Source: a virus
Taxonomy: Duplodnaviria > Caudoviricetes
Length of the DNA stretch: 52,698 nucleotides
IMG/VR virus record: IMGVR_UViG_3300048800_000113
Coordinates: 1-52,698 of that record
Strand: one strand, 5' to 3'
Numbering within the stretch: the stretch's first letter is position 1; the number at the start of each line of letters is the position of its first letter. The notes under the pieces are model-generated. The model saw only the letters and a list, made by a program, of their open reading frames with translations. It ran no database searches and was not told the origin of the DNA. Below, in pieces: positions 1 through 52,698 of the stretch. The translations under genes were made by a program, and so were the position numbers.

Positions 1-143
1 GGATGTCCCAGATTCGGCTCATCGTGAGGCCTCACCTCCCGACTATGAGCTGCTGCTCCGGCAGCGCTCCATCGATAAGGGGGGGGGATGACACAAGCAA
101 GGCTCTGGCACCTCGCCAGAGCCTCGCTTGTGTAGGTCCTGAC

Positions 144-1478
144 CTAGCGTGCTCTGTGCTCTCCAACGTCCGTCAGAGCGCCACGCTTGCGGCCACACCC
201 GCACCGCAAGCCATGAGCACCCATGGCAGGCATCGGGCAGAGCGTGAGAGCGTGAGTCCAGTAGTGCCACGTCTCGATGATGTCGCTCTGACCAATGCGA
301 CCCATGACGCGGTGAGCAGTGCGCTCGATGAGAGGCTTGCCTACCGTCGGCCCACACCCGCACGTTGCCTTGTGCTCACCCCAGAGCCGAGATGTCAGGA
401 TGTTGTCTGGAGACTCGATGGGACGCTTGCAGGCGGTTGCTTGCGACCTAGCGTCGCTAGCCTCGTGAGCCGTGAGAGCAGCATCGTCGGCCCGTACAGA
501 GCGTTTGGCTGCCAGTCCGGCATCGTTTGGCCCTCCCGTAGCACTGAACAGTGTTCCGGGTGTCTGCGAGCCGCTAGCGCCGTGAGAGATGCCCTCTAGC
601 GGTTGCCCGGGTGTCGGTCCTTGCCTGCCCTTACTGCCAGTGTTGACCCGATGCCCTCTCACTGGCTGAAGGGGTGCAACATGGCTGCCAGTGTTGATGT
701 CTGGCTGAAAGTCGCTCATGGGTCGATACGTGGCGTACTCGATGCCCTCCGGCCGAGCGCCGTTGTTCCACACTGCCAGACCATGCCCACCATAGGCACG
801 ACGGTCCCGAGTCACCCATGCCAGAGCGCTAGAGGTCAGAGTCTCGACAGTCTCAGAGTCATCTCTCAGAGCCTGCACCATGGCATAGGCAGTGCATCCT
901 GCCTTACGTAGTTCGGTGCTTGCTTGCTTTGTTCTAGGCCGTGAAACACCCGCAGCAGTAGCGATAACCGTCACCTTGAGAGGTACGTACAGAGCGCCGT
1001 TATAGTCACGGGTTGCACTGTGCTTTGCAGCATCGGCGATTACTGCTGAGACGATGCTTGCAGCACCATGAGGTGCCAGTGCCAGAGCATCGGCCAGTGG
1101 CAGAATCTCACCCCTAGATCCTCCGTCGTAGGACCGTGCTACCTCATCACGGCTCGACATCATTGCTACCTCTAGCGCGTCTCGCTCTGCCTGCGTCTCG
1201 ACATCATCAAGACTCACGAAATCAGGATCAGCCGATTTCGTTTGTTCGGTGCGGTGCTTGCTCATTACTGCCTGATGTGAGGCTTGCTCGATGCTCACGC
1301 CGTTACGCCACACTGCGAGAAACACGTGAGGCATAGCGTCTGCCTCAGCATCGGCACTGGCACCGATAGCCCTAGCGACCTTGTGCACTGCTGCAAGGAT
1401 CTGCACTGATGTCTCAGCACCTAGAGCCGTAGCGGCTCGGCTCCAGTCTGCGAGCGTTTGGTCTGTCTGTACTGACAT
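144..1478 (-). CDS. Divergent sigma-70/ECF-like protein with long C-terminal extension containing two HxxxCGCG motifs
   Basis: ORF 144..1493; ATG at 1478 follows GAGAGG. ADAEADAMPHVFLAVWR resembles ECF region 2 (DAEDlvQevFLaaWR). Also FVSLDD, and LADALALAP...VIATAAGVSRPRTKQASTELRK resembling the region 4 HTH. Confidence 0.45.
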   Translation of the reverse strand: MSVQTDQTLADWSRAATALGAETSVQILAAVHKVARAIGASADAEADAMPHVFLAVWRNGVSIEQASHQAVMSKHRTEQTKSADPDFVSLDDVETQAERDALEVAMMSSRDEVARSYDGGSRGEILPLADALALAPHGAASIVSAVIADAAKHSATRDYNGALYVPLKVTVIATAAGVSRPRTKQASTELRKAGCTAYAMVQALRDDSETVETLTSSALAWVTRDRRAYGGHGLAVWNNGARPEGIEYATYRPMSDFQPDINTGSHVAPLQPVRGHRVNTGSKGRQGPTPGQPLEGISHGASGSQTPGTLFSATGGPNDAGLAAKRSVRADDAALTAHEASDARSQATACKRPIESPDNILTSRLWGEHKATCGCGPTVGKPLIERTAHRVMGRIGQSDIIETWHYWTHALTLCPMPAMGAHGLRCGCGRKRGALTDVGEHRAR

Positions 1479-1562
1479 GATCTTGCCTCTCACCTAAGCC
1501 AAGGCACGTTGCCTTGTGTTGTCAGTGTGACAGTAATTACGCGCTTGCGCCATACCCTTGTG

Positions 1563-1790
1563 AGTATTGCTAGTGAGAGATTCAGCAGCGCTCGCAGCAG
1601 CGCTCGCAGGCTTGCTCGCAGGCTTGCTCGCAGCAGAGCAGCAGCGCTCGCGCCAAACCCTCTCAAGTATTGCTAGTGAGGCTCGCAGAGCCGCTCGCAG
1701 CAGCGCTCACCTAGCGCTCGCAGCAGAGCCGCTCGCAGGCTCGCAGCAGAGCCGCTCGCAGCAGCGCGGCTCACCTAGGCACCGCCTAGG
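1563..1790. repeat. Intergenic array of GCTCGCAG units with two copies of AGTATTGCTAGTGAG
   Basis: GCTCGCAG at 1590, 1602, 1614, 1626 (12-bp period), then 1681, 1693, 1716, 1731, 1739, ~1754; identical 15-mers at 1563-1577 and 1666-1680. Confidence 0.85.
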
Positions 1791-2450
1791 CCGGCCTGGC
1801 CACGAGCCGCCGGCTAGGCGGAACAAGCAACGCGCGCGCAACGAGCGCACGCGAACGAGCTCACGAGGAGGTGAGTCGAAATGGCCTTCTGGTCACGAAG
1901 CGGCCTTCCGGTCGTGAAAGTCACCTTGCACCAGGTCACATGGTGCGACAAGCACGGGCACGCCCCTGTCTTACGAGAGGGGAAGTGGACCTGCGCACAC
2001 TGCGCTCACCTGCACAGGTGAGTGAGTACCGGCTACACACGCCACGAGCCTGCGGGCCCCTGGGTGCCTAGCCAGCTTGGGCGAGGCCTCACCCCTCTCT
2101 CAAGCGCGATTCACGAGCAATCGTGAAACCTCCTCGGCAGCACGAGGTGCTATATGGCGCTGTGCACGACCAGGGTGCAAATGGGCACCTGGACAACAAA
2201 ATACGCACGCATACGAGCAGGGTGCTCGTGATGTGGTCACTGCGATGACGGGGACGGACCCCCGAGCGGGAGCACGCGAAGACTCCTACGGGACGAGCGG
2301 CGCCATCAATACATCATCACGAGCACCCTGACTCACTCCTGCTCACCGTTGCGGGACAGAGATTCCCCTGTGGTACGGACGCCCGTCCGTGCCCTCGGGG
2401 AGTCACGAGCAACGGGCTCGGGACTCCTTCTCACAAGAAGGAGCACCATC

Positions 2451-2942
2451 ATGAGCAAGAACCTCACCACGGTCATCGCGGGTCACAAGCTCCCGCTCCT
2501 GGCGACCGAGGTCATGAAGAAGGACGAGCACGGGAACAAGGTCGGTACCGGCAAGTTCTGGCACTGCTTTCGCATCGACGCCCGCACCATGTTCGGGGTG
2601 TCGATCCCTGCCCTCGACAAGGCGCTGCCGACGAGCATCGAGATCGACGGCACCAAGGTCGACCTCGCCATCGAGATGCAGGCCCCGTCCTACACGGACC
2701 GCCTGACCAAGAAGGTCGTCGTCCGCAAGAACCGCCACCTCCAGGCCAAGGCCAACGGCACGTTCACGAGCCCGACGCTGGGCGAGGAGCGGGCGTACTC
2801 CGTCACCATCACCGACACCGGTGACGACGTGTGGAACGTCACGGTGAAGGTCAACCGTGGCGCTGGCTCGGTGTCCCCCGAGTCGAAGCACGAGAAGGCC
2901 GCTGCCAACGCGGCCAAGCTGGCGGCCTTCCTGGCCTCCTGA
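2451..2942 (+). CDS. Hypothetical early protein
   Basis: AAGGAG RBS before ATG 2451; strong GC3 codon bias. Confidence 0.75.
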   Translation: MSKNLTTVIAGHKLPLLATEVMKKDEHGNKVGTGKFWHCFRIDARTMFGVSIPALDKALPTSIEIDGTKVDLAIEMQAPSYTDRLTKKVVVRKNRHLQAKANGTFTSPTLGEERAYSVTITDTGDDVWNVTVKVNRGAGSVSPESKHEKAAANAAKLAAFLAS

Positions 2943-2972
2943 CCCATCCGTCCCTACGAGCGAGAAGGAGCC

Positions 2973-3320
2973 ATGTGCATTCACGAGTTGAGTGAGTGCG
3001 CGTGGTGCCCCTCGGAGTCCACATACGTGGCACGAGGAGAGGCGCTGCGCGCACTCATGGAGCGGCCGGCACGAGAGCACGTGCTACCGCTCCAGGTTGT
3101 GGCCACGGTGGTCCCTGCGCCGAGCACGGACTCCTTCGACCACTACGAGCCTGGCTACGAGTCGGCCAGCCTCAAGTACACCAAGCAGGTCCCACGCTTG
3201 GGATACCCACACTGGGCAGTCACGAGCGAGGTCGTGCCCCAGAATCTGCCTGGCATCCGGTGCTACGAGCGCTCGGAGTACGGCGAGATCACCTACATCG
3301 GCGAGCGCAGGCCCTACTGA
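2973..3320 (+). CDS. Hypothetical protein
   Basis: GAAGGAG RBS; 115-aa ORF in operon order. Confidence 0.65.
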   Translation: MCIHELSECAWCPSESTYVARGEALRALMERPAREHVLPLQVVATVVPAPSTDSFDHYEPGYESASLKYTKQVPRLGYPHWAVTSEVVPQNLPGIRCYERSEYGEITYIGERRPY

Positions 3321-3369
3321 GGGCGTGCAAACGAGCGTTGTTACGTCTGGTCTGCGAGAGGAGGCCGTG

Positions 3370-3582
3370 ATGAACACCGGCCTGGCACGACGTGCCAAGC
3401 ACGTCATGCAGAAGCGAGCACGTATCAAGCGACGCAAGTACCGCGAGGACCTACGTGCCGGTCTGGTCCGAGGACCGATGACCATCGCTCACCAGAACGG
3501 ACTGCCACACGAGTGGCGCAAGTGCCCAGTGTGCACGATGGCGCACATACGAGCCGTCAACACGATCCCACCTACGACCTAA
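3370..3582 (+). CDS. Small basic hypothetical protein
   Basis: GAGGAGG RBS; MNTGLARRAKH... with CPVC motif. Confidence 0.55.
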   Translation: MNTGLARRAKHVMQKRARIKRRKYREDLRAGLVRGPMTIAHQNGLPHEWRKCPVCTMAHIRAVNTIPPTT

Positions 3583-3591
3583 GGAGTCGTC

Positions 3592-3792
3592 ATGGTCGAG
3601 TACACCGTCACCGACGAGCAGCAAGAGCGCCTCGGCCACCTGACACTGAGGGAGTGGACGAGCATCGCCCACCTGCGTGGCTGGTGCCACAACAGCGTGG
3701 CTTGCCCAACATGCCTGAGCGAACGGAAGGCCATGGCCTTCTGGACGAACAAGGGACGAGCCGACGCGATCCGCGAGATCGCAGAAGGCTGA
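3592..3792 (+). CDS. Small hypothetical protein
   Basis: AAGGAG RBS; 66 aa. Confidence 0.6.
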   Translation: MVEYTVTDEQQERLGHLTLREWTSIAHLRGWCHNSVACPTCLSERKAMAFWTNKGRADAIREIAEG

Positions 3793-3925
3793 GGGAGGTG
3801 AGAACGATGCAACGTGGGCAGGAAAGCTGCCCAATAAGGTGCGCTTGCACCACGGCAAACACATTCCTAGCGGCATAGCCGTAGAGACTCGGGACAATAG
3901 GGCCGAGCGCCTGTGGGAGCACCTT

Positions 3926-3997
3926 GGTGGACGTAGCTCAGTAGGCAGAGCGACGTGATAACGAGGGTCGCGGGTTCGAGTCCCGCCGTCCACCCCA
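3926..3997 (+). tRNA. tRNA-like gene with truncated anticodon arm (identity unclear)
   Basis: Acceptor GTGGACG/CGTCCAC, D-arm GCTC..GAGC, T-arm GCGGG-TTCGAGT-CCCGC, encoded CCA; only 18 nt between D- and T-arms. Confidence 0.7.
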
Positions 3998-4194
3998 CTG
4001 TCGCCAGTACGGCGACACGTACCTGAGAGGCCAACGAGCCCTCGGTCGTCGTGCTCAGAGCACGGCTAAAACCAACGCGTAACAAGCGCGTTCAACACAT
4101 CCCCGCTCGGATCGGGTCTTAGTTCCCCGCCGAGTGGTGACGAGACATGCCCAACCTCCGCAAACGGGCGTTGGGCTCCCGCAAAGGAGGACAC

Positions 4195-4353
4195 ATGGAC
4201 TACGAGGTCACTATCTCCACCACCTACACCGTCTTCGCGGTCAGTCCCATCGAGGCCAGTGAGATGGCATTGCATCTTGCTGGCGAAGACGGGCTGCACG
4301 TCGACCGCTCCAACGTCAACATCAGCGTCAAGCCCAGTGGCCGTGATACCTGA
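4195..4353 (+). CDS. Small hypothetical protein
   Basis: AAAGGAGG RBS before ATG 4195. Confidence 0.6.
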   Translation: MDYEVTISTTYTVFAVSPIEASEMALHLAGEDGLHVDRSNVNISVKPSGRDT

Positions 4354-4430
4354 TGCGCTTTCTCATCGGCGCCACCATCATCCTGCTCTTCTTCGGTGTG
4401 GCGGCTTGGTACGCAGATCGGAACGTGTGA
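4353..4430 (+). CDS. 25-aa membrane peptide
   Basis: MRFLIGATIILLFFGVAAWYADRNV; TGATG coupling at both ends. Confidence 0.45.
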   Translation: MRFLIGATIILLFFGVAAWYADRNV

Positions 4431-4648
4431 TGAGAACTCGCATCGTCGTCGACGGCGCGACCCCGGCTGAGATCTACGACCTCACGCTCGCATTCCAGCG
4501 AACCACCGCAGGATTCGACCTGCCTGAACAACTCACCACCGTCCCGACCGTGACCGTGTGCGGCAGCGCGATGGGTTGGTCATCTCCCGCCCTGACCGTA
4601 GAACACGCGGCTGCCGTGTTGGCCGAGTACGAGAAGAGAGGTGAGTGA
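4430..4648 (+). CDS. Hypothetical protein
   Basis: TGATG coupling; GC3 bias. Confidence 0.55.
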   Translation: MRTRIVVDGATPAEIYDLTLAFQRTTAGFDLPEQLTTVPTVTVCGSAMGWSSPALTVEHAAAVLAEYEKRGE

Positions 4649-4736
4649 TCGTGAGGATGGGCACGTTAGCAGCCTGGGTTCTATTCGACATCGCCATGCT
4701 CGTGGTGCTCGTGGTGCTAGTCCGCAGGTCGGGTCA

Positions 4737-4964
4737 ATGAGCCCGCGCAACATCGAGCCACCTCACCCGCCCTCTGTAGGTAGGAGGCAGATCGTGGGCT
4801 GGAGCTACAACGGCGCTCTCTACTGCGTCGACCACGAGCCCGACTACAAGACAGCCGTCGCCAGTCCCAACGTGGAATCTCTCGACATCCCCCAGCCCGT
4901 CTTCCTCGACGAGATCACCAGTCACGACGTCTGTGACCTCTGCCTTATCCCGCTGGACGCATGA
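4737..4964 (+). CDS. Small Cys-containing hypothetical protein
   Basis: YCVDH...CDLC possible Zn ligands. Confidence 0.5.
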   Translation: MSPRNIEPPHPPSVGRRQIVGWSYNGALYCVDHEPDYKTAVASPNVESLDIPQPVFLDEITSHDVCDLCLIPLDA

Positions 4965-4976
4965 GAGGAGCAAAGC

Positions 4977-5195
4977 ATGAAGCACGACGAACACGACCGG
5001 CACCGACTGTCGATCGTGCGCATCGAGCCGCCGACAACGCTCGTTTGCAGCCTTGGCTGCTGCGGCGAGCCAGCTGGCTACCAGTTCGTTGGCCGGCGCT
5101 CTGACGGTGGAGATCTGTTCACCTGCAGTCGCCATGTCAGCCAGGTTCAGGAGTGGGTCGGTGGCCATCCCATCACGATCCACCCAGCGCCATGA
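4977..5195 (+). CDS. Small hypothetical protein
   Basis: GAGGAG RBS; CSLGCC...CSRH. Confidence 0.55.
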   Translation: MKHDEHDRHRLSIVRIEPPTTLVCSLGCCGEPAGYQFVGRRSDGGDLFTCSRHVSQVQEWVGGHPITIHPAP

Positions 5196-5407
5196 CCACC
5201 CGCGACAAGGATCTGCCGATCACGTGGTCAGAGCCCGAGAAGGCGGACATGGAGCGCGTCATCAACGAGTGCCCCACCCACCTCTACACGTACAGCCCGG
5301 AGGCTGGCGACACCCGCTACGTCTTCAGCGACGTGCCCTACACCCTGCGCCTGGGCAACGCCTACCTGCACGCCATCCACGTCAAGGAGGGACAACCCCA
5401 TGTCTGA
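5192..5407 (+). CDS. Small hypothetical protein
   Basis: ATGA overlap with upstream gene; GC3 bias. Confidence 0.55.
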   Translation: MTTRDKDLPITWSEPEKADMERVINECPTHLYTYSPEAGDTRYVFSDVPYTLRLGNAYLHAIHVKEGQPHV

Positions 5408-5678
5408 AACCACCACAATCCGCCTGAAGGGGCCCGCGGATCTGCTCACGTCCCTGCCCTACCAACTCGGTTACCACCCCAAGGACAGCATCGTGGTCGT
5501 CTGCATGAACAACGGCCGGGTCGGACTGGTCCAACGCCTGGACCTTCCACCGATCGAGCATGTCGTTGACGCTCTGGCCTCCATGCTCGAGCCGATGATG
5601 CGTCAGCGTCCCTGCACGTTGGCATGGCCAGCTGGCTGGCCAACCGAATCACCAGGGTCAGCGCGTCGCTGCCTCTGA
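5400..5678 (+). CDS. DUF4192-like N-terminal fragment (truncated)
   Basis: IRLKGPADLLTSLPYQLGYHPKDSIVVV...RVGLVQRLDLP matches the actinobacterial DUF4192 N-terminus as I recall it; only 92 aa. Confidence 0.6.
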   Translation: MSETTTIRLKGPADLLTSLPYQLGYHPKDSIVVVCMNNGRVGLVQRLDLPPIEHVVDALASMLEPMMRQRPCTLAWPAGWPTESPGSARRCL

Positions 5679-5855
5679 TCAGTCACTGACAGAAGGGATC
5701 GTCATGGAAGGCCCGACACCTGACGAAAAGATCACCGCCGACACGCCCATCTACGACGCCTTGTTGGCGGAGCTCATGTTGGCGAAGTTCATCCGCAAGC
5801 ACGGGCACAAGCCTGGAGAGACTCCGCGCCGGCGCCTGTTCAAGAAGATGCTCCG

Positions 5856-6170
5856 ATGAGCGACGACGACTACCACGCCCAGTTCGAGGAGGCACTGCTG
5901 GAGGGGTCGATGCTCCTGAACCTTCACCACCCCACGCACCACGGTGTAGCCACCGAAGGTGACCTGCCACCGTGCCAGATGATCGACCGCGTCGTCAACA
6001 GCCTTGAGGCCGCCCTGGGTCCGCTGATCCTCATCTTCGTGGCCAGCGGCAACCCGATCGAGACGGCGAACCATAAGGCGATGGAGTCGCTCCTGCGCTC
6101 TGCCCTGGAGGTCGGCTTCGCTACCGGCCGCGTGTTCCAGTCCCACGGCTACGACGTACCAGCCAAGTAG
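5856..6170 (+). CDS. Hypothetical protein
   Basis: ATGA-coupled ORF, GC3 bias. Confidence 0.6.
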   Translation: MSDDDYHAQFEEALLEGSMLLNLHHPTHHGVATEGDLPPCQMIDRVVNSLEAALGPLILIFVASGNPIETANHKAMESLLRSALEVGFATGRVFQSHGYDVPAK

Positions 6171-6177
6171 GTCAGTC

Positions 6178-6411
6178 ATGCCATGGAAGGAGATCGATCT
6201 CATCACTGAATCCTTGGGCGAGGGGGACTTAGACCCACTCATCAATGCCCTGCTGGCCCTTGCGCCAGCATCGCGCTTCAACCTCATGAATGCGGTGCGA
6301 GCACTGCAGATCAGAGGTGTCGGGGGGCAGTTGCGCATCCACATCGATCACAGGGGTGACGTCGAGGTCGAGTTCTTCGGCCTGACCCCTGCGTCCGAAC
6401 AACCGAGATAG
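6178..6411 (+). CDS. Hypothetical protein
   Basis: ORF in operon order. Confidence 0.5.
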   Translation: MPWKEIDLITESLGEGDLDPLINALLALAPASRFNLMNAVRALQIRGVGGQLRIHIDHRGDVEVEFFGLTPASEQPR

Positions 6412-6419
6412 GAGGAGCC

Positions 6420-6638
6420 ATGACAACGCCCGTTCTTACAGCGCTCGACCGCTGCGACATCTGCGGCGCTCAAGCCTATGTCCGGGTCACCGTTCTTGTC
6501 CCGGACAAGAGCAAGAACTGCGAGCTGCTGTTCTGCAGCCATCACTACAACATCCACCAGCCTGCCCTGATCTACAGCGGGGCGCAGGTCCGCCAGGACC
6601 AGCGCGACGAGCTTGTGAGGGAGGAGACCCGTGTCTGA
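6420..6638 (+). CDS. Conserved actinobacterial small Zn-binding protein (LTxxDRCDxCGAQAY...LLFCxHH)
   Basis: AGGAGGAG RBS; recognisable CxxC...CxHH pattern. Confidence 0.7.
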   Translation: MTTPVLTALDRCDICGAQAYVRVTVLVPDKSKNCELLFCSHHYNIHQPALIYSGAQVRQDQRDELVREETRV

Positions 6639-6799
6639 CATGCCGAAGAGCATCAGCATCTTCGAGGCCCTGTCTGAGAAGGCGGCCTTGCTGCGAGACC
6701 CGAAGTTCCGGGCCCTGTTGGCCAACGCCACCTACATCCCACTCGTGACCCGATCACCGGACGAGATCTTCGGGCCGTGCCCCATCCCTGGAGTCTCCG

Positions 6800-7084
6800 A
6801 TGAGCTATAGATCAACCCGTCCTCATGAGTTCGCTGGCCAATTCCTGTACTGCGCCGTCTGTGCGCTGCCCCGAGGCAACGGCCTCCACAGAGCCCGACC
6901 GCGCTCGTTCATGGTCGCCGTGACCGACTACACGCTCGCCGTCACCCACGGCGGCTGGCCGAGCGTCGAGTACGGCCCATTCGGCACCAACGCCGATGCG
7001 CAGGAGTTCGCAGCCAAGGTGCGCGGACCCCATCGAACCGCCACCGTCACCGAACTGAGTGACCCCACCCAACTCGTCAAGTGA
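6800..7084 (+). CDS. Hypothetical protein
   Basis: 94-aa ORF with CAVC motif. Confidence 0.5.
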   Translation: MSYRSTRPHEFAGQFLYCAVCALPRGNGLHRARPRSFMVAVTDYTLAVTHGGWPSVEYGPFGTNADAQEFAAKVRGPHRTATVTELSDPTQLVK

Positions 7085-7089
7085 CTTGA

Positions 7090-7162
7090 TCCCGAGTGGG
7101 CTGCTGGCAGCCCAGCCAGGCTCTGGACCTGGCCTCCGTTGGTTCGATTCCAGCCTCGGGAG
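7090..7162 (+). tRNA. tRNA-Gln(CTG)
   Basis: Acceptor TCCCGAG/CTCGGGA, anticodon arm CCAGG-CTCTGGA-CCTGG, T-arm GTTGG-TTCGATT-CCAGC, G discriminator; atypical D-arm; no encoded CCA. Confidence 0.8.
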
Positions 7163-7208
7163 CGACCCATCCTGCCAACGTCCGTTGGCACCAACGAAAG
7201 GCAGAGCA

Positions 7209-7553
7209 ATGACCAAGACCGCTGATGCAGTCGTGGAGAGGGCGCGCCCATTGTCCCTGGGTGCCAGCCGCAACCTCCAGAAGCTCATCGAGAACGACTT
7301 CGCCGCGCTGAAGGAGCGTCGTCTGGACAAGCTCACGAAGGGCAAGGCTGCTCTCGAGCTCTCCGCTCTGGAGCTGGAGCCCCAGATCGTGGCGATGCAG
7401 AAGCGCCTCGACTACGCCCTGTCCAACCCCGACCTGGTACGGGCAGCCAAGGCTCCTGAAGTGCCGACCGAGACGAAGACCGCCTCAGCCGAGGAGTTCC
7501 ACGCTCAGGTCACCGGCCAACCCTGGCCCGAGAACGGCCCGACGACCCACTGA
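7209..7553 (+). CDS. Hypothetical coiled-coil protein
   Basis: GAAAGG RBS; GC3 bias. Confidence 0.65.
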   Translation: MTKTADAVVERARPLSLGASRNLQKLIENDFAALKERRLDKLTKGKAALELSALELEPQIVAMQKRLDYALSNPDLVRAAKAPEVPTETKTASAEEFHAQVTGQPWPENGPTTH

Positions 7554-7586
7554 CATCCGCAAGTCCAGCACTACCAAGGAGGAAGC

Positions 7587-8387
7587 ATGGCATACCGACC
7601 CGGTGTGATCCTTCAGCTCGGCACGATCACCGCAATCGTCGACATCGACAACGCGGTGCAGTCTGTGGCCGGTCTGAAGAACGTGTGTTTGGGGCCGACA
7701 GGCACCGAGCACATCCCCACGGCCTGCAAGCAGCAGTCGCTGAAGTGCCCCGACTGCGGCAACGATGACCCCACCACCTTCAAGAAGGCCAAGGTCGAGG
7801 CCAAGCAGTTCGTCGTCGTGGAGAAGACCGAGGTGGCCGACGCCAAGGCTGGCGCGGTGGGTGCGACCAACAAGTTCATCTCGCTGCTGGCCCACCCTGC
7901 CGAGGAGGTCCACACCCAGACCATCCAAGGCGGCGGCGTCTACCAGCTCAAGGCTGCGAACCAGCCGATGGTGCAGGTCGTCTCGCTGCTGCTGGACACC
8001 CTGCGTCGCCACCCCGAGCTGGCCTTCACCGGCCTGTGGAGCCCGGCTGGCCGCGTGAACTTCTACGAGGTGCGTCCCTTCGGAGACACCCTCGTCATGG
8101 AGGAGCGTGCCCGCACGGAGGAGCTGAAGATCATCCAGCAGCCCGTTGCGGCCATCGACCCTGCATTCCAGTCGCAGGTGGACATCATCCTGGCAGGCAA
8201 CGTGGTGCCCTACAACCCGGCCACCTACCAGGACGCATACCTGCAGAAGCTGGAGGCTGTCCTGGCCTCCAAGCAGGCCCAGGACGGCATCTTGGTGCCC
8301 AAGGGCAAGTCCACCCCGACCGTGGCTGGCGCCGTGGATCTGTCCGCGATGCTGTCCGCTGGCCTGGCTGGTCTGAAGGTCGCCTGA
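7587..8387 (+). CDS. ku: Ku-like DNA end-binding protein
   Basis: Collinear with prokaryotic Ku: N-terminal beta region, CPDCG Zn ribbon, KQFVVVE, YQL...LLLDTL, LVMEE...EEL, YNPATYQDAYLQKLEAVLASK. Confidence 0.75.
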   Translation: MAYRPGVILQLGTITAIVDIDNAVQSVAGLKNVCLGPTGTEHIPTACKQQSLKCPDCGNDDPTTFKKAKVEAKQFVVVEKTEVADAKAGAVGATNKFISLLAHPAEEVHTQTIQGGGVYQLKAANQPMVQVVSLLLDTLRRHPELAFTGLWSPAGRVNFYEVRPFGDTLVMEERARTEELKIIQQPVAAIDPAFQSQVDIILAGNVVPYNPATYQDAYLQKLEAVLASKQAQDGILVPKGKSTPTVAGAVDLSAMLSAGLAGLKVA

Positions 8388-8632
8388 TGGTCACCGGCTA
8401 CGAGCAGTCGTTTTACCACCACGTGGAGAACATCTCTCGGCAGATGAAGCGCATGGCCGACTCCCAGGAGGAGATCGTCAACGTGGCTGTGCCGTCCCTG
8501 CTGGACGCTCTGCAGCGCCTCGCAGAACGACTGCCGGAACTCCTCTGTGACTGCCGAACCATGCGAGGCAATCCATGCCGACGTCCTGCTGGTCATAAGG
8601 GACCACACGATTCCCTAGAGGAGAAGATCTGA
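8387..8632 (+). CDS. Hypothetical protein
   Basis: TGATG coupling; C-terminal C..C..GH.GPH. Confidence 0.55.
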   Translation: MVTGYEQSFYHHVENISRQMKRMADSQEEIVNVAVPSLLDALQRLAERLPELLCDCRTMRGNPCRRPAGHKGPHDSLEEKI

Positions 8633-8928
8633 TGGAGACACCCGAACAGTTCCGCGCTCGTGTCGAGGCCAGCACCGTCGACCCTGAGGACCACGACTAC
8701 CAGGGTGACGGCACCAGTCGCTGCCCCGTCTGTCTCGGCACCATGAACCAACACCTGCCCAGCAAGGCACGCACCTTCTCGGTGACCGTCGACATGTCAG
8801 TCGCAGGCATCGCCGAAGTGCAGGACGCACTCATCAACCTCGCCAACCGGCTGGAACGGACTCCCGACGACACCGGCGGCATGGTCAAGGCCGGCGGCCA
8901 CGTCGTCGGGGATTGGGAGATCACATGA
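8632..8928 (+). CDS. Hypothetical protein
   Basis: TGATG coupling. Confidence 0.55.
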   Translation: METPEQFRARVEASTVDPEDHDYQGDGTSRCPVCLGTMNQHLPSKARTFSVTVDMSVAGIAEVQDALINLANRLERTPDDTGGMVKAGGHVVGDWEIT

Positions 8929-9296
8929 CGTGGCAGGCGTGGAATGACGGTGCGGGCAAGCGCAAGTGGTTCCTCGCTCGCGTCATTGACGGTCTCACGG
9001 AGTATCACTGGTCGAAACCTGACCCTCATGGCCAGCAGCACGTGATCCGCTACGCGCGTTACGAGACAGCGTTCCAAGCAGCCGCACGGCTCGACGCGAA
9101 CGTGACAACGCCCGTTAGCAACCCGCCGTTCGAGGCAAGGTGTCCGGGCGGTTGCCACCAAGGTGGCTTCGCGGACTTCGACCACTACTGCGACAGCGCA
9201 GGCATCAAGCCCGGCGAGGAGCCTGTCGCGTTCGCTGCGTGGCTCAATGCAATCTCCGGTTGGGACGGAGAGATGAAGAAGGTAGAGGAGACATGA
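8925..9296 (+). CDS. Hypothetical protein
   Basis: ATGA overlaps on both sides. Confidence 0.55.
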   Translation: MTWQAWNDGAGKRKWFLARVIDGLTEYHWSKPDPHGQQHVIRYARYETAFQAAARLDANVTTPVSNPPFEARCPGGCHQGGFADFDHYCDSAGIKPGEEPVAFAAWLNAISGWDGEMKKVEET

Positions 9297-10225
9297 CCGA
9301 CCCACCGATCCATGACCTGCTGACCACCCTCAACCCAATGCTCGCCGACACCAGCGACATCAAGCTGGCAACGCTCGTTGGCACCCACCTGTTCGACACC
9401 AAGATCGACGGCGTCCGGGCCCTGGCCGCGTGGGATGGCAGCCGCCTGACCATGCGCAACCGCAACGGCCGGCAGATGGACAACTACCTCGACCTAGAGG
9501 TGGCCGCCGCTGGCATCCCTGGCCCGGTCATCCTCGACGGCGAGATCGTCGCCGAGAGCGGCAAGTTCCAGGACATCGCCTGGAGAGACAAGCAGCGGGG
9601 TGCCAAGGTCATCAAGGCCATGCAGGACTGCCCGGCCCACTACGCGGCCTTCGACATCCTGTGGCACCCCGAGAAAGGTGACGTCAGGCACCTGCCCTAC
9701 ATCAACCGGCGCGCCCTGCTGACCGACCTGGACCTGGAGTTCCACGGCGGCCAACGCTGGGCAGCCACCGAGGCCAGCACCGACCCCAAGTTCTACGACG
9801 TCATCCGCGCCCTTGGTGGCGAGGGTGTCGTGGCCAAGCGCTACACAGCCCGCTATGAGCCCGGCCGGCGCAGCACCTGGCTGAAGTACAAGAGCAAGCA
9901 CAGGATTACGTGCATTGGCACCGGCTATGAGCCAGGCAAGGGGGCACGGATTGCTTTCGGCGCCATGTTCCTGAGCGTTCTCGATGACGGAGAGCCCATC
10001 AATGTGGGCCGTGTCGGTTCCGGCTTCACTTTGCCCGAGACCCTTGAGATGAAAGCAATCTTCGATGCGGCGCAATCCGCCGCAGACTTACCGCTTGTCG
10101 AGATTGAATGCTTGGGCATCACGCGCGAAGGAAAACTGCGGCAGCCTGTGTTCGTAGGCTGGCGCACCGACCTGAATATGAACGAGGCCACGGCCGCGCA
10201 AATCGCCACCCTGCCAGTCACCTGA
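9293..10225 (+). CDS. ATP-dependent DNA ligase (LigC/LigD ligase-domain type)
   Basis: Motifs KIDGVR, LDGEIV, AFDIL, EGVVAKR, WLKYK, LRQPVF. Confidence 0.92.
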   Translation: MTDPPIHDLLTTLNPMLADTSDIKLATLVGTHLFDTKIDGVRALAAWDGSRLTMRNRNGRQMDNYLDLEVAAAGIPGPVILDGEIVAESGKFQDIAWRDKQRGAKVIKAMQDCPAHYAAFDILWHPEKGDVRHLPYINRRALLTDLDLEFHGGQRWAATEASTDPKFYDVIRALGGEGVVAKRYTARYEPGRRSTWLKYKSKHRITCIGTGYEPGKGARIAFGAMFLSVLDDGEPINVGRVGSGFTLPETLEMKAIFDAAQSAADLPLVEIECLGITREGKLRQPVFVGWRTDLNMNEATAAQIATLPVT

Positions 10226-10803
10226 TGCCCAATCCACAGCTACCCACCTGGGTCAACGAGGAAGCCTTCCTTCAGAGACTGCTCTGTGACCTGGAGTCGC
10301 ATTGCTGGCGCTGGATGGGAGCTCACAATGCCAGAGGCTACGGCTCACTTCGCGAAAACTGGAGCGCTCATCAAATCGCTTATCTGTTATGGGTGGGACC
10401 AATCCCCTACGACGAAGAGCGGCAGCGGAAACTAGATATCGACCACGTGGCTGACTGGGACTGCATCTTCAAAGATTGTTGCAATCCCGGTCATCTAGAA
10501 CTCACCACAAATCGCGAAAACTTCAGACGTGCGCGATCCGCCCTACTCAAAGCGGCCCGGGCTCGGGCCGACAAGATCACACACTGTCCGCAAAATCATG
10601 AGTACACACCTGAGAACACCCGGATGCGCAATGGCAAACGCGCTTGCATCATTTGCATCCAGGACAAAGACCGGGCTCGCGGAATGATTCGGCGAGCCGA
10701 AGAGCGCCGCACCTGCTCGGTGTCCGGATGCAATAAGACCCTGAAAGCACGCGGATGGTGCTCAGCGCACTACAAACAATTTACCAAACCTCCCACCACC
10801 TGA
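10225..10803 (+). CDS. HNH homing endonuclease
   Basis: CWRWMG..GYG..AHQIAY..DH..CCNPGHLE..EN, plus HCPQNHEY..ENT and CSVSGC..GWCSAHY Zn motifs; lower GC. Confidence 0.85.
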   Translation: MPNPQLPTWVNEEAFLQRLLCDLESHCWRWMGAHNARGYGSLRENWSAHQIAYLLWVGPIPYDEERQRKLDIDHVADWDCIFKDCCNPGHLELTTNRENFRRARSALLKAARARADKITHCPQNHEYTPENTRMRNGKRACIICIQDKDRARGMIRRAEERRTCSVSGCNKTLKARGWCSAHYKQFTKPPTT

Positions 10804-10813
10804 AAGGAATCTG

Positions 10814-10996
10814 ATGGATCCCGATGAAGCCCTTGCACTGGCACGGCACTTCGCCAAGGCAGCCGCAGAGTGCTCGGAAGACGACCTGGAAGGCGCGCAC
10901 GACCAGCTCGCCATTGCCGTAGGCCACTACCAGGCCCTCGATGACTGGCTCTCCAAGGGTGGCTTCAGGCCGGTCGCCTGGCTGGCCGTGACGTAA
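10814..10996 (+). CDS. Small hypothetical protein
   Basis: GAAAGGA RBS; MDPDEAL...LDDWLSKGGF.P.W pattern familiar from actinophages. Confidence 0.6.
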   Translation: MDPDEALALARHFAKAAAECSEDDLEGAHDQLAIAVGHYQALDDWLSKGGFRPVAWLAVT

Positions 10997-11042
10997 CAAC
11001 GCACGTTTGCAGACAACCCAACCATCCTAAACGGAGGGACGC

Positions 11043-12245
11043 ATGACCATCATCGCAACACCACCGCAGCTCCACCCCGTCGCTGCATCACTGCAGAGCA
11101 TCCAGGGAGAGCTCGCCTCCTTCTTCAAGGAGCGCCGTACCTGTATCGAGGCAGTCGGTCTAGCCCTGCTCACCGCGGAGCACGCCTTCATCCTGGGACC
11201 TCCCGGGACCGGCAAGTCCTTGCTGATCCGCTCGTTCTTCAAGCGCTTCCCCGACGCTGCGTACTTCGAGCAGCTCCTGTCCAAGACCCTGCCTCCTGAG
11301 GCTGTCCTGGGGCCGTACGACATCCCCGAGCTGAGGGAGCATGGCCACCTGCACCGCAAGTACCAGGGCTTCCTGCCCACTGCCAAGCTCGCCATGCTGG
11401 ATGAGATCGGCAAGATGAGCCCGACGCTGGGTCACAACCTGCTGGCTGTCCTGAATGAGCGACTGCTCCACCAGGTCAACGGCGGCCGCTCGGCGATCGA
11501 CCTGCCTCTGTCAACGGTCGTTGGTGGCTCCAATGAGCTGCCCACCCAGGAGTCCGACGACGCTGCGGCGATGTGGGACAGGGTGCTGATCCGGGTCGTG
11601 ATCAACTACATCCAGGAGACCGGCAACTTCGTCGCCGTCCTGACCGGCCCCAAGGCTCCACCGATGGGCACCACCATCGCCTGGGCCGACATGCAGGACG
11701 TCATCGACACCGTGGTCCCTGACATCAAGATGCCCAACGACGTCATGGAGGTCGTGGCCAAGCTGCGCGAGCAGCTCAAGGGCGTGGAGATCAGCCCGTC
11801 TGATCGTCGCTGGAAGCAGAGCATGAAGCTGCTGCAGGCCAACGCCTTCATGCATGGCCGCGATGAGACCACCACCGACGACATCGAGGTGCTGCGTCAC
11901 TCGCTCTGGGAGAACCCGACCCAGATCTCGCAGGTGGAGCGGATGACCCTGTCCGTGAGCAACCCGATCGCGGAGAAGGCGCTGAGCATCCTGGAGCGTG
12001 CCGAGGAGGTCGCCCAGAACGTGCGCGACTCCAAGGGACTGGCCCTGGACAAGCGTGCCGCCATCGGCACCGAGCTCCACGGCCGCCTGAGGTCCGTCAG
12101 CGAGGACTTGGGCCGTGTCCGGCAGGAGGCGCTGTCCGCCGGCGCTTCGGTGACCAAGCTCGATGAGGTCTCCGCCCGGATCTCCGGGATCAAGGCCTCC
12201 ATCCTCACCGACCTGATGGGTCTCGACCTGGCGAGCCTGCAGTAA
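11043..12245 (+). CDS. MoxR/RavA-family AAA+ ATPase
   Basis: Walker A GPPGTGKS, Walker B MLDEIGK, LAVLNER, GSNELP, WDR, SDRRW. Confidence 0.9.
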   Translation: MTIIATPPQLHPVAASLQSIQGELASFFKERRTCIEAVGLALLTAEHAFILGPPGTGKSLLIRSFFKRFPDAAYFEQLLSKTLPPEAVLGPYDIPELREHGHLHRKYQGFLPTAKLAMLDEIGKMSPTLGHNLLAVLNERLLHQVNGGRSAIDLPLSTVVGGSNELPTQESDDAAAMWDRVLIRVVINYIQETGNFVAVLTGPKAPPMGTTIAWADMQDVIDTVVPDIKMPNDVMEVVAKLREQLKGVEISPSDRRWKQSMKLLQANAFMHGRDETTTDDIEVLRHSLWENPTQISQVERMTLSVSNPIAEKALSILERAEEVAQNVRDSKGLALDKRAAIGTELHGRLRSVSEDLGRVRQEALSAGASVTKLDEVSARISGIKASILTDLMGLDLASLQ

Positions 12246-12247
12246 CC

Positions 12248-12625
12248 ATGGACCTCGAAGACTGGCGCCTGCCTCGCGTCCACAAGCTCATCAAGGAGCT
12301 CAACGTCGTAGGGGGCGACTATTCCGGCGATGAGGCCACAACCGTCAGTGAGGCAGAAGCCAACATCGTCACCAGCTATCTCGGCGGTGAGCTCCACGCT
12401 CCGGTGCTGGACATCGACTTCGGTGCCCGACTGCTCCCGTCGTCAACACCCGGTCACTTCCACCTGTACCTCGAGAAGGCCATGACCTGGGACAACTACT
12501 GCGGGCTGCTCAAGGCGCTCGGCGCCGTGGGCATCCTCGAGGAGGGATACGTCAAGGCCTCGCTACGGCGTGGCTACTCCAGCGTCCGGAAGCCTGGCGT
12601 CTACAAGCAAGAGGAGGGGACATGA
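12248..12625 (+). CDS. Hypothetical protein with AEP-like motifs
   Basis: PVLDIDF and SSTPGHFHLY resemble primase-polymerase motifs I and II. Confidence 0.45.
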   Translation: MDLEDWRLPRVHKLIKELNVVGGDYSGDEATTVSEAEANIVTSYLGGELHAPVLDIDFGARLLPSSTPGHFHLYLEKAMTWDNYCGLLKALGAVGILEEGYVKASLRRGYSSVRKPGVYKQEEGT

Positions 12626-12864
12626 CCGAATACAGAGTGACCTGGAGCATCGACGTGGAAGCTGACAGCCCGCAAGGGGCTGCCACGAGGGCGCGCGACA
12701 TCCAACAAGATCCCACGACTATCGCCCATGTGTTCGAGGTGGCCAGTCACGACGACAGCAGAACATGGACCGTCGATCTGGACTACGACCCACGGCGAGC
12801 GATACAGGGCAAGTCCAGACTGCACCGCAGGGAAAGGAAACACGACGATGTCTTTCCTAAGTGA
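12622..12864 (+). CDS. Hypothetical protein
   Basis: EYRVTWSIDVEADSP..AA pattern; ATGA overlap. Confidence 0.6.
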   Translation: MTEYRVTWSIDVEADSPQGAATRARDIQQDPTTIAHVFEVASHDDSRTWTVDLDYDPRRAIQGKSRLHRRERKHDDVFPK

Positions 12865-14467
12865 TCTGATCGACAAGGGCAAGGATCTGCTCGCCTGGGA
12901 GCAGAAGCCACCGGACCAGACCGAGGCGATCAAGCGCAACAGCTTCGACCGTCAGGACTGGCAGCACGTCCTGGAAACTGCGCCGACGATCAAGCAGATC
13001 CAGAGCCAGCTGGAGCAGACGGTGGACTACGCCGATGACTTCATGGCTGACCTGCACGCCGGTCTCTTCAAGGTCGAGCCCAGCGTGCGAAGCGCCGATG
13101 AGATGAAGCCAACGCACGTTGCCAACCGGGCCGTGATGGAGCAGCTGCTGGACATGCCGGAGATGCAGACCCTGCGCCAGCACTCCACCGGTGACATCTA
13201 CTCCTCGGCCCTGGCCATGGTCGCCATGCAGGAGACCGCGGTGGAGACCCTGAAGCGGGTCCAGTCGGCAGCCGAAGAGGCCGCCAAGGCAGCAGAAGAG
13301 CGTCAGGCGGAGCGGGAGAAGCGCCAGCAGGAGCTCGCTGACCAACTCGCAGACCTAGCGGCGAACCCGCCGCCTGAGCCACTACCGCCGGGTGCTCAGG
13401 GGCCCGAGCTTCCACCCGATCCCAGGGTGGAGGGACTGAAGACCCAGATGGACCAGTTCGGCTCCATGGCAGCACCGAGCAACAACGGAGTGCAGCAGGC
13501 CGCGCAGGACGCCGCAGCGGGCATGGAGAACAAGCTGCGCTTGGCAGCCAAGAAGGCCACCGATGATCTCGATGAGCAGGAGACGCTGATGCGCTCCTTC
13601 GGCGTCGAGGATGGCGACCTGCAGCGAATGCCCGTCAAGGAGCGGATGGCGCTGGCTCAGAAGCTGGCCAACAACCGGCTCGCCAAGTTCGCCAAGCTGC
13701 TGGGTCAGTTCAAGATGGTCCAGCAGGCCGAGTCCCGCAAGAGGGTGGTCAACGCAGCCAGTGAGGTGCATGGCATCACCACCGGCGATGACCTGGCCCG
13801 GATGGCAACCAGTGAGCTGCTCAACTTCGCGGATGAGTCGCTGGAAGACCTGATGTGGCTGCGCTGGAGCGAGAGCGAGCTGTCCATCTACGACGTCCGC
13901 GGCAAGGAGAACATGGGCCAGGGCCCGATCATCGTGGTCTGCGATGAGTCAGGCTCGATGAACGCAACGGACGTTGCCGGCGGCACCAGGGAGGCCTGGA
14001 GCAAGGCTCTGGCGCTGGCGCTGTGCGATCAGGCCAAGAGGCGCAAGAGGGACTTCCGATACATCGGCTTCTCGTCCGCCGGACAACAGCGCGTTGTGGA
14101 CTTCCCTGGAGGGCATGCCCCGATCAACAAAGTCATTGAGATGACCGAAGGATTCCTCAATGGAGGCACCAACTACGAACAACCTCTGCGCATGGCATTG
14201 CGGATGATTGAGAAAGACTTCGATGCACTGAGTAAACCGCGCCCGGACATCGTTATGATTACTGATGACGCCTATGGATCGCTCGATCCAGAGTTCATGC
14301 ACGAGTGGAATAGAATCAAAGACAAGACATCACTCAAGTGCTATGGCATCGCAGTAGGCTGTGACTTCTCCGGCGCACTGGAATCCATATCTGACAACGT
14401 CCGTTCGATTACTAGTCTCACCGCTTCTGACCCCCGTCAGCTCGGGGACCTATTTAGGACGCTCTGA
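12848..14467 (+). CDS. vWA (MIDAS) domain protein, ViaA-like partner of the AAA+ ATPase
   Basis: IIVVCDESGSM (DxSxS), GGTNYE, DIVMITDD; N-terminal coiled coil. Confidence 0.88.
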   Translation: MSFLSDLIDKGKDLLAWEQKPPDQTEAIKRNSFDRQDWQHVLETAPTIKQIQSQLEQTVDYADDFMADLHAGLFKVEPSVRSADEMKPTHVANRAVMEQLLDMPEMQTLRQHSTGDIYSSALAMVAMQETAVETLKRVQSAAEEAAKAAEERQAEREKRQQELADQLADLAANPPPEPLPPGAQGPELPPDPRVEGLKTQMDQFGSMAAPSNNGVQQAAQDAAAGMENKLRLAAKKATDDLDEQETLMRSFGVEDGDLQRMPVKERMALAQKLANNRLAKFAKLLGQFKMVQQAESRKRVVNAASEVHGITTGDDLARMATSELLNFADESLEDLMWLRWSESELSIYDVRGKENMGQGPIIVVCDESGSMNATDVAGGTREAWSKALALALCDQAKRRKRDFRYIGFSSAGQQRVVDFPGGHAPINKVIEMTEGFLNGGTNYEQPLRMALRMIEKDFDALSKPRPDIVMITDDAYGSLDPEFMHEWNRIKDKTSLKCYGIAVGCDFSGALESISDNVRSITSLTASDPRQLGDLFRTL

Positions 14468-14909
14468 TGATGAACCCAACCTTGGCGTTGATCAGTCTTG
14501 AGCGGCGATTCGCAGCCAAGGTGCAGATCACTCCAACATGCCATCTGTGGATCAGCACGCTCAATAACAAAGGAAGGCCAGCGATCGGCGTACCGGCTGC
14601 CCTGATCGGCAAGGCTCGCATGATGCAGGATCCCACGTTGCTTGGTTTCTTCATTACGGCACATGGCCAACGCAGCTCAACCACACCTCCTGCGATCAGG
14701 ACCTGTGCGTCCGTTGGGATCACCTCTACGAGGGAGATCAGGTGACCAACATGGCAGACATGGCCGCCCGAACGACCGCAACCTACTGCCGAAGCGGCCT
14801 GCATCTCAGAACCGCAGCGAACACACGCATCAGGCGCAATGGCACTCGGCTGTGTCTCGACTGCAAACGCATCGCCGACGCGGCATGGCGCTTGTCTAGG
14901 ACGGCGTAA
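14467..14909 (+). pseudogene. HNH endonuclease split by a single frameshift
   Basis: Frame 1: RRFAAKV..TCHLWI; the -1 frame from ~14628 reads GSHVAWFLHYG..LNHTSCDQDLCVRWDHLYEGDQVTNMADM..YCRSGLH..CLDC to TAA 14909. Confidence 0.75.
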
Positions 14910-14987
14910 CAACGCTCGTTTGCAGACCCGATTTGCCGAAATCTTCTTTCCCCGAAGTCGAGGTTCCCATATAGGAGGAAATCGAAA

Positions 14988-15191
14988 ATGCACATCAACA
15001 CCGCTGATCAGGCAGCCAAGGCTCTGGCTGGTCTCCAGCGCAAGCCAGTGATCAAGCGCATCGCCAAGACAGATCCCTGCCCCGACTGCGGAGGAGAGGT
15101 CATCAACTGGTACGCGAGCAACCCGCGCGACCCCGGCGACGTCGACCCGCGTGCGGACTGCACCAACCCTGACTGTCTGTGGGGTTACTAG
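14988..15191 (+). CDS. Small Zn-ribbon protein
   Basis: AGGAGG RBS; CPDCG...CTNPDC. Confidence 0.6.
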   Translation: MHINTADQAAKALAGLQRKPVIKRIAKTDPCPDCGGEVINWYASNPRDPGDVDPRADCTNPDCLWGY

Positions 15192-15193
15192 CC

Positions 15194-15712
15194 ATGGCCA
15201 TCATTGCGCTGACGCAGGGTTTGTTCACCACTGTTAACGACGCCGACATGGCCCTACTTTCCTCTCACCACTGGCACGCGATCCGAGTGAATCACAACCA
15301 GCGGGTGACGTACTACGCCACAACACACGTCAGCACTCCTGGACTCAGGACGCGAGACAAGGGTGGCCGGCGGATGGTGCAGATGCACCGCTTCATTCTC
15401 GGCCTGACGGCGGGTGACCCCGATGTCGATCACTGGGATGGCAATGGACTAAACAATCAGCGCGCGAATCTGCGACTTGCCACTGACCAGCAGAACGCTC
15501 GCAATAGACGCCCACGCATGACCGATGCTCGTGGCGCCCTCACCAGCTCCTACAAAGGAGTGAGCCTCCGGGGTCAGCGCTGGGCGGCCATCATCACCGT
15601 CGATGGTCAATACACACCACTGGGCACATTTGATACCGAGATAGAAGCAGCCGCTGCTTACGACACCGCCGCGCGCAAATACTTCGGACCATTCGCATGC
15701 ACAAACTTCTAG
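15194..15712 (+). CDS. HNH-AP2 homing endonuclease
   Basis: MHRFIL..VDHWDGNGLNNQRANLRLAT..NARN + SSYKGV..WAAII..LGTFDTEIEAAAAYD. Confidence 0.9.
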   Translation: MAIIALTQGLFTTVNDADMALLSSHHWHAIRVNHNQRVTYYATTHVSTPGLRTRDKGGRRMVQMHRFILGLTAGDPDVDHWDGNGLNNQRANLRLATDQQNARNRRPRMTDARGALTSSYKGVSLRGQRWAAIITVDGQYTPLGTFDTEIEAAAAYDTAARKYFGPFACTNF

Positions 15713-15722
15713 GAGGCTACTG

Positions 15723-15911
15723 ATGCGCTCCCGCACCATGTGGACCATCAACGCCACCGACCACACCGTCACGGTGTGGCGCTATGACGCTTTGCCCAAT
15801 ACAGCTGCCATGGAGGACGTCGAGTGCACCCTCAACGAGTCAGACCTCGAAGAGATCCAGCGCTCGATCGCGCTGACCTATCCACCCGAGCGAGAAGACC
15901 GGAACGCCTGA
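15723..15911 (+). CDS. Small hypothetical protein
   Basis: AGGAGG RBS. Confidence 0.5.
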   Translation: MRSRTMWTINATDHTVTVWRYDALPNTAAMEDVECTLNESDLEEIQRSIALTYPPEREDRNA

Positions 15912-15935
15912 CCCCAACCCCTAAACGGAGGGACC

Positions 15936-16928
15936 ATGAAGACAGATATGAGGGCCTACATCGAGGCCAACGGCAACCTGCCACCGGACTGCGTGCTGGG
16001 CTACATCGCGTGGTTCAGCGTCAACGACGCTGCCTACGACGCGGAGCGGCTCATCAAGGACTTCGACCGGCTGCAGCTCAACTCCACGATGCTGCCTGCG
16101 CCGCTGCGTGCCGACGACGCCTTCGAGAAGGCGTCCAAGGAGATCGACAAGTTCAAGTACGCCATCGTGGGTGGCAGCACCGCTGAGATCCTCATCCGTG
16201 AGGTCTCTCGGGATGCTCGCACCATCCAGCGGCACATGATCCGCGAGGTCAAGGACTCCGCTGGCAAAAGGCTGCTGTATGAGAAGGTCGGCGAGCTCAC
16301 CTTCTACCGCGGCCGCGTCGTCGGTGGCGTCGTCGACCAGTCATCGACTCGGGCTCGGGCCACGCTCGACCCAGCCCTCTCACCCTCGGAACGAGACATA
16401 CTAACGCCCGTTGTTAGCCAGTTCACCGAGGCCTACCACCGCTACCGCGACTTCCATGACGGGCAGAAGGTCCGCGGCATCCTGCGCAACTACCTGGTGT
16501 ACCTGAACGCGGTGCAGATGAAGCCCAGCGTGTACTTCGTCCACTCCTCCCGTGCCGATGAACTCGAGCGGCTCAAGGCATTCGCTGATGGGCTGGGCAC
16601 AGCCTCGCTGATGCTCCTGCCCCAGGCTGACCTGCCCCGGCTGCGTCAGGACGTCATCGACGCCTTCCAGGAGGAGGCAGAGAAGGATCTGCAGCAGGTA
16701 GTCGTCGACATCCAGAAGCTGCGCTCCTCTCGCAGCGGAGACATCCGCCCGACCGCGTTCGCCAAGATCAAGGAGGACTACGACCGGGTGATGCGCAAGG
16801 CCAGCGAGTACTCCCGCACCCTGCAGATCGGTCAGGACAGGACAGCCGGCGCAGCCGAGCTGGCTGTCGACGCACTGATGGCGCTGCAGATCGACGTCAT
16901 GAAGACCCTCGACAAGGTGGTGGCCTGA
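15936..16928 (+). CDS. Conserved hypothetical protein (possibly DUF6744/DUF3150-like, AAA-vWA associated)
   Basis: LGYIAWFSV, P...DAFEKA, VYFV pattern; shares a 15-nt leader with the AAA+ gene. Family name is tentative. Confidence 0.55.
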   Translation: MKTDMRAYIEANGNLPPDCVLGYIAWFSVNDAAYDAERLIKDFDRLQLNSTMLPAPLRADDAFEKASKEIDKFKYAIVGGSTAEILIREVSRDARTIQRHMIREVKDSAGKRLLYEKVGELTFYRGRVVGGVVDQSSTRARATLDPALSPSERDILTPVVSQFTEAYHRYRDFHDGQKVRGILRNYLVYLNAVQMKPSVYFVHSSRADELERLKAFADGLGTASLMLLPQADLPRLRQDVIDAFQEEAEKDLQQVVVDIQKLRSSRSGDIRPTAFAKIKEDYDRVMRKASEYSRTLQIGQDRTAGAAELAVDALMALQIDVMKTLDKVVA

Positions 16929-17137
16929 TGACCCCTGAGCAGGCCGAAACGGTCAACTTCTACAAGGCATACAACGTGCCAGCAACATGGTTCATCGGGC
17001 CGCCCGATACTGAAGGACGCATTGAGGTCATTGCGCTTGGTCAGGACTTCATCTGGTCACTGCTGATCGACGCAGGTGGCCTCGCCAACACCTCCGAAGC
17101 CACTGTCGGTCCATTCTCTACCGGGATCGAGGTCTGA
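16928..17137 (+). CDS. Hypothetical protein
   Basis: TGATG coupling. Confidence 0.55.
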   Translation: MTPEQAETVNFYKAYNVPATWFIGPPDTEGRIEVIALGQDFIWSLLIDAGGLANTSEATVGPFSTGIEV

Positions 17138-17138
17138 C

Positions 17139-17315
17139 ATGCCATACGAATGTGACTACTGCGGAAGGCTATTCACCACTGAGCCTGTCCGTGACCCCGA
17201 AGAGATCACCTGGCGGGGACTCTGGGCTCGGATCTGGTGCTCCGAGGAGTGCATGATCAAGCACGCTGAGCTAATCGCATCCAACGGCCCACTGGGGCGG
17301 AGTGATGAGCGATGA
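17139..17315 (+). CDS. Small Zn-finger (CxxC...CSxxC) protein
   Basis: CDYCG...WCSEEC. Confidence 0.55.
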   Translation: MPYECDYCGRLFTTEPVRDPEEITWRGLWARIWCSEECMIKHAELIASNGPLGRSDER

Positions 17316-17536
17316 CCATTGACCTGTCTCTGCTCCGCGAGGTTCTCAGCGACGTCGCCAAGGCTGTCGAATCCCTGGACGGCACCGTCATCGACGACAC
17401 TACGCTGGGCAACAAAGCCGGCGCGGCCCAGCTCAATCGGGAGCTGCTCAACCTCGCTGACCAACTCCAGCTCGCGTCGGCCCTGGTCCGCAACGAGTAC
17501 TGGACCGGGAAAGGGTTGTTGTCCTATGGACTTTGA
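17312..17536 (+). CDS. Hypothetical protein
   Basis: ATGA overlap. Confidence 0.55.
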   Translation: MTIDLSLLREVLSDVAKAVESLDGTVIDDTTLGNKAGAAQLNRELLNLADQLQLASALVRNEYWTGKGLLSYGL

Positions 17537-17825
17537 CGACCGAGCACCACTGGAAGCCGACCCGGAGCGCGTGCCCTCTCCGGAGCAGCTCGAGAAGCTC
17601 AAGACTCTGTTCGACTGGATCGACACCCTGCACGATCGGGTGCGCAGTCCCTGGGGCATGGCGTGGATTGAGATCCAGCTGATGATGGCCGGCGGCACCG
17701 AGCTGTTCGAGTGGGCAGCCTCCGACCCGCCGATCCACAGGCTCTACCGCTACCGCATCGACGCGCCTCTGGATCCGAACGCGAGTGCAGAGGACTACCT
17801 ACCACAGAGTTGGGAGGAGCCATGA
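17526..17825 (+). CDS. Hypothetical protein
   Basis: Operon order, GC3 bias. Confidence 0.55.
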   Translation: MDFDDRAPLEADPERVPSPEQLEKLKTLFDWIDTLHDRVRSPWGMAWIEIQLMMAGGTELFEWAASDPPIHRLYRYRIDAPLDPNASAEDYLPQSWEEP

Positions 17826-18493
17826 GAGCCAGATACAACGGCCAGGATGGAGAGCTGACCATCGAGCAGTGCACCCTGCTGCGCTACAACGAGAACGGGA
17901 AGATCCGCAAGTTCTACCAGCAGATGCTGGTGGCCTTTCACCCTGACGGCCAACAAGGATTCTTCTGGTCGGTCTCGAACTGGGGCCCCGGCCCAGAGGA
18001 ACCGTGGAACAACGGCCGCGACCTGAAGGGCGGGATCAAGTCGGAGGCTCATGGCAGCCAGTACATGGGCGAGCAGGCGAACAAGCGACAGGTCGACACC
18101 AAGATCAGAGGTGGCTACACGTTCTACAGCGAGTTCAATGCTGCCGCCAATGTGGAGCCGCCACCGAAGATACTCTCCGAGCTAGGCATCAGTCGATCCC
18201 TGGCTCCCCGACCCGGGATCGCGACCGGGGCCGCGACAACGACACCTCGGACTGCGCCATCCCCGGTCGTGCCTGCCAACGTCCGTTGGCAGCCCCTGAA
18301 TGACCTGCGAGCCACGATCAGCGACCGGTCGGCGGTGGCCATGCAGTCCCTCATGGACGGTGACCTACCGGCGGTGATCGCAGAACGTCAGACCCTCATC
18401 GACCTGCTGGGTGAGATCCGTGCGCTCCATGAGACCGGTGAAGGTCAGCTGGAGATGCTCACCATGAAGCTTGCCGCGGAGTTGAAGAAGTAG
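17822..18493 (+). CDS. WGR-domain-like protein
   Basis: KFYQ...NWGP...K...KIRGGY resembles the WGR nucleic-acid-binding pattern; GGAGGAG RBS. Confidence 0.5.
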   Translation: MRARYNGQDGELTIEQCTLLRYNENGKIRKFYQQMLVAFHPDGQQGFFWSVSNWGPGPEEPWNNGRDLKGGIKSEAHGSQYMGEQANKRQVDTKIRGGYTFYSEFNAAANVEPPPKILSELGISRSLAPRPGIATGAATTTPRTAPSPVVPANVRWQPLNDLRATISDRSAVAMQSLMDGDLPAVIAERQTLIDLLGEIRALHETGEGQLEMLTMKLAAELKK

Positions 18494-18553
18494 ACGCCCC
18501 GCTATCAAGCAGGTATCGTTCTTGTCATTCCAACAACACAAAGAAGGTGTTCG

Positions 18554-19612
18554 ATGCACGCTTCAGGCTTCCTCGCTTATCAGCTGGCCCGCACCAACGG
18601 CGGTGCCTACCGCGGCCACGGACCCAAGGTCAAGCGGGGCCTTGAGATCCTCGAAGGCCCCTACCCCAAGTCGTTCGTCGAGTTCGTCGGCCAGAGCACG
18701 GCACGCTCCCAGATCCTCGCCTCCATCACGGCCTCGGTCGTGCTGAGCCAACCGATGGACCACATGCTCCTGGCCTCCGGTCAGCCCGGCGTCGGGAAGA
18801 CTGCACTGGCCCGGCTCACCGCCTTCAAGCTCGGCGCTGGCATGGTCGAGCTCTCCGGTCTGGTCAGCGACAAGGACGCAGCCAAGGCCCTGAAGGTGAT
18901 GCGAGACGGCGACGTCCTGCTCATCGATGAAATCCACCGACTCGTGGGGCAGGGCAAGTCCCGGGCTGAGTGGCTGCTGACCCTCATGCAGGACGGCGAG
19001 CTGCACATGCCAACGGGCGTTATCGTCGCCCCAAAGATCACCATCATCGCAGCGACCACGGACAAGGAGCGCATCCCGCAGACCATCCTGGACAGGTTCG
19101 TGCTCCAGCCCATCCTCGAGCCCTACAGCCTGGAGGAGGGCGTGGAGATCGCCAAGCTCCAGGCCACTCGGCTTGGGTTCGGCACCGAGCTGCTGCCCAT
19201 GCCAGAGGACGACACCTGGCTGCGCACCGCGGCCCACGCTGCCCGGCACAACCCCAGGCGCATCGGCAAGCTGCTCTCCTCTGTGCGGGACGTGGCCCTG
19301 TCCACCAACGGCTCCAACCTGAGCGAGGCTGGGTACGACATCTCGCTGGCGCTGGAGTGGAACGGCCTCACCAAGGATGGCATCACCCGCAGCGGTCAGG
19401 ACTACCTGATGGCCCTGCTGGCCTACGGCGGCACAGCCGGCCAGTCCACCCTCAAGGCGCTACTCAATGAGGAGCTGCTGGTCCAGACCGAGAGGGATCT
19501 GGTGCAGGACGGCTTCATGGAGGTCACCCCTCGCGGCCGCACCCTGACCGACTACGGCAATGAACGAGCGATCCAGCTCGCCAACAACAAGATGGAGGTA
19601 CAACCAGCATGA
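18554..19612 (+). CDS. ruvB: Holliday junction branch-migration ATPase RuvB-like
   Basis: PKSFVEFVGQ, DHMLL.SGQPGVGKT, DVLLIDEIHRL, IIAATT, LDRF, PRR...VRD, C-terminal TPRGR winged helix. Confidence 0.88.
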   Translation: MHASGFLAYQLARTNGGAYRGHGPKVKRGLEILEGPYPKSFVEFVGQSTARSQILASITASVVLSQPMDHMLLASGQPGVGKTALARLTAFKLGAGMVELSGLVSDKDAAKALKVMRDGDVLLIDEIHRLVGQGKSRAEWLLTLMQDGELHMPTGVIVAPKITIIAATTDKERIPQTILDRFVLQPILEPYSLEEGVEIAKLQATRLGFGTELLPMPEDDTWLRTAAHAARHNPRRIGKLLSSVRDVALSTNGSNLSEAGYDISLALEWNGLTKDGITRSGQDYLMALLAYGGTAGQSTLKALLNEELLVQTERDLVQDGFMEVTPRGRTLTDYGNERAIQLANNKMEVQPA

Positions 19613-19881
19613 ACAACATTCCACGATCAGCCAGAGATCTCATCGCCGCGTTGCGCAGACAACGGAAGGCGGCACTGCGCGAGTGCGGTCATCTGGGCGA
19701 GAAGCTCCACACCGCTCGGCTGGAGATCGAGGTGCAGCGGCACCGGATCAAGGAGCTGGAGGACAAGCTCCGCGAGGAGACCTTCGAGGATGAACTGGAT
19801 GCTCACATCGCAGAGTCGATGAAAGACCCTGAATACGCTGCCGCGGTCGCTGCCGCAGACAAAGAGAAGGCGGAGTCGTGA
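19609..19881 (+). CDS. Hypothetical coiled-coil protein
   Basis: GGAGG RBS, ATGA overlap. Confidence 0.6.
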   Translation: MNNIPRSARDLIAALRRQRKAALRECGHLGEKLHTARLEIEVQRHRIKELEDKLREETFEDELDAHIAESMKDPEYAAAVAAADKEKAES

Positions 19882-20066
19882 CCTACAAGACGATCCGCCG
19901 AGACCGGGTCAAACCGGGCGACCTGGCTTTGCACAAGGACAATCAACTCGACGCTCGAGAAGTCGCCCGCGTCGATGGCGACTCCATCTGGATCTGGATC
20001 GGCCGCGACCCCTTCGGTCCCTACCCCAGGGAGAACTACACCTACAGCCGCAGGACATCGTCATGA
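19878..20066 (+). CDS. Small hypothetical protein
   Basis: GTGA overlap. Confidence 0.55.
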   Translation: MTYKTIRRDRVKPGDLALHKDNQLDAREVARVDGDSIWIWIGRDPFGPYPRENYTYSRRTSS

Positions 20067-20569
20067 CCACCTTCAGCCTGACCGAGGTCTGTCACGCCGT
20101 CATGCGTGAGGGCATCACCGCCTACATCGAGCACACCGGCAGCGGCGTGATGACCCTCTACGCAGGCCACCAGGTCGACAGCATCTGGACCGTGGCCGCA
20201 GGCCCCGGTCGTGCAGGGGTCTACCACGCCGAGGAGCCCGGAGGGGTCTACCTCCCGCCACCAGCGGCGATCGTTGCCAACACTGAGGCCTTCTCGGTCG
20301 GGCCCGGCAACATGCAGACGTGGGTAGCGCAACCCGAGAGGGTGTGGGTCTGCCCCGAGTCTGCCATCGTCGCGGAGATCGCCGACGAGATCATCCGCCA
20401 GGTGCGCGAACACGCCGCACAAACGCCCGTTGTTACGCCCGTCAAGACCTGGCCAGACACACCAGAGGAGCGTCTGGCCTTCATCGAATGGCAGTACGAG
20501 GTCGAGGCTGGCGACACGCTGCGCGGCTTCCGTGACTGGCTCGCAGCCAAAGAGGAGAACCCGCAATGA
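20063..20569 (+). CDS. Hypothetical protein
   Basis: ATGA overlap; WQYEVEAGDT.RG..DW C-terminal motif. Confidence 0.6.
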   Translation: MTTFSLTEVCHAVMREGITAYIEHTGSGVMTLYAGHQVDSIWTVAAGPGRAGVYHAEEPGGVYLPPPAAIVANTEAFSVGPGNMQTWVAQPERVWVCPESAIVAEIADEIIRQVREHAAQTPVVTPVKTWPDTPEERLAFIEWQYEVEAGDTLRGFRDWLAAKEENPQ

Positions 20570-20913
20570 GCTACTACCCCAAAGAGGAAGCCCGCTTCAT
20601 CAAGGACACCGCCGAGCACGAGATGACCATTCTGCACAACGATGGCCTGTACCGGCACCTGCGCTTCAAGAAGCCCGGCACCCGCTTCTACTGGTTCGAC
20701 CTGATCACCTGGCCCGGCTACCTCACTATCGCCGGGGACATGGGCACCTTCACCTTCGAGCGCACCGAGGACATGCTCACGTTCTTCCGGGGCGCCGGAG
20801 ACATCAACCCCCAGTACTGGAGCGAGAAGATCCGCCCCAACGCTCTATTGGGCGTTAAGGTCATCATCGACCCCACGCTCACGGGCATGGATTACCGGAT
20901 CGCCGAGTCATGA
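20566..20913 (+). CDS. Conserved phage hypothetical protein
   Basis: DGLYRHLRF..YWFDLITWPG..GDMG..INP.YWSEK pattern. Confidence 0.65.
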   Translation: MSYYPKEEARFIKDTAEHEMTILHNDGLYRHLRFKKPGTRFYWFDLITWPGYLTIAGDMGTFTFERTEDMLTFFRGAGDINPQYWSEKIRPNALLGVKVIIDPTLTGMDYRIAES

Positions 20914-21122
20914 CACGGGCGCCGGCGTGGATGAGCAAACACCCCTGCAGGGCTTGCGGCACCGGCTACGGAATCTGCGGCGAAGGCGCGATACACAGTC
21001 TCATGTGCTGCCCGGCCTGCAGCCACCCGTCGCGATGGGCCGAGAACCCTTGGACCTCAGCAGACGTGATCGAGATGTGGGAGGGCAAGGACATCCGCGA
21101 CGCACTGGAGCCGAAGCCATGA
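20910..21122 (+). CDS. Small Cys-rich protein
   Basis: CRACG..C..CCPACSH. Confidence 0.5.
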   Translation: MTRAPAWMSKHPCRACGTGYGICGEGAIHSLMCCPACSHPSRWAENPWTSADVIEMWEGKDIRDALEPKP

Positions 21123-21448
21123 GTTACGCCGAACTGACCGAGGACGACGCCGTGCGGCGCGGGACGTATGTCAAAGCGATCGGGTACGTCATCGCCAATC
21201 CTCAGACTCGCGCGTCCCTAGCCAACGCGTGCATGGCTGTCGCTGATGCCGAACTGCACGACATCAAGAGGGCAACTCTCCACAAGGCTGCCGCGATGCT
21301 CCGGCGAACAAGTGGCCCGAATCCAGCCGAGGACGCGGACTTCGACGGCTACGACGTGCACATGGTGCAGGAGGCTGCCCTCTGGGATGGAACGATGGGC
21401 GCAGCGGACACTCTGGACGAGTACGCCGACATGGTCCGTCCCTTATGA
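21119..21448 (+). CDS. Hypothetical protein
   Basis: ATGA overlap. Confidence 0.5.
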   Translation: MSYAELTEDDAVRRGTYVKAIGYVIANPQTRASLANACMAVADAELHDIKRATLHKAAAMLRRTSGPNPAEDADFDGYDVHMVQEAALWDGTMGAADTLDEYADMVRPL

Positions 21449-21458
21449 GTGGCCGGTC

Positions 21459-21665
21459 ATGAGCGAGGACAAGTGCCGGCCCGTCGAGGTCGACGGAGAG
21501 ATCATCCCCGTCCTTGGCGGCGCCGAGATGGACGCCAACGACCGCGAGATGTTCGCCGACCTCGTGCGGGCGGCCAAACGCAAACTGGCAGCTGAACACG
21601 ACGGCTACCCGATCCAGACCGCGATGTGGGACGAGCCGCCCAAGTACGAGCCGGAGAAGCCGTGA
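21459..21665 (+). CDS. Hypothetical protein
   Basis: Last clear rightward ORF before the convergence point. Confidence 0.5.
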   Translation: MSEDKCRPVEVDGEIIPVLGGAEMDANDREMFADLVRAAKRKLAAEHDGYPIQTAMWDEPPKYEPEKP

Positions 21666-21750
21666 GCGAGCCCCTCCGCTCCCCTGACCAGCCGATGTGT
21701 CCCGAGTGGCAAGATGTGCATGAACTTAGGATCGGCTTACTAGAGCCGGA

Positions 21751-22527
21751 TCAAATTGCCTGACCTGCCAACGTCCGCTGTAAGACCACCATGGACCGCG
21801 TGTGCAGCAGGCTGATCCAGGACTCTGTCACGTCCAGCACCACGGCGATGTCCTTCAGCGACATGCCCACCTTGCCTCCCTCGGGACTGGCATACAGCAT
21901 CTGCAGCAGCACCCGTTCCTGCTCTGGCAGTTTCGGGATGGCCTCAGCCAGCCGCTGCGCGAACAGCGTCGCCTCCTCCCGCACCTCTTCGCCATCCTCG
22001 GACACGAGAGTGTCCGCGACGGTGAACTCCCCCTCACCACCGATCGCCTTGTTGATGGACGTCACGACTGCCATCCGACGATCGGACCCGAGCCGGCGCA
22101 GCTCCGGCACACTCATACCAACGCGCGTTGCTACCTCGTCCTCTGTCGGCGGGCGGCCGAGCCTCAGCTCTAGATCCGTCATCGCCTGGACCACGACGCG
22201 GGACCTCGCGCGCACGCTCCGCGGCTCCCATGCCTGCCCACGCATCTCGTCGGTGATCGCACCACGGATGCGATAGGTGGCGAACGTGGAGAACTTCACG
22301 CCTGCATCCAGGTCGAACTTCTCGATGGCATCCATGAGCCCGAACATCCCGTACGAGACAAGATCTTGGCGCTCCACTGAGGAGTGCAGGGAAGGCATCA
22401 TGCGGCCCGCCACGTACCGCACCAGGGGGATGTGAGCCACGATCAGGACCTCGCGGTCCTCCAGCGTCGGAGTGGCCTTGTAGCGCACCCACACAGCTGC
22501 GACCTCGCTGCTAATTGACGTTGTCAT
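21751..22527 (-). CDS. whiG: RNA polymerase sigma factor, FliA/WhiG (sigma-28) family
   Basis: PLVRYVAGR, DLVSYGMFGLMDAIEKFD..GVKFSTFATYRIRGAITDEMR..W.PRSVR, LGRPPTEDEVA, LPEQER..MSLKDIA.VL.VTESWIS.LHT. Confidence 0.9.
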   Translation of the reverse strand: MTTSISSEVAAVWVRYKATPTLEDREVLIVAHIPLVRYVAGRMMPSLHSSVERQDLVSYGMFGLMDAIEKFDLDAGVKFSTFATYRIRGAITDEMRGQAWEPRSVRARSRVVVQAMTDLELRLGRPPTEDEVATRVGMSVPELRRLGSDRRMAVVTSINKAIGGEGEFTVADTLVSEDGEEVREEATLFAQRLAEAIPKLPEQERVLLQMLYASPEGGKVGMSLKDIAVVLDVTESWISLLHTRSMVVLQRTLAGQAI

Positions 22528-22671
22528 GCGGCCAGGCCCAGCATCCGCAGGAAGAGCAGCTCCTCGGTCTCGTCGACCGCGTGTCTGCGAACGCACGTTA
22601 CCGCGGCAGCCCGGACCTCCTCGAGCTGGATGCCCTCCTGCTCAATCACCACGTGCTGCATCCGAGTCATG

Positions 22672-22989
22672 TCATCCACCGCTTCTCTCCCTTGCTCGAT
22701 ACCAGCGCAGTAATTGGAGCCCGTTCACGCCGTCGGTGATCGCCACCTGCTGGAGTATCGGGAGCCAGAGGGTCTTATTTCGATGCACGATCGGTAGGTG
22801 ACAGTCATGGCCAGGAGTCCAGCCGATCGTGATGAGATTTGCTGGCGTATTGATGACACCCGACGACCGATACAAGATGTGATGAAGGCCTGGCATGTCT
22901 ACGAACCTCCCGCAGACGCGGCAGCAGCCACCGTCTCTGGCGTAGACCTCTTCACGCACCGACGCGGGTACGCGGTCATGCTCAGCCAC
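22672..22989 (-). CDS. HNH endonuclease
   Basis: VYARDGGCCRVCG..LHHI.YRS..NLITI..CH. Confidence 0.8.
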   Translation of the reverse strand: MAEHDRVPASVREEVYARDGGCCRVCGRFVDMPGLHHILYRSSGVINTPANLITIGWTPGHDCHLPIVHRNKTLWLPILQQVAITDGVNGLQLLRWYRARERSGG

Positions 22990-23458
22990 AATGCAGCCTG
23001 AGATAGTCAGCCGCAGCCTGCGCTATGTCAGCATCATCGTGCAGATGCCCAAGCGCCACATTGCAAGAAGGGCAGAGCAGGCCTCTGAGAACGCCCGTTA
23101 CATGATCGTGATCAGCATGAAATCCCTGCCTCCTGCCCCGGCCTTTGATTGGCTGAGGCACCTGCAGGCAGATAGCGCAAAGACCTTTCTGTCTGTCGTA
23201 GGCAGCGTTGTACTCACTAGCATCGACATGCTTCATTACTCGGTAACACTGATAGTGGGAGTTGCAAAGACCTTGGCCCCGAGCCACCTTGCCGCAATTC
23301 CGTATCTCACAAATCCCTGCTGGTCGCTTGACGCCTATCTCAGGCAATGAGCGCACCCCGAGCGGCGACCCGGTCCTGCAGACCCGCCCGTAGTGAGGTT
23401 TGCAGTAGCCCTTAGCGTGAGAAATCCGCAAACAACCCTCAACCAAACAGCCACTCAT
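22982..23458 (-). CDS. Endonuclease VII-like protein with N-terminal Zn repeats
   Basis: Q.GLCAIC..DHDH.TG..RGLLC..CN.ALG; two CxxxxC..G.C..HY repeats; lower GC. Confidence 0.85.
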   Translation of the reverse strand: MSGCLVEGCLRISHAKGYCKPHYGRVCRTGSPLGVRSLPEIGVKRPAGICEIRNCGKVARGQGLCNSHYQCYRVMKHVDASEYNAAYDRQKGLCAICLQVPQPIKGRGRRQGFHADHDHVTGVLRGLLCPSCNVALGHLHDDADIAQAAADYLRLHCG

Positions 23459-23784
23459 GGCGTGTCACCCGGCCTTGCAGGCAAGTGCTCGCTGGTCGCT
23501 ACGTTCCGGTCATCGTCCTCGTCCTCGTCATCATCGTCATCGTCGGGAAGATCAGGGACAGGAATCTCGTACGCCGGCGAGCTGGTGAAGTCCTCAAGAA
23601 CGTCAGTTAGCAGAGCCTCGACAGCTGCTTCGAGCTCGTCGATCTCCGTGTCGTAGTTGGAGCCACGCATGATGGAGATGTGGTGGGTCTGAACGACGGC
23701 GCCGCCCAAACGCACGTCTGCATCGTCCATGTAGGCCAGGTCGACCGAGCTGGGGTTGATCTGGATGGAGCCGATGATCCTCAC
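23455..23784 (-). CDS. Acidic hypothetical protein
   Basis: Overlap-coupled; poly-Asp tract. Confidence 0.6.
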   Translation of the reverse strand: MRIIGSIQINPSSVDLAYMDDADVRLGGAVVQTHHISIMRGSNYDTEIDELEAAVEALLTDVLEDFTSSPAYEIPVPDLPDDDDDDEDEDDDRNVATSEHLPARPGDTP

Positions 23785-24146
23785 GTGAGGTTCTTACCCG
23801 CACAGAACGGGCAACCCTTGCCAGAGACATCCTTGTGCCATGACCTCATGTGGCTAGGGTGCACGCAGCCAGAGGCACACTTCCCGCGCCCCTCGATTCG
23901 GTGAGTCCCGTTCCGGTGAGCCGCGGCCCGCAACTCTGCGCACCGCGGGCACGCATACAGATCGCCACCATCCCACGAGCGGGCCTCTGAGCAGTCCGCA
24001 GCGCAGTACCGGCACACCGGGTGCCACGGACCGTCTATGGCCTTCAGGACCGCCCGCACGTCCGCAGGAACGGCGTGTCCGTGGAAGTCCAGAGGCACCC
24101 CGTTCATCACTGAGTCCACCAGATCGAAGACATAGGGCTTGGTCAT
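23781..24146 (-). CDS. Cys-rich hypothetical protein
   Basis: ATGA overlap; CRYC, CPRC, CPFC. Confidence 0.55.
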   Translation of the reverse strand: MTKPYVFDLVDSVMNGVPLDFHGHAVPADVRAVLKAIDGPWHPVCRYCAADCSEARSWDGGDLYACPRCAELRAAAHRNGTHRIEGRGKCASGCVHPSHMRSWHKDVSGKGCPFCAGKNLT

Positions 24147-24565
24147 AGGTCCTTCCCCTCCAGCATCGGTGCCGTCTCGAAGTGAGCGAGCACCGCCTCT
24201 GCCACATCCTCGACAGCTACGTGCAGGGTCGGCCCGAAGAGCTTCTCGCCCCTCAGGGGTGGGAAGTGGTCTGCCCCAAGCAAGAATCTCTGGACAGACT
24301 GGACCGCCTCGGGAAGACGCGCGGGATCCATTTCGATGACGATGACGGCCGTCTTGTACTGGGGCTCGGCAACGGGCGTTGTGAGGGTGGCGATCGCCAT
24401 CTCCAGGTCCATCTGGGCGTCGTGACCATCCTGGGGGTGGTGCTGATGGATCCACCAGCCACCCTGGTCCTCGTTGTGCTGCCAGAAGATGTTGGTGCTG
24501 CACACCGTGCAGACAGACGTCGGTACATCGTCAGGAGGTGGCCACGGGAGCGGTGGGGTAATCAT
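24143..24565 (-). CDS. Hypothetical protein
   Basis: ATGA overlap. Confidence 0.6.
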   Translation of the reverse strand: MITPPLPWPPPDDVPTSVCTVCSTNIFWQHNEDQGGWWIHQHHPQDGHDAQMDLEMAIATLTTPVAEPQYKTAVIVIEMDPARLPEAVQSVQRFLLGADHFPPLRGEKLFGPTLHVAVEDVAEAVLAHFETAPMLEGKDL

Positions 24566-25023
24566 GCCTTCACCTGCTGATGACGGGTGCCGTCGCAGTA
24601 CGCGGCTTCGTCACCGCACGTGGCGCAGATCCGGATACGACGCTTCTGTATCGGATCCCACAGTGACGTGGTGAGAACCTCAGCCTCGATCCCGGCCCGG
24701 ACCATGACCCGCTGGATCTTGCCGAACAGGCGATCGATGGACTCCTGCCTACCCTCAGTCAGGTGCTCGATCGCGCACAGGGCCGTGACCGCTACGTCCA
24801 GCAACTCCTCGATCACGTCGTCGATGTCATGCGTGACACCCTTGCGGGGGTTCTGGCCGGTCGCGCCGATGTAGCACTGGATGACCTCGCCGCACTCCTC
24901 AGAGACCTTGGCGAGGCGACCCCACGTCACCGCCTCAGGATCTCTCTTGGCATTCGCTGTGCTCTGGTCGATCCAGTTGCTCAATGCCACCAAGCGACTG
25001 GCTGCTTCCGTGCTTGTGCTCAT
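24562..25023 (-). CDS. MazG-like nucleotide pyrophosphohydrolase
   Basis: KVSEECGEVIQ...GQNPRKG...EELLDVAVTAL acidic MazG motif. Confidence 0.8.
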   Translation of the reverse strand: MSTSTEAASRLVALSNWIDQSTANAKRDPEAVTWGRLAKVSEECGEVIQCYIGATGQNPRKGVTHDIDDVIEELLDVAVTALCAIEHLTEGRQESIDRLFGKIQRVMVRAGIEAEVLTTSLWDPIQKRRIRICATCGDEAAYCDGTRHQQVKA

Positions 25024-25047
25024 GTGAATCTCCTTGACGAGAAGGGA

Positions 25048-25148
25048 TGAGGCGGGGCGCAGGAGCGCTCATAGCAGGATCGGAACAGTCCCGAGCGGTC
25101 CTTGGGCCTCGAGCCATGATGAATGTTGACCGTTGACGCCCCGCCTCA
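25048..25148. other. Intergenic long hairpin (candidate structured RNA)
   Basis: Perfect 12-bp closing stem TGAGGCGGGGCG/CGCCCCGCCTCA with nested inner stems. Confidence 0.55.
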
Positions 25149-25151
25149 GGA

Positions 25152-25607
25152 CTAAGGGGTGACTGGACGGGCGCGGACGATGCCGTCGTCGTTGGGGTTG
25201 GAGCTGTCGAAGGGCACGACAACGAGCGTTTCCACCGGCTTGAGGATCTGCTGCCGCACCGTCTCTCCGGTCTTGGGGTGGACGTAGTGGTTGACACCCA
25301 CGACCCGGTACACACCCACGGCACGCACGAGGTCGTCCATCGACACGGTGATGTCACCAGCCTCGATCACGCACGCGCCAGAGATCTTGATCTGCTTCAT
25401 GCCTACCTGTGCGCCCTCGAACGTGGCCACGGGGCCCACGGTCTGGACTGGAGGCTGCTGCGGAGCAGCAGGCGGAGCCGGGGCTGCCGTGGTAGCCGGC
25501 GCAGCTGCCGCTGCAGGGCTTGGAACGGAAACGAGCGTTGGCGCGGCCGTGCTCAGCTCCGGGTCAGGGCTCGAGCCGTCCGTGAAGGCGATGGCGAGGT
25601 CAGACAT
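25152..25607 (-). CDS. Hypothetical protein with Pro/Ala-rich N-terminus
   Basis: GAAGGA RBS; GC3 bias. Confidence 0.65.
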   Translation of the reverse strand: MSDLAIAFTDGSSPDPELSTAAPTLVSVPSPAAAAAPATTAAPAPPAAPQQPPVQTVGPVATFEGAQVGMKQIKISGACVIEAGDITVSMDDLVRAVGVYRVVGVNHYVHPKTGETVRQQILKPVETLVVVPFDSSNPNDDGIVRARPVTP

Positions 25608-25956
25608 GTGATCCTTCTTTCGTTGGGGGTAGACCTTGATCGCTCGGCGCGGCAGGCGCAGGAACTGACTTGCCAGTCATGGCGCTCCGCACGGACCTGC
25701 AGTGCTGACGGAAGGAGTCCAGCCAAGCCTCTGGAAGGCCTTCCTTCCTGGCCTCAACGAGCAGCTTCTCCATGTCGGTGACCAAGAACTTGGCCAGATC
25801 CGGTTCGCCAGCCTCGGCCAGCAGACGTACGGCACGAGCCATGCCCACCAACCGCTTGGCTGATTCCTTGGGCAACTCCTCAGCCAACTGAACCGCCTGA
25901 ACGAACTTCAGGAGTCTGCTCGTGCGGCCATCCACCACCACGTCGAGCATCCTCAT
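25600..25956 (-). CDS. Hypothetical protein
   Basis: ATGA overlap. Confidence 0.6.
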   Translation of the reverse strand: MRMLDVVVDGRTSRLLKFVQAVQLAEELPKESAKRLVGMARAVRLLAEAGEPDLAKFLVTDMEKLLVEARKEGLPEAWLDSFRQHCRSVRSAMTGKSVPAPAAPSDQGLPPTKEGSHV

Positions 25957-26333
25957 GGCAGACGTCGAGTCAGGTAATCAAGCGCTCGCTGGAATACCTG
26001 TTGATCTTCGGCAAACGCACCGAGAGCGGAATTGCAGGGCTGGCACAACACACCACGCACCACACCTGTTAGGTGGTTATGGTCAACGTATTTCGCCGGA
26101 CGGAGGAGGCAGATCGGACAAAGCCCATCAGGCCGACGCAAGGCATCAAACTCCCTGACAGACAGACCGTAGGTATTCAGGAGATGGTTCTGATACTTGG
26201 CCAGCCGACACGATCTCTCCTCTCCCGAGAACTCATCTGGTGGATGTTCCTGTTGATGACCACCGCACCAGCGCATACCTTCTGAAACGAGGCGAGGAGG
26301 TCTTCCGACTGGATTTCCGGTCCTGGCTGTCAT
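25953..26333 (-). CDS. Endonuclease VII-like protein
   Basis: YGLS..F...CPIC....VDHNH.TGVVRGVLC..CN.ALG.F. Confidence 0.85.
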   Translation of the reverse strand: MTARTGNPVGRPPRLVSEGMRWCGGHQQEHPPDEFSGEERSCRLAKYQNHLLNTYGLSVREFDALRRPDGLCPICLLRPAKYVDHNHLTGVVRGVLCQPCNSALGAFAEDQQVFQRALDYLTRRLP

Positions 26334-26542
26334 CACTCGTGCCTTGCGATGGAGGCGTTGGCCCAGAACACGGCCTCTTCAATGTGCGTGACTGCGAGCG
26401 ACTGCTCCCGGCCATCGGGACACTCAGAGACGATGAGGCGAGCGAACTCCTTGCCCGCTGCACGGATCGCTTCGTACCGCAATGGCTGCCCATCCTTGGG
26501 TGCGTGATAGGTGAACCTATTCTCGAGATCGGCTTGGGTCAT
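26333..26542 (-). CDS. Acb2/Tad1-like helical-hairpin protein (candidate cyclic-nucleotide sponge)
   Basis: AAAGGAG RBS; NRFTYHAP...CPDGREQSLAVTHIEEAVFWANASIAR. Confidence 0.6.
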   Translation of the reverse strand: MTQADLENRFTYHAPKDGQPLRYEAIRAAGKEFARLIVSECPDGREQSLAVTHIEEAVFWANASIARHE

Positions 26543-27024
26543 TCCAGTTCTCCTTTGGTAACGGGCGTTGTTGCCCTTGCTTGCTTCCACCTGTCGAGCA
26601 CCTCTCGACGGAAGGGTCCACGGGTCAGGAGTAGGTGCTCGATCCAGGTGGCGCTGTCCGGTCCTGGCAACGCACGTTCGAGATCAAGGGCCGCCTGGAT
26701 CTCCTGACTCAGCTCGGGCACCGCGATGCGACGAGCCTCGCGCTTGGCGTCGGCGATGAAACCGCACAGCTGCCACGACTCCTTCACCGCCACGTCGTGC
26801 TGGTGGCAGTACCTCGCGGTCATCGCGAAGTCCGCCAGAGAGATGCTCCTCTTGCGCCTGATCGCCTTGAGCTTGGCGATCTCCCTGATCCGGAACTTGA
26901 ACCACGGATCAGTGCCCGCCTCGTCGTAGTCACCGATGCCGAACAGGCTGTGCAGCATGTCGAACAGGTCAGCGTCCGTCTTCGGCTGGACCTCCAGCGC
27001 TCTGTTCACGACTACCTCAGTCAT
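26539..27024 (-). CDS. Hypothetical protein
   Basis: ATGA overlap with downstream gene; GC3 bias. Confidence 0.65.
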   Translation of the reverse strand: MTEVVVNRALEVQPKTDADLFDMLHSLFGIGDYDEAGTDPWFKFRIREIAKLKAIRRKRSISLADFAMTARYCHQHDVAVKESWQLCGFIADAKREARRIAVPELSQEIQAALDLERALPGPDSATWIEHLLLTRGPFRREVLDRWKQARATTPVTKGELE

Positions 27025-27186
27025 CGTCACACCCGCACGGCTTAGTCAAGAAGCACCGGTTGCAGACAGCAGCCCCGTCCGGGCACCTGTAATGCACTAG
27101 CTCACCGGCATAGAGGACCGTTTCCCCGACCTCGATCGGCAGTCCACAGTCGCCACACTCCCCCGGTACTTCGCCACGAAAGCCAT
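27017..27186 (-). pseudogene. Small Cys-rich ORF broken at a G5 run
   Basis: MAFVAKYRG then another frame CGDCGLPIEVGE..CNRCFLTKPCGC; one extra G at 27160-27164 would fuse them. Confidence 0.5.
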
Positions 27187-27187
27187 C

Positions 27188-27394
27188 TCACCCCTCCGTG
27201 ACAGTCATGAACGCGCCAGGACTGACGTCGTAGATCTCTTCCTTCAGCGAGCAGAGCAGCCCGGCCGCGTCCAAGGCCTGAGCCACGTGCAGCGGATTCC
27301 ACTCCTTGCCGCAATGACAGATGAACTTATTGCGGACCCTGATGTGGGAAGTGATCACTCGAGCCGCTATCGAACAGCGTTGATCCTTGGTCAT
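27188..27394 (-). CDS. Small hypothetical protein
   Basis: ATGA overlap; CHCG...HVAQAL. Confidence 0.55.
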   Translation of the reverse strand: MTKDQRCSIAARVITSHIRVRNKFICHCGKEWNPLHVAQALDAAGLLCSLKEEIYDVSPGAFMTVTEG

Positions 27395-30354
27395 GCCAGC
27401 CTCAACTGTCGGAGCTTGCTCGCGTTGGCTATGCGCATCCTGCGCACCGCCGCGTAGTCCTCGCCCCGGAAGATCATGTTGTTCTCCTCGTCGACGATCC
27501 GCCCCTCGACGGAGTGCTTGTCCACCATCACCAGAGACGCCAGCGAGAAGTTGAGCGATGTCGTCACGTTGTAACGGCCATTGCGGTTCTTGAGCAGCTC
27601 GCTGCGAACGGTCCCGTCAACGGCGTTGCTGTCGTGGTTGGCATCGGCCGGACGATAGAGACTGAGCAGCATGTCCGCGGTGTCCTCGACACCACCGGAG
27701 TCGCGAGCGTCCGTGATGGTAACGGGCGTTCCTCCAGCCGCAGAGCGGCCGGCTTGATGCGGCACGAACAGTCCGACCTGACATGCCTTCGCCTCCTCCT
27801 TCAGGGTGATCACGGCCTTGCTGACCCGCTCGTAGGGTGAGCCGCCCTTCATGCTGGCCGCGAAGTAGCCGAGGTAGTCGACCATCGCCACCTGAGGGGG
27901 GACGCCCACCTCCTCCTCGAACTCCTCGCAGAGCCGGATCATGTCGCCCTCACGCATCTTCTGATCCACGATCCGCAGCAGGCTCAACTCGTTGGTGATG
28001 TCATCGTCGGTGGCCAGCGGATTCCAGAACTGCGCCACCCGCCGCAGCCGGGCGTAGACCTCGGACGTGGTCATCTCCAAGGAGACGAACAGGGTTGGCC
28101 GCGAACGGACGTTGTAGGCGATGTTGATGAGGAACTGGGTGTTGTGGGTGACGATGTGATCGCGCCCCACGACGTACAGATGACCTGCAGCACCCACACT
28201 GATGCAACGAATCTCCCGATCCTCCACGCGCTCTACCGATACGATCGCACGACGCGGTTCGGTGTGCTTGCGTGCCGTGCCGCGACGCTTGGCTAACGTG
28301 TGGAACGGCTCGATACCCGCAGGCAGCATGATCCCAACGTGGCCCTCGTCAGCCTTGCCCGGTCGCTTGTACCAACGGACGTTAGCCGTGCCACCCAGGG
28401 AGGTGACCAGCTCACGCATGTCCTCGGCAAGTCGGTGAGAACTCGTAGAATACCGCACCCCCCGAGTGGCCGGCCCCTCGCTCGACCCGTCACAATCCAT
28501 GAGTCCCTGCAGCAATGCCGTCCGTTGCTCCACGCTGCCGAGGAGATACTCGGACGGAATGAACTTCTCGCCACTATGAACGTCCAGTCCCAATACCCTG
28601 ACCGCGCCAATGAGCATCCTGATACTCGCGTGAGGACAATAACCACCCGATTGAGCCAGTGCCGGATTCCAGGCAGGCACGCGATAGTGCTGGCGAATCC
28701 GCTCGACGACAGCCGGATCGGGCGTACTGATCTGCGCCGACCCGTTGGTCAATGCGCCGTTGGCGATCAAGGCGCCGAGCGTGTAGGGCTCAATCGGCAA
28801 CGATCGTTCAGGATGCCGAATCGGTCCCGTCATCGGGATGGTGTAACGCCACCCACGCGAGCGTCCATCGCCATACACAGGGGCGTAGAGATCGGACCGC
28901 AGAAGCTGAGCGGTCGTGCGAGTTGTCTCAATCCACTCAGCGAACTTCCCGCCACGCTCTCGGACGCACCAGATGTGATCACCATCAACCAACAGACTGC
29001 TGTGATCGCTGAAGGTCACCCGATATGTAGGCAGAACTCCGCGATCGAACACTCCAGTAACAACCGTTGGCTTGCCGTAGCGGTCATAGACCTCATCTCC
29101 CACCTTCAGGTTGCTCCACTTCACCCAACCCTTGGGAGTGACAATCTCCTCGTCCAGCACATGACCTTTCCCCACGGATGTCCTGGCTATCGGGATGCAC
29201 AACTGCCCCGGCTTCAGGCCCGGCGCAATCCACTTATCGAGGTCGCTGAACCCCAACTCGATCCCGCCGACAGCATCTTCGATGTGCTGCCACTGCAGGT
29301 AGGCATCCCGGGTCGTGTAGAGCCGCCGCCCCTGAGAGTCGGCGCTCCACAGCATCCGCTGCACGTCACGCCACGTGTGACCACCGTGCGGGTTGGTCTC
29401 GGTCTTAGGGCCTAGGTAGTTGGACCAGTCGCACTCGGGCAGCTCCTCTGGCAGGGACAGGATGCGAGCCTTGCTCCCGAGCAACTCCTTGCACCGCAGC
29501 GCCCCGGTCTTCCCGGCCTCGTCAGGATCGAAGCCGATGTAGACCTTCACGCAGGCCTCGAAATAGGAAGCGAACGACGTCGGCAGGGCTTGGAACCCAG
29601 CGACCCCGACAACGGCCGTTGCACGCAGGATCGGGTCCAGGGACAGGCGCAGCGCCGCCTTCAGCATCAGGGCATCGAACTCACCCTCGACGATGATGAC
29701 GTGCTTGGCGCCGTGCAGGTCGTCCGAGTTGAACAGACGAACCGCATCGCCAGCAGGCGTGACGTACTTCGCCCCACCCTCACCCATATTGCGGCCGCGC
29801 AACTGCACCACGTCGCCGTGAGAGAGGTAAGGGATGGTGACGTGGTTGGAGAAGAAGTTCTGCCCCTCAGCGGTGGCGATGCCCGCGTTGCGCAGATCCG
29901 CCCACTCGTTGCCAGCCGTCTTCAGCTCGTGGGCCAGCGACCAGGAGCTCGGCACGTACCCCAGCCGGGCCTCAACGATCGTTTCCACCGAGAGTCCGCG
30001 GCCCGTGAGGTAGGCCAGCACCTTCGGGTTGGACAGCAGCATGTCCGCAGCCATGTCGGTGGCCTCTGACAACGCACGTCTGCGCATCGCCGGGTTCTGA
30101 CCAGGTAGCCAGGCCAGATCATCGCGGTCCTCGTCGCCGAAGTGCCGCAGCAGGGTCTTGCGATTCCCCCGAGCATCGCACCTCTTGCACGAGTACATCC
30201 ACGACTCGGTGTTGAGGTAGAGGCGCCCCTTGCCCTTGGGGTCACCGTCCGTGCAGCCCAGGAAGCAGTGAGCCGTGACCTCTGTGCCCGCAGCCTTGAA
30301 GGTGCGATGCCCCTTGCTGGACAGGTACGACGCGAGATCCATCGAGACGCTCAT
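27391..30354 (-). CDS. Bifunctional DNA primase (Zn finger + TOPRIM) / SF4 DnaB-like helicase, intein-containing
   Basis: CFLGC..CKRC, YLTGRGL, IIVEGEFDAL, IGFDPDEAG, ARTSVGK[intein]T, FVSLEM, MVDYL, HQ, LLKNRNG. Confidence 0.93.
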   Translation of the reverse strand: MSVSMDLASYLSSKGHRTFKAAGTEVTAHCFLGCTDGDPKGKGRLYLNTESWMYSCKRCDARGNRKTLLRHFGDEDRDDLAWLPGQNPAMRRRALSEATDMAADMLLSNPKVLAYLTGRGLSVETIVEARLGYVPSSWSLAHELKTAGNEWADLRNAGIATAEGQNFFSNHVTIPYLSHGDVVQLRGRNMGEGGAKYVTPAGDAVRLFNSDDLHGAKHVIIVEGEFDALMLKAALRLSLDPILRATAVVGVAGFQALPTSFASYFEACVKVYIGFDPDEAGKTGALRCKELLGSKARILSLPEELPECDWSNYLGPKTETNPHGGHTWRDVQRMLWSADSQGRRLYTTRDAYLQWQHIEDAVGGIELGFSDLDKWIAPGLKPGQLCIPIARTSVGKGHVLDEEIVTPKGWVKWSNLKVGDEVYDRYGKPTVVTGVFDRGVLPTYRVTFSDHSSLLVDGDHIWCVRERGGKFAEWIETTRTTAQLLRSDLYAPVYGDGRSRGWRYTIPMTGPIRHPERSLPIEPYTLGALIANGALTNGSAQISTPDPAVVERIRQHYRVPAWNPALAQSGGYCPHASIRMLIGAVRVLGLDVHSGEKFIPSEYLLGSVEQRTALLQGLMDCDGSSEGPATRGVRYSTSSHRLAEDMRELVTSLGGTANVRWYKRPGKADEGHVGIMLPAGIEPFHTLAKRRGTARKHTEPRRAIVSVERVEDREIRCISVGAAGHLYVVGRDHIVTHNTQFLINIAYNVRSRPTLFVSLEMTTSEVYARLRRVAQFWNPLATDDDITNELSLLRIVDQKMREGDMIRLCEEFEEEVGVPPQVAMVDYLGYFAASMKGGSPYERVSKAVITLKEEAKACQVGLFVPHQAGRSAAGGTPVTITDARDSGGVEDTADMLLSLYRPADANHDSNAVDGTVRSELLKNRNGRYNVTTSLNFSLASLVMVDKHSVEGRIVDEENNMIFRGEDYAAVRRMRIANASKLRQLRLA
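28141..29166 (-). mobile_element. Class-3-type intein (342 aa) with LAGLIDADG endonuclease, inserted in the helicase P-loop
   Basis: GK|GHVLDEEIVTPKGW...DGDHIW...LGALIANG...LQGLMDCDG...IRCISV...IVTHN|T. Confidence 0.9.
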
Positions 30355-30623
30355 GCCCGCTCCCCCAGCAGAGCGGCCCGAAGGTTGACCTCGCGCTCGT
30401 AAGGTGTGGACGGCACAACGGTCCCAATATCCTGCCGAGGATCCAGAGCGTCGTGGGACCAGGCGCCCTCACCCGAGTCGTTGGGCCAGTCGTTGGGCAT
30501 CTTCCAGACAACCAACTGGAGCGACGGCCAGAGCGGATGCTGAGTCTGGACCACGAAGGTCGCCTGTTCCCCCGTGGGCATGTTGACCTTCATGCCGGGC
30601 ATGAGTTCGTTGACTCGGGTCAT
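30351..30623 (-). CDS. Hypothetical protein
   Basis: AAGGGGAG RBS; ATGA overlap with primase gene. Confidence 0.65.
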   Translation of the reverse strand: MTRVNELMPGMKVNMPTGEQATFVVQTQHPLWPSLQLVVWKMPNDWPNDSGEGAWSHDALDPRQDIGTVVPSTPYEREVNLRAALLGERA

Positions 30624-30643
30624 TGCTCCCCTTAGAAGATGGA

Positions 30644-30681
30644 CGCCGGGGCGGCGGACCTTGGGAATACACGCCCCGGCG
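30644..30681. terminator. GC-rich hairpin after the SSB-like gene
   Basis: CGCCGGGGCG ... CGCCCCGGCG inverted repeat; no clear U tract. Confidence 0.4.
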
Positions 30682-30696
30682 AGATGAACCTGCGGA

Positions 30697-31224
30697 TCAG
30701 TACGGAGGCTCTCCGTTGAGCCCGGCAGCAGCCCAGGGATCATTCGCATGACCGGCCGCAGCCGCTGTCGCGGAGTGGCTTCCCATGCCCGCAGGGAACA
30801 GCTCGTCCAACTCGGTGTTGAACCAGAACCCCTCGCCCTCCTTCTTGGGGCGGGGCTCCAGGTGCCGAACGGTCCCCTGAGCCGGAAGGCCGATCAGGTC
30901 ATCGGTGTCGATCTCCTCACCCAGATCCAGAGCGCGGCCCAGCAAGGCCTCGACCCATGGACGAGCCAGAGCAAGATCACCGGAGGCTTGGTCGTTGGAC
31001 GTGATGCGAGGCTCACTGTTGCCCCGCACGTTCAGGCCGAGGTACTCCCCCTCGGTGACGAGGAACTCCCACTCCCACTTCACGAAGGTGCCAGGCTGAC
31101 CCAGCTTGGGGCCCTTCTTGTAGGTGAAGGGAACCTCGACGTGAGTGACCGACTCCAACTTCAGGGGCACCAGGGTGTCCAAGGGGATCGGGTAGTTGCT
31201 TGCTTCGACGACGGTGGATTTCAT
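30697..31224 (-). CDS. Single-stranded DNA-binding-like protein (DUF669-type)
   Basis: Follows the AAA_24 gene; WEF.V.EGEY, DTDDLIG, flexible tail ending PPY. Confidence 0.55.
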   Translation of the reverse strand: MKSTVVEASNYPIPLDTLVPLKLESVTHVEVPFTYKKGPKLGQPGTFVKWEWEFLVTEGEYLGLNVRGNSEPRITSNDQASGDLALARPWVEALLGRALDLGEEIDTDDLIGLPAQGTVRHLEPRPKKEGEGFWFNTELDELFPAGMGSHSATAAAAGHANDPWAAAGLNGEPPY

Positions 31225-32675
31225 TTCGTTGCTCCTACTTTCGGTGAGTTGCGGTGAGCTGCATAACACTGGTTGCACATAAATGCGCGGGTCTTCAGTC
31301 CGGCGATCTGGATCAGGTCAGGGATCTGGCCCTCTGGCGAACTGCACCCGGTAACGCGGTCCTCCTGCATGTCCAGTACCAATGCCTGCCCGCAGGCCTT
31401 CAGGCCCTCCGGGACGGTCCCCCCGGCGTACCGGGGCTGACCACAGGCGATGGTGAACACGCCGTTCCCCGGGATGTCGGCGGTCGTCGCCGGAACCGAG
31501 GGCACTTCTGGGGTGACAACGGGCGTTTGTACGTCTGGTTCCGGCGCCGCAGCTTCGGCCGCCGCAGACGCAGCCTCAGCCTCGGGCGATGCCTCGGGGA
31601 TAACCGTGCCGCCGAGCACCTCCGCCACCGCCGCCACAGCCTGCTCCTCGGTGACCGCCACGGCAGGCTCAGCCACGGGGATGACCGGAGCGACAGTCGC
31701 AGGCACGGGCGCCGTGACAGGCGGGACGGGCGCCGCAGGAACGGGCGTTGTCACAGGAGGGACCGGCGGAGCGGCCGGCGCGGGCTTCGCTGCACCCGCC
31801 GTCGGTGCTGGCGTCGCCGCCTTGGCGACGGTTCCGACCGGACCACCCTTGGCAACAGCCACCGGCTCAACAGGATCGGGGGTCTCAACCTCGGCTATGA
31901 CCGAGCCTGCCTTCATCTTGTCCAGGTACGCCTTCATTGGCCGTAGCAGCCCCAGGTAGTCCTCCTCCGTGAAGGTCACCGAGGTCTTGCCGAGCAGCTG
32001 ACCCGAGCGGTCACCCGCGATCGGCTTGTCCGGACTGGCCTCCCACTGGATGTAGCGAGCGAGCACGCGCTTGCCGTCAACCGCTTCCCAGCCGGTCTCC
32101 ATGAACCCCACGAGGTCAAACTCCGCCGCGACCTGATCCTTGAAGTCGCCCTTGAGCTTCGGGGCCTTCACCAGATAGCCGCCGTCGCCGTCGTCGCTGC
32201 CGCCGACCTTGCTGTCCTTCACGTGCAGGTTGCACACGATGTTCATCGTGAGATTGGAGAGCCTGGCCACGAGCTCGGTCATCTCGGCGTCCAGGAATCC
32301 CCAGTCCACCCAGCCGCTCATCATGGACTTCTTGTTGGCCACGAGGTACTCCTGGATGACGATGCGCTGGTAGGCGTCCAGGGTGTCGATGATCAGGGTC
32401 TGGAATCTCTGCTGATCCTTGGGCCGCTTGCTCTCGGCCTCAGCCAGTGTCAGCAGCGCCTTCATGTCGGCGACGGTCCGGATAGCCGCGTAGGGGATGG
32501 CGCGATCGGCCACCGACATGCGGCCCTCCTCGCAGTCCGCCAGCAACGGCTTCGGCCAGAAGCTCGCAGACCGTGTCTTGCCGCTCTTGGGTGGGCCCAG
32601 GATGAGCACCTTGATGCGTCCAGAGCCCCCGTCCATGTAATCCTCTAAGCCGGTAACGCGAATTGCCAGGGTCAT
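31221..32675 (-). CDS. AAA_24 / Sak4-like recombination ATPase with Pro/Ala/Val-rich linker
   Basis: IKVLILGPPKSGKT, LADCEEG, TLIIDTLD, NLHVK, FDLVG. Confidence 0.8.
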   Translation of the reverse strand: MTLAIRVTGLEDYMDGGSGRIKVLILGPPKSGKTRSASFWPKPLLADCEEGRMSVADRAIPYAAIRTVADMKALLTLAEAESKRPKDQQRFQTLIIDTLDAYQRIVIQEYLVANKKSMMSGWVDWGFLDAEMTELVARLSNLTMNIVCNLHVKDSKVGGSDDGDGGYLVKAPKLKGDFKDQVAAEFDLVGFMETGWEAVDGKRVLARYIQWEASPDKPIAGDRSGQLLGKTSVTFTEEDYLGLLRPMKAYLDKMKAGSVIAEVETPDPVEPVAVAKGGPVGTVAKAATPAPTAGAAKPAPAAPPVPPVTTPVPAAPVPPVTAPVPATVAPVIPVAEPAVAVTEEQAVAAVAEVLGGTVIPEASPEAEAASAAAEAAAPEPDVQTPVVTPEVPSVPATTADIPGNGVFTIACGQPRYAGGTVPEGLKACGQALVLDMQEDRVTGCSSPEGQIPDLIQIAGLKTRAFMCNQCYAAHRNSPKVGATK

Positions 32676-32710
32676 TCTTTTCTCCTTGAGTTGCGTTGAT
32701 GTGAGATGCG

Positions 32711-33016
32711 TCAGGCCAATCGGCCCATGAGAAGGACAAAGGTGTACGTCGCTGCAGTAAGGGGTGCCAGAAAGATGAGGACCGCCCAGAGAGCCTCGAT
32801 ACGCACCTTGCGGTGGGTCTCAGCCATGACTGAGGTGAGCACAGCGCCTGGACAGCTTTCGTCAGCACACACGTGCGCTGGAAGAGCCCGAGGATGCCCC
32901 CCCACGGCAGCCCGGGAGAAGCGATAGATGCCGACAGCCTTGAGTGCGCGCTTGCCAAACCACAGCGCTGTGATCAGCAGTACGGAATAAACCATCACGT
33001 TCAGGAAATGGATCAC
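32711..33016 (-). CDS. Membrane protein
   Basis: Two hydrophobic segments. Confidence 0.55.
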   Translation of the reverse strand: MIHFLNVMVYSVLLITALWFGKRALKAVGIYRFSRAAVGGHPRALPAHVCADESCPGAVLTSVMAETHRKVRIEALWAVLIFLAPLTAATYTFVLLMGRLA

Positions 33017-33240
33017 TCGCCGCGCGCCTCCTTCCAGGTAGCCTCAAAGAAAGGCTTCCCTGACCGGGTACCGGTGAACTCAATCTTGGCTTCCTCGGGC
33101 AGTGACTCCAGCCAGTCCTGGAACTTCCGTTTGGGGAAAGCTCCCTGATACTGATCGAAATGGACCACCACCGTGCAGACAATGGTGGCCAAGGCAGGGT
33201 CGGCATTCTTGTTCGACAGATTGTGATGGCGCGAAACCAT
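33013..33240 (-). CDS. Hypothetical protein
   Basis: GAGGA RBS before ATG 33240. Confidence 0.5.
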   Translation of the reverse strand: MVSRHHNLSNKNADPALATIVCTVVVHFDQYQGAFPKRKFQDWLESLPEEAKIEFTGTRSGKPFFEATWKEARGE

Positions 33241-33241
33241 T

Positions 33242-33514
33242 TCAGTTCCTCTCGTGTGAGCAATGCGGGGTGTCATAGCCGACGACGTGCCGCGCCGGAA
33301 GGTCGCACAGGTACTGGCCGCCGGCCTGGCAGGGCATCGACGTGCCACCGTGCGTTGTCAGGTAGTGCACCTTCCACACCAGATGGGATCCGTCAGAGGT
33401 CCGGACAAGCCCGACCTTCTCGGCGGAGCACCGCGGGCAGGCGCCGTATGCAGCCGTGCGTTCCTTCGGGACCTGCTTGCGGCCGACCCCCTCGAGACCG
33501 TCGAACATGCTCAC
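33242..33514 (-). CDS. Small Cys-rich protein
   Basis: GTGA overlap; CPRC...C...C. Confidence 0.55.
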   Translation of the reverse strand: MSMFDGLEGVGRKQVPKERTAAYGACPRCSAEKVGLVRTSDGSHLVWKVHYLTTHGGTSMPCQAGGQYLCDLPARHVVGYDTPHCSHERN

Positions 33515-34422
33515 GGCTTCACCGGCCTAGGCACTGGCCTGCCGTACTCCTCATCGGGCACCGGCACGCCGCCGCAGATACCCTCACGGAAGGCGCAGTA
33601 GAAGCACACGTCGCCGGTCAGGGACAGCGGGTAGATGTCGGCCTTGACCGCCTTGACGTACTCACGAATCGCTGCCCAGAACCGGTCGTAGTCCTGCGGC
33701 CCCCGCCACCCGGCATCCTGCCGGTCGACGCCGTTCTTCAGGCTGATCCACGTGCCACGCCGAGACAGCACCTTGAAGCGCTCGTGGAGCGCAGTCCCCT
33801 CCTCGATACCCCACTGGTCGGTCCAGAACATCGGCTGCGTGGTGGCCCAGCAGTAGCCAGAGAACTGGGCATTCCAGCGCAGGTCTCCCTTTCGAGTGCC
33901 GTAATCTTTCCCGGTCTTAAAATCTTCTATATTCAGGTAGGGCGTGCCGGACAGCTTGCGAAGACTCAGCCGGTCCATCGTGCCGTGGAAGGTGTGCTGC
34001 TCACCGTCCAACTCGAACGGGAGGTTGAACGACAGCTCCAGCCCCAGCAGCTTGGAGATATCCGCATACAGGTACTTGGCATACAGGTCGATGCTCGCAT
34101 GACCCTTGCGCTTGAGCCCGGCCCAGGTCTGGCGGGCGGCCCAGATGGTGACCGGATAGGTCTCGGGGATCCCCATGATGTTGGCCGGATCCCAGTAGTA
34201 ATCGAATGTGACGTGGGACTTCTCCACCGCGTCGGGACGCTTCTCGTAGTGGAGCTTCTCCATCACGTGGATGGCGTGGTGCATGACCGACCCGTAGGCC
34301 GTCATGGACAGCACCTCAGGACGCAAACCCTCGTCTCTAACCTGATCGTTCAGCTTCTTCTGCTGAGCACACCGGGAGTAGGAGGAGAGGTCACTCTGTC
34401 TAACGATTATGCCGTCCACCAC
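33511..34422 (-). CDS. PD-(D/E)XK Cas4/RecB-like exonuclease
   Basis: S.LSSY.RC, YGS..H, HGTMDRL, IEDFKTG, QF.GY, CFYC.F...C; start uncertain (ORF open to 34545). Confidence 0.85.
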   Translation of the reverse strand: MVDGIIVRQSDLSSYSRCAQQKKLNDQVRDEGLRPEVLSMTAYGSVMHHAIHVMEKLHYEKRPDAVEKSHVTFDYYWDPANIMGIPETYPVTIWAARQTWAGLKRKGHASIDLYAKYLYADISKLLGLELSFNLPFELDGEQHTFHGTMDRLSLRKLSGTPYLNIEDFKTGKDYGTRKGDLRWNAQFSGYCWATTQPMFWTDQWGIEEGTALHERFKVLSRRGTWISLKNGVDRQDAGWRGPQDYDRFWAAIREYVKAVKADIYPLSLTGDVCFYCAFREGICGGVPVPDEEYGRPVPRPVKP

Positions 34423-34593
34423 CTTGCGAGGAGACAGAGCAGGCGACGACCGCCATCCGAAGATGATCGATCGCCGCCTACTCCCAGCTCCTGCTGCGGA
34501 ACGGCCTGTGACCCGGCTCTTGCCGCGGCCCCAGTAGTCAGTCACCTGACCCTGTGAAGGTCCACCGCCGCCCCAAACTGAGGCGGCTCGATG

Positions 34594-34623
34594 AACCTAG
34601 ACCCGACCACCGACAGTGGGCAA
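34594..34623 (-). promoter_or_regulatory. Candidate sigma-70 promoter for the replication/recombination module
   Basis: TTGCCC-N18-TAGGTT on the minus strand; a palindrome copy (34639) lies just upstream. Confidence 0.45.
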
Positions 34624-34657
34624 GCGGGAGGATGCGCCAACGGGCGTTACCAGAAAA

Positions 34658-35035
34658 TCAGGTTCCAGGGGCCGCCGGCGATAGCTCGGAACCAGACGTA
34701 GCAACGGGCGTTTGCATGTCAACGACAACTTTTGGTGTCGAGCTGACCTGCGACGACACCCCCGACGAAGTAGGATCCGCAACCACCGGAGCCGACGTGG
34801 ACGTGTGCGGAGCCCAGTAGCCGGCCAACCCGGCGCCGATAGCCGCCATGACCCCCACGAGCAACGCAGAGACCGGCTCAGGCACCGCCGCTATCGCAGC
34901 GCCTGCCTTGTCTGTGGTGTCGCTCACGTGCCATACCAGCACGCCGAGCAGCCAGAGAAAGAACGGACTGACAGCGCCACTCAATCCTCCCCCACCGATG
35001 GCAGCAGCAATAACCTTGGCCTCGAACTGTTTCAT
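34658..35035 (-). CDS. Holin-like membrane protein
   Basis: AAGGAG RBS; 2-3 hydrophobic segments; position after tail genes. Confidence 0.6.
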   Translation of the reverse strand: MKQFEAKVIAAAIGGGGLSGAVSPFFLWLLGVLVWHVSDTTDKAGAAIAAVPEPVSALLVGVMAAIGAGLAGYWAPHTSTSAPVVADPTSSGVSSQVSSTPKVVVDMQTPVATSGSELSPAAPGT

Positions 35036-35044
35036 GACAACTCC

Positions 35045-35734
35045 TTACGGGGCTTGATTGACTGTGCAGGTATAGGTAGGAGCGGCTGGATCGAACGGTG
35101 TGGCACGCACGCAGGTGGTCACGCGACCATTGCCATCAGTGAACGTCCAGCTCACCGGCGGCTCACCGGCAACACCTGCTGGCCCAGTAGCGCCGGTCGC
35201 ACCAGTAGGACCAGCAACGGTGGAGTCAGCCCCTGCAGGCCCGACAGGACCTACCGCACCAGCAGCACCAGCCGCACCGTTCGCCCCTGCAGGCCCAGGA
35301 ACGATGGAGTTACCCCCCACTGATCCGCTAGGCCCTGCAACGGTCGAGTCCCGACCTGCTGGCCCCTGAGGGCCCGGAACGGACGAGTCTGCACCAGACA
35401 GTCCCGGAGGCCCTGGTGGCCCTTGCGCACCGACATCACCAGGAGGACCAGCCGCAGGGGCAGGACCACCCTTGGTGATCGTCGACGCTTTCGCACACAG
35501 CGTGACCATGTCTGACGCAGGCGCATGACCGGCACAGGCGGCGGCCACCTGCTGCGCCAGGCTGAACGTCTGAGCCTTCGAGGTGGCTGCATTGTTGGCC
35601 GATACGCGGGCAGACGAGAACAGCGCCCACGTGAGTGCGGCCACGAGCAGGATGCCCAGCAACAGCGTTGCTAGACGCCACCGATCGTTTCGATCGGAGC
35701 GATCCAGGTCAGTGTTATCTACTTCGGTCACCAT
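35045..35734 (-). CDS. Membrane-anchored collagen-like (Gly-X-Y) protein
   Basis: N-terminal TM helix, long GPxGxx repeat, C-terminal WTFT..C...YTC. Confidence 0.8.
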   Translation of the reverse strand: MVTEVDNTDLDRSDRNDRWRLATLLLGILLVAALTWALFSSARVSANNAATSKAQTFSLAQQVAAACAGHAPASDMVTLCAKASTITKGGPAPAAGPPGDVGAQGPPGPPGLSGADSSVPGPQGPAGRDSTVAGPSGSVGGNSIVPGPAGANGAAGAAGAVGPVGPAGADSTVAGPTGATGATGPAGVAGEPPVSWTFTDGNGRVTTCVRATPFDPAAPTYTCTVNQAP

Positions 35735-36000
35735 GCTTCTCGCTCCAATTCAGCTAGCCCCTTGGGCTTGACCGGCAGGGACATATTCGGATTCCGTCGA
35801 GTCATCTCTTCCTCGAGCTGGCCGGTGTACTTGATCCGCAAGATGTCCAGCCGGCGGCGACGACGAAGCTCGTCACGCTGCGCCCGGGAGCGAGCCTGCG
35901 TCTGGGTAACTATCCAGCCGACCAGAGAGGCGGCCCCGATAAGCAGGGCCGAAAGCGTGCTGGCGTCCATGAGGTTGGAACTCATGGCCAGGCTGGTCAT
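35728..36000 (-). CDS. Small membrane protein
   Basis: One TM helix followed by a basic region. Confidence 0.55.
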   Translation of the reverse strand: MTSLAMSSNLMDASTLSALLIGAASLVGWIVTQTQARSRAQRDELRRRRRLDILRIKYTGQLEEEMTRRNPNMSLPVKPKGLAELEREAW

Positions 36001-36470
36001 CGCGGCCACCAACGGGGCACTCGGATGATGAGCTCCGTGACCCTGGGTGCCGGCTCCGTATTGCCAGCCCAAGACAGACAGAGTAGATATGCGACGGTAG
36101 TGACGCCACCACCGAGAATGGGGCCGACCAGGGACACGGGATTGTGAGGCACGGACAGACCCCAGAGAAGGTTCAGGAAGCTCCAGGCGCCCATGATGCC
36201 AGTAGCCATACCCAGGGCCGTCACTTGATAACGACGGACGGCCAGGGATGCGATCAGCACCAGCGCTGCAATGGAGTTGAGCCACTCCCACAGGTCGTTA
36301 TTCATCACCTGGATCAGAAGAGGGTAGCGACTTGGGACTGAGTACTGAAGTCTCCCTGCGATCCCCAGGAGCGCGAGACTTATGTGGGCTCCAGCGATGA
36401 CCAAGGTGAGGTAGATGCGCAAGCGGTGCAGGTGAGGAGCGATCACTGGCCACCTTCCCGTCCTTGTCAT
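35997..36470 (-). CDS. Four-TM membrane protein (lysis-cassette region)
   Basis: Four hydrophobic segments; ATGA overlap. Confidence 0.6.
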   Translation of the reverse strand: MTRTGRWPVIAPHLHRLRIYLTLVIAGAHISLALLGIAGRLQYSVPSRYPLLIQVMNNDLWEWLNSIAALVLIASLAVRRYQVTALGMATGIMGAWSFLNLLWGLSVPHNPVSLVGPILGGGVTTVAYLLCLSWAGNTEPAPRVTELIIRVPRWWPR

Positions 36471-36512
36471 CACGCCATCCCTATCAACATCCGCCACCAG
36501 ACCTTCGGCCCA

Positions 36513-36586
36513 CCTCGAGGAGAATCCGAGCCGATCAGGTAAAACGCACCCGATCCTCGAGAACAATCCGAGCCATCAGGTGAAAA
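36513..36586. repeat. Imperfect ~32-bp direct repeat x2
   Basis: CCTCGAGGAGAATCCGAGCCGATCAGGTAAAA and CCTCGAGAACAATCCGAGCCATCAGGTGAAAA. Confidence 0.75.
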
Positions 36587-37001
36587 GATGTGCAGGCAGG
36601 ATCTTGGCCGCGATTCCGGTGAAGGACAGATCATGCACCAGGTCATATCCGGGGTCGCTGGTAACGGTCGTTGCGATGAACGGGCTCTGGGTGTCGACCA
36701 CGAAGAACACCCACGCCCCTGTGTAGAAACCCTTGGCATCAGTCAGCCATCGGTAGACGCCGGCCGTGACCCGCGGGAAGCGAGTAGGCACCAGAGCGTC
36801 CCCATCGATAGACATGCCGTAGCTCACCAGCGGGCGCTCGATGAAGGTGGCACCGAAGTAGGCCGCCTCAGGCAGCTTGAACTCACCCCAGCCATGGGTG
36901 GTGAAGGATAGCTGAGCCGTAGCCAGCCGCGCAGAGTTCTCGCGGATCGCATCGAGCTGCCCACGACGCTGTTCGAGGGCCTGGAAGCCAGGATCAACCA
37001 T
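36576..37001 (-). CDS. Probable minor tail protein
   Basis: Beta-rich, at the end of the tail module. Confidence 0.5.
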   Translation of the reverse strand: MVDPGFQALEQRRGQLDAIRENSARLATAQLSFTTHGWGEFKLPEAAYFGATFIERPLVSYGMSIDGDALVPTRFPRVTAGVYRWLTDAKGFYTGAWVFFVVDTQSPFIATTVTSDPGYDLVHDLSFTGIAAKILPAHLFT

Positions 37002-37004
37002 GGC

Positions 37005-38279
37005 TCACACTCCGGTGAATCGAACGCGATTATCGAGCAGCTGGCCGCTGAGATTGGGCTTATTGCCAGGACCTTGAATCTTCCAGTTGCCAGGACCTTG
37101 AATCTTCCAGGCTATTACTGACGTGGTGTAGTCGACATCTGCGCCAACGATGCTGGTGACGGCGACAACCTCACCATTAGTAGGGTTTGCCACGACACAG
37201 GGGTAGTAGCCGCTACTCACCGCACCGGGGTCTGCAGGGATACCGAAATAAGGCAACGCAAGCGATTCCAGCACTGGAGGTGTAGCACTCTGATCCACCA
37301 CGCACCAGAACTCGCCGCTATAGACAGCCCCGTCGGTGACCTCGACGTACTGGTAGAGGATCTTTCCATCTGGTGAGCTGACTGGAATACTCGGGTTTGC
37401 CACAACCGATCCTGAGGTAATCAAGTCACCGACGTAGTCCCCGGTGAAGCTGTAATACTTCCCATTGTCGATGATCCCACCGAAGATGTATGGCGACCCC
37501 ACGGCAGTGGCCCACTGGTAGCCATATGGAGGATCTGGCGCACCTGGAAGTGTGGTCTGTCCGTCATAGGAACCACTGAGCCCATCGGCAGCCACAGTGA
37601 AGTTCCACAGCCCAGGACTGTTGGGTGTAGACGTAGTCACCGTTGCTGTGGTCATCACGAACTTAGTACTGTCGATGGGATCCATGAACAGCCCGACGAC
37701 CCCTTGGGTCATTACTATCCCAGTGGGGATCTCACACAGCATGACTCCGGTACTAGCCGTGAACACCTGTAGGACGGGTTTATAGGAACCGTCTCTACAG
37801 GTGATGACCACTCGATCGGCTGTGCGGTCATAGACGTAGTTGAACGATCCATTATAGTCGTACGCATACGTGGTGGTGGTGGTCGTAAACAGCACAGTTG
37901 GAGCAGCAGGGAATGGAGCGAGACTGTTGCAGTCAACAATCCAGCTCTGGTAGGTACGGGTGTTGAACCATCCGCTGCTGTAATAGCGATCCTGAGCCTG
38001 AGAAATCAGCAGGACCTTGTTACCTGCAATGGCTATCGCTCTTGGTATCGGAGACTGGTGCAGAGCAAAAGTGATATCTGCCGTGCCCAGCACGCTCAGG
38101 TCTGACGCCAGATGCCACATCCTGATGATCTGAGGAGTCCCGAAGGAGTACATCATCGAAGCGACGAAGTAGGTCCCATCATCCAAGAGGGCAACAGTGG
38201 GCTGCAGATCTGTGACAAACCCAGTCCCAGAGCCAAGGTTTGTCTCAATGACAGCATTGGTGATAACGCTCAAAGTCAC
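37005..38279 (-). CDS. Probable receptor-binding/minor tail protein (beta-rich, lower GC)
   Basis: T/S/Y/G-rich; atypical codon usage; in-frame 24-bp tandem duplication near the C-terminus. Confidence 0.55.
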   Translation of the reverse strand: MTLSVITNAVIETNLGSGTGFVTDLQPTVALLDDGTYFVASMMYSFGTPQIIRMWHLASDLSVLGTADITFALHQSPIPRAIAIAGNKVLLISQAQDRYYSSGWFNTRTYQSWIVDCNSLAPFPAAPTVLFTTTTTTYAYDYNGSFNYVYDRTADRVVITCRDGSYKPVLQVFTASTGVMLCEIPTGIVMTQGVVGLFMDPIDSTKFVMTTATVTTSTPNSPGLWNFTVAADGLSGSYDGQTTLPGAPDPPYGYQWATAVGSPYIFGGIIDNGKYYSFTGDYVGDLITSGSVVANPSIPVSSPDGKILYQYVEVTDGAVYSGEFWCVVDQSATPPVLESLALPYFGIPADPGAVSSGYYPCVVANPTNGEVVAVTSIVGADVDYTTSVIAWKIQGPGNWKIQGPGNKPNLSGQLLDNRVRFTGV

Positions 38280-41200
38280 GGGATCTTCCCAATCGAACGC
38301 AGGTACTGCCGAGCCTCGACGGAGAGGTTGGCCGGATTAAACGTCCAGGCCGAGAACGCGGTGTCACCCAGCCAGTGGGTGTCCAGGTCGTAGGTGTACT
38401 TGCCGGTCTCCAGGGACCAGTTCATCGAGATGCCGATGACGTACTGGAGGAACGCCTCCTCAGAGACGCGCTCGTAGACACGCACCTGGTCGTCGACCTG
38501 GATCGCAGGGTTGCCAGGGATGGTCACCTTGTCCGTGCGGTAGGTGAACAGCTGGCGCAAGGTGATGAGGTCAGCCATGATCTGGCACTCAGCGGTGGTG
38601 GCAAAGTGCTGGTCCGTGAAGCCACCGACCCGACGCAGCCCACTGGGATAAGGGTTGTGCCCGTTGGACATCGCCGCGATCTGACCCGAGACGTTGGCCA
38701 CGAAGACCTTCTCGCGGATACTGCGACCAGACATCTTGGCGCCCAGGCCCATCAGCGTCGTGGTCTCGTCGATGACAACGACCGTTGTTGTACGCCCGGA
38801 GTTGGGGCCGCCGTTGCCAATCCAGTTGCCGACGCTCCAGATGTTGGGCGAGCGGAAGACCGCACCGCCGCCTTCATCGATGAAAAAGAGGTAGCCCACG
38901 ATGTCTTTCACATAAGTGATGCAATTATGAACGACGAACTCGCCCTTACCGACCGTGAATGACGGATCGCCGTCAACGCTCAAATCCCACAGCACGACCT
39001 CACCGTGCTCATCACAGAGGGCAGTCCATCCAGGATCTCCCTGTCGGAGAACCTCAGTACGGTCCACCCTTGCGAGATGAGCCATGCGTCGCGCAGTTGA
39101 TCCTTCTCTCGCCTGACCCTCAGAGCATGGCCGGGATCGTCCACCTCGACAGCCACCTTCATCGCTGGATTGGCCAGATCCACTCGCATCGACACAATAC
39201 CCTCGACGGTTCCCAGAGGAGACATCCAAAACTCTGGATACCAGTCGTCGCCCAGTGCTCGCCAGAGCATGAACTGCGCCTCCGAGAGACCGCCCCAGAC
39301 TGGATTCACCGTCCGACTCTGACGACACTTCATCGAACATGCGACCTGCGCTACCACCATGGGATGAAACGACTCGCCACAACCCACGCAAATCCGATCC
39401 TCGAAAGTTCGAGCCGCCGCAAAGCACGGCCGGGAGCAGTACCTCCTCCCCAAGTCCCCTCTGAACTCCACCCCGCACTGAGGACAGACATAGCTCGGAT
39501 TGCGCGTCTTGTGTTTCGCCGCCAATGCCCGTCGACAAGGATCCGAACATGTCTTTCTCGGACCCTTGGGTGTCCGTGTTGCCATGAACTCCACTCCGCA
39601 CCATTCGCAGGCTTTCAGAATGTTGACGTACTTCGTCCCCGACCTTGAGCTCATCAGCCCTGACCCAACCTCTCACCGTCCAGAAGAGGTGGCCGGCGCT
39701 GGTCACGATCTGCTCGCCGTCGATCACGGTCGCAACAACGGACGTTGCCAGTTGGCTCTTGCGTCCTGTCACGCGACCGTAGCCACCACGGTTGGCAACC
39801 ACATCACCAAGCCGCAGATCCTCTATCGGTCGGTGACCGCCAGGAACTTTGACAAGAGTCCCGGCAAGCACACAATCCATCACCGGCTTCTTGTCGAAGA
39901 CACTCATCGGGATGGCCACCAGCGGAGCAGTGCCGGTCTCCTCGAAGTCCCCCCAGACCCTGCCCTTGACCAGTGCCCTGTCATCGCTAGGAGCCACCGT
40001 GGTGACCCTGGTGCCATTGCTGTACGTCCTGAAGGCGTGCGTGGCCTCACGCGGCCAGTAGAAGCCGGCATAGGCCAACACCAGCTTAGGAATGTCGGTG
40101 TAGTCATAGATCCGAGGAGGGGCCGTCAGCGGCTCGATGTGGGTGCCGCCGGGGGTCGTGGTGGTAACGGTCGTTCCCACCGCTCCGGAGACCTTGAACG
40201 ACCGCACACCAGCTCGGTAGCGGTAGGTGCCAATGCCGGAGTTGCACAGGTTGGTGAAGGTCAGCCGGATCTTGGTAGCGCCAGCGATGGCCTTGAAAGC
40301 AACCGCCTTGGTCTCCTCGTTGTTCACGTGGAAGCGGGTCACGAAGCGGATGTTGGATCCGTTCGGGGCGCTAACCGGATCGTTGGGGTTGTAGGGCACC
40401 GTCTGGTCGCCCTGCCACTTGCCACCGGCGAACACGCTGACGTAGCAGGTGTAGGGCCCGCCCCACACCCGGAACCGCACGCCCGAGACCTTCTGGGAGG
40501 TGAACTTGCCTTGGATGAACTCGAAGGAGTAGTCCGCGTCAGGACGGGCGTTACCAATCGAGAGCCAGTAGGTGGCGTCGCTGGTGTCGAAGGCGTCGGG
40601 CCCGGTGTGCCCGTAGACGCTGCCGCCGTTGCCGACGTAGGGCAGGTTCGAGCTGGTCTCGTAGTGAGGCTGGACCCAGCCCGCGGACATGCCACCGGTG
40701 GACGTCACGATGTCGGGGTTCTTGACGTCATGGGCCGTCTCGAACCACAGCGGGTAGGAGGCGAAGGGCACGATCGGTGGGAAGAGGATCTGGTCCAACA
40801 AGATGGAGCCGATGTCCCTGCAAGTCACAGTGATGATGCCGTCATGGGTGAAGTCAACGTCGTCGATGCGCCACGTGCCGCTCTGGTAGAGGTGCGTGTC
40901 CACCTCTGGAGCCACGCTCGCATCGAAGCCGTAGCCCTCGTAGGTATTCCCGGTGTAAAAGACGGACCCATTGCGTCGCGCAAGCCAATTCTTGTGCTTA
41001 ACCCTTGGACACCAGACATGCCCTTCGTAGGGTTCCTGCATCACCCCATTCGCACGTCGATCCCCCTGGTAAGCAGCATCGTGAGGTGAAGTCACAGTCT
41101 GGCGCAGCAACGTCACGGCGCGACAACTTCCATGCTTCTTCGTGTGAGTTGGCTGCCCAGCAAGAGCGCAAGCAAACTCAAATGCTTTTACGCGCACCTC

Positions 41201-42463
41201 ATTCTGAAGGAAGGTCTCCGAACCGGTTCCATCACCCAGAATGCTGACATCGATAAACAATCTCAATTGCGACTGCGTCAGCGAGGTCAAGAACTCAGGG
41301 CTAGGGATCTTGTCTGGACCACAGATGACCTTGCGCAGTTCCCTAGCGACTTCCTGGGTGAAGACAAAGCAGTTCTGCCCTGGCCTGGTGTGTCCATCTC
41401 GCCATTTATACACCTTCGTGTTAGCCCGCTTACCACTTGCCCACCGATACACGGAGATGTTACTCACGCCGAGCTTCTCGGCAACATCCCGAACGGCCAT
41501 CCCTCGTTGACGAAGCCTGATAGCTTCGTCAACGATCTCTTGCGGCACATATGGTCCACGCGGCAACGGGCCAGGAGTTCCGTACATGCGATACATGAGA
41601 TCACGAATGCGCTTGGAGTTTTGAGGGTTCACAATTTCAGACTGACTGATGGACCCACCGCTATCTAGACCACGCAAGCGATGGTCAGCAGTACCCTCTG
41701 TGTAATACCACGCTGCCAGTTCCACAAAATCATCCGAATAACTGGCGACGATATCCTTGGCCTGCGACACGGCCAGAGGAATGTATGAATGCCTGTCAAG
41801 CGTCTCCGTGGTCCGCCAGTCAAACTTGCCGTAGCGCTTAGTTAGCCATCGGTGGTTGCCAGTGGTTAGAGAATCGTGCGTGCGTGTCTTGAGCCTTGTA
41901 AGTTCACCAACAAACGGAGCGCGAAACACCTCAACAATGCTTTGCCATTCAGCGTTACCTGTTGCCGGGTTGATCCCGAGCGTCTCGTCCCCTTCGGCGA
42001 CCTGGTCCCACGCAAGCCATCCACGCTTGGTAAGGATCTCCGTTTCAGTATCAACACACCTGATGATGCGATCGGGGACAAGCCAGTCCTGCCAGCCGTT
42101 GGCGGTCCTACTCCAGCGCGAGGAGTGAGCGGTGACGCCCCTCAAGGGGCTGTAGAACCCCGGCTGATCCAGGTCATTGTTCTGCGGTGGCTCACCGATC
42201 GGCAAAGGCTGCGTGTTGTAGAGCGTCATGGTCATGTCGGCCACGCCGCTGTCCACGGTGCGCTTCCACTTGACGTCCTTGAGGTTCGGCAGCTCGAGCG
42301 GCATGTTCGCCTGGCCGAAGGGCACGCTCGAGTACTGCTGGTTGCCATAGGACATGACAATCAGGTCCAGCCGCTGGATCGTGGCACGGACCATGGGCCG
42401 ATTGGTGCCCACGTAGTCGCCAGAGGCCCAGGCGTTCTTGGTCGCCGTGGTCGTGGTCCTCAC
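38276..42463 (-). CDS. Large minor tail protein (Tal/baseplate-hub-like) interrupted by two inteins
   Basis: Downstream of tape measure and distal-tail-like genes; W.IDDV..ITVTCRD and IPGNPAIQVDDQV tail-hub patterns; GTG 42463 overlaps the upstream TGA. Confidence 0.8.
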   Translation of the reverse strand: MRTTTTATKNAWASGDYVGTNRPMVRATIQRLDLIVMSYGNQQYSSVPFGQANMPLELPNLKDVKWKRTVDSGVADMTMTLYNTQPLPIGEPPQNNDLDQPGFYSPLRGVTAHSSRWSRTANGWQDWLVPDRIIRCVDTETEILTKRGWLAWDQVAEGDETLGINPATGNAEWQSIVEVFRAPFVGELTRLKTRTHDSLTTGNHRWLTKRYGKFDWRTTETLDRHSYIPLAVSQAKDIVASYSDDFVELAAWYYTEGTADHRLRGLDSGGSISQSEIVNPQNSKRIRDLMYRMYGTPGPLPRGPYVPQEIVDEAIRLRQRGMAVRDVAEKLGVSNISVYRWASGKRANTKVYKWRDGHTRPGQNCFVFTQEVARELRKVICGPDKIPSPEFLTSLTQSQLRLFIDVSILGDGTGSETFLQNEVRVKAFEFACALAGQPTHTKKHGSCRAVTLLRQTVTSPHDAAYQGDRRANGVMQEPYEGHVWCPRVKHKNWLARRNGSVFYTGNTYEGYGFDASVAPEVDTHLYQSGTWRIDDVDFTHDGIITVTCRDIGSILLDQILFPPIVPFASYPLWFETAHDVKNPDIVTSTGGMSAGWVQPHYETSSNLPYVGNGGSVYGHTGPDAFDTSDATYWLSIGNARPDADYSFEFIQGKFTSQKVSGVRFRVWGGPYTCYVSVFAGGKWQGDQTVPYNPNDPVSAPNGSNIRFVTRFHVNNEETKAVAFKAIAGATKIRLTFTNLCNSGIGTYRYRAGVRSFKVSGAVGTTVTTTTPGGTHIEPLTAPPRIYDYTDIPKLVLAYAGFYWPREATHAFRTYSNGTRVTTVAPSDDRALVKGRVWGDFEETGTAPLVAIPMSVFDKKPVMDCVLAGTLVKVPGGHRPIEDLRLGDVVANRGGYGRVTGRKSQLATSVVATVIDGEQIVTSAGHLFWTVRGWVRADELKVGDEVRQHSESLRMVRSGVHGNTDTQGSEKDMFGSLSTGIGGETQDAQSELCLSSVRGGVQRGLGEEVLLPAVLCGGSNFRGSDLRGLWRVVSSHGGSAGRMFDEVSSESDGESSLGRSLGGAVHALASTGRRLVSRVLDVSSGNRRGYCVDASGSGQSSDEGGCRGGRSRPCSEGQAREGSTARRMAHLARVDRTEVLRQGDPGWTALCDEHGEVVLWDLSVDGDPSFTVGKGEFVVHNCITYVKDIVGYLFFIDEGGGAVFRSPNIWSVGNWIGNGGPNSGRTTTVVVIDETTTLMGLGAKMSGRSIREKVFVANVSGQIAAMSNGHNPYPSGLRRVGGFTDQHFATTAECQIMADLITLRQLFTYRTDKVTIPGNPAIQVDDQVRVYERVSEEAFLQYVIGISMNWSLETGKYTYDLDTHWLGDTAFSAWTFNPANLSVEARQYLRSIGKIP
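38924..39874 (-). mobile_element. Intein 2 (317 aa) in the minor tail protein
   Basis: MD|CVLAGTLVKVPGG.RPIEDL..GD.V; block B TSAGHLFWT..GWVRADEL..GD; block F VLWDLSV.G..SF; block G FVVHN|C. Confidence 0.92.
38980..39654 (-). CDS. Nested out-of-frame endonuclease: three CxxC..CSxxC Zn repeats + DUF559/Vsr-like domain
   Basis: +1 frame relative to the intein; LSEAQFMLWRAL..RVDLA..KVAVEVD..H..KDQLRDAWL..GWTVLRF.D.EI. Confidence 0.85.
   Translation of the reverse strand: MSSRSGTKYVNILKACEWCGVEFMATRTPKGPRKTCSDPCRRALAAKHKTRNPSYVCPQCGVEFRGDLGRRYCSRPCFAAARTFEDRICVGCGESFHPMVVAQVACSMKCRQSRTVNPVWGGLSEAQFMLWRALGDDWYPEFWMSPLGTVEGIVSMRVDLANPAMKVAVEVDDPGHALRVRREKDQLRDAWLISQGWTVLRFSDREILDGLPSVMSTVRSCCGI
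40946..42058 (-). mobile_element. Intein 1 (371 aa) in the minor tail protein, LAGLIDADG-like with HTH insertion
   Basis: IR|CVDTETEILTKRGW; block B LTTGNHRW; LAAWYYTEG and FIDVSILGDG; block F HVWCP.V; ends FYTGN|T. Confidence 0.88.
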
Positions 42464-42843
42464 GAGAGCCTCCGGTAGTACAGCATGTCCACGGTGTAAT
42501 GGAACAGCCACGGGTTGTGGCCGCCCGACTTCTCAACGGGCGTTGGTGAGAAGCGCTGGCCGAGGACTTCATGCACGCGGCCGAAGTGGTCGGTCAGCTG
42601 CAGCCGGTTCGGCCGGTTCACCCAGGCCTCCAGCGCGTCGTACTCGTCCTGGGTGCGCAGCTTGCCGTTGAACGACCACGTGAAAGGTTTGTCAGGGGTC
42701 CGAGAGCTGCGGACCTTGCCGTCGATGGGTGACTTCGCCAGCGCCTTGGTCGTGTGCGGCTGAGCCATCGAGGCCATCGTCGCCGGGTTGTGCGAGAAGA
42801 CCAGCGTCTGGTTGGCCACCGGGTCGTGGAGCTGCCACCTCAT
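42460..42843 (-). CDS. Minor tail (distal-tail-like) protein
   Basis: RWQLHDP..LVF..NP..M resembles the C-terminal domain of 43334..44161. Confidence 0.65.
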   Translation of the reverse strand: MRWQLHDPVANQTLVFSHNPATMASMAQPHTTKALAKSPIDGKVRSSRTPDKPFTWSFNGKLRTQDEYDALEAWVNRPNRLQLTDHFGRVHEVLGQRFSPTPVEKSGGHNPWLFHYTVDMLYYRRLS

Positions 42844-43334
42844 AGCTGCACCGTGACCTTACGACGGGCCGCGTATCGGGCCGCTGCAGCTCTATTGCAG
42901 GCCCGACAGTACCGCTTACCGTGCTTATCAATGTAGGTGTTGGCCTCGTCGTACGCATGACGCTGTGGGCAGCGGGTTTTGTCCTGGTTGCCGTTATTGC
43001 TGCGGCCCTTTGCATTGCGATCCGCGGCATTCTCTGCGTCCGTCCCAAGGAAGAGGTGCCCCTCGGGGTAGCCTTCGGTCGGCTCAGTCTCACAGCAGGG
43101 TGGATTGTCGCAGTGATGGAGCACCTTCATGCCGGGCGGGATCGGACCGAAGGCCAACTCCCATGCAAGACGATGAGTCCGGACCTCCACCCCAAAGACA
43201 CTGATCCGGCCATAGCCATACCCGTGCCCGGTCCATTCCAGACATCCGTTCGGCATCCTCACCAACTTCGCAGCGAGACGCTCACGGATTGTCATGCCCA
43301 TGTACGTGCCGTCAGCCAAGCAGTACCTACCCAT
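42840..43334 (-). CDS. HNH homing endonuclease inserted in the tail module
   Basis: GCLEWTG..YGRI..THRLAW..VLHHCDNPPC..HLFLGT..N; CPQRHAY..NT..YCRAC. Confidence 0.9.
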   Translation of the reverse strand: MGRYCLADGTYMGMTIRERLAAKLVRMPNGCLEWTGHGYGYGRISVFGVEVRTHRLAWELAFGPIPPGMKVLHHCDNPPCCETEPTEGYPEGHLFLGTDAENAADRNAKGRSNNGNQDKTRCPQRHAYDEANTYIDKHGKRYCRACNRAAAARYAARRKVTVQL

Positions 43335-44161
43335 TAGAGTTGCACCGGCCCTGCGTAGATGATCGCCTTGAGCTGGTAGGTGAACGCCCAGTCGTTGTAG
43401 GCCTCGGGCAGCCGGGTCCAGGCGATGTTCTCCAGCGTCACCGTCCACGCACGAGAGAGATGGTCGATCATGTAGACCCGCCTGGGCATGGCCAGGAACG
43501 TCTCCAGCGCGTCGTGGAAGGCTTCCGTGCGGCAAGCGCCCTCCACCGTCCAGTCGACGCCCACAGGGGCTCCCTCGAACGTCAGAGGCTGCCCATCAGA
43601 CGCGGTGGAGTGCTCGATAGCGAACACCCTCCCCGCGTGCGGCGGAGACATCTTGCTCGGGCTGATCGGGAAGACGAAGCTCTCGCCTCCCGAGGTCGGA
43701 TCCTGCAAGACCCACCTGGTAACGCCCGTTTGCGTGACCGCTACCGGCGGGGAGTCTGCGGCCAGGCCCACCGGATAAGACACAGGCGGGTTGGTCACGA
43801 TGAACGAGACCGTGCCGGACAGCGTAGGCGTGGTCGCAGTGATTGTGTGCGAGCCCGCAGTCAGAGCCGGCAGTGGGATGGACATCCCGATGACCTGACC
43901 GTTGCTATCCAGCGTTGCTCCGAAGATCGTCACGCCACCGTCGATCGAGAAGTTGACAGGATCATTCGGTACCCCGTTGCTGACGGTGACCTTCAGCCAC
44001 GACGGAGTGGTGAGCACAGCAGCCAGGATTTCGACCTGCAGCGGGGCAACGCGAGCGCCACCGGCCCAGGTCACGGTGCCCGTGTCGGTGTACGTGGTCG
44101 TGGCCGGATGGACCCGCACGTAGTAGACGACACCCTCAGAGACCGGCGCCAGAACGGTCAT
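43334..44161 (-). CDS. Minor tail protein
   Basis: Ig-like beta region + distal-tail-like C-terminal domain. Confidence 0.65.
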   Translation of the reverse strand: MTVLAPVSEGVVYYVRVHPATTTYTDTGTVTWAGGARVAPLQVEILAAVLTTPSWLKVTVSNGVPNDPVNFSIDGGVTIFGATLDSNGQVIGMSIPLPALTAGSHTITATTPTLSGTVSFIVTNPPVSYPVGLAADSPPVAVTQTGVTRWVLQDPTSGGESFVFPISPSKMSPPHAGRVFAIEHSTASDGQPLTFEGAPVGVDWTVEGACRTEAFHDALETFLAMPRRVYMIDHLSRAWTVTLENIAWTRLPEAYNDWAFTYQLKAIIYAGPVQL

Positions 44162-44820
44162 GTCAGGGCCATCGCATTCACAGGACTGGCAGCCACAACG
44201 ACTGCACCGAGATCGACGAGCTCGGCTCGCAGCGGAGTGGCAACGGTCGTTGCCAGAGCACTCACCGTGACCGCACCGAGAGTGACCAGGGAGCTGCCGT
44301 CAGTGGCTATAAAGGTCAGGTCGTCGGGCCCGGCTCCGGGCGGGCCCGCGTAGAGCTCGATGTCAGCACCATGAGCAAAGCCGCTAGTCGAGGCCAGCCA
44401 GTCGGCCACCTGGGACTCAGTGAACTCATACCAGATCGAGGGTGCCGCCGCAGGACCGGTGAGCGCCACTGGCTCGGTAGCCACGAACAGAGCGCTGGCG
44501 AAGTCAAGCACGCGAGTGTCCGAGTCCGACGCAGCATAGGGGTTGGCCAAAGTCCCCGACTGGGCCAGGGTGAGCGCGCTTGCCAGCTCGGCAAACACCG
44601 TGATCGCGCCCAGGTCGACAGGAGTAGGCCCAACGACCACGGCGGGAGTGATCAGCGTCGAGTCGGCCACCAGAGCGACGTCGGCAGTAAAGATCGTGGC
44701 CGCGTCAGTGATCAGGGTCGAGTCCGCAACCAGCGCGTCAGCAGCGAGCGAGGTCGCCAAGCCATCTGCAGTCAGAATGCTCTCTGCGACAAGATCCGCG
44801 GCACCGGTGACGTCGGCCAT
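44158..44820 (-). CDS. Minor tail protein with short internal repeats
   Basis: GAGGAGG RBS; repeats (A)LVA(D/E)S(T/I)L(I/T). Confidence 0.55.
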   Translation of the reverse strand: MADVTGAADLVAESILTADGLATSLAADALVADSTLITDAATIFTADVALVADSTLITPAVVVGPTPVDLGAITVFAELASALTLAQSGTLANPYAASDSDTRVLDFASALFVATEPVALTGPAAAPSIWYEFTESQVADWLASTSGFAHGADIELYAGPPGAGPDDLTFIATDGSSLVTLGAVTVSALATTVATPLRAELVDLGAVVVAASPVNAMALT

Positions 44821-44852
44821 ACCCCCACCTCCTCATCTGGAAACGGGCGTTG

Positions 44853-45278
44853 TCAGGCGGTCATCGTGAAGGCGCCGGCGGCGATGACAGGCGCGCCACC
44901 GGTCAGGACATTGACCGAGGTACCTAGTGCGCCGTACCCGCGATAGGCGTCGCCGCCGGCCGCGTCATACATCGCCACCCCGACGACCTTGGTCGCCCCA
45001 GCGGCCCAGTCGGCGGTTGCGGTAGGCCACTGGATGGCAGCCACAGCGGCCTTGACGCGCGCAGCAGCGGCCGGGAAGTTGGTCAGGTTGGCCACGACCG
45101 CCACGCGAGCGTAGGAGCCGCCAGCGACCTCCACGGCGCCCGCACCGGTGTCATCCGTGGGTGCCGTGGTGACCAGCGCGAAGTACCACGTCGTCGGGAA
45201 GGCTGATGCCGAGTGGCTCAGGATGACATCGAGCAGGTTGTTCGCATCGGCCGTGCTGAGCTTGTTACCTGCTGTCAT
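44853..45278 (-). CDS. Minor tail/fiber-associated protein
   Basis: YFAL.T..P.D.G....EV.GGSYARV pattern common in tail-associated proteins. Confidence 0.65.
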   Translation of the reverse strand: MTAGNKLSTADANNLLDVILSHSASAFPTTWYFALVTTAPTDDTGAGAVEVAGGSYARVAVVANLTNFPAAAARVKAAVAAIQWPTATADWAAGATKVVGVAMYDAAGGDAYRGYGALGTSVNVLTGGAPVIAAGAFTMTA

Positions 45279-45373
45279 CGGACTCTTCCTCTGTCTCTTC
45301 CTGCGTGTCGATCACGACGATCTCGACGGGGCCTAGGTCGATCGGCTCGCCGCGTGAAACGATCTGTGGCATC

Positions 45374-48300
45374 TCATACCTTCCTTGCGCTGGATCCGAC
45401 GGTCGACATCGCGCCCTGACCGAGGTACTGCGTCAGGATGGCCTTGACAGCCGGTATGTCGGTGCCATTGATGGTGATCTGCACGTTCGTGGTCAGTCCA
45501 CCGGCGCCGATGGCACGTGCCTCGTACGCCGTGGGCACCTTGATCGCACCCAGGTTGAACTGACCCTGCATCTGGTTGGCCAGCCCCTGGAGCGCCTGGT
45601 CGACCTGGTTGAGCTCGTCGACCTGCTGGCGGGTCTTGTTCTGCACGCTGCTGAGGTAGTTGTGCTGGCTGTTGAGGTAGGACAGATACGCCGAGAGGGA
45701 CTCGCGTTGCAGGTTGTAGTTGGTCTGCTGGTCGGAGAACTGCTGGTCAAAGGCACTCTTCTCCGCAGCGCTCTGGGCCTGCTTGAGCGCGAGCTTGTCC
45801 TTGTTGATCACGTCGGGCAGGGCCCCACGACGCTGGTCCATGGTCAGCTGGTCCGCAGCCTCACGAACCTTCTCTCGAGCCACGACCAGCGGGTTGGTCA
45901 GATCCTCCCCGAGCTGGCGAGCGTCGTTGGCCGCAGCCTGCACGGCCATCGAGTAGGCGTACTGCGCATCGTGCAGCGCTTTGAGCGCCGTCCAGTACTC
46001 CACCTGGTTCTTGGGCTCGCTCATCTTGTACTGAGCCACCCGAAGGTTCGTGATGGCCGCGCTCATCGGGTCGCCAGGGATCGCCTGAGCGGCCAGTCGT
46101 GCCTCCTCGATCTGCGCCGCCGTAGGGCCGGTCGCCGCCTTGTCCTTGGGCCAGGTGAAATCGCTGCCGCCAGGGACCGCAAGTGCGGCCGCCTTTGCCA
46201 TGCTGTTGGCGATCGCTACGTCCTTGGCGATCGCGTCCTGCTTGGCCTTCTCCGCAGGCGTGACGTTGGTGATGCTGCGGTTGGCGATGATCGCCTGCTG
46301 ACGCGGGTCGCTGCTCGCGTCGATGGCAGCATTGGCAGCCGCTCCTGCAGCCGCCTCCAGAGCAGCGAGCTGGTCCTGAAGGATCTTCCGCTCTGCCGCG
46401 ATGCCACGGTTGAAGGTGGTGATGAAGGCCTTGTCCACGCCCGCTAGCAGGCCAACAACCGAGTCGATGTCACCGGTCGAGGCGAACTCGCGCAGCGCCG
46501 CCGACACGGTGTTGCGGATCTGGCCCTGCGAAGCAGCGTTGTCAGACTGCATTGCGTGGATCGAGTCGACCTTGGACTTGACGTTGCCCAGCACGGCCTG
46601 GTGGTAGGCCTTGAGCGCCGTGTCATACATCGCATCGGCCGCGTCCTGCTGGTCCGTACCAGCAGCACGCCTGGAGGCCTCGGCGGTCAGGGAGGAGATC
46701 GCGCCGAGATCAGCCTCCCTCTGGATCGGGTCGCCCGTGCGACCGATCTGGGTCGTCAGCCGCTTGAGCTCGTCGGCGCCACCCTTGGACCCGGGCTGCG
46801 GAGTGAAGAAGTCAGCCAGTGAGGTATCCGGGATGTGCGCCAGCTCGTCCCGCAGCATCGCAATCGACTTGGACACCGAGGCGTGCGTGGTCGCGAGGTT
46901 GTTGATGCCTCTGTTGACATCGGTGTAGTCCCCAGCGAAGCTCTGCTGAGCCGGGGTCAAGGAGACAGCCGAGACCCCAGGGGCAAGGCTGGTGGTCGGC
47001 GCGGTGGTGTGGGTCAGCGAGAAGTTCTTTAGATCCTCGTAGGTCTGCTGAGCCGGAGTCAGGGAGGCGCGGTAGTCAGCGTCAGAGTTCGCCTGAAGCT
47101 GTGCCTGAAGATCAGCGCTCTGCTTGTAGAGACCGCTCTCCGGTCCCGTAACAGGCCCACGAGGGTTCCGAAGCCTCCGCTCGCCACCCGTACCACTGTT
47201 GGCGCCGTAGAGGACGGTGCCGCCGATCCCCTCCTGAGCAGCCTGCAGCGCGTTGATCGCCGTATCTGCCTCGGCAGCAGCTGATGCCTTCTCGTCAGCG
47301 GTCTTGGCATTCGCGTGCGCGGTGAACGCGGCAGCGGTCTGCGTCGCCGCATCCTGGCTCTTGCCGTACGACCCCCAGACCTCACCGAGAAGCGCGATAC
47401 CGGCAACAGCAGCCACGAACGGAGCCAGCGCGAGAGCCGCGCCACCTGCCGCGCCGGCCAGCGCCCCTAGCCTGCCTATGAGACTGACCGAAGCCACGTC
47501 AGCAGCGCCAGCGGCAGCTCCCTGCGCTATCGCGTTCTCGCCAGCCGCAACAGTGTTGACCTCGATGGCAGCCGTGTCGACGCCGGTCGCACTAGCGTCC
47601 AGACCCAAAGCCGCGACCCGGGCCGCGGTCGCGTCAGCAGAAACAACCTCAGCCGCCCCGGCACCGATACCGCCAACCTTGTCCAGCATGTTCGTCATGC
47701 CCACGAGCCCGAAGCTGCCGCCGAAGATCCTGCCAGCTACCGAGGCCAGAGCCAGCACCTCAAGGAACTGCTTGACGTACCCCGGCAGGACGGCGAACCC
47801 ACTCACGAGCGCGTCGACGCCACGCAGCAGCGGGTCGACCAGACCTAGTGCATCACCGAAGACACTCCCCAGACCCGAGGTGCCCATGTCCTTGGACAGA
47901 GCCGACCAGTCGGCGACAATCTGCTCCAGCCTGCCAGCGAAGGTACCCAGTCGGGCCTGAGCCTGGTCGAATGCCACGCCTACGGAGTTGGCACCCTCAG
48001 CAGCAATCGAGGTCTGGGCTGGCAGGTCGGTGATCGCGGCCACCACGGCAGCACCGGCACGACCACCACCCAGAGTCGAGATGACCTTGGCCCGCTGAGT
48101 CTCTGAGAGATCCTGGAACTTGGCACCGAGCTGGACCAGCTCGTCACGCAGGCTCTGATTCTGATTGATCTGGAACTCAGCGAAGACGTCGTTGAAGGTG
48201 GCCGAGCCCTGACGACCTAGGAACCGCTTCAGGTCGCCAGCAGCCTGCTCGGAGGTGTTGCCGGTGTACTGCATGACCGAGCCGGTCAGCGCCAGCCCCT

Positions 48301-49894
48301 GCTCAGCGGTGAAGCCAGACTGCTTCAGAAGGTCGGCGATCTGCGCCGTACCACCCAGCAGCGACCCACCAAGCTGCTGCCCGTAGTGCTGAGCGATGAC
48401 GGTAGCTGCGTCGTAGAGCTTGCTGGCGCCCATCGCGTCGCGCTCGTAGTTCTGAGCGATGGCGCCGAGCTCGCCGAGGGTCTTGTCGTTGGCAATCGCT
48501 CGCGCTGCCGGGTCACCGAAGGCTCCGGTGGACTTGGCGCCCTCGAGCAGGTTGACGGTCGAGCCCAGTTGTGCGCCGACAGCGCCGGCCACCCCGGAGG
48601 TGTCTCGGAAGAACCGGGTGTACTTGGTCGCCGCATCAACCGCAATGGCTGGAGCAGTGGCGAGGTTCTGGCCGATCGTAGAGTAGGTCTCGGCCAGACC
48701 AACCGCCTGCTCGTGGTTCCCACCCAGGGCGATGGTGAGCTGGTTGACCGCCAGCGAGTACTCCTCGGTGGCGACCTTGACCTCACGCAGAAGCCGGGAG
48801 CCCTCCTGGAAGGCCATGAAGAAGCCGTAGTACTTCAGCATCGTCATGCCGCTCATGCCGCCGCCGAACATGCCGCCGCCGCCACCGGAGGCAGACACGG
48901 CCTGCTCCTCCATGGCAGCCGTCAGGCGCTCCTCTACCGCGAGCGTCCGGATGCGGGCCTGCGCGAGCGCAACCTCGGTGACAGTGCCTTCCTTGGCAGC
49001 CAGGAGAGTCTGCTCTTTGGCCACCGCGATCGAGGCGTCCAACTGCAACTGCTGGACCTTGGCCGGCGCCATCTGGTCGATCCCAGACAAGACCGGGGCA
49101 ACCATGGGAGCAGCGGCCGCCTTCTCGGCCGCCAGTGCCTGACTCTCCTCCGCCGCAACCACGCGACGATCAGCAGCGATGAGGTTCGAGATGCCAGACG
49201 ACAGCGCAGCGGTCCGCTGCTCGACGGTCGCGTACTCCTTGTCGATAGCCATCGTCAGCCTCGACTGAGCGGCGACCAGTTTCGCCTGGGCCTCCTCCAA
49301 CGGCGTACCCTCGCCAACGCCCGTTGTCGCGGAGATCTGCGCCTTTACTCCCGCGAGCCCCTCCGCGCCGGAAAGTCCACCAGAGACGGCCCCAATAGGC
49401 GTGACCACTCCCCCGGGGCCCATCTGCAAACCCAGAGCTGCCAACTGCCGATTACCTGCGCCGACTACCGGCGCAGCAGCCGCCATCCCCGACGCCTCAG
49501 CCTGGACCTTCGCCGTAGAAACGGCCGTTAGCTGAGCCTCCTGCTGGACGATCATCAGCTGCCTGAGCTTGTTGATCAGCAGGTCGGTGTCCTCGATGCC
49601 GCTACGCATCGCAGCGTGCGTGCCCTCGTTCTGTATGGGCTCGGCGCTGTATGCCCGACCCGCAGTCCTCAGGTCAGCCAGAGCAACCTTCAGCTGCTCC
49701 AGCACGCCCATGGTGGCGGTGGCGCCAGCCTCGACGCCGCCGAAGACCTGCTCGCCCAGCTGTACGCCGGGCATGTTGGCAAGCTCGGCCATCCTGGCCT
49801 GCAACGCCTGAATGATCTCGCCCAGTTGGGCGGCCGCACCTTCGTCCTGGACGCGGATTGAGATGAGCCCGTCAAACAGCGGGTCAACGGCCAC
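45374..49894 (-). CDS. Tape measure protein
   Basis: 1506 aa, Ala/Gly-rich helical with hydrophobic stretches; directly after the tail assembly chaperones. Confidence 0.9.
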   Translation of the reverse strand: MAVDPLFDGLISIRVQDEGAAAQLGEIIQALQARMAELANMPGVQLGEQVFGGVEAGATATMGVLEQLKVALADLRTAGRAYSAEPIQNEGTHAAMRSGIEDTDLLINKLRQLMIVQQEAQLTAVSTAKVQAEASGMAAAAPVVGAGNRQLAALGLQMGPGGVVTPIGAVSGGLSGAEGLAGVKAQISATTGVGEGTPLEEAQAKLVAAQSRLTMAIDKEYATVEQRTAALSSGISNLIAADRRVVAAEESQALAAEKAAAAPMVAPVLSGIDQMAPAKVQQLQLDASIAVAKEQTLLAAKEGTVTEVALAQARIRTLAVEERLTAAMEEQAVSASGGGGGMFGGGMSGMTMLKYYGFFMAFQEGSRLLREVKVATEEYSLAVNQLTIALGGNHEQAVGLAETYSTIGQNLATAPAIAVDAATKYTRFFRDTSGVAGAVGAQLGSTVNLLEGAKSTGAFGDPAARAIANDKTLGELGAIAQNYERDAMGASKLYDAATVIAQHYGQQLGGSLLGGTAQIADLLKQSGFTAEQGLALTGSVMQYTGNTSEQAAGDLKRFLGRQGSATFNDVFAEFQINQNQSLRDELVQLGAKFQDLSETQRAKVISTLGGGRAGAAVVAAITDLPAQTSIAAEGANSVGVAFDQAQARLGTFAGRLEQIVADWSALSKDMGTSGLGSVFGDALGLVDPLLRGVDALVSGFAVLPGYVKQFLEVLALASVAGRIFGGSFGLVGMTNMLDKVGGIGAGAAEVVSADATAARVAALGLDASATGVDTAAIEVNTVAAGENAIAQGAAAGAADVASVSLIGRLGALAGAAGGAALALAPFVAAVAGIALLGEVWGSYGKSQDAATQTAAAFTAHANAKTADEKASAAAEADTAINALQAAQEGIGGTVLYGANSGTGGERRLRNPRGPVTGPESGLYKQSADLQAQLQANSDADYRASLTPAQQTYEDLKNFSLTHTTAPTTSLAPGVSAVSLTPAQQSFAGDYTDVNRGINNLATTHASVSKSIAMLRDELAHIPDTSLADFFTPQPGSKGGADELKRLTTQIGRTGDPIQREADLGAISSLTAEASRRAAGTDQQDAADAMYDTALKAYHQAVLGNVKSKVDSIHAMQSDNAASQGQIRNTVSAALREFASTGDIDSVVGLLAGVDKAFITTFNRGIAAERKILQDQLAALEAAAGAAANAAIDASSDPRQQAIIANRSITNVTPAEKAKQDAIAKDVAIANSMAKAAALAVPGGSDFTWPKDKAATGPTAAQIEEARLAAQAIPGDPMSAAITNLRVAQYKMSEPKNQVEYWTALKALHDAQYAYSMAVQAAANDARQLGEDLTNPLVVAREKVREAADQLTMDQRRGALPDVINKDKLALKQAQSAAEKSAFDQQFSDQQTNYNLQRESLSAYLSYLNSQHNYLSSVQNKTRQQVDELNQVDQALQGLANQMQGQFNLGAIKVPTAYEARAIGAGGLTTNVQITINGTDIPAVKAILTQYLGQGAMSTVGSSARKV

Positions 49895-49909
49895 CGGACT
49901 ACCTCTTCT

Positions 49910-50233
49910 CTACAGCCCTAGCTGCTGGATCAGTTCGTTCTCTTCCATGTCCGGGATGGTTTCCATTGCCACTCCCGGGTTCTGCCGTCTCGTCTTCACG
50001 TCCTCGAACCACTTCATTAGCGAGTCGTCGTCGCCCCACATCTCCTGTGGCGGGATCTCGTCCTCGTTCGGCATCTCGAAGTAGCCCAAGACCATCAAGG
50101 CCTCGTTGACGGCTAGGACGAGATCGTGGCCGGCTCGGCGGATGTCACCTCCGGGCCAGATTCCTTGGATTCCTCCGGCTTGCTTGAAGGCCCGTGCGAC
50201 TCGGAGGAACTCGCCGGACCTGCCGAGAAACGC
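49910..50233 (-). CDS. C-terminal (-1 frame) part of the frameshifted tail assembly chaperone
   Basis: The -1 frame is open from ~50233: FLGRSGEFLRVARAFKQAGG..LVLAVNEALMVLGYFEMP..PPQEMW.DD..L.KWF. Confidence 0.65.
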   Translation of the reverse strand, partial: AFLGRSGEFLRVARAFKQAGGIQGIWPGGDIRRAGHDLVLAVNEALMVLGYFEMPNEDEIPPQEMWGDDDSLMKWFEDVKTRRQNPGVAMETIPDMEENELIQQLGL

Positions 50234-51012
50234 GCAACGTCCGGAGGCATGTTCAGCCGGTCATAGGCTGCCTTGACCTGCAGTAGCAGGGACTCCGGAA
50301 GTTGGTCCACCTCCTGCCGGTCGTCCAGCCAGCGGCGAGAGTGGTCACAAGCCGTAGGGGTTTGCGGCGTTCCTGTGTGCTGCCAACGCCCGTCCTCATC
50401 GCGGGTCGCCTCGCACATCCGCAGCGAGTAGAAGATCTGCGACTTGCTCTGCTCCCGCAAGAACGCCGCGATCCCCTGCTGGTCGCAGTAGGCGTCCAGA
50501 TGCATCGCCCGCAGCTTGTCCTCGGGCAGGGCGGTCAACTCACCGCGCATCTCGTTGCGCAGGAAGTCGGTGCGATGGGTCATCTCGGCCTGGTACTCGT
50601 CCAGCACCTTCCTGACCACCGCCACCTCGGGGTCGTCGTCCGCCTTGCCGGTCAGCTGGTCGGAGGACCACTCCAGCGTCTCCAGCTTGTCCGCCCACTC
50701 CTTCTCGGAGTGGAGCTCGCGGATGACTTTGACGGTGCGCTCGTTGTCCTTGGCCGCAACCAGCGAGTCGATGATCTGCTCCTTGGGCACGGTCCTGGAG
50801 GTGATCTTGAACAGGTCCGCCTCAGGAGTCCCTACCTCCGTGATGGCCAGCATGATCCGGGCCCGAGCGATCCTGCCCTCATGCGCCGCCTGCTCCGCCT
50901 CGAACGGGCTGAGCTTGTTCATCCACACCACGATCTCTGAGCCATCGCTGGCCTTCAGAGGCTCAACAGCACCTTCCTCGAACAGGTCCGTGAGCTTTGC
51001 CAACCGTCCCAT
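50113..51012 (-). CDS. Tail assembly chaperone
   Basis: Between major tail and tape measure genes; AAAGGAG RBS; Ser-rich tail after the candidate slip site. Confidence 0.75.
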   Translation of the reverse strand: MGRLAKLTDLFEEGAVEPLKASDGSEIVVWMNKLSPFEAEQAAHEGRIARARIMLAITEVGTPEADLFKITSRTVPKEQIIDSLVAAKDNERTVKVIRELHSEKEWADKLETLEWSSDQLTGKADDDPEVAVVRKVLDEYQAEMTHRTDFLRNEMRGELTALPEDKLRAMHLDAYCDQQGIAAFLREQSKSQIFYSLRMCEATRDEDGRWQHTGTPQTPTACDHSRRWLDDRQEVDQLPESLLLQVKAAYDRLNMPPDVARFSAGPASSSESHGPSSKPEESKESGPEVTSAEPATISS

Positions 51013-51162
51013 GACATCTCCTTTGTCGAGCCCCTCACATCGAGCCGATGTGAGTACCGCCCGGACCCGGCCTGTGTGTCAAGAGGTCGGGGCCGAGCGG
51101 TCATCCAATTCCCAGTTGTGCGTCTTGCAGGTCTAACAACGTGCGTTTTTACATCTGGTTCC

Positions 51163-52686
51163 TCAGAAGTCCTGGACGACGAGCACGCCCGTGTCGCTCT
51201 GGAATGGAGCGGTCAGGTCGAGCTTGGCCTGCACCTTGGCCGAGAAGCCAGGGAGCTGGAATCTGGCGTCCGGAACATGCAGACGCTTGAGGGTCCGACC
51301 GTCGATCGGGTTCTTGAGCACGACCTGGACATCCAGAGGCGGGCTCGTCGAGGGCCCGGCGGACTGCAGGCGATCGGTGACCGCAGACAAGTCCTGCACC
51401 AGGGTGAGGAACTCGGCGTAGGTCTGAGGACGGAAGGCGAGGGAGCCACTGACCACAGGCACGTCATAGTCGATGTTGACGTAGTGGTAGTTGCCCAGCT
51501 CCTCGTCATTCTGGAGGGTGACCTTCCAGTCCACCGAGGCGTTCTGGATGCCACGGCGCTTGGTACCGAGCACGCTCGCCGCCGAGGCACCAGCGGCACC
51601 TGCCGGGCCGATGTAGACCTCGATGTCGCGACCGCGCAGGGCGGCCGGGCGCACGGTGGGCACGTACTGGGCCACCGGTGCGGCAACGGAGTGAGCGTTG
51701 ACCGTGGGAGTCACCAGGGTGATCGTCCAGGCCTGCCTCGTGATCGAGGTCGAGGTGCCGGCCGATGTCGTGGCGATCGCCGGGCCGCCAGGAGTGGCAG
51801 CCAGAGTCAGGGTGGTCCCGGTGGGGGCCGTCTTGACGTAGTACACGGTGCCCGCAACCAGCGGAGCGCCACCGGTCACCGCGCCCAACACGACAGGATC
51901 CCCGGGGGCCAGGGTCTCAGTCGCCGAGACCGTCAGGACACCCGTGGTGATCGCGATCGCGACCGTACCCAGACTGGCCGACGCTGCCACGCCCGCTGGG
52001 GCAACCTGCACAACCTCGGTCACTGCCGAGCCTGCGACGTCGTCCAAGATCAGCGAGTCTCCGACGCCCGGAGCAAAGGAGGTCGAGATCGTGGCCGCAG
52101 CAGCCGTGCAGAGCGCCATCAGGGTGCCGGAGACACCCGACACCAGCGCGTGGACGCTCTGGGGGAAGGTCTCCTCAGCCGAGGAGGCGTAGGTGATGTA
52201 GATCGTGTCCGTGGTGGCCACCGCGGCGAGGATGGTGATCGTGGTGACCGCAGCCTCGTTGGTGACCGAGCCGTAGGACTCGGTCCAGTCCGCACCGAAC
52301 TGCAACCGGGTGCGACCCGCGGTGATCGCCAGGATGCGACGCTGGACTCCGGCCTCGACGACCGCGTACGCCGGGTGCGCGGTGACGATGCTCTGGTTGG
52401 CCGTGTTCGTGCCGGCCGCGCCCTCCACGTAGGTGGAGCCCGGGTTGTAGTAGATCGTGTCGCCCTTGAGGGTGCAGGTCTGGTTGGCGTTCGTGCTGCC
52501 GACGCCGAACTTGTAGCTCACCGACTCCAGATACAGGCACGGGGTCGCGGCGGAGCCCACGGTGCCGAACTGATCGGACGTGCCCTGCCCCGGCTTGAAG
52601 GCGCTCTTGATGTTGAGCACCTTGGCCAGGGTGAAGTCGAACGTGTGCGTGGTCGCCACTGGCTTGTCCAGCAGAAGCGCCTCCAT
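51163..52686 (-). CDS. Major tail protein (probably 5'-truncated by the window edge) with inserted accessory domains
   Basis: Position upstream of the chaperones; frame open to the window end; T/A/G-rich beta protein. Confidence 0.7.
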   Translation of the reverse strand: MEALLLDKPVATTHTFDFTLAKVLNIKSAFKPGQGTSDQFGTVGSAATPCLYLESVSYKFGVGSTNANQTCTLKGDTIYYNPGSTYVEGAAGTNTANQSIVTAHPAYAVVEAGVQRRILAITAGRTRLQFGADWTESYGSVTNEAAVTTITILAAVATTDTIYITYASSAEETFPQSVHALVSGVSGTLMALCTAAAATISTSFAPGVGDSLILDDVAGSAVTEVVQVAPAGVAASASLGTVAIAITTGVLTVSATETLAPGDPVVLGAVTGGAPLVAGTVYYVKTAPTGTTLTLAATPGGPAIATTSAGTSTSITRQAWTITLVTPTVNAHSVAAPVAQYVPTVRPAALRGRDIEVYIGPAGAAGASAASVLGTKRRGIQNASVDWKVTLQNDEELGNYHYVNIDYDVPVVSGSLAFRPQTYAEFLTLVQDLSAVTDRLQSAGPSTSPPLDVQVVLKNPIDGRTLKRLHVPDARFQLPGFSAKVQAKLDLTAPFQSDTGVLVVQDF

Positions 52687-52698
52687 GGCGCAGGATGC

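Follow-up and report, generated by a model that had tools for sequence, protein, structure and literature searches.

Stoperators lack symmetry and occupy intergenic sites or gene ends, and the SOS-type boxes found upstream of lexA in a Streptomyces genome and a Cellulomonas genome have an AAC-N4-GTT frame. In mycobacteriophage Wildcat, a LexA domain is encoded as a stand-alone protein and AACGNNCGTT occurs only three times in 78.3 kb, the iterated palindrome described here being absent. We analyzed a stretch of 52,698 nt (the window) from an uncultivated phage group whose hosts are probably actinobacteria, the phylum Actinomycetota being inferred only from a WhiG-like sigma factor and a DUF4192 domain. 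In contrast to stoperators, the palindrome iterated in this window (consensus with flanks TGnC-AACG-nn-CGTT-GnCA) is symmetric and has 39 of its 46 copies inside ORFs of a crude map, in which some gene calls are doubtful. It has the AAC-N4-GTT frame of the actinobacterial SOS box but a different flanking base, and thus looks SOS-box-derived. A first-pass annotation had read the repeats as sites bound by a dimeric protein across a whole phage chromosome; the observation is confirmed and the interpretation partly supported, the window being a linear viral contig with a completeness rating of 63%, from which terminase and capsid genes are absent.

Enrichment and symmetry of the palindrome

An exact count over the whole window gave 46 copies of AACGNNCGTT between positions 3330 and 51147 (Table 1), where at least 45 had been claimed. 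Dinucleotide-preserving shuffles (n = 100) yielded a mean of 0.24 copies and at most 2, none reaching 46, and the enrichment persisted under a codon-aware null in which synonymous codons were shuffled 300 times inside each of 72 crudely called ORFs (39 genic copies observed; the shuffles averaged 1.57 and never exceeded 5). AACG-N2-CGTT occurs 46 times in the window and each other spacing from N0 to N12 zero to two times, and the runner-up palindrome of the form 4-mer-N2-reverse complement has seven copies. All seven one-mismatch copies listed by the first-pass annotation exist, but such variants are not enriched (16 in the window; the reversed sequence has 17, and 60 Markov-1 simulations averaged 12.2 and reached at most 19) and are not part of any enriched family. 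The missing near-cognate variants are unusual for transcription-factor operator sets and count against an operator reading.

The flank symmetry around AACGNNCGTT is real: base counts over the 46 copies are T 30 and C 14 at position −4, G 32 and A 11 at −3, and C 30 at −1 on the 5′ side, and G 24 at +10, C 25 and T 12 at +12, and A 26 and G 13 at +13 on the 3′ side. All the longer matches quoted earlier are present (18-mers at 7173 and 18274, 22-mers at 10993 and 14906), and the reported trend to a CC or GG center stands with a slightly revised figure (GG in 11 and CC in 7, or 18 of 46 rather than 17 of 45 copies). The two half-sites fit the flank consensus independently of each other, with no base-pairing covariation, and flank complementarity within a site was at or below the shuffled value in the window, G2 and G5, each taken singly, with one exception among 24 pairs (P = 0.03). 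This lack of within-site complementarity argues for protein half-sites and disfavors a hairpin reading of the palindrome; symmetric half-sites with independent flanks fit the dimeric reader proposed earlier, which would bind one half-site per subunit.

Placement of the copies

As the first-pass annotation had described, the intragenic copies are commonly in the frame xxA-ACG-NNC-GTT (26 copies), with nine in AAC-GNN-CGT-T and four in the third frame, and they are evenly spread along ORFs (quintile counts 6, 8, 7, 12 and 6). The remaining seven copies lie between ORFs, 22–253 bp upstream of a gene start. The motif imposes rare codons on the genes that carry it: GTT accounts for 161 of 1256 Val codons in the window, 27 of these 161 lying inside the motif, and NNA codons make up 8.9% of all codons.

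Table 1. Exact copies of the palindrome in the window, with their positions relative to crudely called ORFs.
Copy	Coordinates	Location	Frame and remarks
tgcaAACGAGCGTTgtta	3330..3339	between ORFs, 253 bp upstream of + ORF 3592	3′ extension TACGTCTGGT
cgcaAACGGGCGTTgggc	4163..4172	5′ end of ORF 4147-4353(+)	
cgacAACGCTCGTTtgca	5036..5045	ORF 4734-5183(-)	doubtful gene call
tgacAACGCCCGTTctta	6425..6434	ORF 6348-6731(-)	doubtful gene call
tgccAACGTCCGTTggca	7177..7186	14 bp past tRNA-Gln 7090-7163	perfect 18-mer
tgacAACGCCCGTTagca	9107..9116	24 bp upstream of ligase gene start, 9140	
tggcAACGCTCGTTggca	9370..9379	ligase gene	T-x-V
taacAACGCACGTTtgca	10998..11007	36 bp upstream of MoxR gene start, 11043	
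tgtcAACGGTCGTTggtg	11513..11522	MoxR gene	T-x-V; aligned place in G2 lacks copy
agccAACGCACGTTgcca	13111..13120	VWA gene	T-x-V; absent in G2
acgcAACGGACGTTgccg	13966..13975	VWA gene	T-x-V; absent in G2
tgacAACGTCCGTTcgat	14396..14405	VWA gene	N-x-R; kept in G2
taacAACGCTCGTTtgca	14911..14920	doubtful ORF 14783-15001(-)	~68 bp upstream of + ORF 14988
tactAACGCCCGTTgtta	16403..16412	DUF6744 gene	T-x-V
tgccAACGTCCGTTggca	18278..18287	ORF 17711-18493(+)	N-x-R; perfect 18-mer
tgccAACGGGCGTTatcg	19012..19021	clamp-loader gene	T-x-V; absent in G2
cacaAACGCCCGTTgtta	20422..20431	ORF 20063-20569(+)	T-x-V
taccAACGCGCGTTgcta	22120..22129	sigma-factor gene	T-x-V
tgcgAACGCACGTTaccg	22590..22599	at or just upstream of sigma-factor gene start	
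tgagAACGCCCGTTacat	23090..23099	endonuclease VII ORF 22982-23458(-)	
cggcAACGGGCGTTgtga	24371..24380	ORF 24143-24565(-)	T-x-V
cgacAACGAGCGTTtcca	25221..25230	ORF 25152-25607(-)	T-x-V
cggaAACGAGCGTTggcg	25530..25539	ORF 25152-25607(-)	T-x-V
tggtAACGGGCGTTgttg	26560..26569	ORF 26333-26590(-)	
tggcAACGCACGTTcgag	26669..26678	ORF 26539-27030(-)	
tggtAACGGGCGTTcctc	27721..27730	primase-helicase gene	T-x-V
cgcgAACGGACGTTgtag	28104..28113	primase-helicase gene	N-x-R
taccAACGGACGTTagcc	28374..28383	primase-helicase gene	N-x-R
cggcAACGATCGTTcagg	28799..28808	primase-helicase gene	
cgacAACGGCCGTTgcac	29611..29620	primase-helicase gene	T-x-V
cctcAACGATCGTTtcca	29974..29983	primase-helicase gene	T-x-V
tgacAACGGGCGTTtgta	31518..31527	AAA_24 gene	T-x-V; 3′ extension TACGTCTGGT
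caggAACGGGCGTTgtca	31740..31749	AAA_24 gene	T-x-V
cgccAACGGGCGTTacca	34639..34648	94 bp upstream of PD-(D/E)XK nuclease gene start	
tagcAACGGGCGTTtgca	34703..34712	ORF 34658-35035(-)	extension on minus strand
tggtAACGGTCGTTgcga	36663..36672	ORF 36576-37001(-)	T-x-V
tgacAACGACCGTTgttg	38777..38786	1411-aa intein-bearing portal-like gene	
caacAACGGACGTTgcca	39737..39746	1411-aa intein-bearing portal-like gene	
tggtAACGGTCGTTccca	40166..40175	1411-aa intein-bearing portal-like gene	kept in G1
tctcAACGGGCGTTggtg	42535..42544	ORF 42460-42843(-)	absent in G1
tggtAACGCCCGTTtgcg	43721..43730	ORF 43334-44161(-)	kept in G1
tggcAACGGTCGTTgcca	44242..44251	ORF 44158-44820(-)	kept in G1
tggaAACGGGCGTTgtca	44842..44851	22 bp upstream of start, ORF 44158-44820(-)	
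cgccAACGCCCGTTgtcg	49316..49325	tape-measure gene	kept in G1
tagaAACGGCCGTTagct	49520..49529	tape-measure gene	
taacAACGTGCGTTttta	51138..51147	126 bp upstream of start, ORF 50113-51012(-)	3′ extension TACATCTGGT; kept in G1

Conservation and turnover in relatives

The motif persists in at least 13 related viral contigs, with densities of 0.24–0.78 per kb (G001, 15 copies in 31.6 kb; G002, 55 in 70.4 kb; G003, 10 in 16.6 kb; G005, 43 in 86.1 kb; G006, 4 in 7.8 kb; G007, 8 in 21.4 kb; G008, 3 in 5.4 kb; G009, 15 in 22.9 kb; G418, 17 in 70.1 kb; G419, 16 in 55.3 kb; G420, 19 in 42.2 kb; G421, 16 in 30.1 kb), whereas a control with the reversed pattern gave zero or one per contig in the same G-series relatives. 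Loci L238, L242, L244, L245 and L248 have densities of 0.29–0.69 per kb, and the outgroup phage loci L250, L247 and GX15bay contain one, zero and one copy, respectively. The 8-base core is invariant across the clade, and individual sites turn over: five of six aligned sites are common to the window and G1 (~84% nucleotide identity) and one of five to the window and G2 (~70%), with two sites in G1 and four in G2 lacking a counterpart in the window.

The motif is not a compositional trait of the sampled candidate host genomes. Copies of AACGNNCGTT numbered 0–62 in each of 401 Actinomycetota genomes and 9–39 in each of five more, in both cases resembling the reversed control, and the highest density among these 406 genomes was ~0.03 per kb. 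Because the motif withstands synonymous-codon shuffling and brings rare codons into genes, and relatives maintain its density despite positional turnover, the earlier proposal of DNA-level selection is upheld, and the palindrome is very probably a protein-binding site maintained by such selection at about one copy per kb. The first-pass annotation had also offered genome-organizing sites of the parS/matS type, an option left with no support, as Pfam scans of the window and of 94 ORFs of relative G005 revealed no ParB-type domain.

A LexA-like candidate reader

No cognate repressor had been noticed in the window, and indeed its ORFs gave no HTH, ParB or methylase match in Pfam scans and no match at E ≤ 1 to a LexA-like profile built from six clade sequences. 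In clade members whose sequence extends far enough, a LexA-like gene sits 2–7 kb upstream of the terminase gene, and the contig ends before reaching there. Profile searches found the protein in all 12 clade loci whose sequence upstream of the terminase gene spans 4.3 kb or more and in none of three outgroup loci (L250, L247 and GX15bay), a gene–motif link that may represent a single evolutionary gain, such that the loci behind 12/12 and 0/3 should not be counted as independent. Clade specificity is also seen in many other genes, which counts against the link. The protein is a ~75-aa stand-alone LexA DNA-binding domain, lacking the protease and dimerization domains, with Pfam LexA_DNA_bind matches of 8.9e-18 (G005), 1e-9 (G002) and 4.6e-8 (G009); its closest solved relatives are LexA repressors (3k2z, 2.4e-7, then 1lea and 3jso).

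At least one motif copy lies 35–1159 bp upstream of the LexA-like gene in all 12 loci. The nearest copy is within 35–340 bp in five loci, a distance suggesting that no gene intervenes. Six of the 12 loci have a close motif pair, 40–72 bp apart, whereas only one of the 45 inter-copy spacings in the window is that short. The distance between an operator-like copy and the LexA-like gene is often several hundred bases, which counts against such a role, and simple sigma-70 scans of two operator-like regions identified no promoter. At the positions aligned to the recognition helix of LexA, residues differ between lineages, which, given the invariant core, counts against a LexA-like reader. On sequence evidence, we nevertheless consider it somewhat the better bet that the LexA-like protein reads the palindrome.

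Alternatively, the stand-alone protein might repress host SOS genes without being cleavable itself. The Wildcat LexA domain shares 43.5% identity with the G005 protein and occurs without the iterated palindrome, which indicates that such a protein alone does not imply a genome-wide motif. If instead the LexA-like protein reads the palindrome, two copies would pair on each site, one per half-site. The protein's primary operator, serving autoregulation, would be the motif copy or close pair upstream of the gene that encodes it. Inside genes of both transcription blocks, dozens of further motif copies could then serve as orientation-independent roadblocks or silencing sites, bound copies keeping the genome quiet in lysogeny or timing expression, and the palindrome would be an SOS-box descendant used as a private operator. 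An effect on transcription across the genome, by silencing or roadblocking, is possible but rather doubtful. Taken as a whole, and weighted toward the reader step, the proposal of genome-wide, symmetric, stoperator-like operators for a mini-LexA stays tentative, a little short of evenly balanced.

A stoperator analog, one of the options raised at the outset, is now the best supported of them, differing from stoperators in symmetry and location as described above; in its favor are the upstream copies or pairs and the occurrence of a tyrosine integrase. The integrase was not found in eight of the ten contigs searched, all eight incomplete, and lies ~2–3.5 kb from the LexA-like gene in the other two, G002 and G421. 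The close pair upstream of the LexA-like gene persists in L237, even though its contig has the lowest motif density.

Distribution and specificity of the palindrome

The 52.7-kb window contains 46 exact copies of AACGNNCGTT, compared with a mean of 0.24 and a maximum of 2 in dinucleotide-preserving shuffles (n = 100), and this enrichment is real, strong and not an artefact of composition (window GC content, 62.6%). Both the spacing and the sequence of the half-sites are specific: whichever way the half-sites were ordered, the remaining spacings between N0 and N12 gave 0–2 copies versus the 46 of AACG-N2-CGTT, and the runner-up among palindromes of the same form (a 4-mer, N2 and its reverse complement) occurred 7 times. 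Weaker, symmetric flank preferences that vary by lineage extend the motif to 18 bp, TGnC-AACG-nn-CGTT-GnCA. The first-pass annotation had listed one-mismatch copies beside the exact ones, but these numbered 16 versus 17 for the reversed sequence and fell within the range of Markov-1 sequences (mean 12.2, maximum 19; n = 60). A few of the variants resemble recently decayed or nascent sites; the one at 50385, for example, is an exact copy in the close relative G001.

Most copies lie in coding sequence. On a crude, GC3-based gene map, on which genes run on the plus strand between ~2.3 and 21.4 kb and on the minus strand from 21.7 kb onwards, 39 of the 46 copies fell inside crude ORFs, evenly distributed along gene lengths and with all three frames represented (26 as xxA-ACG-NNC-GTT, 9 as AAC-GNN-CGT-T and 4 in the third frame), and the other seven lay between ORFs, 22–253 bp 5′ of a gene start. 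The load of rare codons is measurable, with 27 of the window's 161 GTT codons (among 1256 valine codons in total) sitting in the motif. The two transcription blocks were equally dense in copies (0.88 and 0.93 per kb) and intercopy spacing was near random (coefficient of variation 0.80 versus 0.98 for random placement); with P ~0.07, we do not claim that the copies are regularly spaced.

These features bear on the explanation that the palindrome has no reader at all: codon or peptide usage could have generated it in passing, it could act as a nucleic-acid hairpin, or a small mobile repeat could have left it behind. The predominance of one frame, which encodes T-x-V, is in keeping with this explanation, but copies also occur in the other two frames and between genes. 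Moreover, the enrichment held against the codon-aware null model that the first-pass annotation had called for: when synonymous codons were shuffled within each of 72 crude ORFs, which kept every protein and each ORF's codon usage and so retained even the T-x-V peptides created by the motif itself, the 39 genic copies were to be compared with a mean of 1.57 and a maximum of 5 (300 trials). Outside the 18 bp the copies shared no sequence (best pair, 25 of 40 flank positions matching), ruling out a mobile mini-repeat. Complementarity between the flanks of a site was not above the expectation from column composition in the window, G002 or G005, each taken alone. This speaks against a hairpin or cruciform, whose invariant stem would be just 4 bp long with 2 nt in the loop; an excess at the pair (−3,+12) in the pooled genomes most likely came from mixing lineages of differing flank composition. 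Finally, the motif was present in 0–1 copy in three outgroup phages of similar or lower GC content. Together, the codon null model, the dissimilarity of the copies and the lack of covariation leave an explanation without a reader close to refuted. The lack of flank complementarity indicates instead that the two half-sites match the consensus independently, as expected of a two-fold symmetric protein, and we consider the palindrome very probably to be a protein-binding site under DNA-level selection.

Some copies have additional features. TACRTCTGG occurs four times in the window, each time following a palindrome copy at a distance of exactly 2 bases and forming a composite element, AACGnnCGTT-nn-TACrTCTGGTyc, that recurs in G009, and a similar ACGTCG follows the first operator-like copy 5′ of the LexA-like gene described below at three loci (L241, L229 and L245). 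This extension might act as a promoter element or bind a second protein. The 18-mer next to the tRNA gene recurs identically at 18274-18291, and the copy at 22590 lies at or just upstream of the start of the sigma-factor gene.

Features of the window and composite elements in the window and in G009
Feature	Position	Strand	Basis or remark
Composite element, window	3330-3351, 31518-31539, 51138-51159	+	
Composite element, window	34691-34712	-	
DUF4192 fragment, 92-aa ORF	5400-5678	+	matches only first 63 positions of DUF4192 (3.1e-15)
tRNA-Gln (CTG)	starts 7090		perfect 18-bp palindrome copy 9 bases later, 7173-7190
Ku-like protein	7587-8387	+	PHROG Ku-like match 4.7e-4; G005 orthologue against Pfam Ku 1.1e-7
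ATP-dependent DNA ligase	9140-10225	+	profile search
MoxR ATPase (bpMoxR type)	11043-12245	+	profile search
VWA-domain protein	12728-14467	+	profile search
FliA/WhiG-type sigma factor	21751-22596	-	profile search
DnaG-type primase fused to DnaB helicase, LAGLIDADG intein inside	27391-30354	-	profile search
1411-aa protein with Hint/intein signatures; ends resemble portal protein of phage GX15bay	38276-42511	-	profile search
HNH_3 homing-endonuclease gene	42840-43535	-	profile search
AAA_24 ATPase; clamp-loader-like ATPase; PD-(D/E)XK nuclease; tape-measure protein			profile search
Three HNH_3 genes in all, two endonuclease VII genes			profile search
Composite element, G009 (L144)	3137, 10116	+	3/3 TACRTCTGG (both strands) 2 bases after palindrome
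Composite element, G009 (L144)	1908	-	

Density is conserved among relatives while positions turn over

Protein-seeded and pattern-seeded scans of IMG/VR yielded syntenic relatives of the window; the scan with the 18-mer pattern returned at least 116 stretches and served as a source of leads, not as a census. Motif density was 0.24–0.78 per kb in 12 related contigs, and the reversed pattern gave 0–1 copies in each syntenic relative. In contrast, the motif was not enriched in three more distant relatives, whose terminases are 40–51% identical. Three of the motif-rich contigs (G006, G007 and G009) were considered as unrelated carriers sharing only an HNH gene; ORF-level comparison rejected this, revealing homology to parts of G001, G002 and G005 that lie beyond the window's end and placing them in the same clade. 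Coverage by tblastx was inflated by linked weak matches and was not used to judge relatedness.

Motif copies in related contigs and in more distant relatives
Contig	Copies	Length (kb)
Related contigs		
G001	15	31.6
G002	55	70.4
G003	10	16.6
G005	43	86.1
G006	4	7.8
G007	8	21.4
G008	3	5.4
G009	15	22.9
G418	17	70.1
G419	16	55.3
G420	19	42.2
G421	16	30.1
More distant relatives		
GX15bay	1	50
G422	1	30.6
L247	0	12.1

DNA-level alignment with two relatives revealed that individual sites turn over. The window shared five of six sites with G001 (~84% nucleotide identity) and one of five with G002 (~70%), and two sites in G001 and four in G002 lacked a counterpart in the window, indicating that density is conserved and positions are not. 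Site-creating changes include amino-acid replacement, as in the Gly to Val change at 11513 relative to G002. The flanks also differ by lineage, G005 preferring G-n-T-G-C-S before AACG and G002 having weak flanks, whereas the 8-base core is unchanged. If the reading developed below holds, the signature AACGNNCGTT at a density of at least 0.2 per kb picks out members of this clade in metagenomes.

The motif is not enriched in sampled candidate host genomes

The sigma factor of the window is nearest to WhiG of Actinomycetota, including Streptomyces (39–45% identity in all 80 loci kept), and on this kinship we take the host to be an actinobacterium; the DUF4192 match is a weak further hint, as the domain is typically found in actinobacteria and on their mobile elements. 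The motif was present in 9–39 copies in five Actinomycetota genomes to which the sigma-factor search had led, and in 0–62 copies in 401 genomes drawn evenly from the phylum (15 of them flagged unpublished). The maximum in these 406 genomes of the presumed host phylum, ~0.03 per kb, was not above that of the reversed control, so that the motif is not a host-wide compositional feature in the sample searched, and host-wide abundance of the HIP1, uptake-sequence or Chi type was not found there.

A LexA-like protein as the candidate reader

Among ~60 ORFs of the window scanned against Pfam there was no helix-turn-helix repressor, ParB or methyltransferase. The contig is linear, with a CheckV completeness of 63%, and lacks terminase and capsid genes, which by comparison with relatives lie beyond its right end. 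A Pfam scan of 94 ORFs of the relative G005 returned a LexA DNA-binding domain, two GerE genes, a C5 methyltransferase, Ku and others. As clade-wide readers we rejected GerE/LuxR, present only in G005 (one of six records), HTH_17, above the cut-off only in G002 and G009 (two of six records) and sub-threshold in the window, and the C5 methyltransferase, present only in G002 and G005.

The methyltransferase also bears on the explanation that an enzyme modifies or cuts DNA at the motif. The exact core, with one-mismatch variants not enriched, resembles enzyme specificity, and each copy offers two CpG dinucleotides to such an enzyme as the C5 cytosine methyltransferase of the relatives. A restriction-modification system would, however, place the enzyme in all carriers; the gene occurred in two of five records searched, and the window lacks it, even in the stretch syntenic with its location in G002. 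Furthermore, phages normally lose restriction targets rather than accumulate them, and symmetric flanks that vary by lineage and reach to 18 bp more closely resemble the protein contacts of an operator. We therefore regard an enzyme target as very unlikely.

The LexA-like protein has a wider distribution. At ~75 residues, it comprises nothing but the N-terminal winged helix of LexA, and among solved structures its best matches are LexA repressors (3k2z at 2.4e-7). A profile built from six clade sequences detected the gene in all 12 clade loci with at least 4.3 kb of sequence upstream of the terminase gene; four further clade loci are too short there to tell. It detected none in three outgroup loci, one of which (L247) covers just 3 kb on that side. 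The profile had no match at E ≤ 1 in the window or in G001, with gp13 of mycobacteriophage Wildcat serving as positive control. Contig locus L228, which is 99% identical to the end of G001 and extends further, carries the gene, so that the window's copy is expected beyond position 52698.

Each of the 12 loci has at least one motif copy 35–1159 bp upstream of this gene, and in six of them there is a close pair, 40–72 bp apart, whereas only one of the 45 spacings in the window is as short. In five loci the nearest copy is 35–340 bp upstream, a distance that leaves, we infer, no gene in between. Ordinary positions turn over, whereas the pair persists even between lineages with LexA-like proteins of only 36–50% identity, and also in L237, whose contig has the lowest density (0.24 per kb). 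A repressor that regulates its own gene from a primary operator would be expected to show such an arrangement. We put the probability that the clade's mini-LexA is the reader of the motif at slightly better than even.

The relation of the motif to LexA boxes is consistent with this assignment in part. The motif shares the frame AAC-N4-GTT with the boxes upstream of lexA in one Streptomyces and one Cellulomonas genome. In G005, 36% of half-sites have G at −1 and nine sites match the SOS box GAAC-N4-GTTC, whereas the half-sites of the window have C (59%) and only rarely G (11%) before AAC, and no window site matches GAAC-N4-GTTC. The motif looks like a diverged, private version of the SOS box.

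Other observations temper the link between gene and motif. Their co-occurrence may reflect a single ancestral gain. Wildcat encodes a stand-alone LexA domain 43.5% identical to the G005 protein yet lacks an iterated palindrome, which counts against the generality of the link; proteins of this type may have another role, such as repressing host SOS genes in a form that cannot be cleaved. The residues aligned to the LexA recognition helix vary among lineages, whereas the motif core is constant. A simple scan for σ70 promoters, to which other promoter types are invisible, found none at the operator-like copies in L249 (3100-3500) and L241 (5500-6300). Homodimer prediction for the LexA-like protein scored 0.02, which weighs on neither side.

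Some of these data would be accommodated by a host reader, either the host's own LexA with an unusual box or a TetR-type regulator, which the phage borrows, tying its expression to host physiology, or titrates away from the chromosome. A slowly evolving host factor more easily explains a core that is identical across lineages whose proteins are only 40–60% identical, and the frame shared with actinobacterial SOS boxes and the GAAC-N4-GTTC matches of G005 point in the same direction. In addition, PaaR (TTHA0973), a host TetR-family regulator of Thermus thermophilus with two promoters, is reported to have a promoter-derived consensus, CNAACGNNCGTTNG, that contains the 10-bp core of the motif, indicating that a dimeric helix-turn-helix regulator can go with this core, although the consensus reported for PaaR from in vitro selection, AACnAACGTTnGTT, is unlike the promoter-derived one (PMC6651687). 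Pfam scans of the window and of G005 found no TetR domain. The few tens of copies in host genomes are compatible with a small regulon, but these numbers, being no higher than for the reversed control, give no sign of a regulon by count in the 406 Actinomycetota; the base before AAC in the window also speaks against a host LexA, and a host reader leaves unexplained why a copy or pair lies upstream of the phage LexA-like gene in every locus that reaches it. Overall, a host reader appears unlikely.

Possible consequences of binding

Genome-wide silencing or roadblocking of transcription is a possible consequence of binding, though at less than even probability; otherwise the bound copies could be a self-mark that serves protection, recombination or counter-silencing. 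A tyrosine integrase lies ~2–3.5 kb from the LexA-like gene in G002 and G421. No integrase was found in the other eight of 10 contigs searched, all incomplete, and no serine recombinase in six contigs. The two integrases suggest that at least some members of the clade are probably temperate.

As a self-mark, the copies would tell phage from host DNA through a bound protein, possibly the LexA-like one, and would not be transcriptional sites; they could serve nuclease protection, Lsr2-type counter-silencing, Chi-like stimulation of recombination or genome compaction. A density at least 30 times that of any sampled candidate host genome, the near-random spacing at like density in both transcription blocks, the indifference to position within genes, the conservation of density rather than position and the all-or-none core all suit such a function, as do the many nuclease and recombination genes (three HNH, two endonuclease VII, a PD-(D/E)XK nuclease and AAA_24) and the scarcity of integrases. 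On the other hand, known Chi sites are asymmetric, Pfam scans of ~60 window ORFs and of 94 G005 ORFs (both records incomplete) found no domain of the Lsr2 type and none of the ParB or MatP type that parS- or matS-like organising sites would call for, seven of the 46 copies lie shortly 5′ of gene starts, and the copy or pair conserved 5′ of the LexA-like gene has the look of a regulatory site. A pure self-mark therefore seems doubtful to us.

We tentatively propose that a host LexA DNA-binding domain has been turned into the reader of a private phage "genome code", an SOS-box-derived palindrome present about once per kb. In this proposal, the 75-residue mini-LexA would recognise a palindrome that the phage has written into its own genes, the price of about one copy per kb being paid in codons and amino acids. 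One small protein could then switch or shield the whole chromosome, or tell it from host DNA, in either direction of transcription, and the code would be a symmetric, intragenic counterpart of stoperators. Were this reading to hold, a host regulator domain and its box would have been captured and expanded into a system of whole-genome control or identity.

Comparison with known systems

The closest precedent is in the Cluster O mycobacteriophages (Corndog and relatives), which carry a 17-bp palindrome, TGTTCGGNNNCCGAACA, throughout the genome, between and inside genes; Corndog is reported to have 34 copies, with only three further sites differing at one position, and the palindromes are described as absent from host genomes (PMC4351075). 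Ryadel has 31 copies (PMC6439249). The Cluster O authors regarded the palindromes as sites for a dimeric protein and gave their function as not known (PMC4351075). The window resembles these phages in having dozens of inverted repeats (more than 30 copies genome-wide) with invariant arms and a free spacer, in a phage that presumably infects actinobacteria. In 406 sampled genomes of the presumed host phylum, the motif is present at no more than ~0.03 per kb. The window differs in spacer (N2 versus N3), in sequence and in its arms, which consist of four invariant bases with weaker flanks. Whereas 14 of the 34 Corndog palindromes are intergenic and 10 more are near gene starts (PMC4351075), most copies here are inside ORFs. 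Protein searches with three window proteins found the two phage groups to be unrelated. In comparison with Cluster O, positions here turn over among more divergent relatives, and a candidate reader can be named, with a conserved operator-like site upstream of its gene. The window also encodes a Ku-like protein, as does Corndog.

Stoperators are the best understood dispersed repressor sites. In Cluster A and CA actinobacteriophages and the R4/phiJoe group, a small phage-encoded repressor, a monomeric two-domain protein, acts at an operator and at dispersed sites, which are described as asymmetric, 13–14 bp long, oriented with transcription and located between genes or over gene ends (PMC9283540, PMC13313380, PMC10276819). 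The window shares with these systems the many dispersed copies of one site. Unlike stoperators, however, its sites are symmetric and without orientation, they lie predominantly in gene bodies rather than at gene boundaries, and their candidate reader, in the place of an immunity repressor that stops elongating RNA polymerase, is a single LexA-type winged helix. An integrase, as expected of a temperate stoperator phage, was seen here, as a tyrosine integrase, in two of 10 incomplete contigs.

The LexA/SOS system corresponds in the DNA-binding domain of the candidate reader, but the clade protein lacks the cleavable C-terminal domain of full-length LexA, and the motif departs from GAAC-N4-GTTC both in the preferred base before AAC and in the outer spacer bases, which are fixed as G and C. 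A multi-megabase genome has SOS boxes in the tens, whereas the motif here occurs once per kilobase. In Streptomyces phage phiC31, a 17-bp inverted repeat bound by the phage repressor occurs at many places in the genome, but in far fewer copies and mainly at early promoters.

Literature searches on the motif itself, Cluster O repeats, palindromic repeats of actinobacteriophages, stoperators since 2017 and mycobacteriophage LexA-like proteins gave no description of this motif in a phage. Although the system departs from both the Cluster O and the stoperator families in defining features, it plausibly works like them, and it is best filed as a symmetric, mainly intragenic, all-or-none set of sites in an uncultivated clade with a LexA-derived candidate reader. 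Stoperators and the Cluster O palindromes have so far come from cultivated actinobacteriophages, and sites of the same kind occur here in a more extreme form: most copies are embedded in genes, where their price in codons and amino acids can be measured; positions turn over but density does not; and the core tolerates no mismatch. The small, easily expressed candidate reader and its conserved putative primary operator make the purpose of such sites testable; if true, the proposed genome code would also offer a testable explanation for the Cluster O palindromes.

Other features of the window and its relatives

No close relative of the window was found among 50,697 phage records by searches with three window proteins, which gave only remote matches, the best to metagenomic phage GX15bay, and a megablast query of 18 kb from the window had no match in the phage collection. 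G005 (loci L135–L139) encodes an Acb2/Tad1-type hairpin domain (anti-CBASS/Thoeris sponge family), WGR and RyR domains, a C5 methyltransferase and two tandem GerE regulators, all missing from the window.

A different use of the same core is found in another virus. An unrelated viral contig of 51% GC (G004:C1:18388-19588, L143) has six copies of AACG(TG/CA/AG)CGTT within 1.2 kb, three of them exactly 72 bp apart, and this local array is of the iteron or operator kind.

Within the window, the Ku-like gene adjoins the gene for the ATP-dependent DNA ligase, forming a phage-borne end-joining pair; Ku is also carried by Cluster O and Omega mycobacteriophages. The MoxR and VWA genes form a pair that is kept in G002 and G005. 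Finally, the HNH_3 gene listed with coordinates in the table is missing at the same place in G001, where the alignment skips from 42840 to 43325, and is 57–65% identical to genes in G007 and G009, which marks it as a mobile gene that moves within the clade.

What the first reader, a model, noticed from the sequence alone, without database searches (positions are those of the whole stretch)
38924..39874. Intein whose endonuclease is a separate gene overprinted in the +1 frame
Seen: intein 2 has intact splicing blocks (C1, TSAGH, WDLSV, HN|C), and its frame stays open through a ~200-aa middle that reads as Ser/Gly/Arg-rich filler with no recognisable domain. The same DNA read in the +1 frame (38980-39654, ATG inside the GAT-GAG codons of RADEL) is a clean 224-aa protein with three CxxC..CSxxC Zn repeats and a DUF559/Vsr-like nuclease. 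Its last ~35 codons (GWTVLRFSDREI..) overlap the intein C-terminal splicing region (ARVDRTEVL..VVLWDL), so that stretch appears dual-coding. Known: intein homing endonucleases are normally in-frame domains released by splicing. Inference: here the endonuclease is translated independently (internal start or +1 frameshift) and the intein excises the junk translation of the nuclease gene from a virion protein. This would let a free-standing nuclease gene sit harmlessly inside an essential gene. I know of no description of this architecture but cannot search the literature. A single sequencing error cannot produce it, because both frames are open.
Basis: partly seen in the sequence, partly recalled or inferred. 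Interest (0 to 1): 0.93.

Follow-up and report, generated by a model that had tools for sequence, protein, structure and literature searches.

The report
Homing nuclease gene overprinted inside intein
A self-splicing intein in a phage tail-region gene carries a complete homing-nuclease gene written in a shifted reading frame of the same DNA, and related sequences show that this layout, so far reported as rare, is the usual home of this whole nuclease family.

Summary
Window 38924-39874 (-) is a 317-aa class-1 intein with exact boundaries. ORF 38980-39654 (-) lies in its +1 frame and encodes a 224-aa protein: three zinc-ribbon repeats plus a DUF559/Vsr-like (EDxHD) nuclease.

The nuclease frame folds confidently (pLDDT 89). 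The intein frame over the same DNA is disordered (pLDDT about 40) between two confident Hint halves.

The intein frame is kept open by stop avoidance: 0 stops against 7.4 expected (1 of 20,000 shuffles). The nuclease's last 33 or so codons are co-encoded with the intein's C-terminal splicing strands.

This is not a one-off. In 77 of the best 80 related viral loci the same nuclease sits in the same +1 relation inside a long intein-bearing ORF (helicases, clamp loaders, terminases, tail genes). Three GenBank phages show it too, and there the nested gene is unannotated.

Preprints of 2025-2026 report out-of-frame intein endonucleases of other types or strands, and Dassa 2009 described the split-intein form.

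The new elements are this nuclease type on the sense strand, the dual-coded 3' end and the family-wide scale. Expression and splicing remain untested.

The parts
38276..42511 (-). Host gene, 1411 aa with two inteins (about 727 aa after splicing). Probably a tail-module protein downstream of a 1506-aa ORF.
   Evidence: The homologue in Caudovirales GX15bay follows a 'minor tail protein' gene and is intein-free at both sites. The same gene with the same intein-2 site is in L010. No Pfam or PHROG function was found for the exteins.
38924..39874 (-). Intein 2, 317 aa, class 1 (Cys1 ... His-Asn | Cys+1).
   Evidence: The boundaries match the intein-free homologue..FDKRPVID|AIKQIRDIVGF.. against ..FDKKPVMD|[intein]|CITYVKDIVGY...
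39584..39874 (-). Intein 2 N-terminal splicing half (intein residues 1 to about 97; blocks A and B, ..TSAGH..).
   Evidence: pLDDT 95-98 for residues 1-90. C1 and H62 are invariant in 26 aligned inteins. Foldseek matches solved inteins.
39083..39583 (-). Host-frame filler (intein residues about 98-264). This is the frame-shifted reading of the nuclease gene, Ser/Gly/Arg-rich.
   Evidence: pLDDT 36-50 with no secondary structure. No Pfam family at E<=0.1. Unconserved among 26 inteins. 0 stops against 7.4 expected.
38924..39082 (-). Intein 2 C-terminal splicing half (residues about 265-317: ARVDRTEVL...VVLWDLSV...FVVHN).
   Evidence: pLDDT 93-97. The consensus RVDSVEILE...YDLEV.GHPSY..NG.LVHN is conserved, with H316 and N317 invariant.
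38980..39654 (-). Nested +1-frame gene, 224 aa plus stop (38980-38982): zinc-ribbon repeats plus a DUF559/Vsr-like (EDxHD) nuclease. Putative homing endonuclease.
39319..39609 (-). Three CxxC...CSxxC zinc-ribbon repeats (nuclease residues 16-112). Presumed DNA-binding part.
   Evidence: Translation. PHROG phrog_1271 'HNH endonuclease' at E 1.2e-11 on residues 14-114. pLDDT 84-96.
38989..39297 (-). Nuclease core (residues about 120-222). D159, E170, D172, H176 and D185 are invariant in the family.
   Evidence: Pfam DUF559. Invariant columns in A1 and A2. Foldseek: 3hrl TMt 0.76 and I-Bth0305I 3r3p TMt 0.59.
38983..39082 (-). Dual-coding stretch. Nuclease ..QGWTVLRFSDREILDGLPSVMSTVRSCCGI* is co-encoded with intein ..RVDRTEVLRQGDPGWTALCDEHGEVVLWDL...
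   Evidence: The same overlap occurs in related loci, where the nuclease stop falls a median of 16 codons before the intein's last codon.
39652..39654 (-). ATG of the nested gene, formed by host codons GAT-GAG. An in-frame stop lies 6 codons upstream (39673-39675).
40958..42058 (-). Intein 1 (host residues 152-518, C...GN|T) with an in-frame HTH-containing insert. Not part of the finding, but in the same host gene.
   Evidence: Absent from L010 and GX15bay.

Best explanation
Intein 2 is a contiguous class-1 intein whose homing-endonuclease gene is not an in-frame domain. It is a complete, separately delimited gene written in the +1 frame of the intein's central region.

Ribosomes translating the host gene read straight through that DNA. 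They produce about 165 residues of structureless filler that links the N- and C-terminal Hint halves. Protein splicing then removes the filler together with the intein (inferred).

The nuclease has three zinc-ribbon repeats and a Vsr-like EDxHD catalytic core. It is most likely made by internal initiation at its own ATG (inferred). It would cut intein-free alleles near ..PVMD|CITY.. so that the whole unit is copied in by repair (inferred from the family).

Selection acts on both frames. In the centre, the nuclease frame is conserved as a protein, while the host frame is constrained only to lack stop codons. At the 3' end, about 33 codons here, both proteins are constrained at once.

The layout is the normal state of this nuclease clade, not an accident of this phage.
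For: Shown in the window:
- DUF559 hit at 40.1 bits against a 20.6 cut-off.
- Family-invariant D159, E170, D172, H176, D185 are present, with the same H-to-D spacing of 9 as H213/D222 of I-Bth0305I (passage).
- AlphaFold2: nuclease frame mean pLDDT 89.3. Host frame is 95-98 / 36-50 / 93-97 for the N half / middle / C half.
- 24 Foldseek hits at E<=1e-3 for the intein model, mostly solved inteins, with intein-like (BIL) domains among them.
- Exact boundaries against an intein-free homologue.
- Stop avoidance: 0 observed against 7.37 expected, 1 of 20,000 shuffles.
- GC3 is 0.68 in the nuclease frame against 0.53 in the host frame over the overlap.
- Near-identical variants: of the 40 of 122 differences that were listed, X6 gives 16 synonymous and 16 non-synonymous codon changes in the nuclease frame against 7 and 23 in the host frame. 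No new stops and no frame-breaking indels.

Shown in the family:
- 77 of the best 80 viral loci (of 315 confirmed) have the nuclease +1 inside a 470-1875-codon ORF. Intein blocks F/G lie at the nuclease stop and blocks A/B lie upstream.
- 9 of 9 host ORFs tested have Hint/intein Pfam hits at E<=0.001, 6 of them with a hit above Pfam's curated cut-off.
- Over 65 non-identical loci and 13,044 codons, there are 0 host-frame stops against 572 expected, and 958 third-frame stops against 855 expected.
- In 66 of 66 pairs most differences fall at nuclease codon position 3, which is host position 1. Sums are 3928 / 3521 / 6187.
- A Shine-Dalgarno motif of 5 nt or more precedes a nuclease-frame start in 16 of 68 loci, against 2 and 1 of 68 in the other two frames.
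- The same layout occurs in three cultured phages' annotated CDSs.
Against: - No expression data: no RNA holder was listed, and no proteomics is available.
- The window's ATG has no Shine-Dalgarno motif at 4-12 nt. The nearest, GAGAGG, is 14 nt upstream. No promoter-like site lies on that strand.
- Splicing with a 165-residue disordered insert is assumed, not shown.
- Foldseek E-values for the nuclease are weak: best 1.2e-2, none at or below 1e-3. The PDB sequence search gives only E 0.017.
- The '0 host-frame stops' family count is partly circular, because loci were classed as nested by that openness. The independent figure is 77 of 80.
- Only the best 80 of 315 viral hits were examined.
- The substitution count uses the 40 of 122 differences that the tool listed.
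- Intein N-half identity and nuclease identity barely co-vary (Spearman 0.09). Movement as one unit is therefore not demonstrated.
Confidence: 0.76

Rival explanations
1. The nested ORF is a relic. A free-standing nuclease gene once invaded the intein, is no longer expressed here, and is on its way to decay. Only the host frame matters now.
For: - There is no Shine-Dalgarno motif or promoter-like site at the window's ATG.
- Decay does occur in the family. Four related loci, L047 and L050/L051/L058, have stops in the nuclease frame while the host frame stays open.
Against: - The window's ORF is full length, with all five family-invariant residues and a confident fold.
- Close variants in other samples keep it open. 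They change it synonymously more often than they change the host frame.
- A one-codon deletion in X6 preserves both frames.
Confidence: 0.12
2. The nuclease is not initiated internally. It is made by a programmed +1 ribosomal frameshift from the intein frame, which would give an N-extein/N-intein/nuclease fusion.
For: - The nested frame is +1 in 77 of 80 loci, a fixed relation.
- The window lacks a Shine-Dalgarno motif.
Against: - An in-frame stop lies only 6 codons upstream of the ATG in the window.
- A start codon in the nuclease frame preceded by a Shine-Dalgarno motif is enriched in the family: 16 of 68 against 1-2 of 68.
- Fractured relatives L011 and L013 express the same nuclease clade from an ORF that the host frame cannot reach.
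- No slippery motif was searched for or seen.
Confidence: 0.07
3. Artefact: a normal in-frame Vsr-type intein endonuclease appears shifted because of two compensating indel errors in the assembly.
For: In-frame versions of the same nuclease inside inteins do exist: P0070 and L056.
Against: - The ORF has its own ATG and stop, and a stop 6 codons upstream.
- Contigs from other runs show no indels except one whole-codon deletion.
- 77 independent loci and three finished phage genomes share the layout.
- The host frame is stop-free far beyond chance.
Confidence: 0.01
4. The host gene is functionally split. The host-frame filler is not translated through, and the two halves are made separately and joined in trans, as in 'fractured genes'.
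For: - The same nuclease clade occurs in truly fractured loci. L011 and L013 have stops in the host frame, and a Met lies just before the C-terminal RV(E/D)SIE strand.
- The window also has a Met at ..RRMAHLARVDRTEVL...
Against: - The window's host frame has no stop across the whole intein, and that openness is strongly selected.
- Such selection would be pointless if translation ended there.
Confidence: 0.04

Closest known systems
Actinobacteriophage inteins with non-canonical homing endonucleases (Gosselin, Arsenault and Gogarten, bioRxiv 10.1101/2025.01.02.630785; abstract, sections 8 and 15, and passages read)
   Same: - A contiguous intein whose endonuclease is encoded in a reading frame other than the intein's.
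- The in-frame translation gives no recognisable structure.
- Hosts include terminase and other essential phage genes.
[quoted passage not shown]
   Different: - They report a same-strand frame-3 endonuclease VII-like gene, and antisense LAGLIDADG and antisense VSR-like genes, and call them rare (63 of 784 inteins).
- Here the gene is a sense-strand, +1-frame Vsr-like/EDxHD nuclease with zinc ribbons.
- Here the 3' end is overprinted on the C-terminal splicing blocks. [quoted passage not shown]
Cyanobacterial dnaX intein with out-of-frame LAGLIDADG endonuclease (Phillips, DeSimone and Gogarten, bioRxiv 10.64898/2026.09.14.751524; abstract, sections 11 and 17 read)
   Same: - An overlapping ORF within the disordered middle of a contiguous intein.
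- A confident fold only in the alternative frame.
- Purifying selection on the endonuclease frame.
- Shine-Dalgarno motifs upstream.
   Different: - The endonuclease there is LAGLIDADG class in a '+2 ORF'.
- It occupies one cellular host gene in one phylum.
- It is described as a rarity.
Fractured genes: split inteins with a free-standing Vsr-like or GIY-YIG gene between the halves (Dassa et al. 2009, PMC2677866; passages read)
   Same: - The nuclease type is the same (Vsr-like).
- All parts lie on the same strand.
- The nuclease 3' end overlaps the start of the C-terminal intein part by 6-69 bp.
- Hosts are phage replication genes.
- L011 and L013 in this family have exactly this form.
   Different: - In fractured genes the host frame is terminated, 27-51 nt of non-coding DNA precede the nuclease gene, and splicing is in trans.
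- Here the host frame is open throughout and splicing would be in cis.
- That paper states that Vsr-like domains were not known in inteins.
[quoted passage not shown] 2011, PMC3239194; passages read; PDB 3r3p)
   Same: - A Vsr-like catalytic core with conserved E, D, H, D.
- H-to-D spacing of 9.
- Structural match at TMt 0.59, probability 1.00.
   Different: - I-Bth0305I sits in a group I intron and has NUMOD-type DNA-binding motifs.
- The window's protein has three zinc-ribbon repeats and sits in an intein.
ShiLan out-of-frame HNH insertion in phage methylase genes (Arsenault et al. 2025, PMC11855218; abstract read)
   Same: - An endonuclease gene is hidden in another frame of an insertion.
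- That insertion is stop-free in the host frame.
   Different: - There is no intein. The in-frame insert stays in the host protein.
- The nuclease is of HNH type.
In-frame DUF559 intein endonucleases (P0070 helicase; L056)
   Same: - The same nuclease core, 38% identity over residues 127-221.
- It lies between the same intein halves.
   Different: - The nuclease is fused in frame.
- It has no zinc-ribbon part in P0070.
- It is a canonical intein architecture.

Membership tests
Intein (HINT superfamily, class 1) | N-terminal nucleophile (Cys/Ser1) directly after the N-extein | tested here: met
   Cys1 follows ..PVMD. C1 is invariant in 26 aligned inteins.
Intein (HINT superfamily, class 1) | Block B Thr-x-x-His | tested here: met
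   The motif is ..TSAGH.., and H62 is invariant.
Intein (HINT superfamily, class 1) | C-terminal His-Asn followed by Cys/Ser/Thr at +1 | tested here: met
   The end reads ..FVVHN|C. H316 and N317 are invariant.
Intein (HINT superfamily, class 1) | Hint fold formed by the N and C halves | tested here: met
   AlphaFold2 pLDDT is 93-98 in both halves. Foldseek gives 24 hits at E<=1e-3, mostly solved inteins plus intein-like (BIL) domains, with 2lwy at TMt 0.84. Hint_2 scores 30.8 bits against a 28.4 cut-off.
Intein (HINT superfamily, class 1) | Precise insertion relative to an intein-free allele | tested here: met
   The GX15bay homologue is contiguous across the site. A possible intein-free allele in run X6 is unverified.
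Intein (HINT superfamily, class 1) | Protein splicing activity | not testable with these tools
   Inferred from the selected open frame and the conserved exteins.
Pfam DUF559 / Vsr-like (EDxHD) endonuclease | Profile match above the curated cut-off | tested here: met
   DUF559 at 40.1 bits against 20.6, E 3.6e-10.
Pfam DUF559 / Vsr-like (EDxHD) endonuclease | Conserved E, D, H, D catalytic residues | tested here: met
   E170, D172, H176 and D185 (plus D159) are invariant in 28 and in 11 sequences. The motif definition comes from PMC3239194.
Pfam DUF559 / Vsr-like (EDxHD) endonuclease | Vsr-like fold | tested here: inconclusive
   The top Foldseek hits are 3hrl and 3r3p at probability 1.00, but with E about 1e-2. 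No hit reaches E<=1e-3.
Pfam DUF559 / Vsr-like (EDxHD) endonuclease | Site-specific DNA cleavage of the element-free allele (homing) | not testable with these tools
   Inferred.
Out-of-frame homing endonuclease inside a contiguous intein | A complete endonuclease ORF between the splicing halves, in a frame other than the intein's | tested here: met
Out-of-frame homing endonuclease inside a contiguous intein | The host frame is uninterrupted and its translation of the overlap is unstructured | tested here: met
Out-of-frame homing endonuclease inside a contiguous intein | Purifying selection on the endonuclease frame rather than on the host frame in the overlap | tested here: met
   66 of 66 family pairs. 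Close variants show the same pattern on a partial list.
Fractured gene / split intein (Dassa 2009) | The host frame is terminated before the nuclease gene and restarted for the C-terminal intein part | tested here: not met
   There is no stop in the host frame across 38924-39874. The feature is met in relatives L011 and L013.

The most novel reading that the evidence does not exclude
The zinc-ribbon/EDxHD nuclease clade is an obligately overprinted homing-endonuclease lineage.

- It lives almost only in the +1 frame of contiguous inteins.
- Its last 20-55 codons are permanently co-encoded with the intein's C-terminal splicing strands (GWTVLRFSN..IRS.CTT* over RVDSVEILE..YDLTV).
- In this form it has colonised at least ten different insertion sites, in helicase, clamp-loader, terminase and tail genes of phages of unrelated hosts, and in some bacterial genomes.

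On this reading, split-intein 'fractured genes' and in-frame Vsr-type inteins are derivatives of this state. Out-of-frame intein endonucleases would then be a stable, old and common design rather than rare transients. Many database 'helicase', 'terminase' and 'hypothetical' CDSs would hide an unannotated gene.
Probability: 0.5. Interest if true: 0.8.

Novelty: new variant of a known kind. Interest (0 to 1): 0.62.

Why it matters
**Overlapping genes.** This is a clean natural case of two proteins read from one DNA strand in two frames. One reading is only required to be stop-free and harmless, because protein splicing discards it. A short stretch must serve two folded proteins at once. That makes it useful for studying overlapping-gene evolution and how tolerant inteins are of long disordered inserts.

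**Evolution of inteins and their endonucleases.** The case bears on how inteins acquire endonucleases (the 'splicing first' view). It also links contiguous, fractured (split) and in-frame forms within one nuclease clade.

**Annotation.** The nested gene is unannotated in the three GenBank phages checked. Gene callers that forbid long same-strand overlaps will miss it (recalled behaviour of such programs, not tested here).

**Frequency.** If the family-wide pattern holds beyond the 80 loci examined, the published view that such architectures are rare needs revising.

Tried and rejected
**Searches for close relatives**
- Near-identical DNA in GenBank phages: none.
- Single-protein locus search in viral contigs: only 6 distant loci.
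- Word-indexed protein search: only 4 hits. Relatives came from the exhaustive HMMER search and from the alignment-based scan.

**Host-gene function**
- PHROGs and Pfam gave no function for the window's exteins or for neighbouring ORFs, including the 1506-aa presumed tape measure.
- 'Tail protein' therefore rests on synteny only.

**Co-divergence of intein and nuclease**
- The Spearman correlation between intein N-half identity and nuclease identity was 0.09 over 903 pairs. This is inconclusive, because the sequences are saturated and the segments short. No claim of co-evolution as one unit is made.
- Intein N-boundaries were found by a regular expression and several were wrong. Only 43 non-identical inteins with clean C..[HSGK]N ends were used, and at least one of those (L075, 216 aa) is still mis-bounded. 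Intein length extremes are therefore not reported.

**Genome-contig scan**
- The crude 'nested' flag marked 26 of 66 loci.
- By my reading of the printed tails, 21 of 66 show an intein C-terminal motif.
- L102, L112, L114 and L115 are flagged but show no intein motif, and L113 is unclear.
- Most of the remaining loci are short free-standing DUF559 ORFs (Brevundimonas and others), so not all DUF559 proteins are nested. L153 is unflagged but shows an intein C-terminal tail.

**Expression and reads**
- No RNA holder was listed for the stretch. This says nothing about expression.
- The skip 38860->39882 in two X6 contigs may be an intein-free allele. The letters between were not given, so it is only a lead.
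- The promoter scan found nothing on the gene's strand.

**Rejected readings**
- Sequencing artefact, pseudogene host, and chance open frame. A 229-aa antisense ORF is also open over the same DNA and has no Pfam family, so openness alone was never used as evidence.

**Literature**
- Searches were.
- None of the papers read describes a sense-strand +1 Vsr-like/EDxHD gene in a contiguous intein.
- Supplementary tables of the 2025 preprint could not be opened and might list one.

The DNA of P0001, P0002 and P0010 was therefore not seen.


Full report
**What is in the window.** The minus strand carries a 1411-aa ORF at 38276-42511 with two inteins.
- Intein 1 is host residues 152-518.
- Intein 2 is host residues 880-1196, i.e. 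window 38924-39874, 317 aa. It starts with Cys after ..PVMD and ends ..VVHN before Cys.
- A 224-aa ORF at 38980-39654 lies on the same strand, offset by +1. Its ATG is made by the GAT-GAG codons of ..RADEL... An in-frame stop lies 6 codons upstream. It spans intein residues 74-299.
- The window is a 52.7-kb virus record judged 63% complete, and it holds one copy of this ORF.

**The two readings of the same DNA.**
- The nested ORF matches Pfam DUF559 above the curated cut-off: 40.1 bits against 20.6, E 3.6e-10.
- Its N-terminal 100 residues are three CxxC...CSxxC repeats, which match a PHROG annotated as HNH endonuclease at E 1.2e-11.
- With an alignment of 28 relatives it folds at mean pLDDT 89.3.
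- Its best structural matches are the DUF559 protein 3hrl (TMt 0.76) and the catalytic domain of the homing endonuclease I-Bth0305I, 3r3p (TMt 0.59). The E-values are only about 1e-2.
- The residues invariant in the family (D159, E170, D172, H176, D185) correspond to the composite EDxHD motif described for that family (PMC3239194, passages).
- The host-frame reading of the central 191 residues has no Pfam family at E<=0.1.
- In the AlphaFold2 model of intein 2, pLDDT is 95-98 for residues 1-90, 36-50 for 101-260 with no secondary structure, and 93-97 for 271-317.
- The two confident halves form a Hint fold. It matches 24 solved chains at E<=1e-3, mostly inteins with some intein-like (BIL) domains.
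- Intein 2 alone passes the Hint_2 cut-off.

**The boundaries are exact.** A homologue in Caudovirales GX15bay (MK557849.1) is uninterrupted at both intein sites. It reads ..FDKRPVID-AIKQIRDIVGF.., where the window has ..FDKKPVMD-[intein 2]-CITYVKDIVGY... Viral contig L010 has the same host gene (32% identity over 954 aa) with an intein and a nested nuclease at the same site, but it lacks intein 1. The host gene lies three ORFs downstream of a 1506-aa ORF, and its GX15bay homologue follows a 'minor tail protein' gene. That it is a tail protein is inference. Pfam and PHROGs gave no function.

**Both frames are kept by selection.**
- Shuffling synonymous codons of the nested ORF gives a mean of 7.37 stops in the host frame. 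Only 1 of 20,000 shuffles had none. The observed count is 0, while the third frame has 11 stops against 9.7 expected.
- GC3 is 0.85 in the exteins, 0.68 in the nested frame and 0.53 in the host frame over the overlap.
- Contigs of other public runs carry close variants. X4 has 26 differences in 653 nt without gaps. X6 has 38 differences and three single-base deletions within 6 nt, which equals one codon.
- The tool listed 40 of the 122 differences. In X6 they give 16 synonymous and 16 non-synonymous codon changes in the nuclease frame, against 7 and 23 in the host frame. No new stops appear in either frame.

**The overlap with the splicing domain is real dual coding.** The structured C-terminal half begins near intein residue 265 (ARVDRTEVL..), and the nuclease ends at residue 299. 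About 33 codons therefore encode both ..QGWTVLRFSDREILDGLPSVMSTVRSCCGI* and ..RVDRTEVLRQGDPGWTALCDEHGEVVLWDL... In alignments of relatives, both readings of this stretch are the most conserved parts of their proteins: GWTVLRFSN in the nuclease and RVDSVEILE...YDLEV in the intein.

**The family.**
- An exhaustive profile-free search found 1990 representatives at E<=1e-3 and 114 at E<=1e-10, mostly 190-350 aa.
- Many end in ..IRSRCTT or ..STTSR... This suggested that their C-termini are overprinted on intein block F.
- A pattern scan of IMG/VR with the alignment gave 344 stretches, of which 315 were confirmed and the best 80 were kept.
- In 77 of these 80, the frame in which the nuclease is +1 is open across the whole nuclease and runs for 470-1875 codons.
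- That frame reads canonical blocks F/G around the nuclease stop (..vYDLtV.GHPSYFANG.LVHN|C..). Upstream it reads blocks A/B (..C[FL].aGT.....H.F.T..GW..A..L..GD).
- Nine of nine host ORFs tested have Hint/intein Pfam hits at E<=0.001. Six of the nine have a hit above Pfam's curated cut-off.
- Hosts include ResIII/Helicase_C helicases, DNA_pol3_delta2 clamp loaders, terminase large subunits (PHROGs) and the tail-region gene of the window and L010. There are at least ten different insertion contexts among 43 cleanly bounded, non-identical inteins.
- The nuclease stop falls a median of 16 codons (range -10 to 26) before the intein's last codon.

**Selection in the family.**
- Over 65 non-identical nested loci (13,044 codons), the host frame has 0 stops against 572 expected. 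The third frame has 958 against 855. The zero is partly built into the definition of 'nested'. The independent statement is 77 of 80.
- In 66 of 66 pairs with 50-98% nuclease identity, most differences lie at nuclease codon position 3, which is host position 1. The sums are 3928, 3521 and 6187.

**The exceptions are informative.**
- L056 carries the nuclease in frame, as does protein P0070.
- L011 and L013 have stops in the host frame and a Met just before the C-terminal strand. This is the 'fractured gene' form.
- Four loci, L047 and L050/L051/L058, have stops in the nuclease frame but an open host frame, i.e. a decaying endonuclease gene.

**Bacterial and archaeal genomes.** 66 loci were found.
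- By my reading of the printed tails, 21 of 66 are nested with an intein C-terminus.
- Most of the others are short free-standing DUF559 genes.

**Cultured phages.** In Vibrio phage 1.194.O (NVP1194O_69, 'coil containing protein'), Pseudomonas phage MR14 (gp44, 'putative helicase') and Corynebacterium phage phi673 (gp43, 'putative helicase'), the nuclease ORF lies +1 inside the single annotated CDS, between intein halves, and is not annotated itself.

**How it most likely works.**
- Shown: two overlapping, selected readings; an intact Hint fold; an intact nuclease with its catalytic residues.
- Inferred: the host precursor is translated through the filler and spliced in cis.
- Inferred: the nuclease is initiated internally.
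- Inferred: it cleaves intein-free alleles and drives homing.

For internal initiation, the family gives some support. A Shine-Dalgarno motif of 5 nt or more precedes a nuclease-frame start codon in 16 of 68 loci, against 2 and 1 of 68 for the other two frames. The motif is often built from the intein's conserved K-G-D codons, and the ATG is often built from the GAT-G of that Asp. The window itself has no such motif at a usual distance and no promoter-like site on its strand, so expression here is open. No RNA-holding run was listed, which says nothing either way.

**Prior knowledge.** The idea is in print.
- Actinobacteriophage inteins with a frame-3 endonuclease VII-like gene, and with antisense LAGLIDADG or VSR-like genes, are described in bioRxiv 10.1101/2025.01.02.630785 (abstract, sections 8 and 15, passages).
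- The cyanobacterial dnaX intein with an overlapping LAGLIDADG ORF is described in bioRxiv 10.64898/2026.09.14.751524 (abstract, sections 11 and 17). That paper credits Gorbalenya 1998, which I did not read.
- An out-of-frame HNH insertion without an intein is in PMC11855218 (abstract).
- Split inteins with a Vsr-like gene between the halves are in PMC2677866 (passages).

I found no description of three things:
- a sense-strand +1 EDxHD/Vsr-like gene in a contiguous intein;
- its systematic overprinting on the C-terminal splicing blocks;
- the near-universal nesting of a whole nuclease clade.

The supplements of the 2025 preprint could not be seen and might bear on the first point.

**Verdict.** The window is a new variant of a recently described kind. 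The family-wide pattern found on the way is the more interesting result.

Noticed in passing
window 40958-42058 (-): Intein 1 of the same host gene (C...GN|T, 367 aa) has an in-frame insert with weak HTH matches (HTH_23, HTH_7). Its relatives are inteins in portal, terminase and methylase genes of Gordonia and Mycobacterium phages. It is absent from the homologous genes in L010 and GX15bay.
   Followed up: partly
window 42840-43535 (-): A free-standing HNH_3 endonuclease gene (42.9 bits against a 24.8 cut-off) lies two ORFs upstream of the intein-bearing gene. It is a third putative mobile nuclease element in 5 kb.
   Followed up: no
window 38959-39648 (+) and 39500-41089 (+): Long antisense ORFs (229 and 529 aa) are also open over the intein region, so three of the six frames are open across the nested gene. 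The 229-aa ORF has no Pfam family at E<=0.1. This is probably a by-product of composition.
   Followed up: partly
window 38860-39882, run X6: Two contigs of one run join 38860 to 39882, skipping 1021 nt. Intein 2 is 951 nt, and the letters between were not given. This may be an intein-free allele coexisting with intein-bearing variants in that sample.
   Followed up: no
L011:1838-3939 and L013:1949-4110: The same nuclease clade (5-6 zinc-ribbon repeats, 410-413 aa) occurs in a truly fractured terminase-like gene. The host frame stops inside the nuclease gene. The C-terminal intein part reopens in the same frame, with a Met just before RV(E/D)SIE.
   Followed up: partly
L047, L050, L051, L058: The nuclease frame carries internal stops while the spanning intein/host frame stays open. 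These look like decaying endonuclease genes in still-intact inteins.
   Followed up: no
L025, L034, L045, L068, L079-L082 and others: The nuclease gene's Shine-Dalgarno motif is built from the intein's conserved Lys-Gly-Asp codons (AAAGGAGAT). In other loci the ATG itself is the GAT-G of that Asp. The translation signals are therefore also overprinted on the splicing domain.
   Followed up: partly
L154 (MG592563.1), L155 (MT104474.1), L156 (MG324353.1): In three deposited phage genomes the nested +1 nuclease ORF (215-263 codons stop to stop) is not annotated. Only the long host CDS is. One of those is named 'coil containing protein'.
   Followed up: yes
alignment A3, columns about 380-400 and about 100-115: The otherwise unconserved host-frame filler shows small conserved patches (..LQ.R...S......R.GR.. 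and ..R.(L/V)R.G..). They appear to be echoes of the nuclease's catalytic core and of its first CxxCG read in the other frame. AlphaFold2 even draws a confident helix at intein residues 85-97.
   Followed up: partly
P0010 (71-aa fragment): The closest relative of the window's nuclease is 84% identical over residues 154-223 and ends ..SSCGT. It exists only as a contig-end fragment.
   Followed up: no
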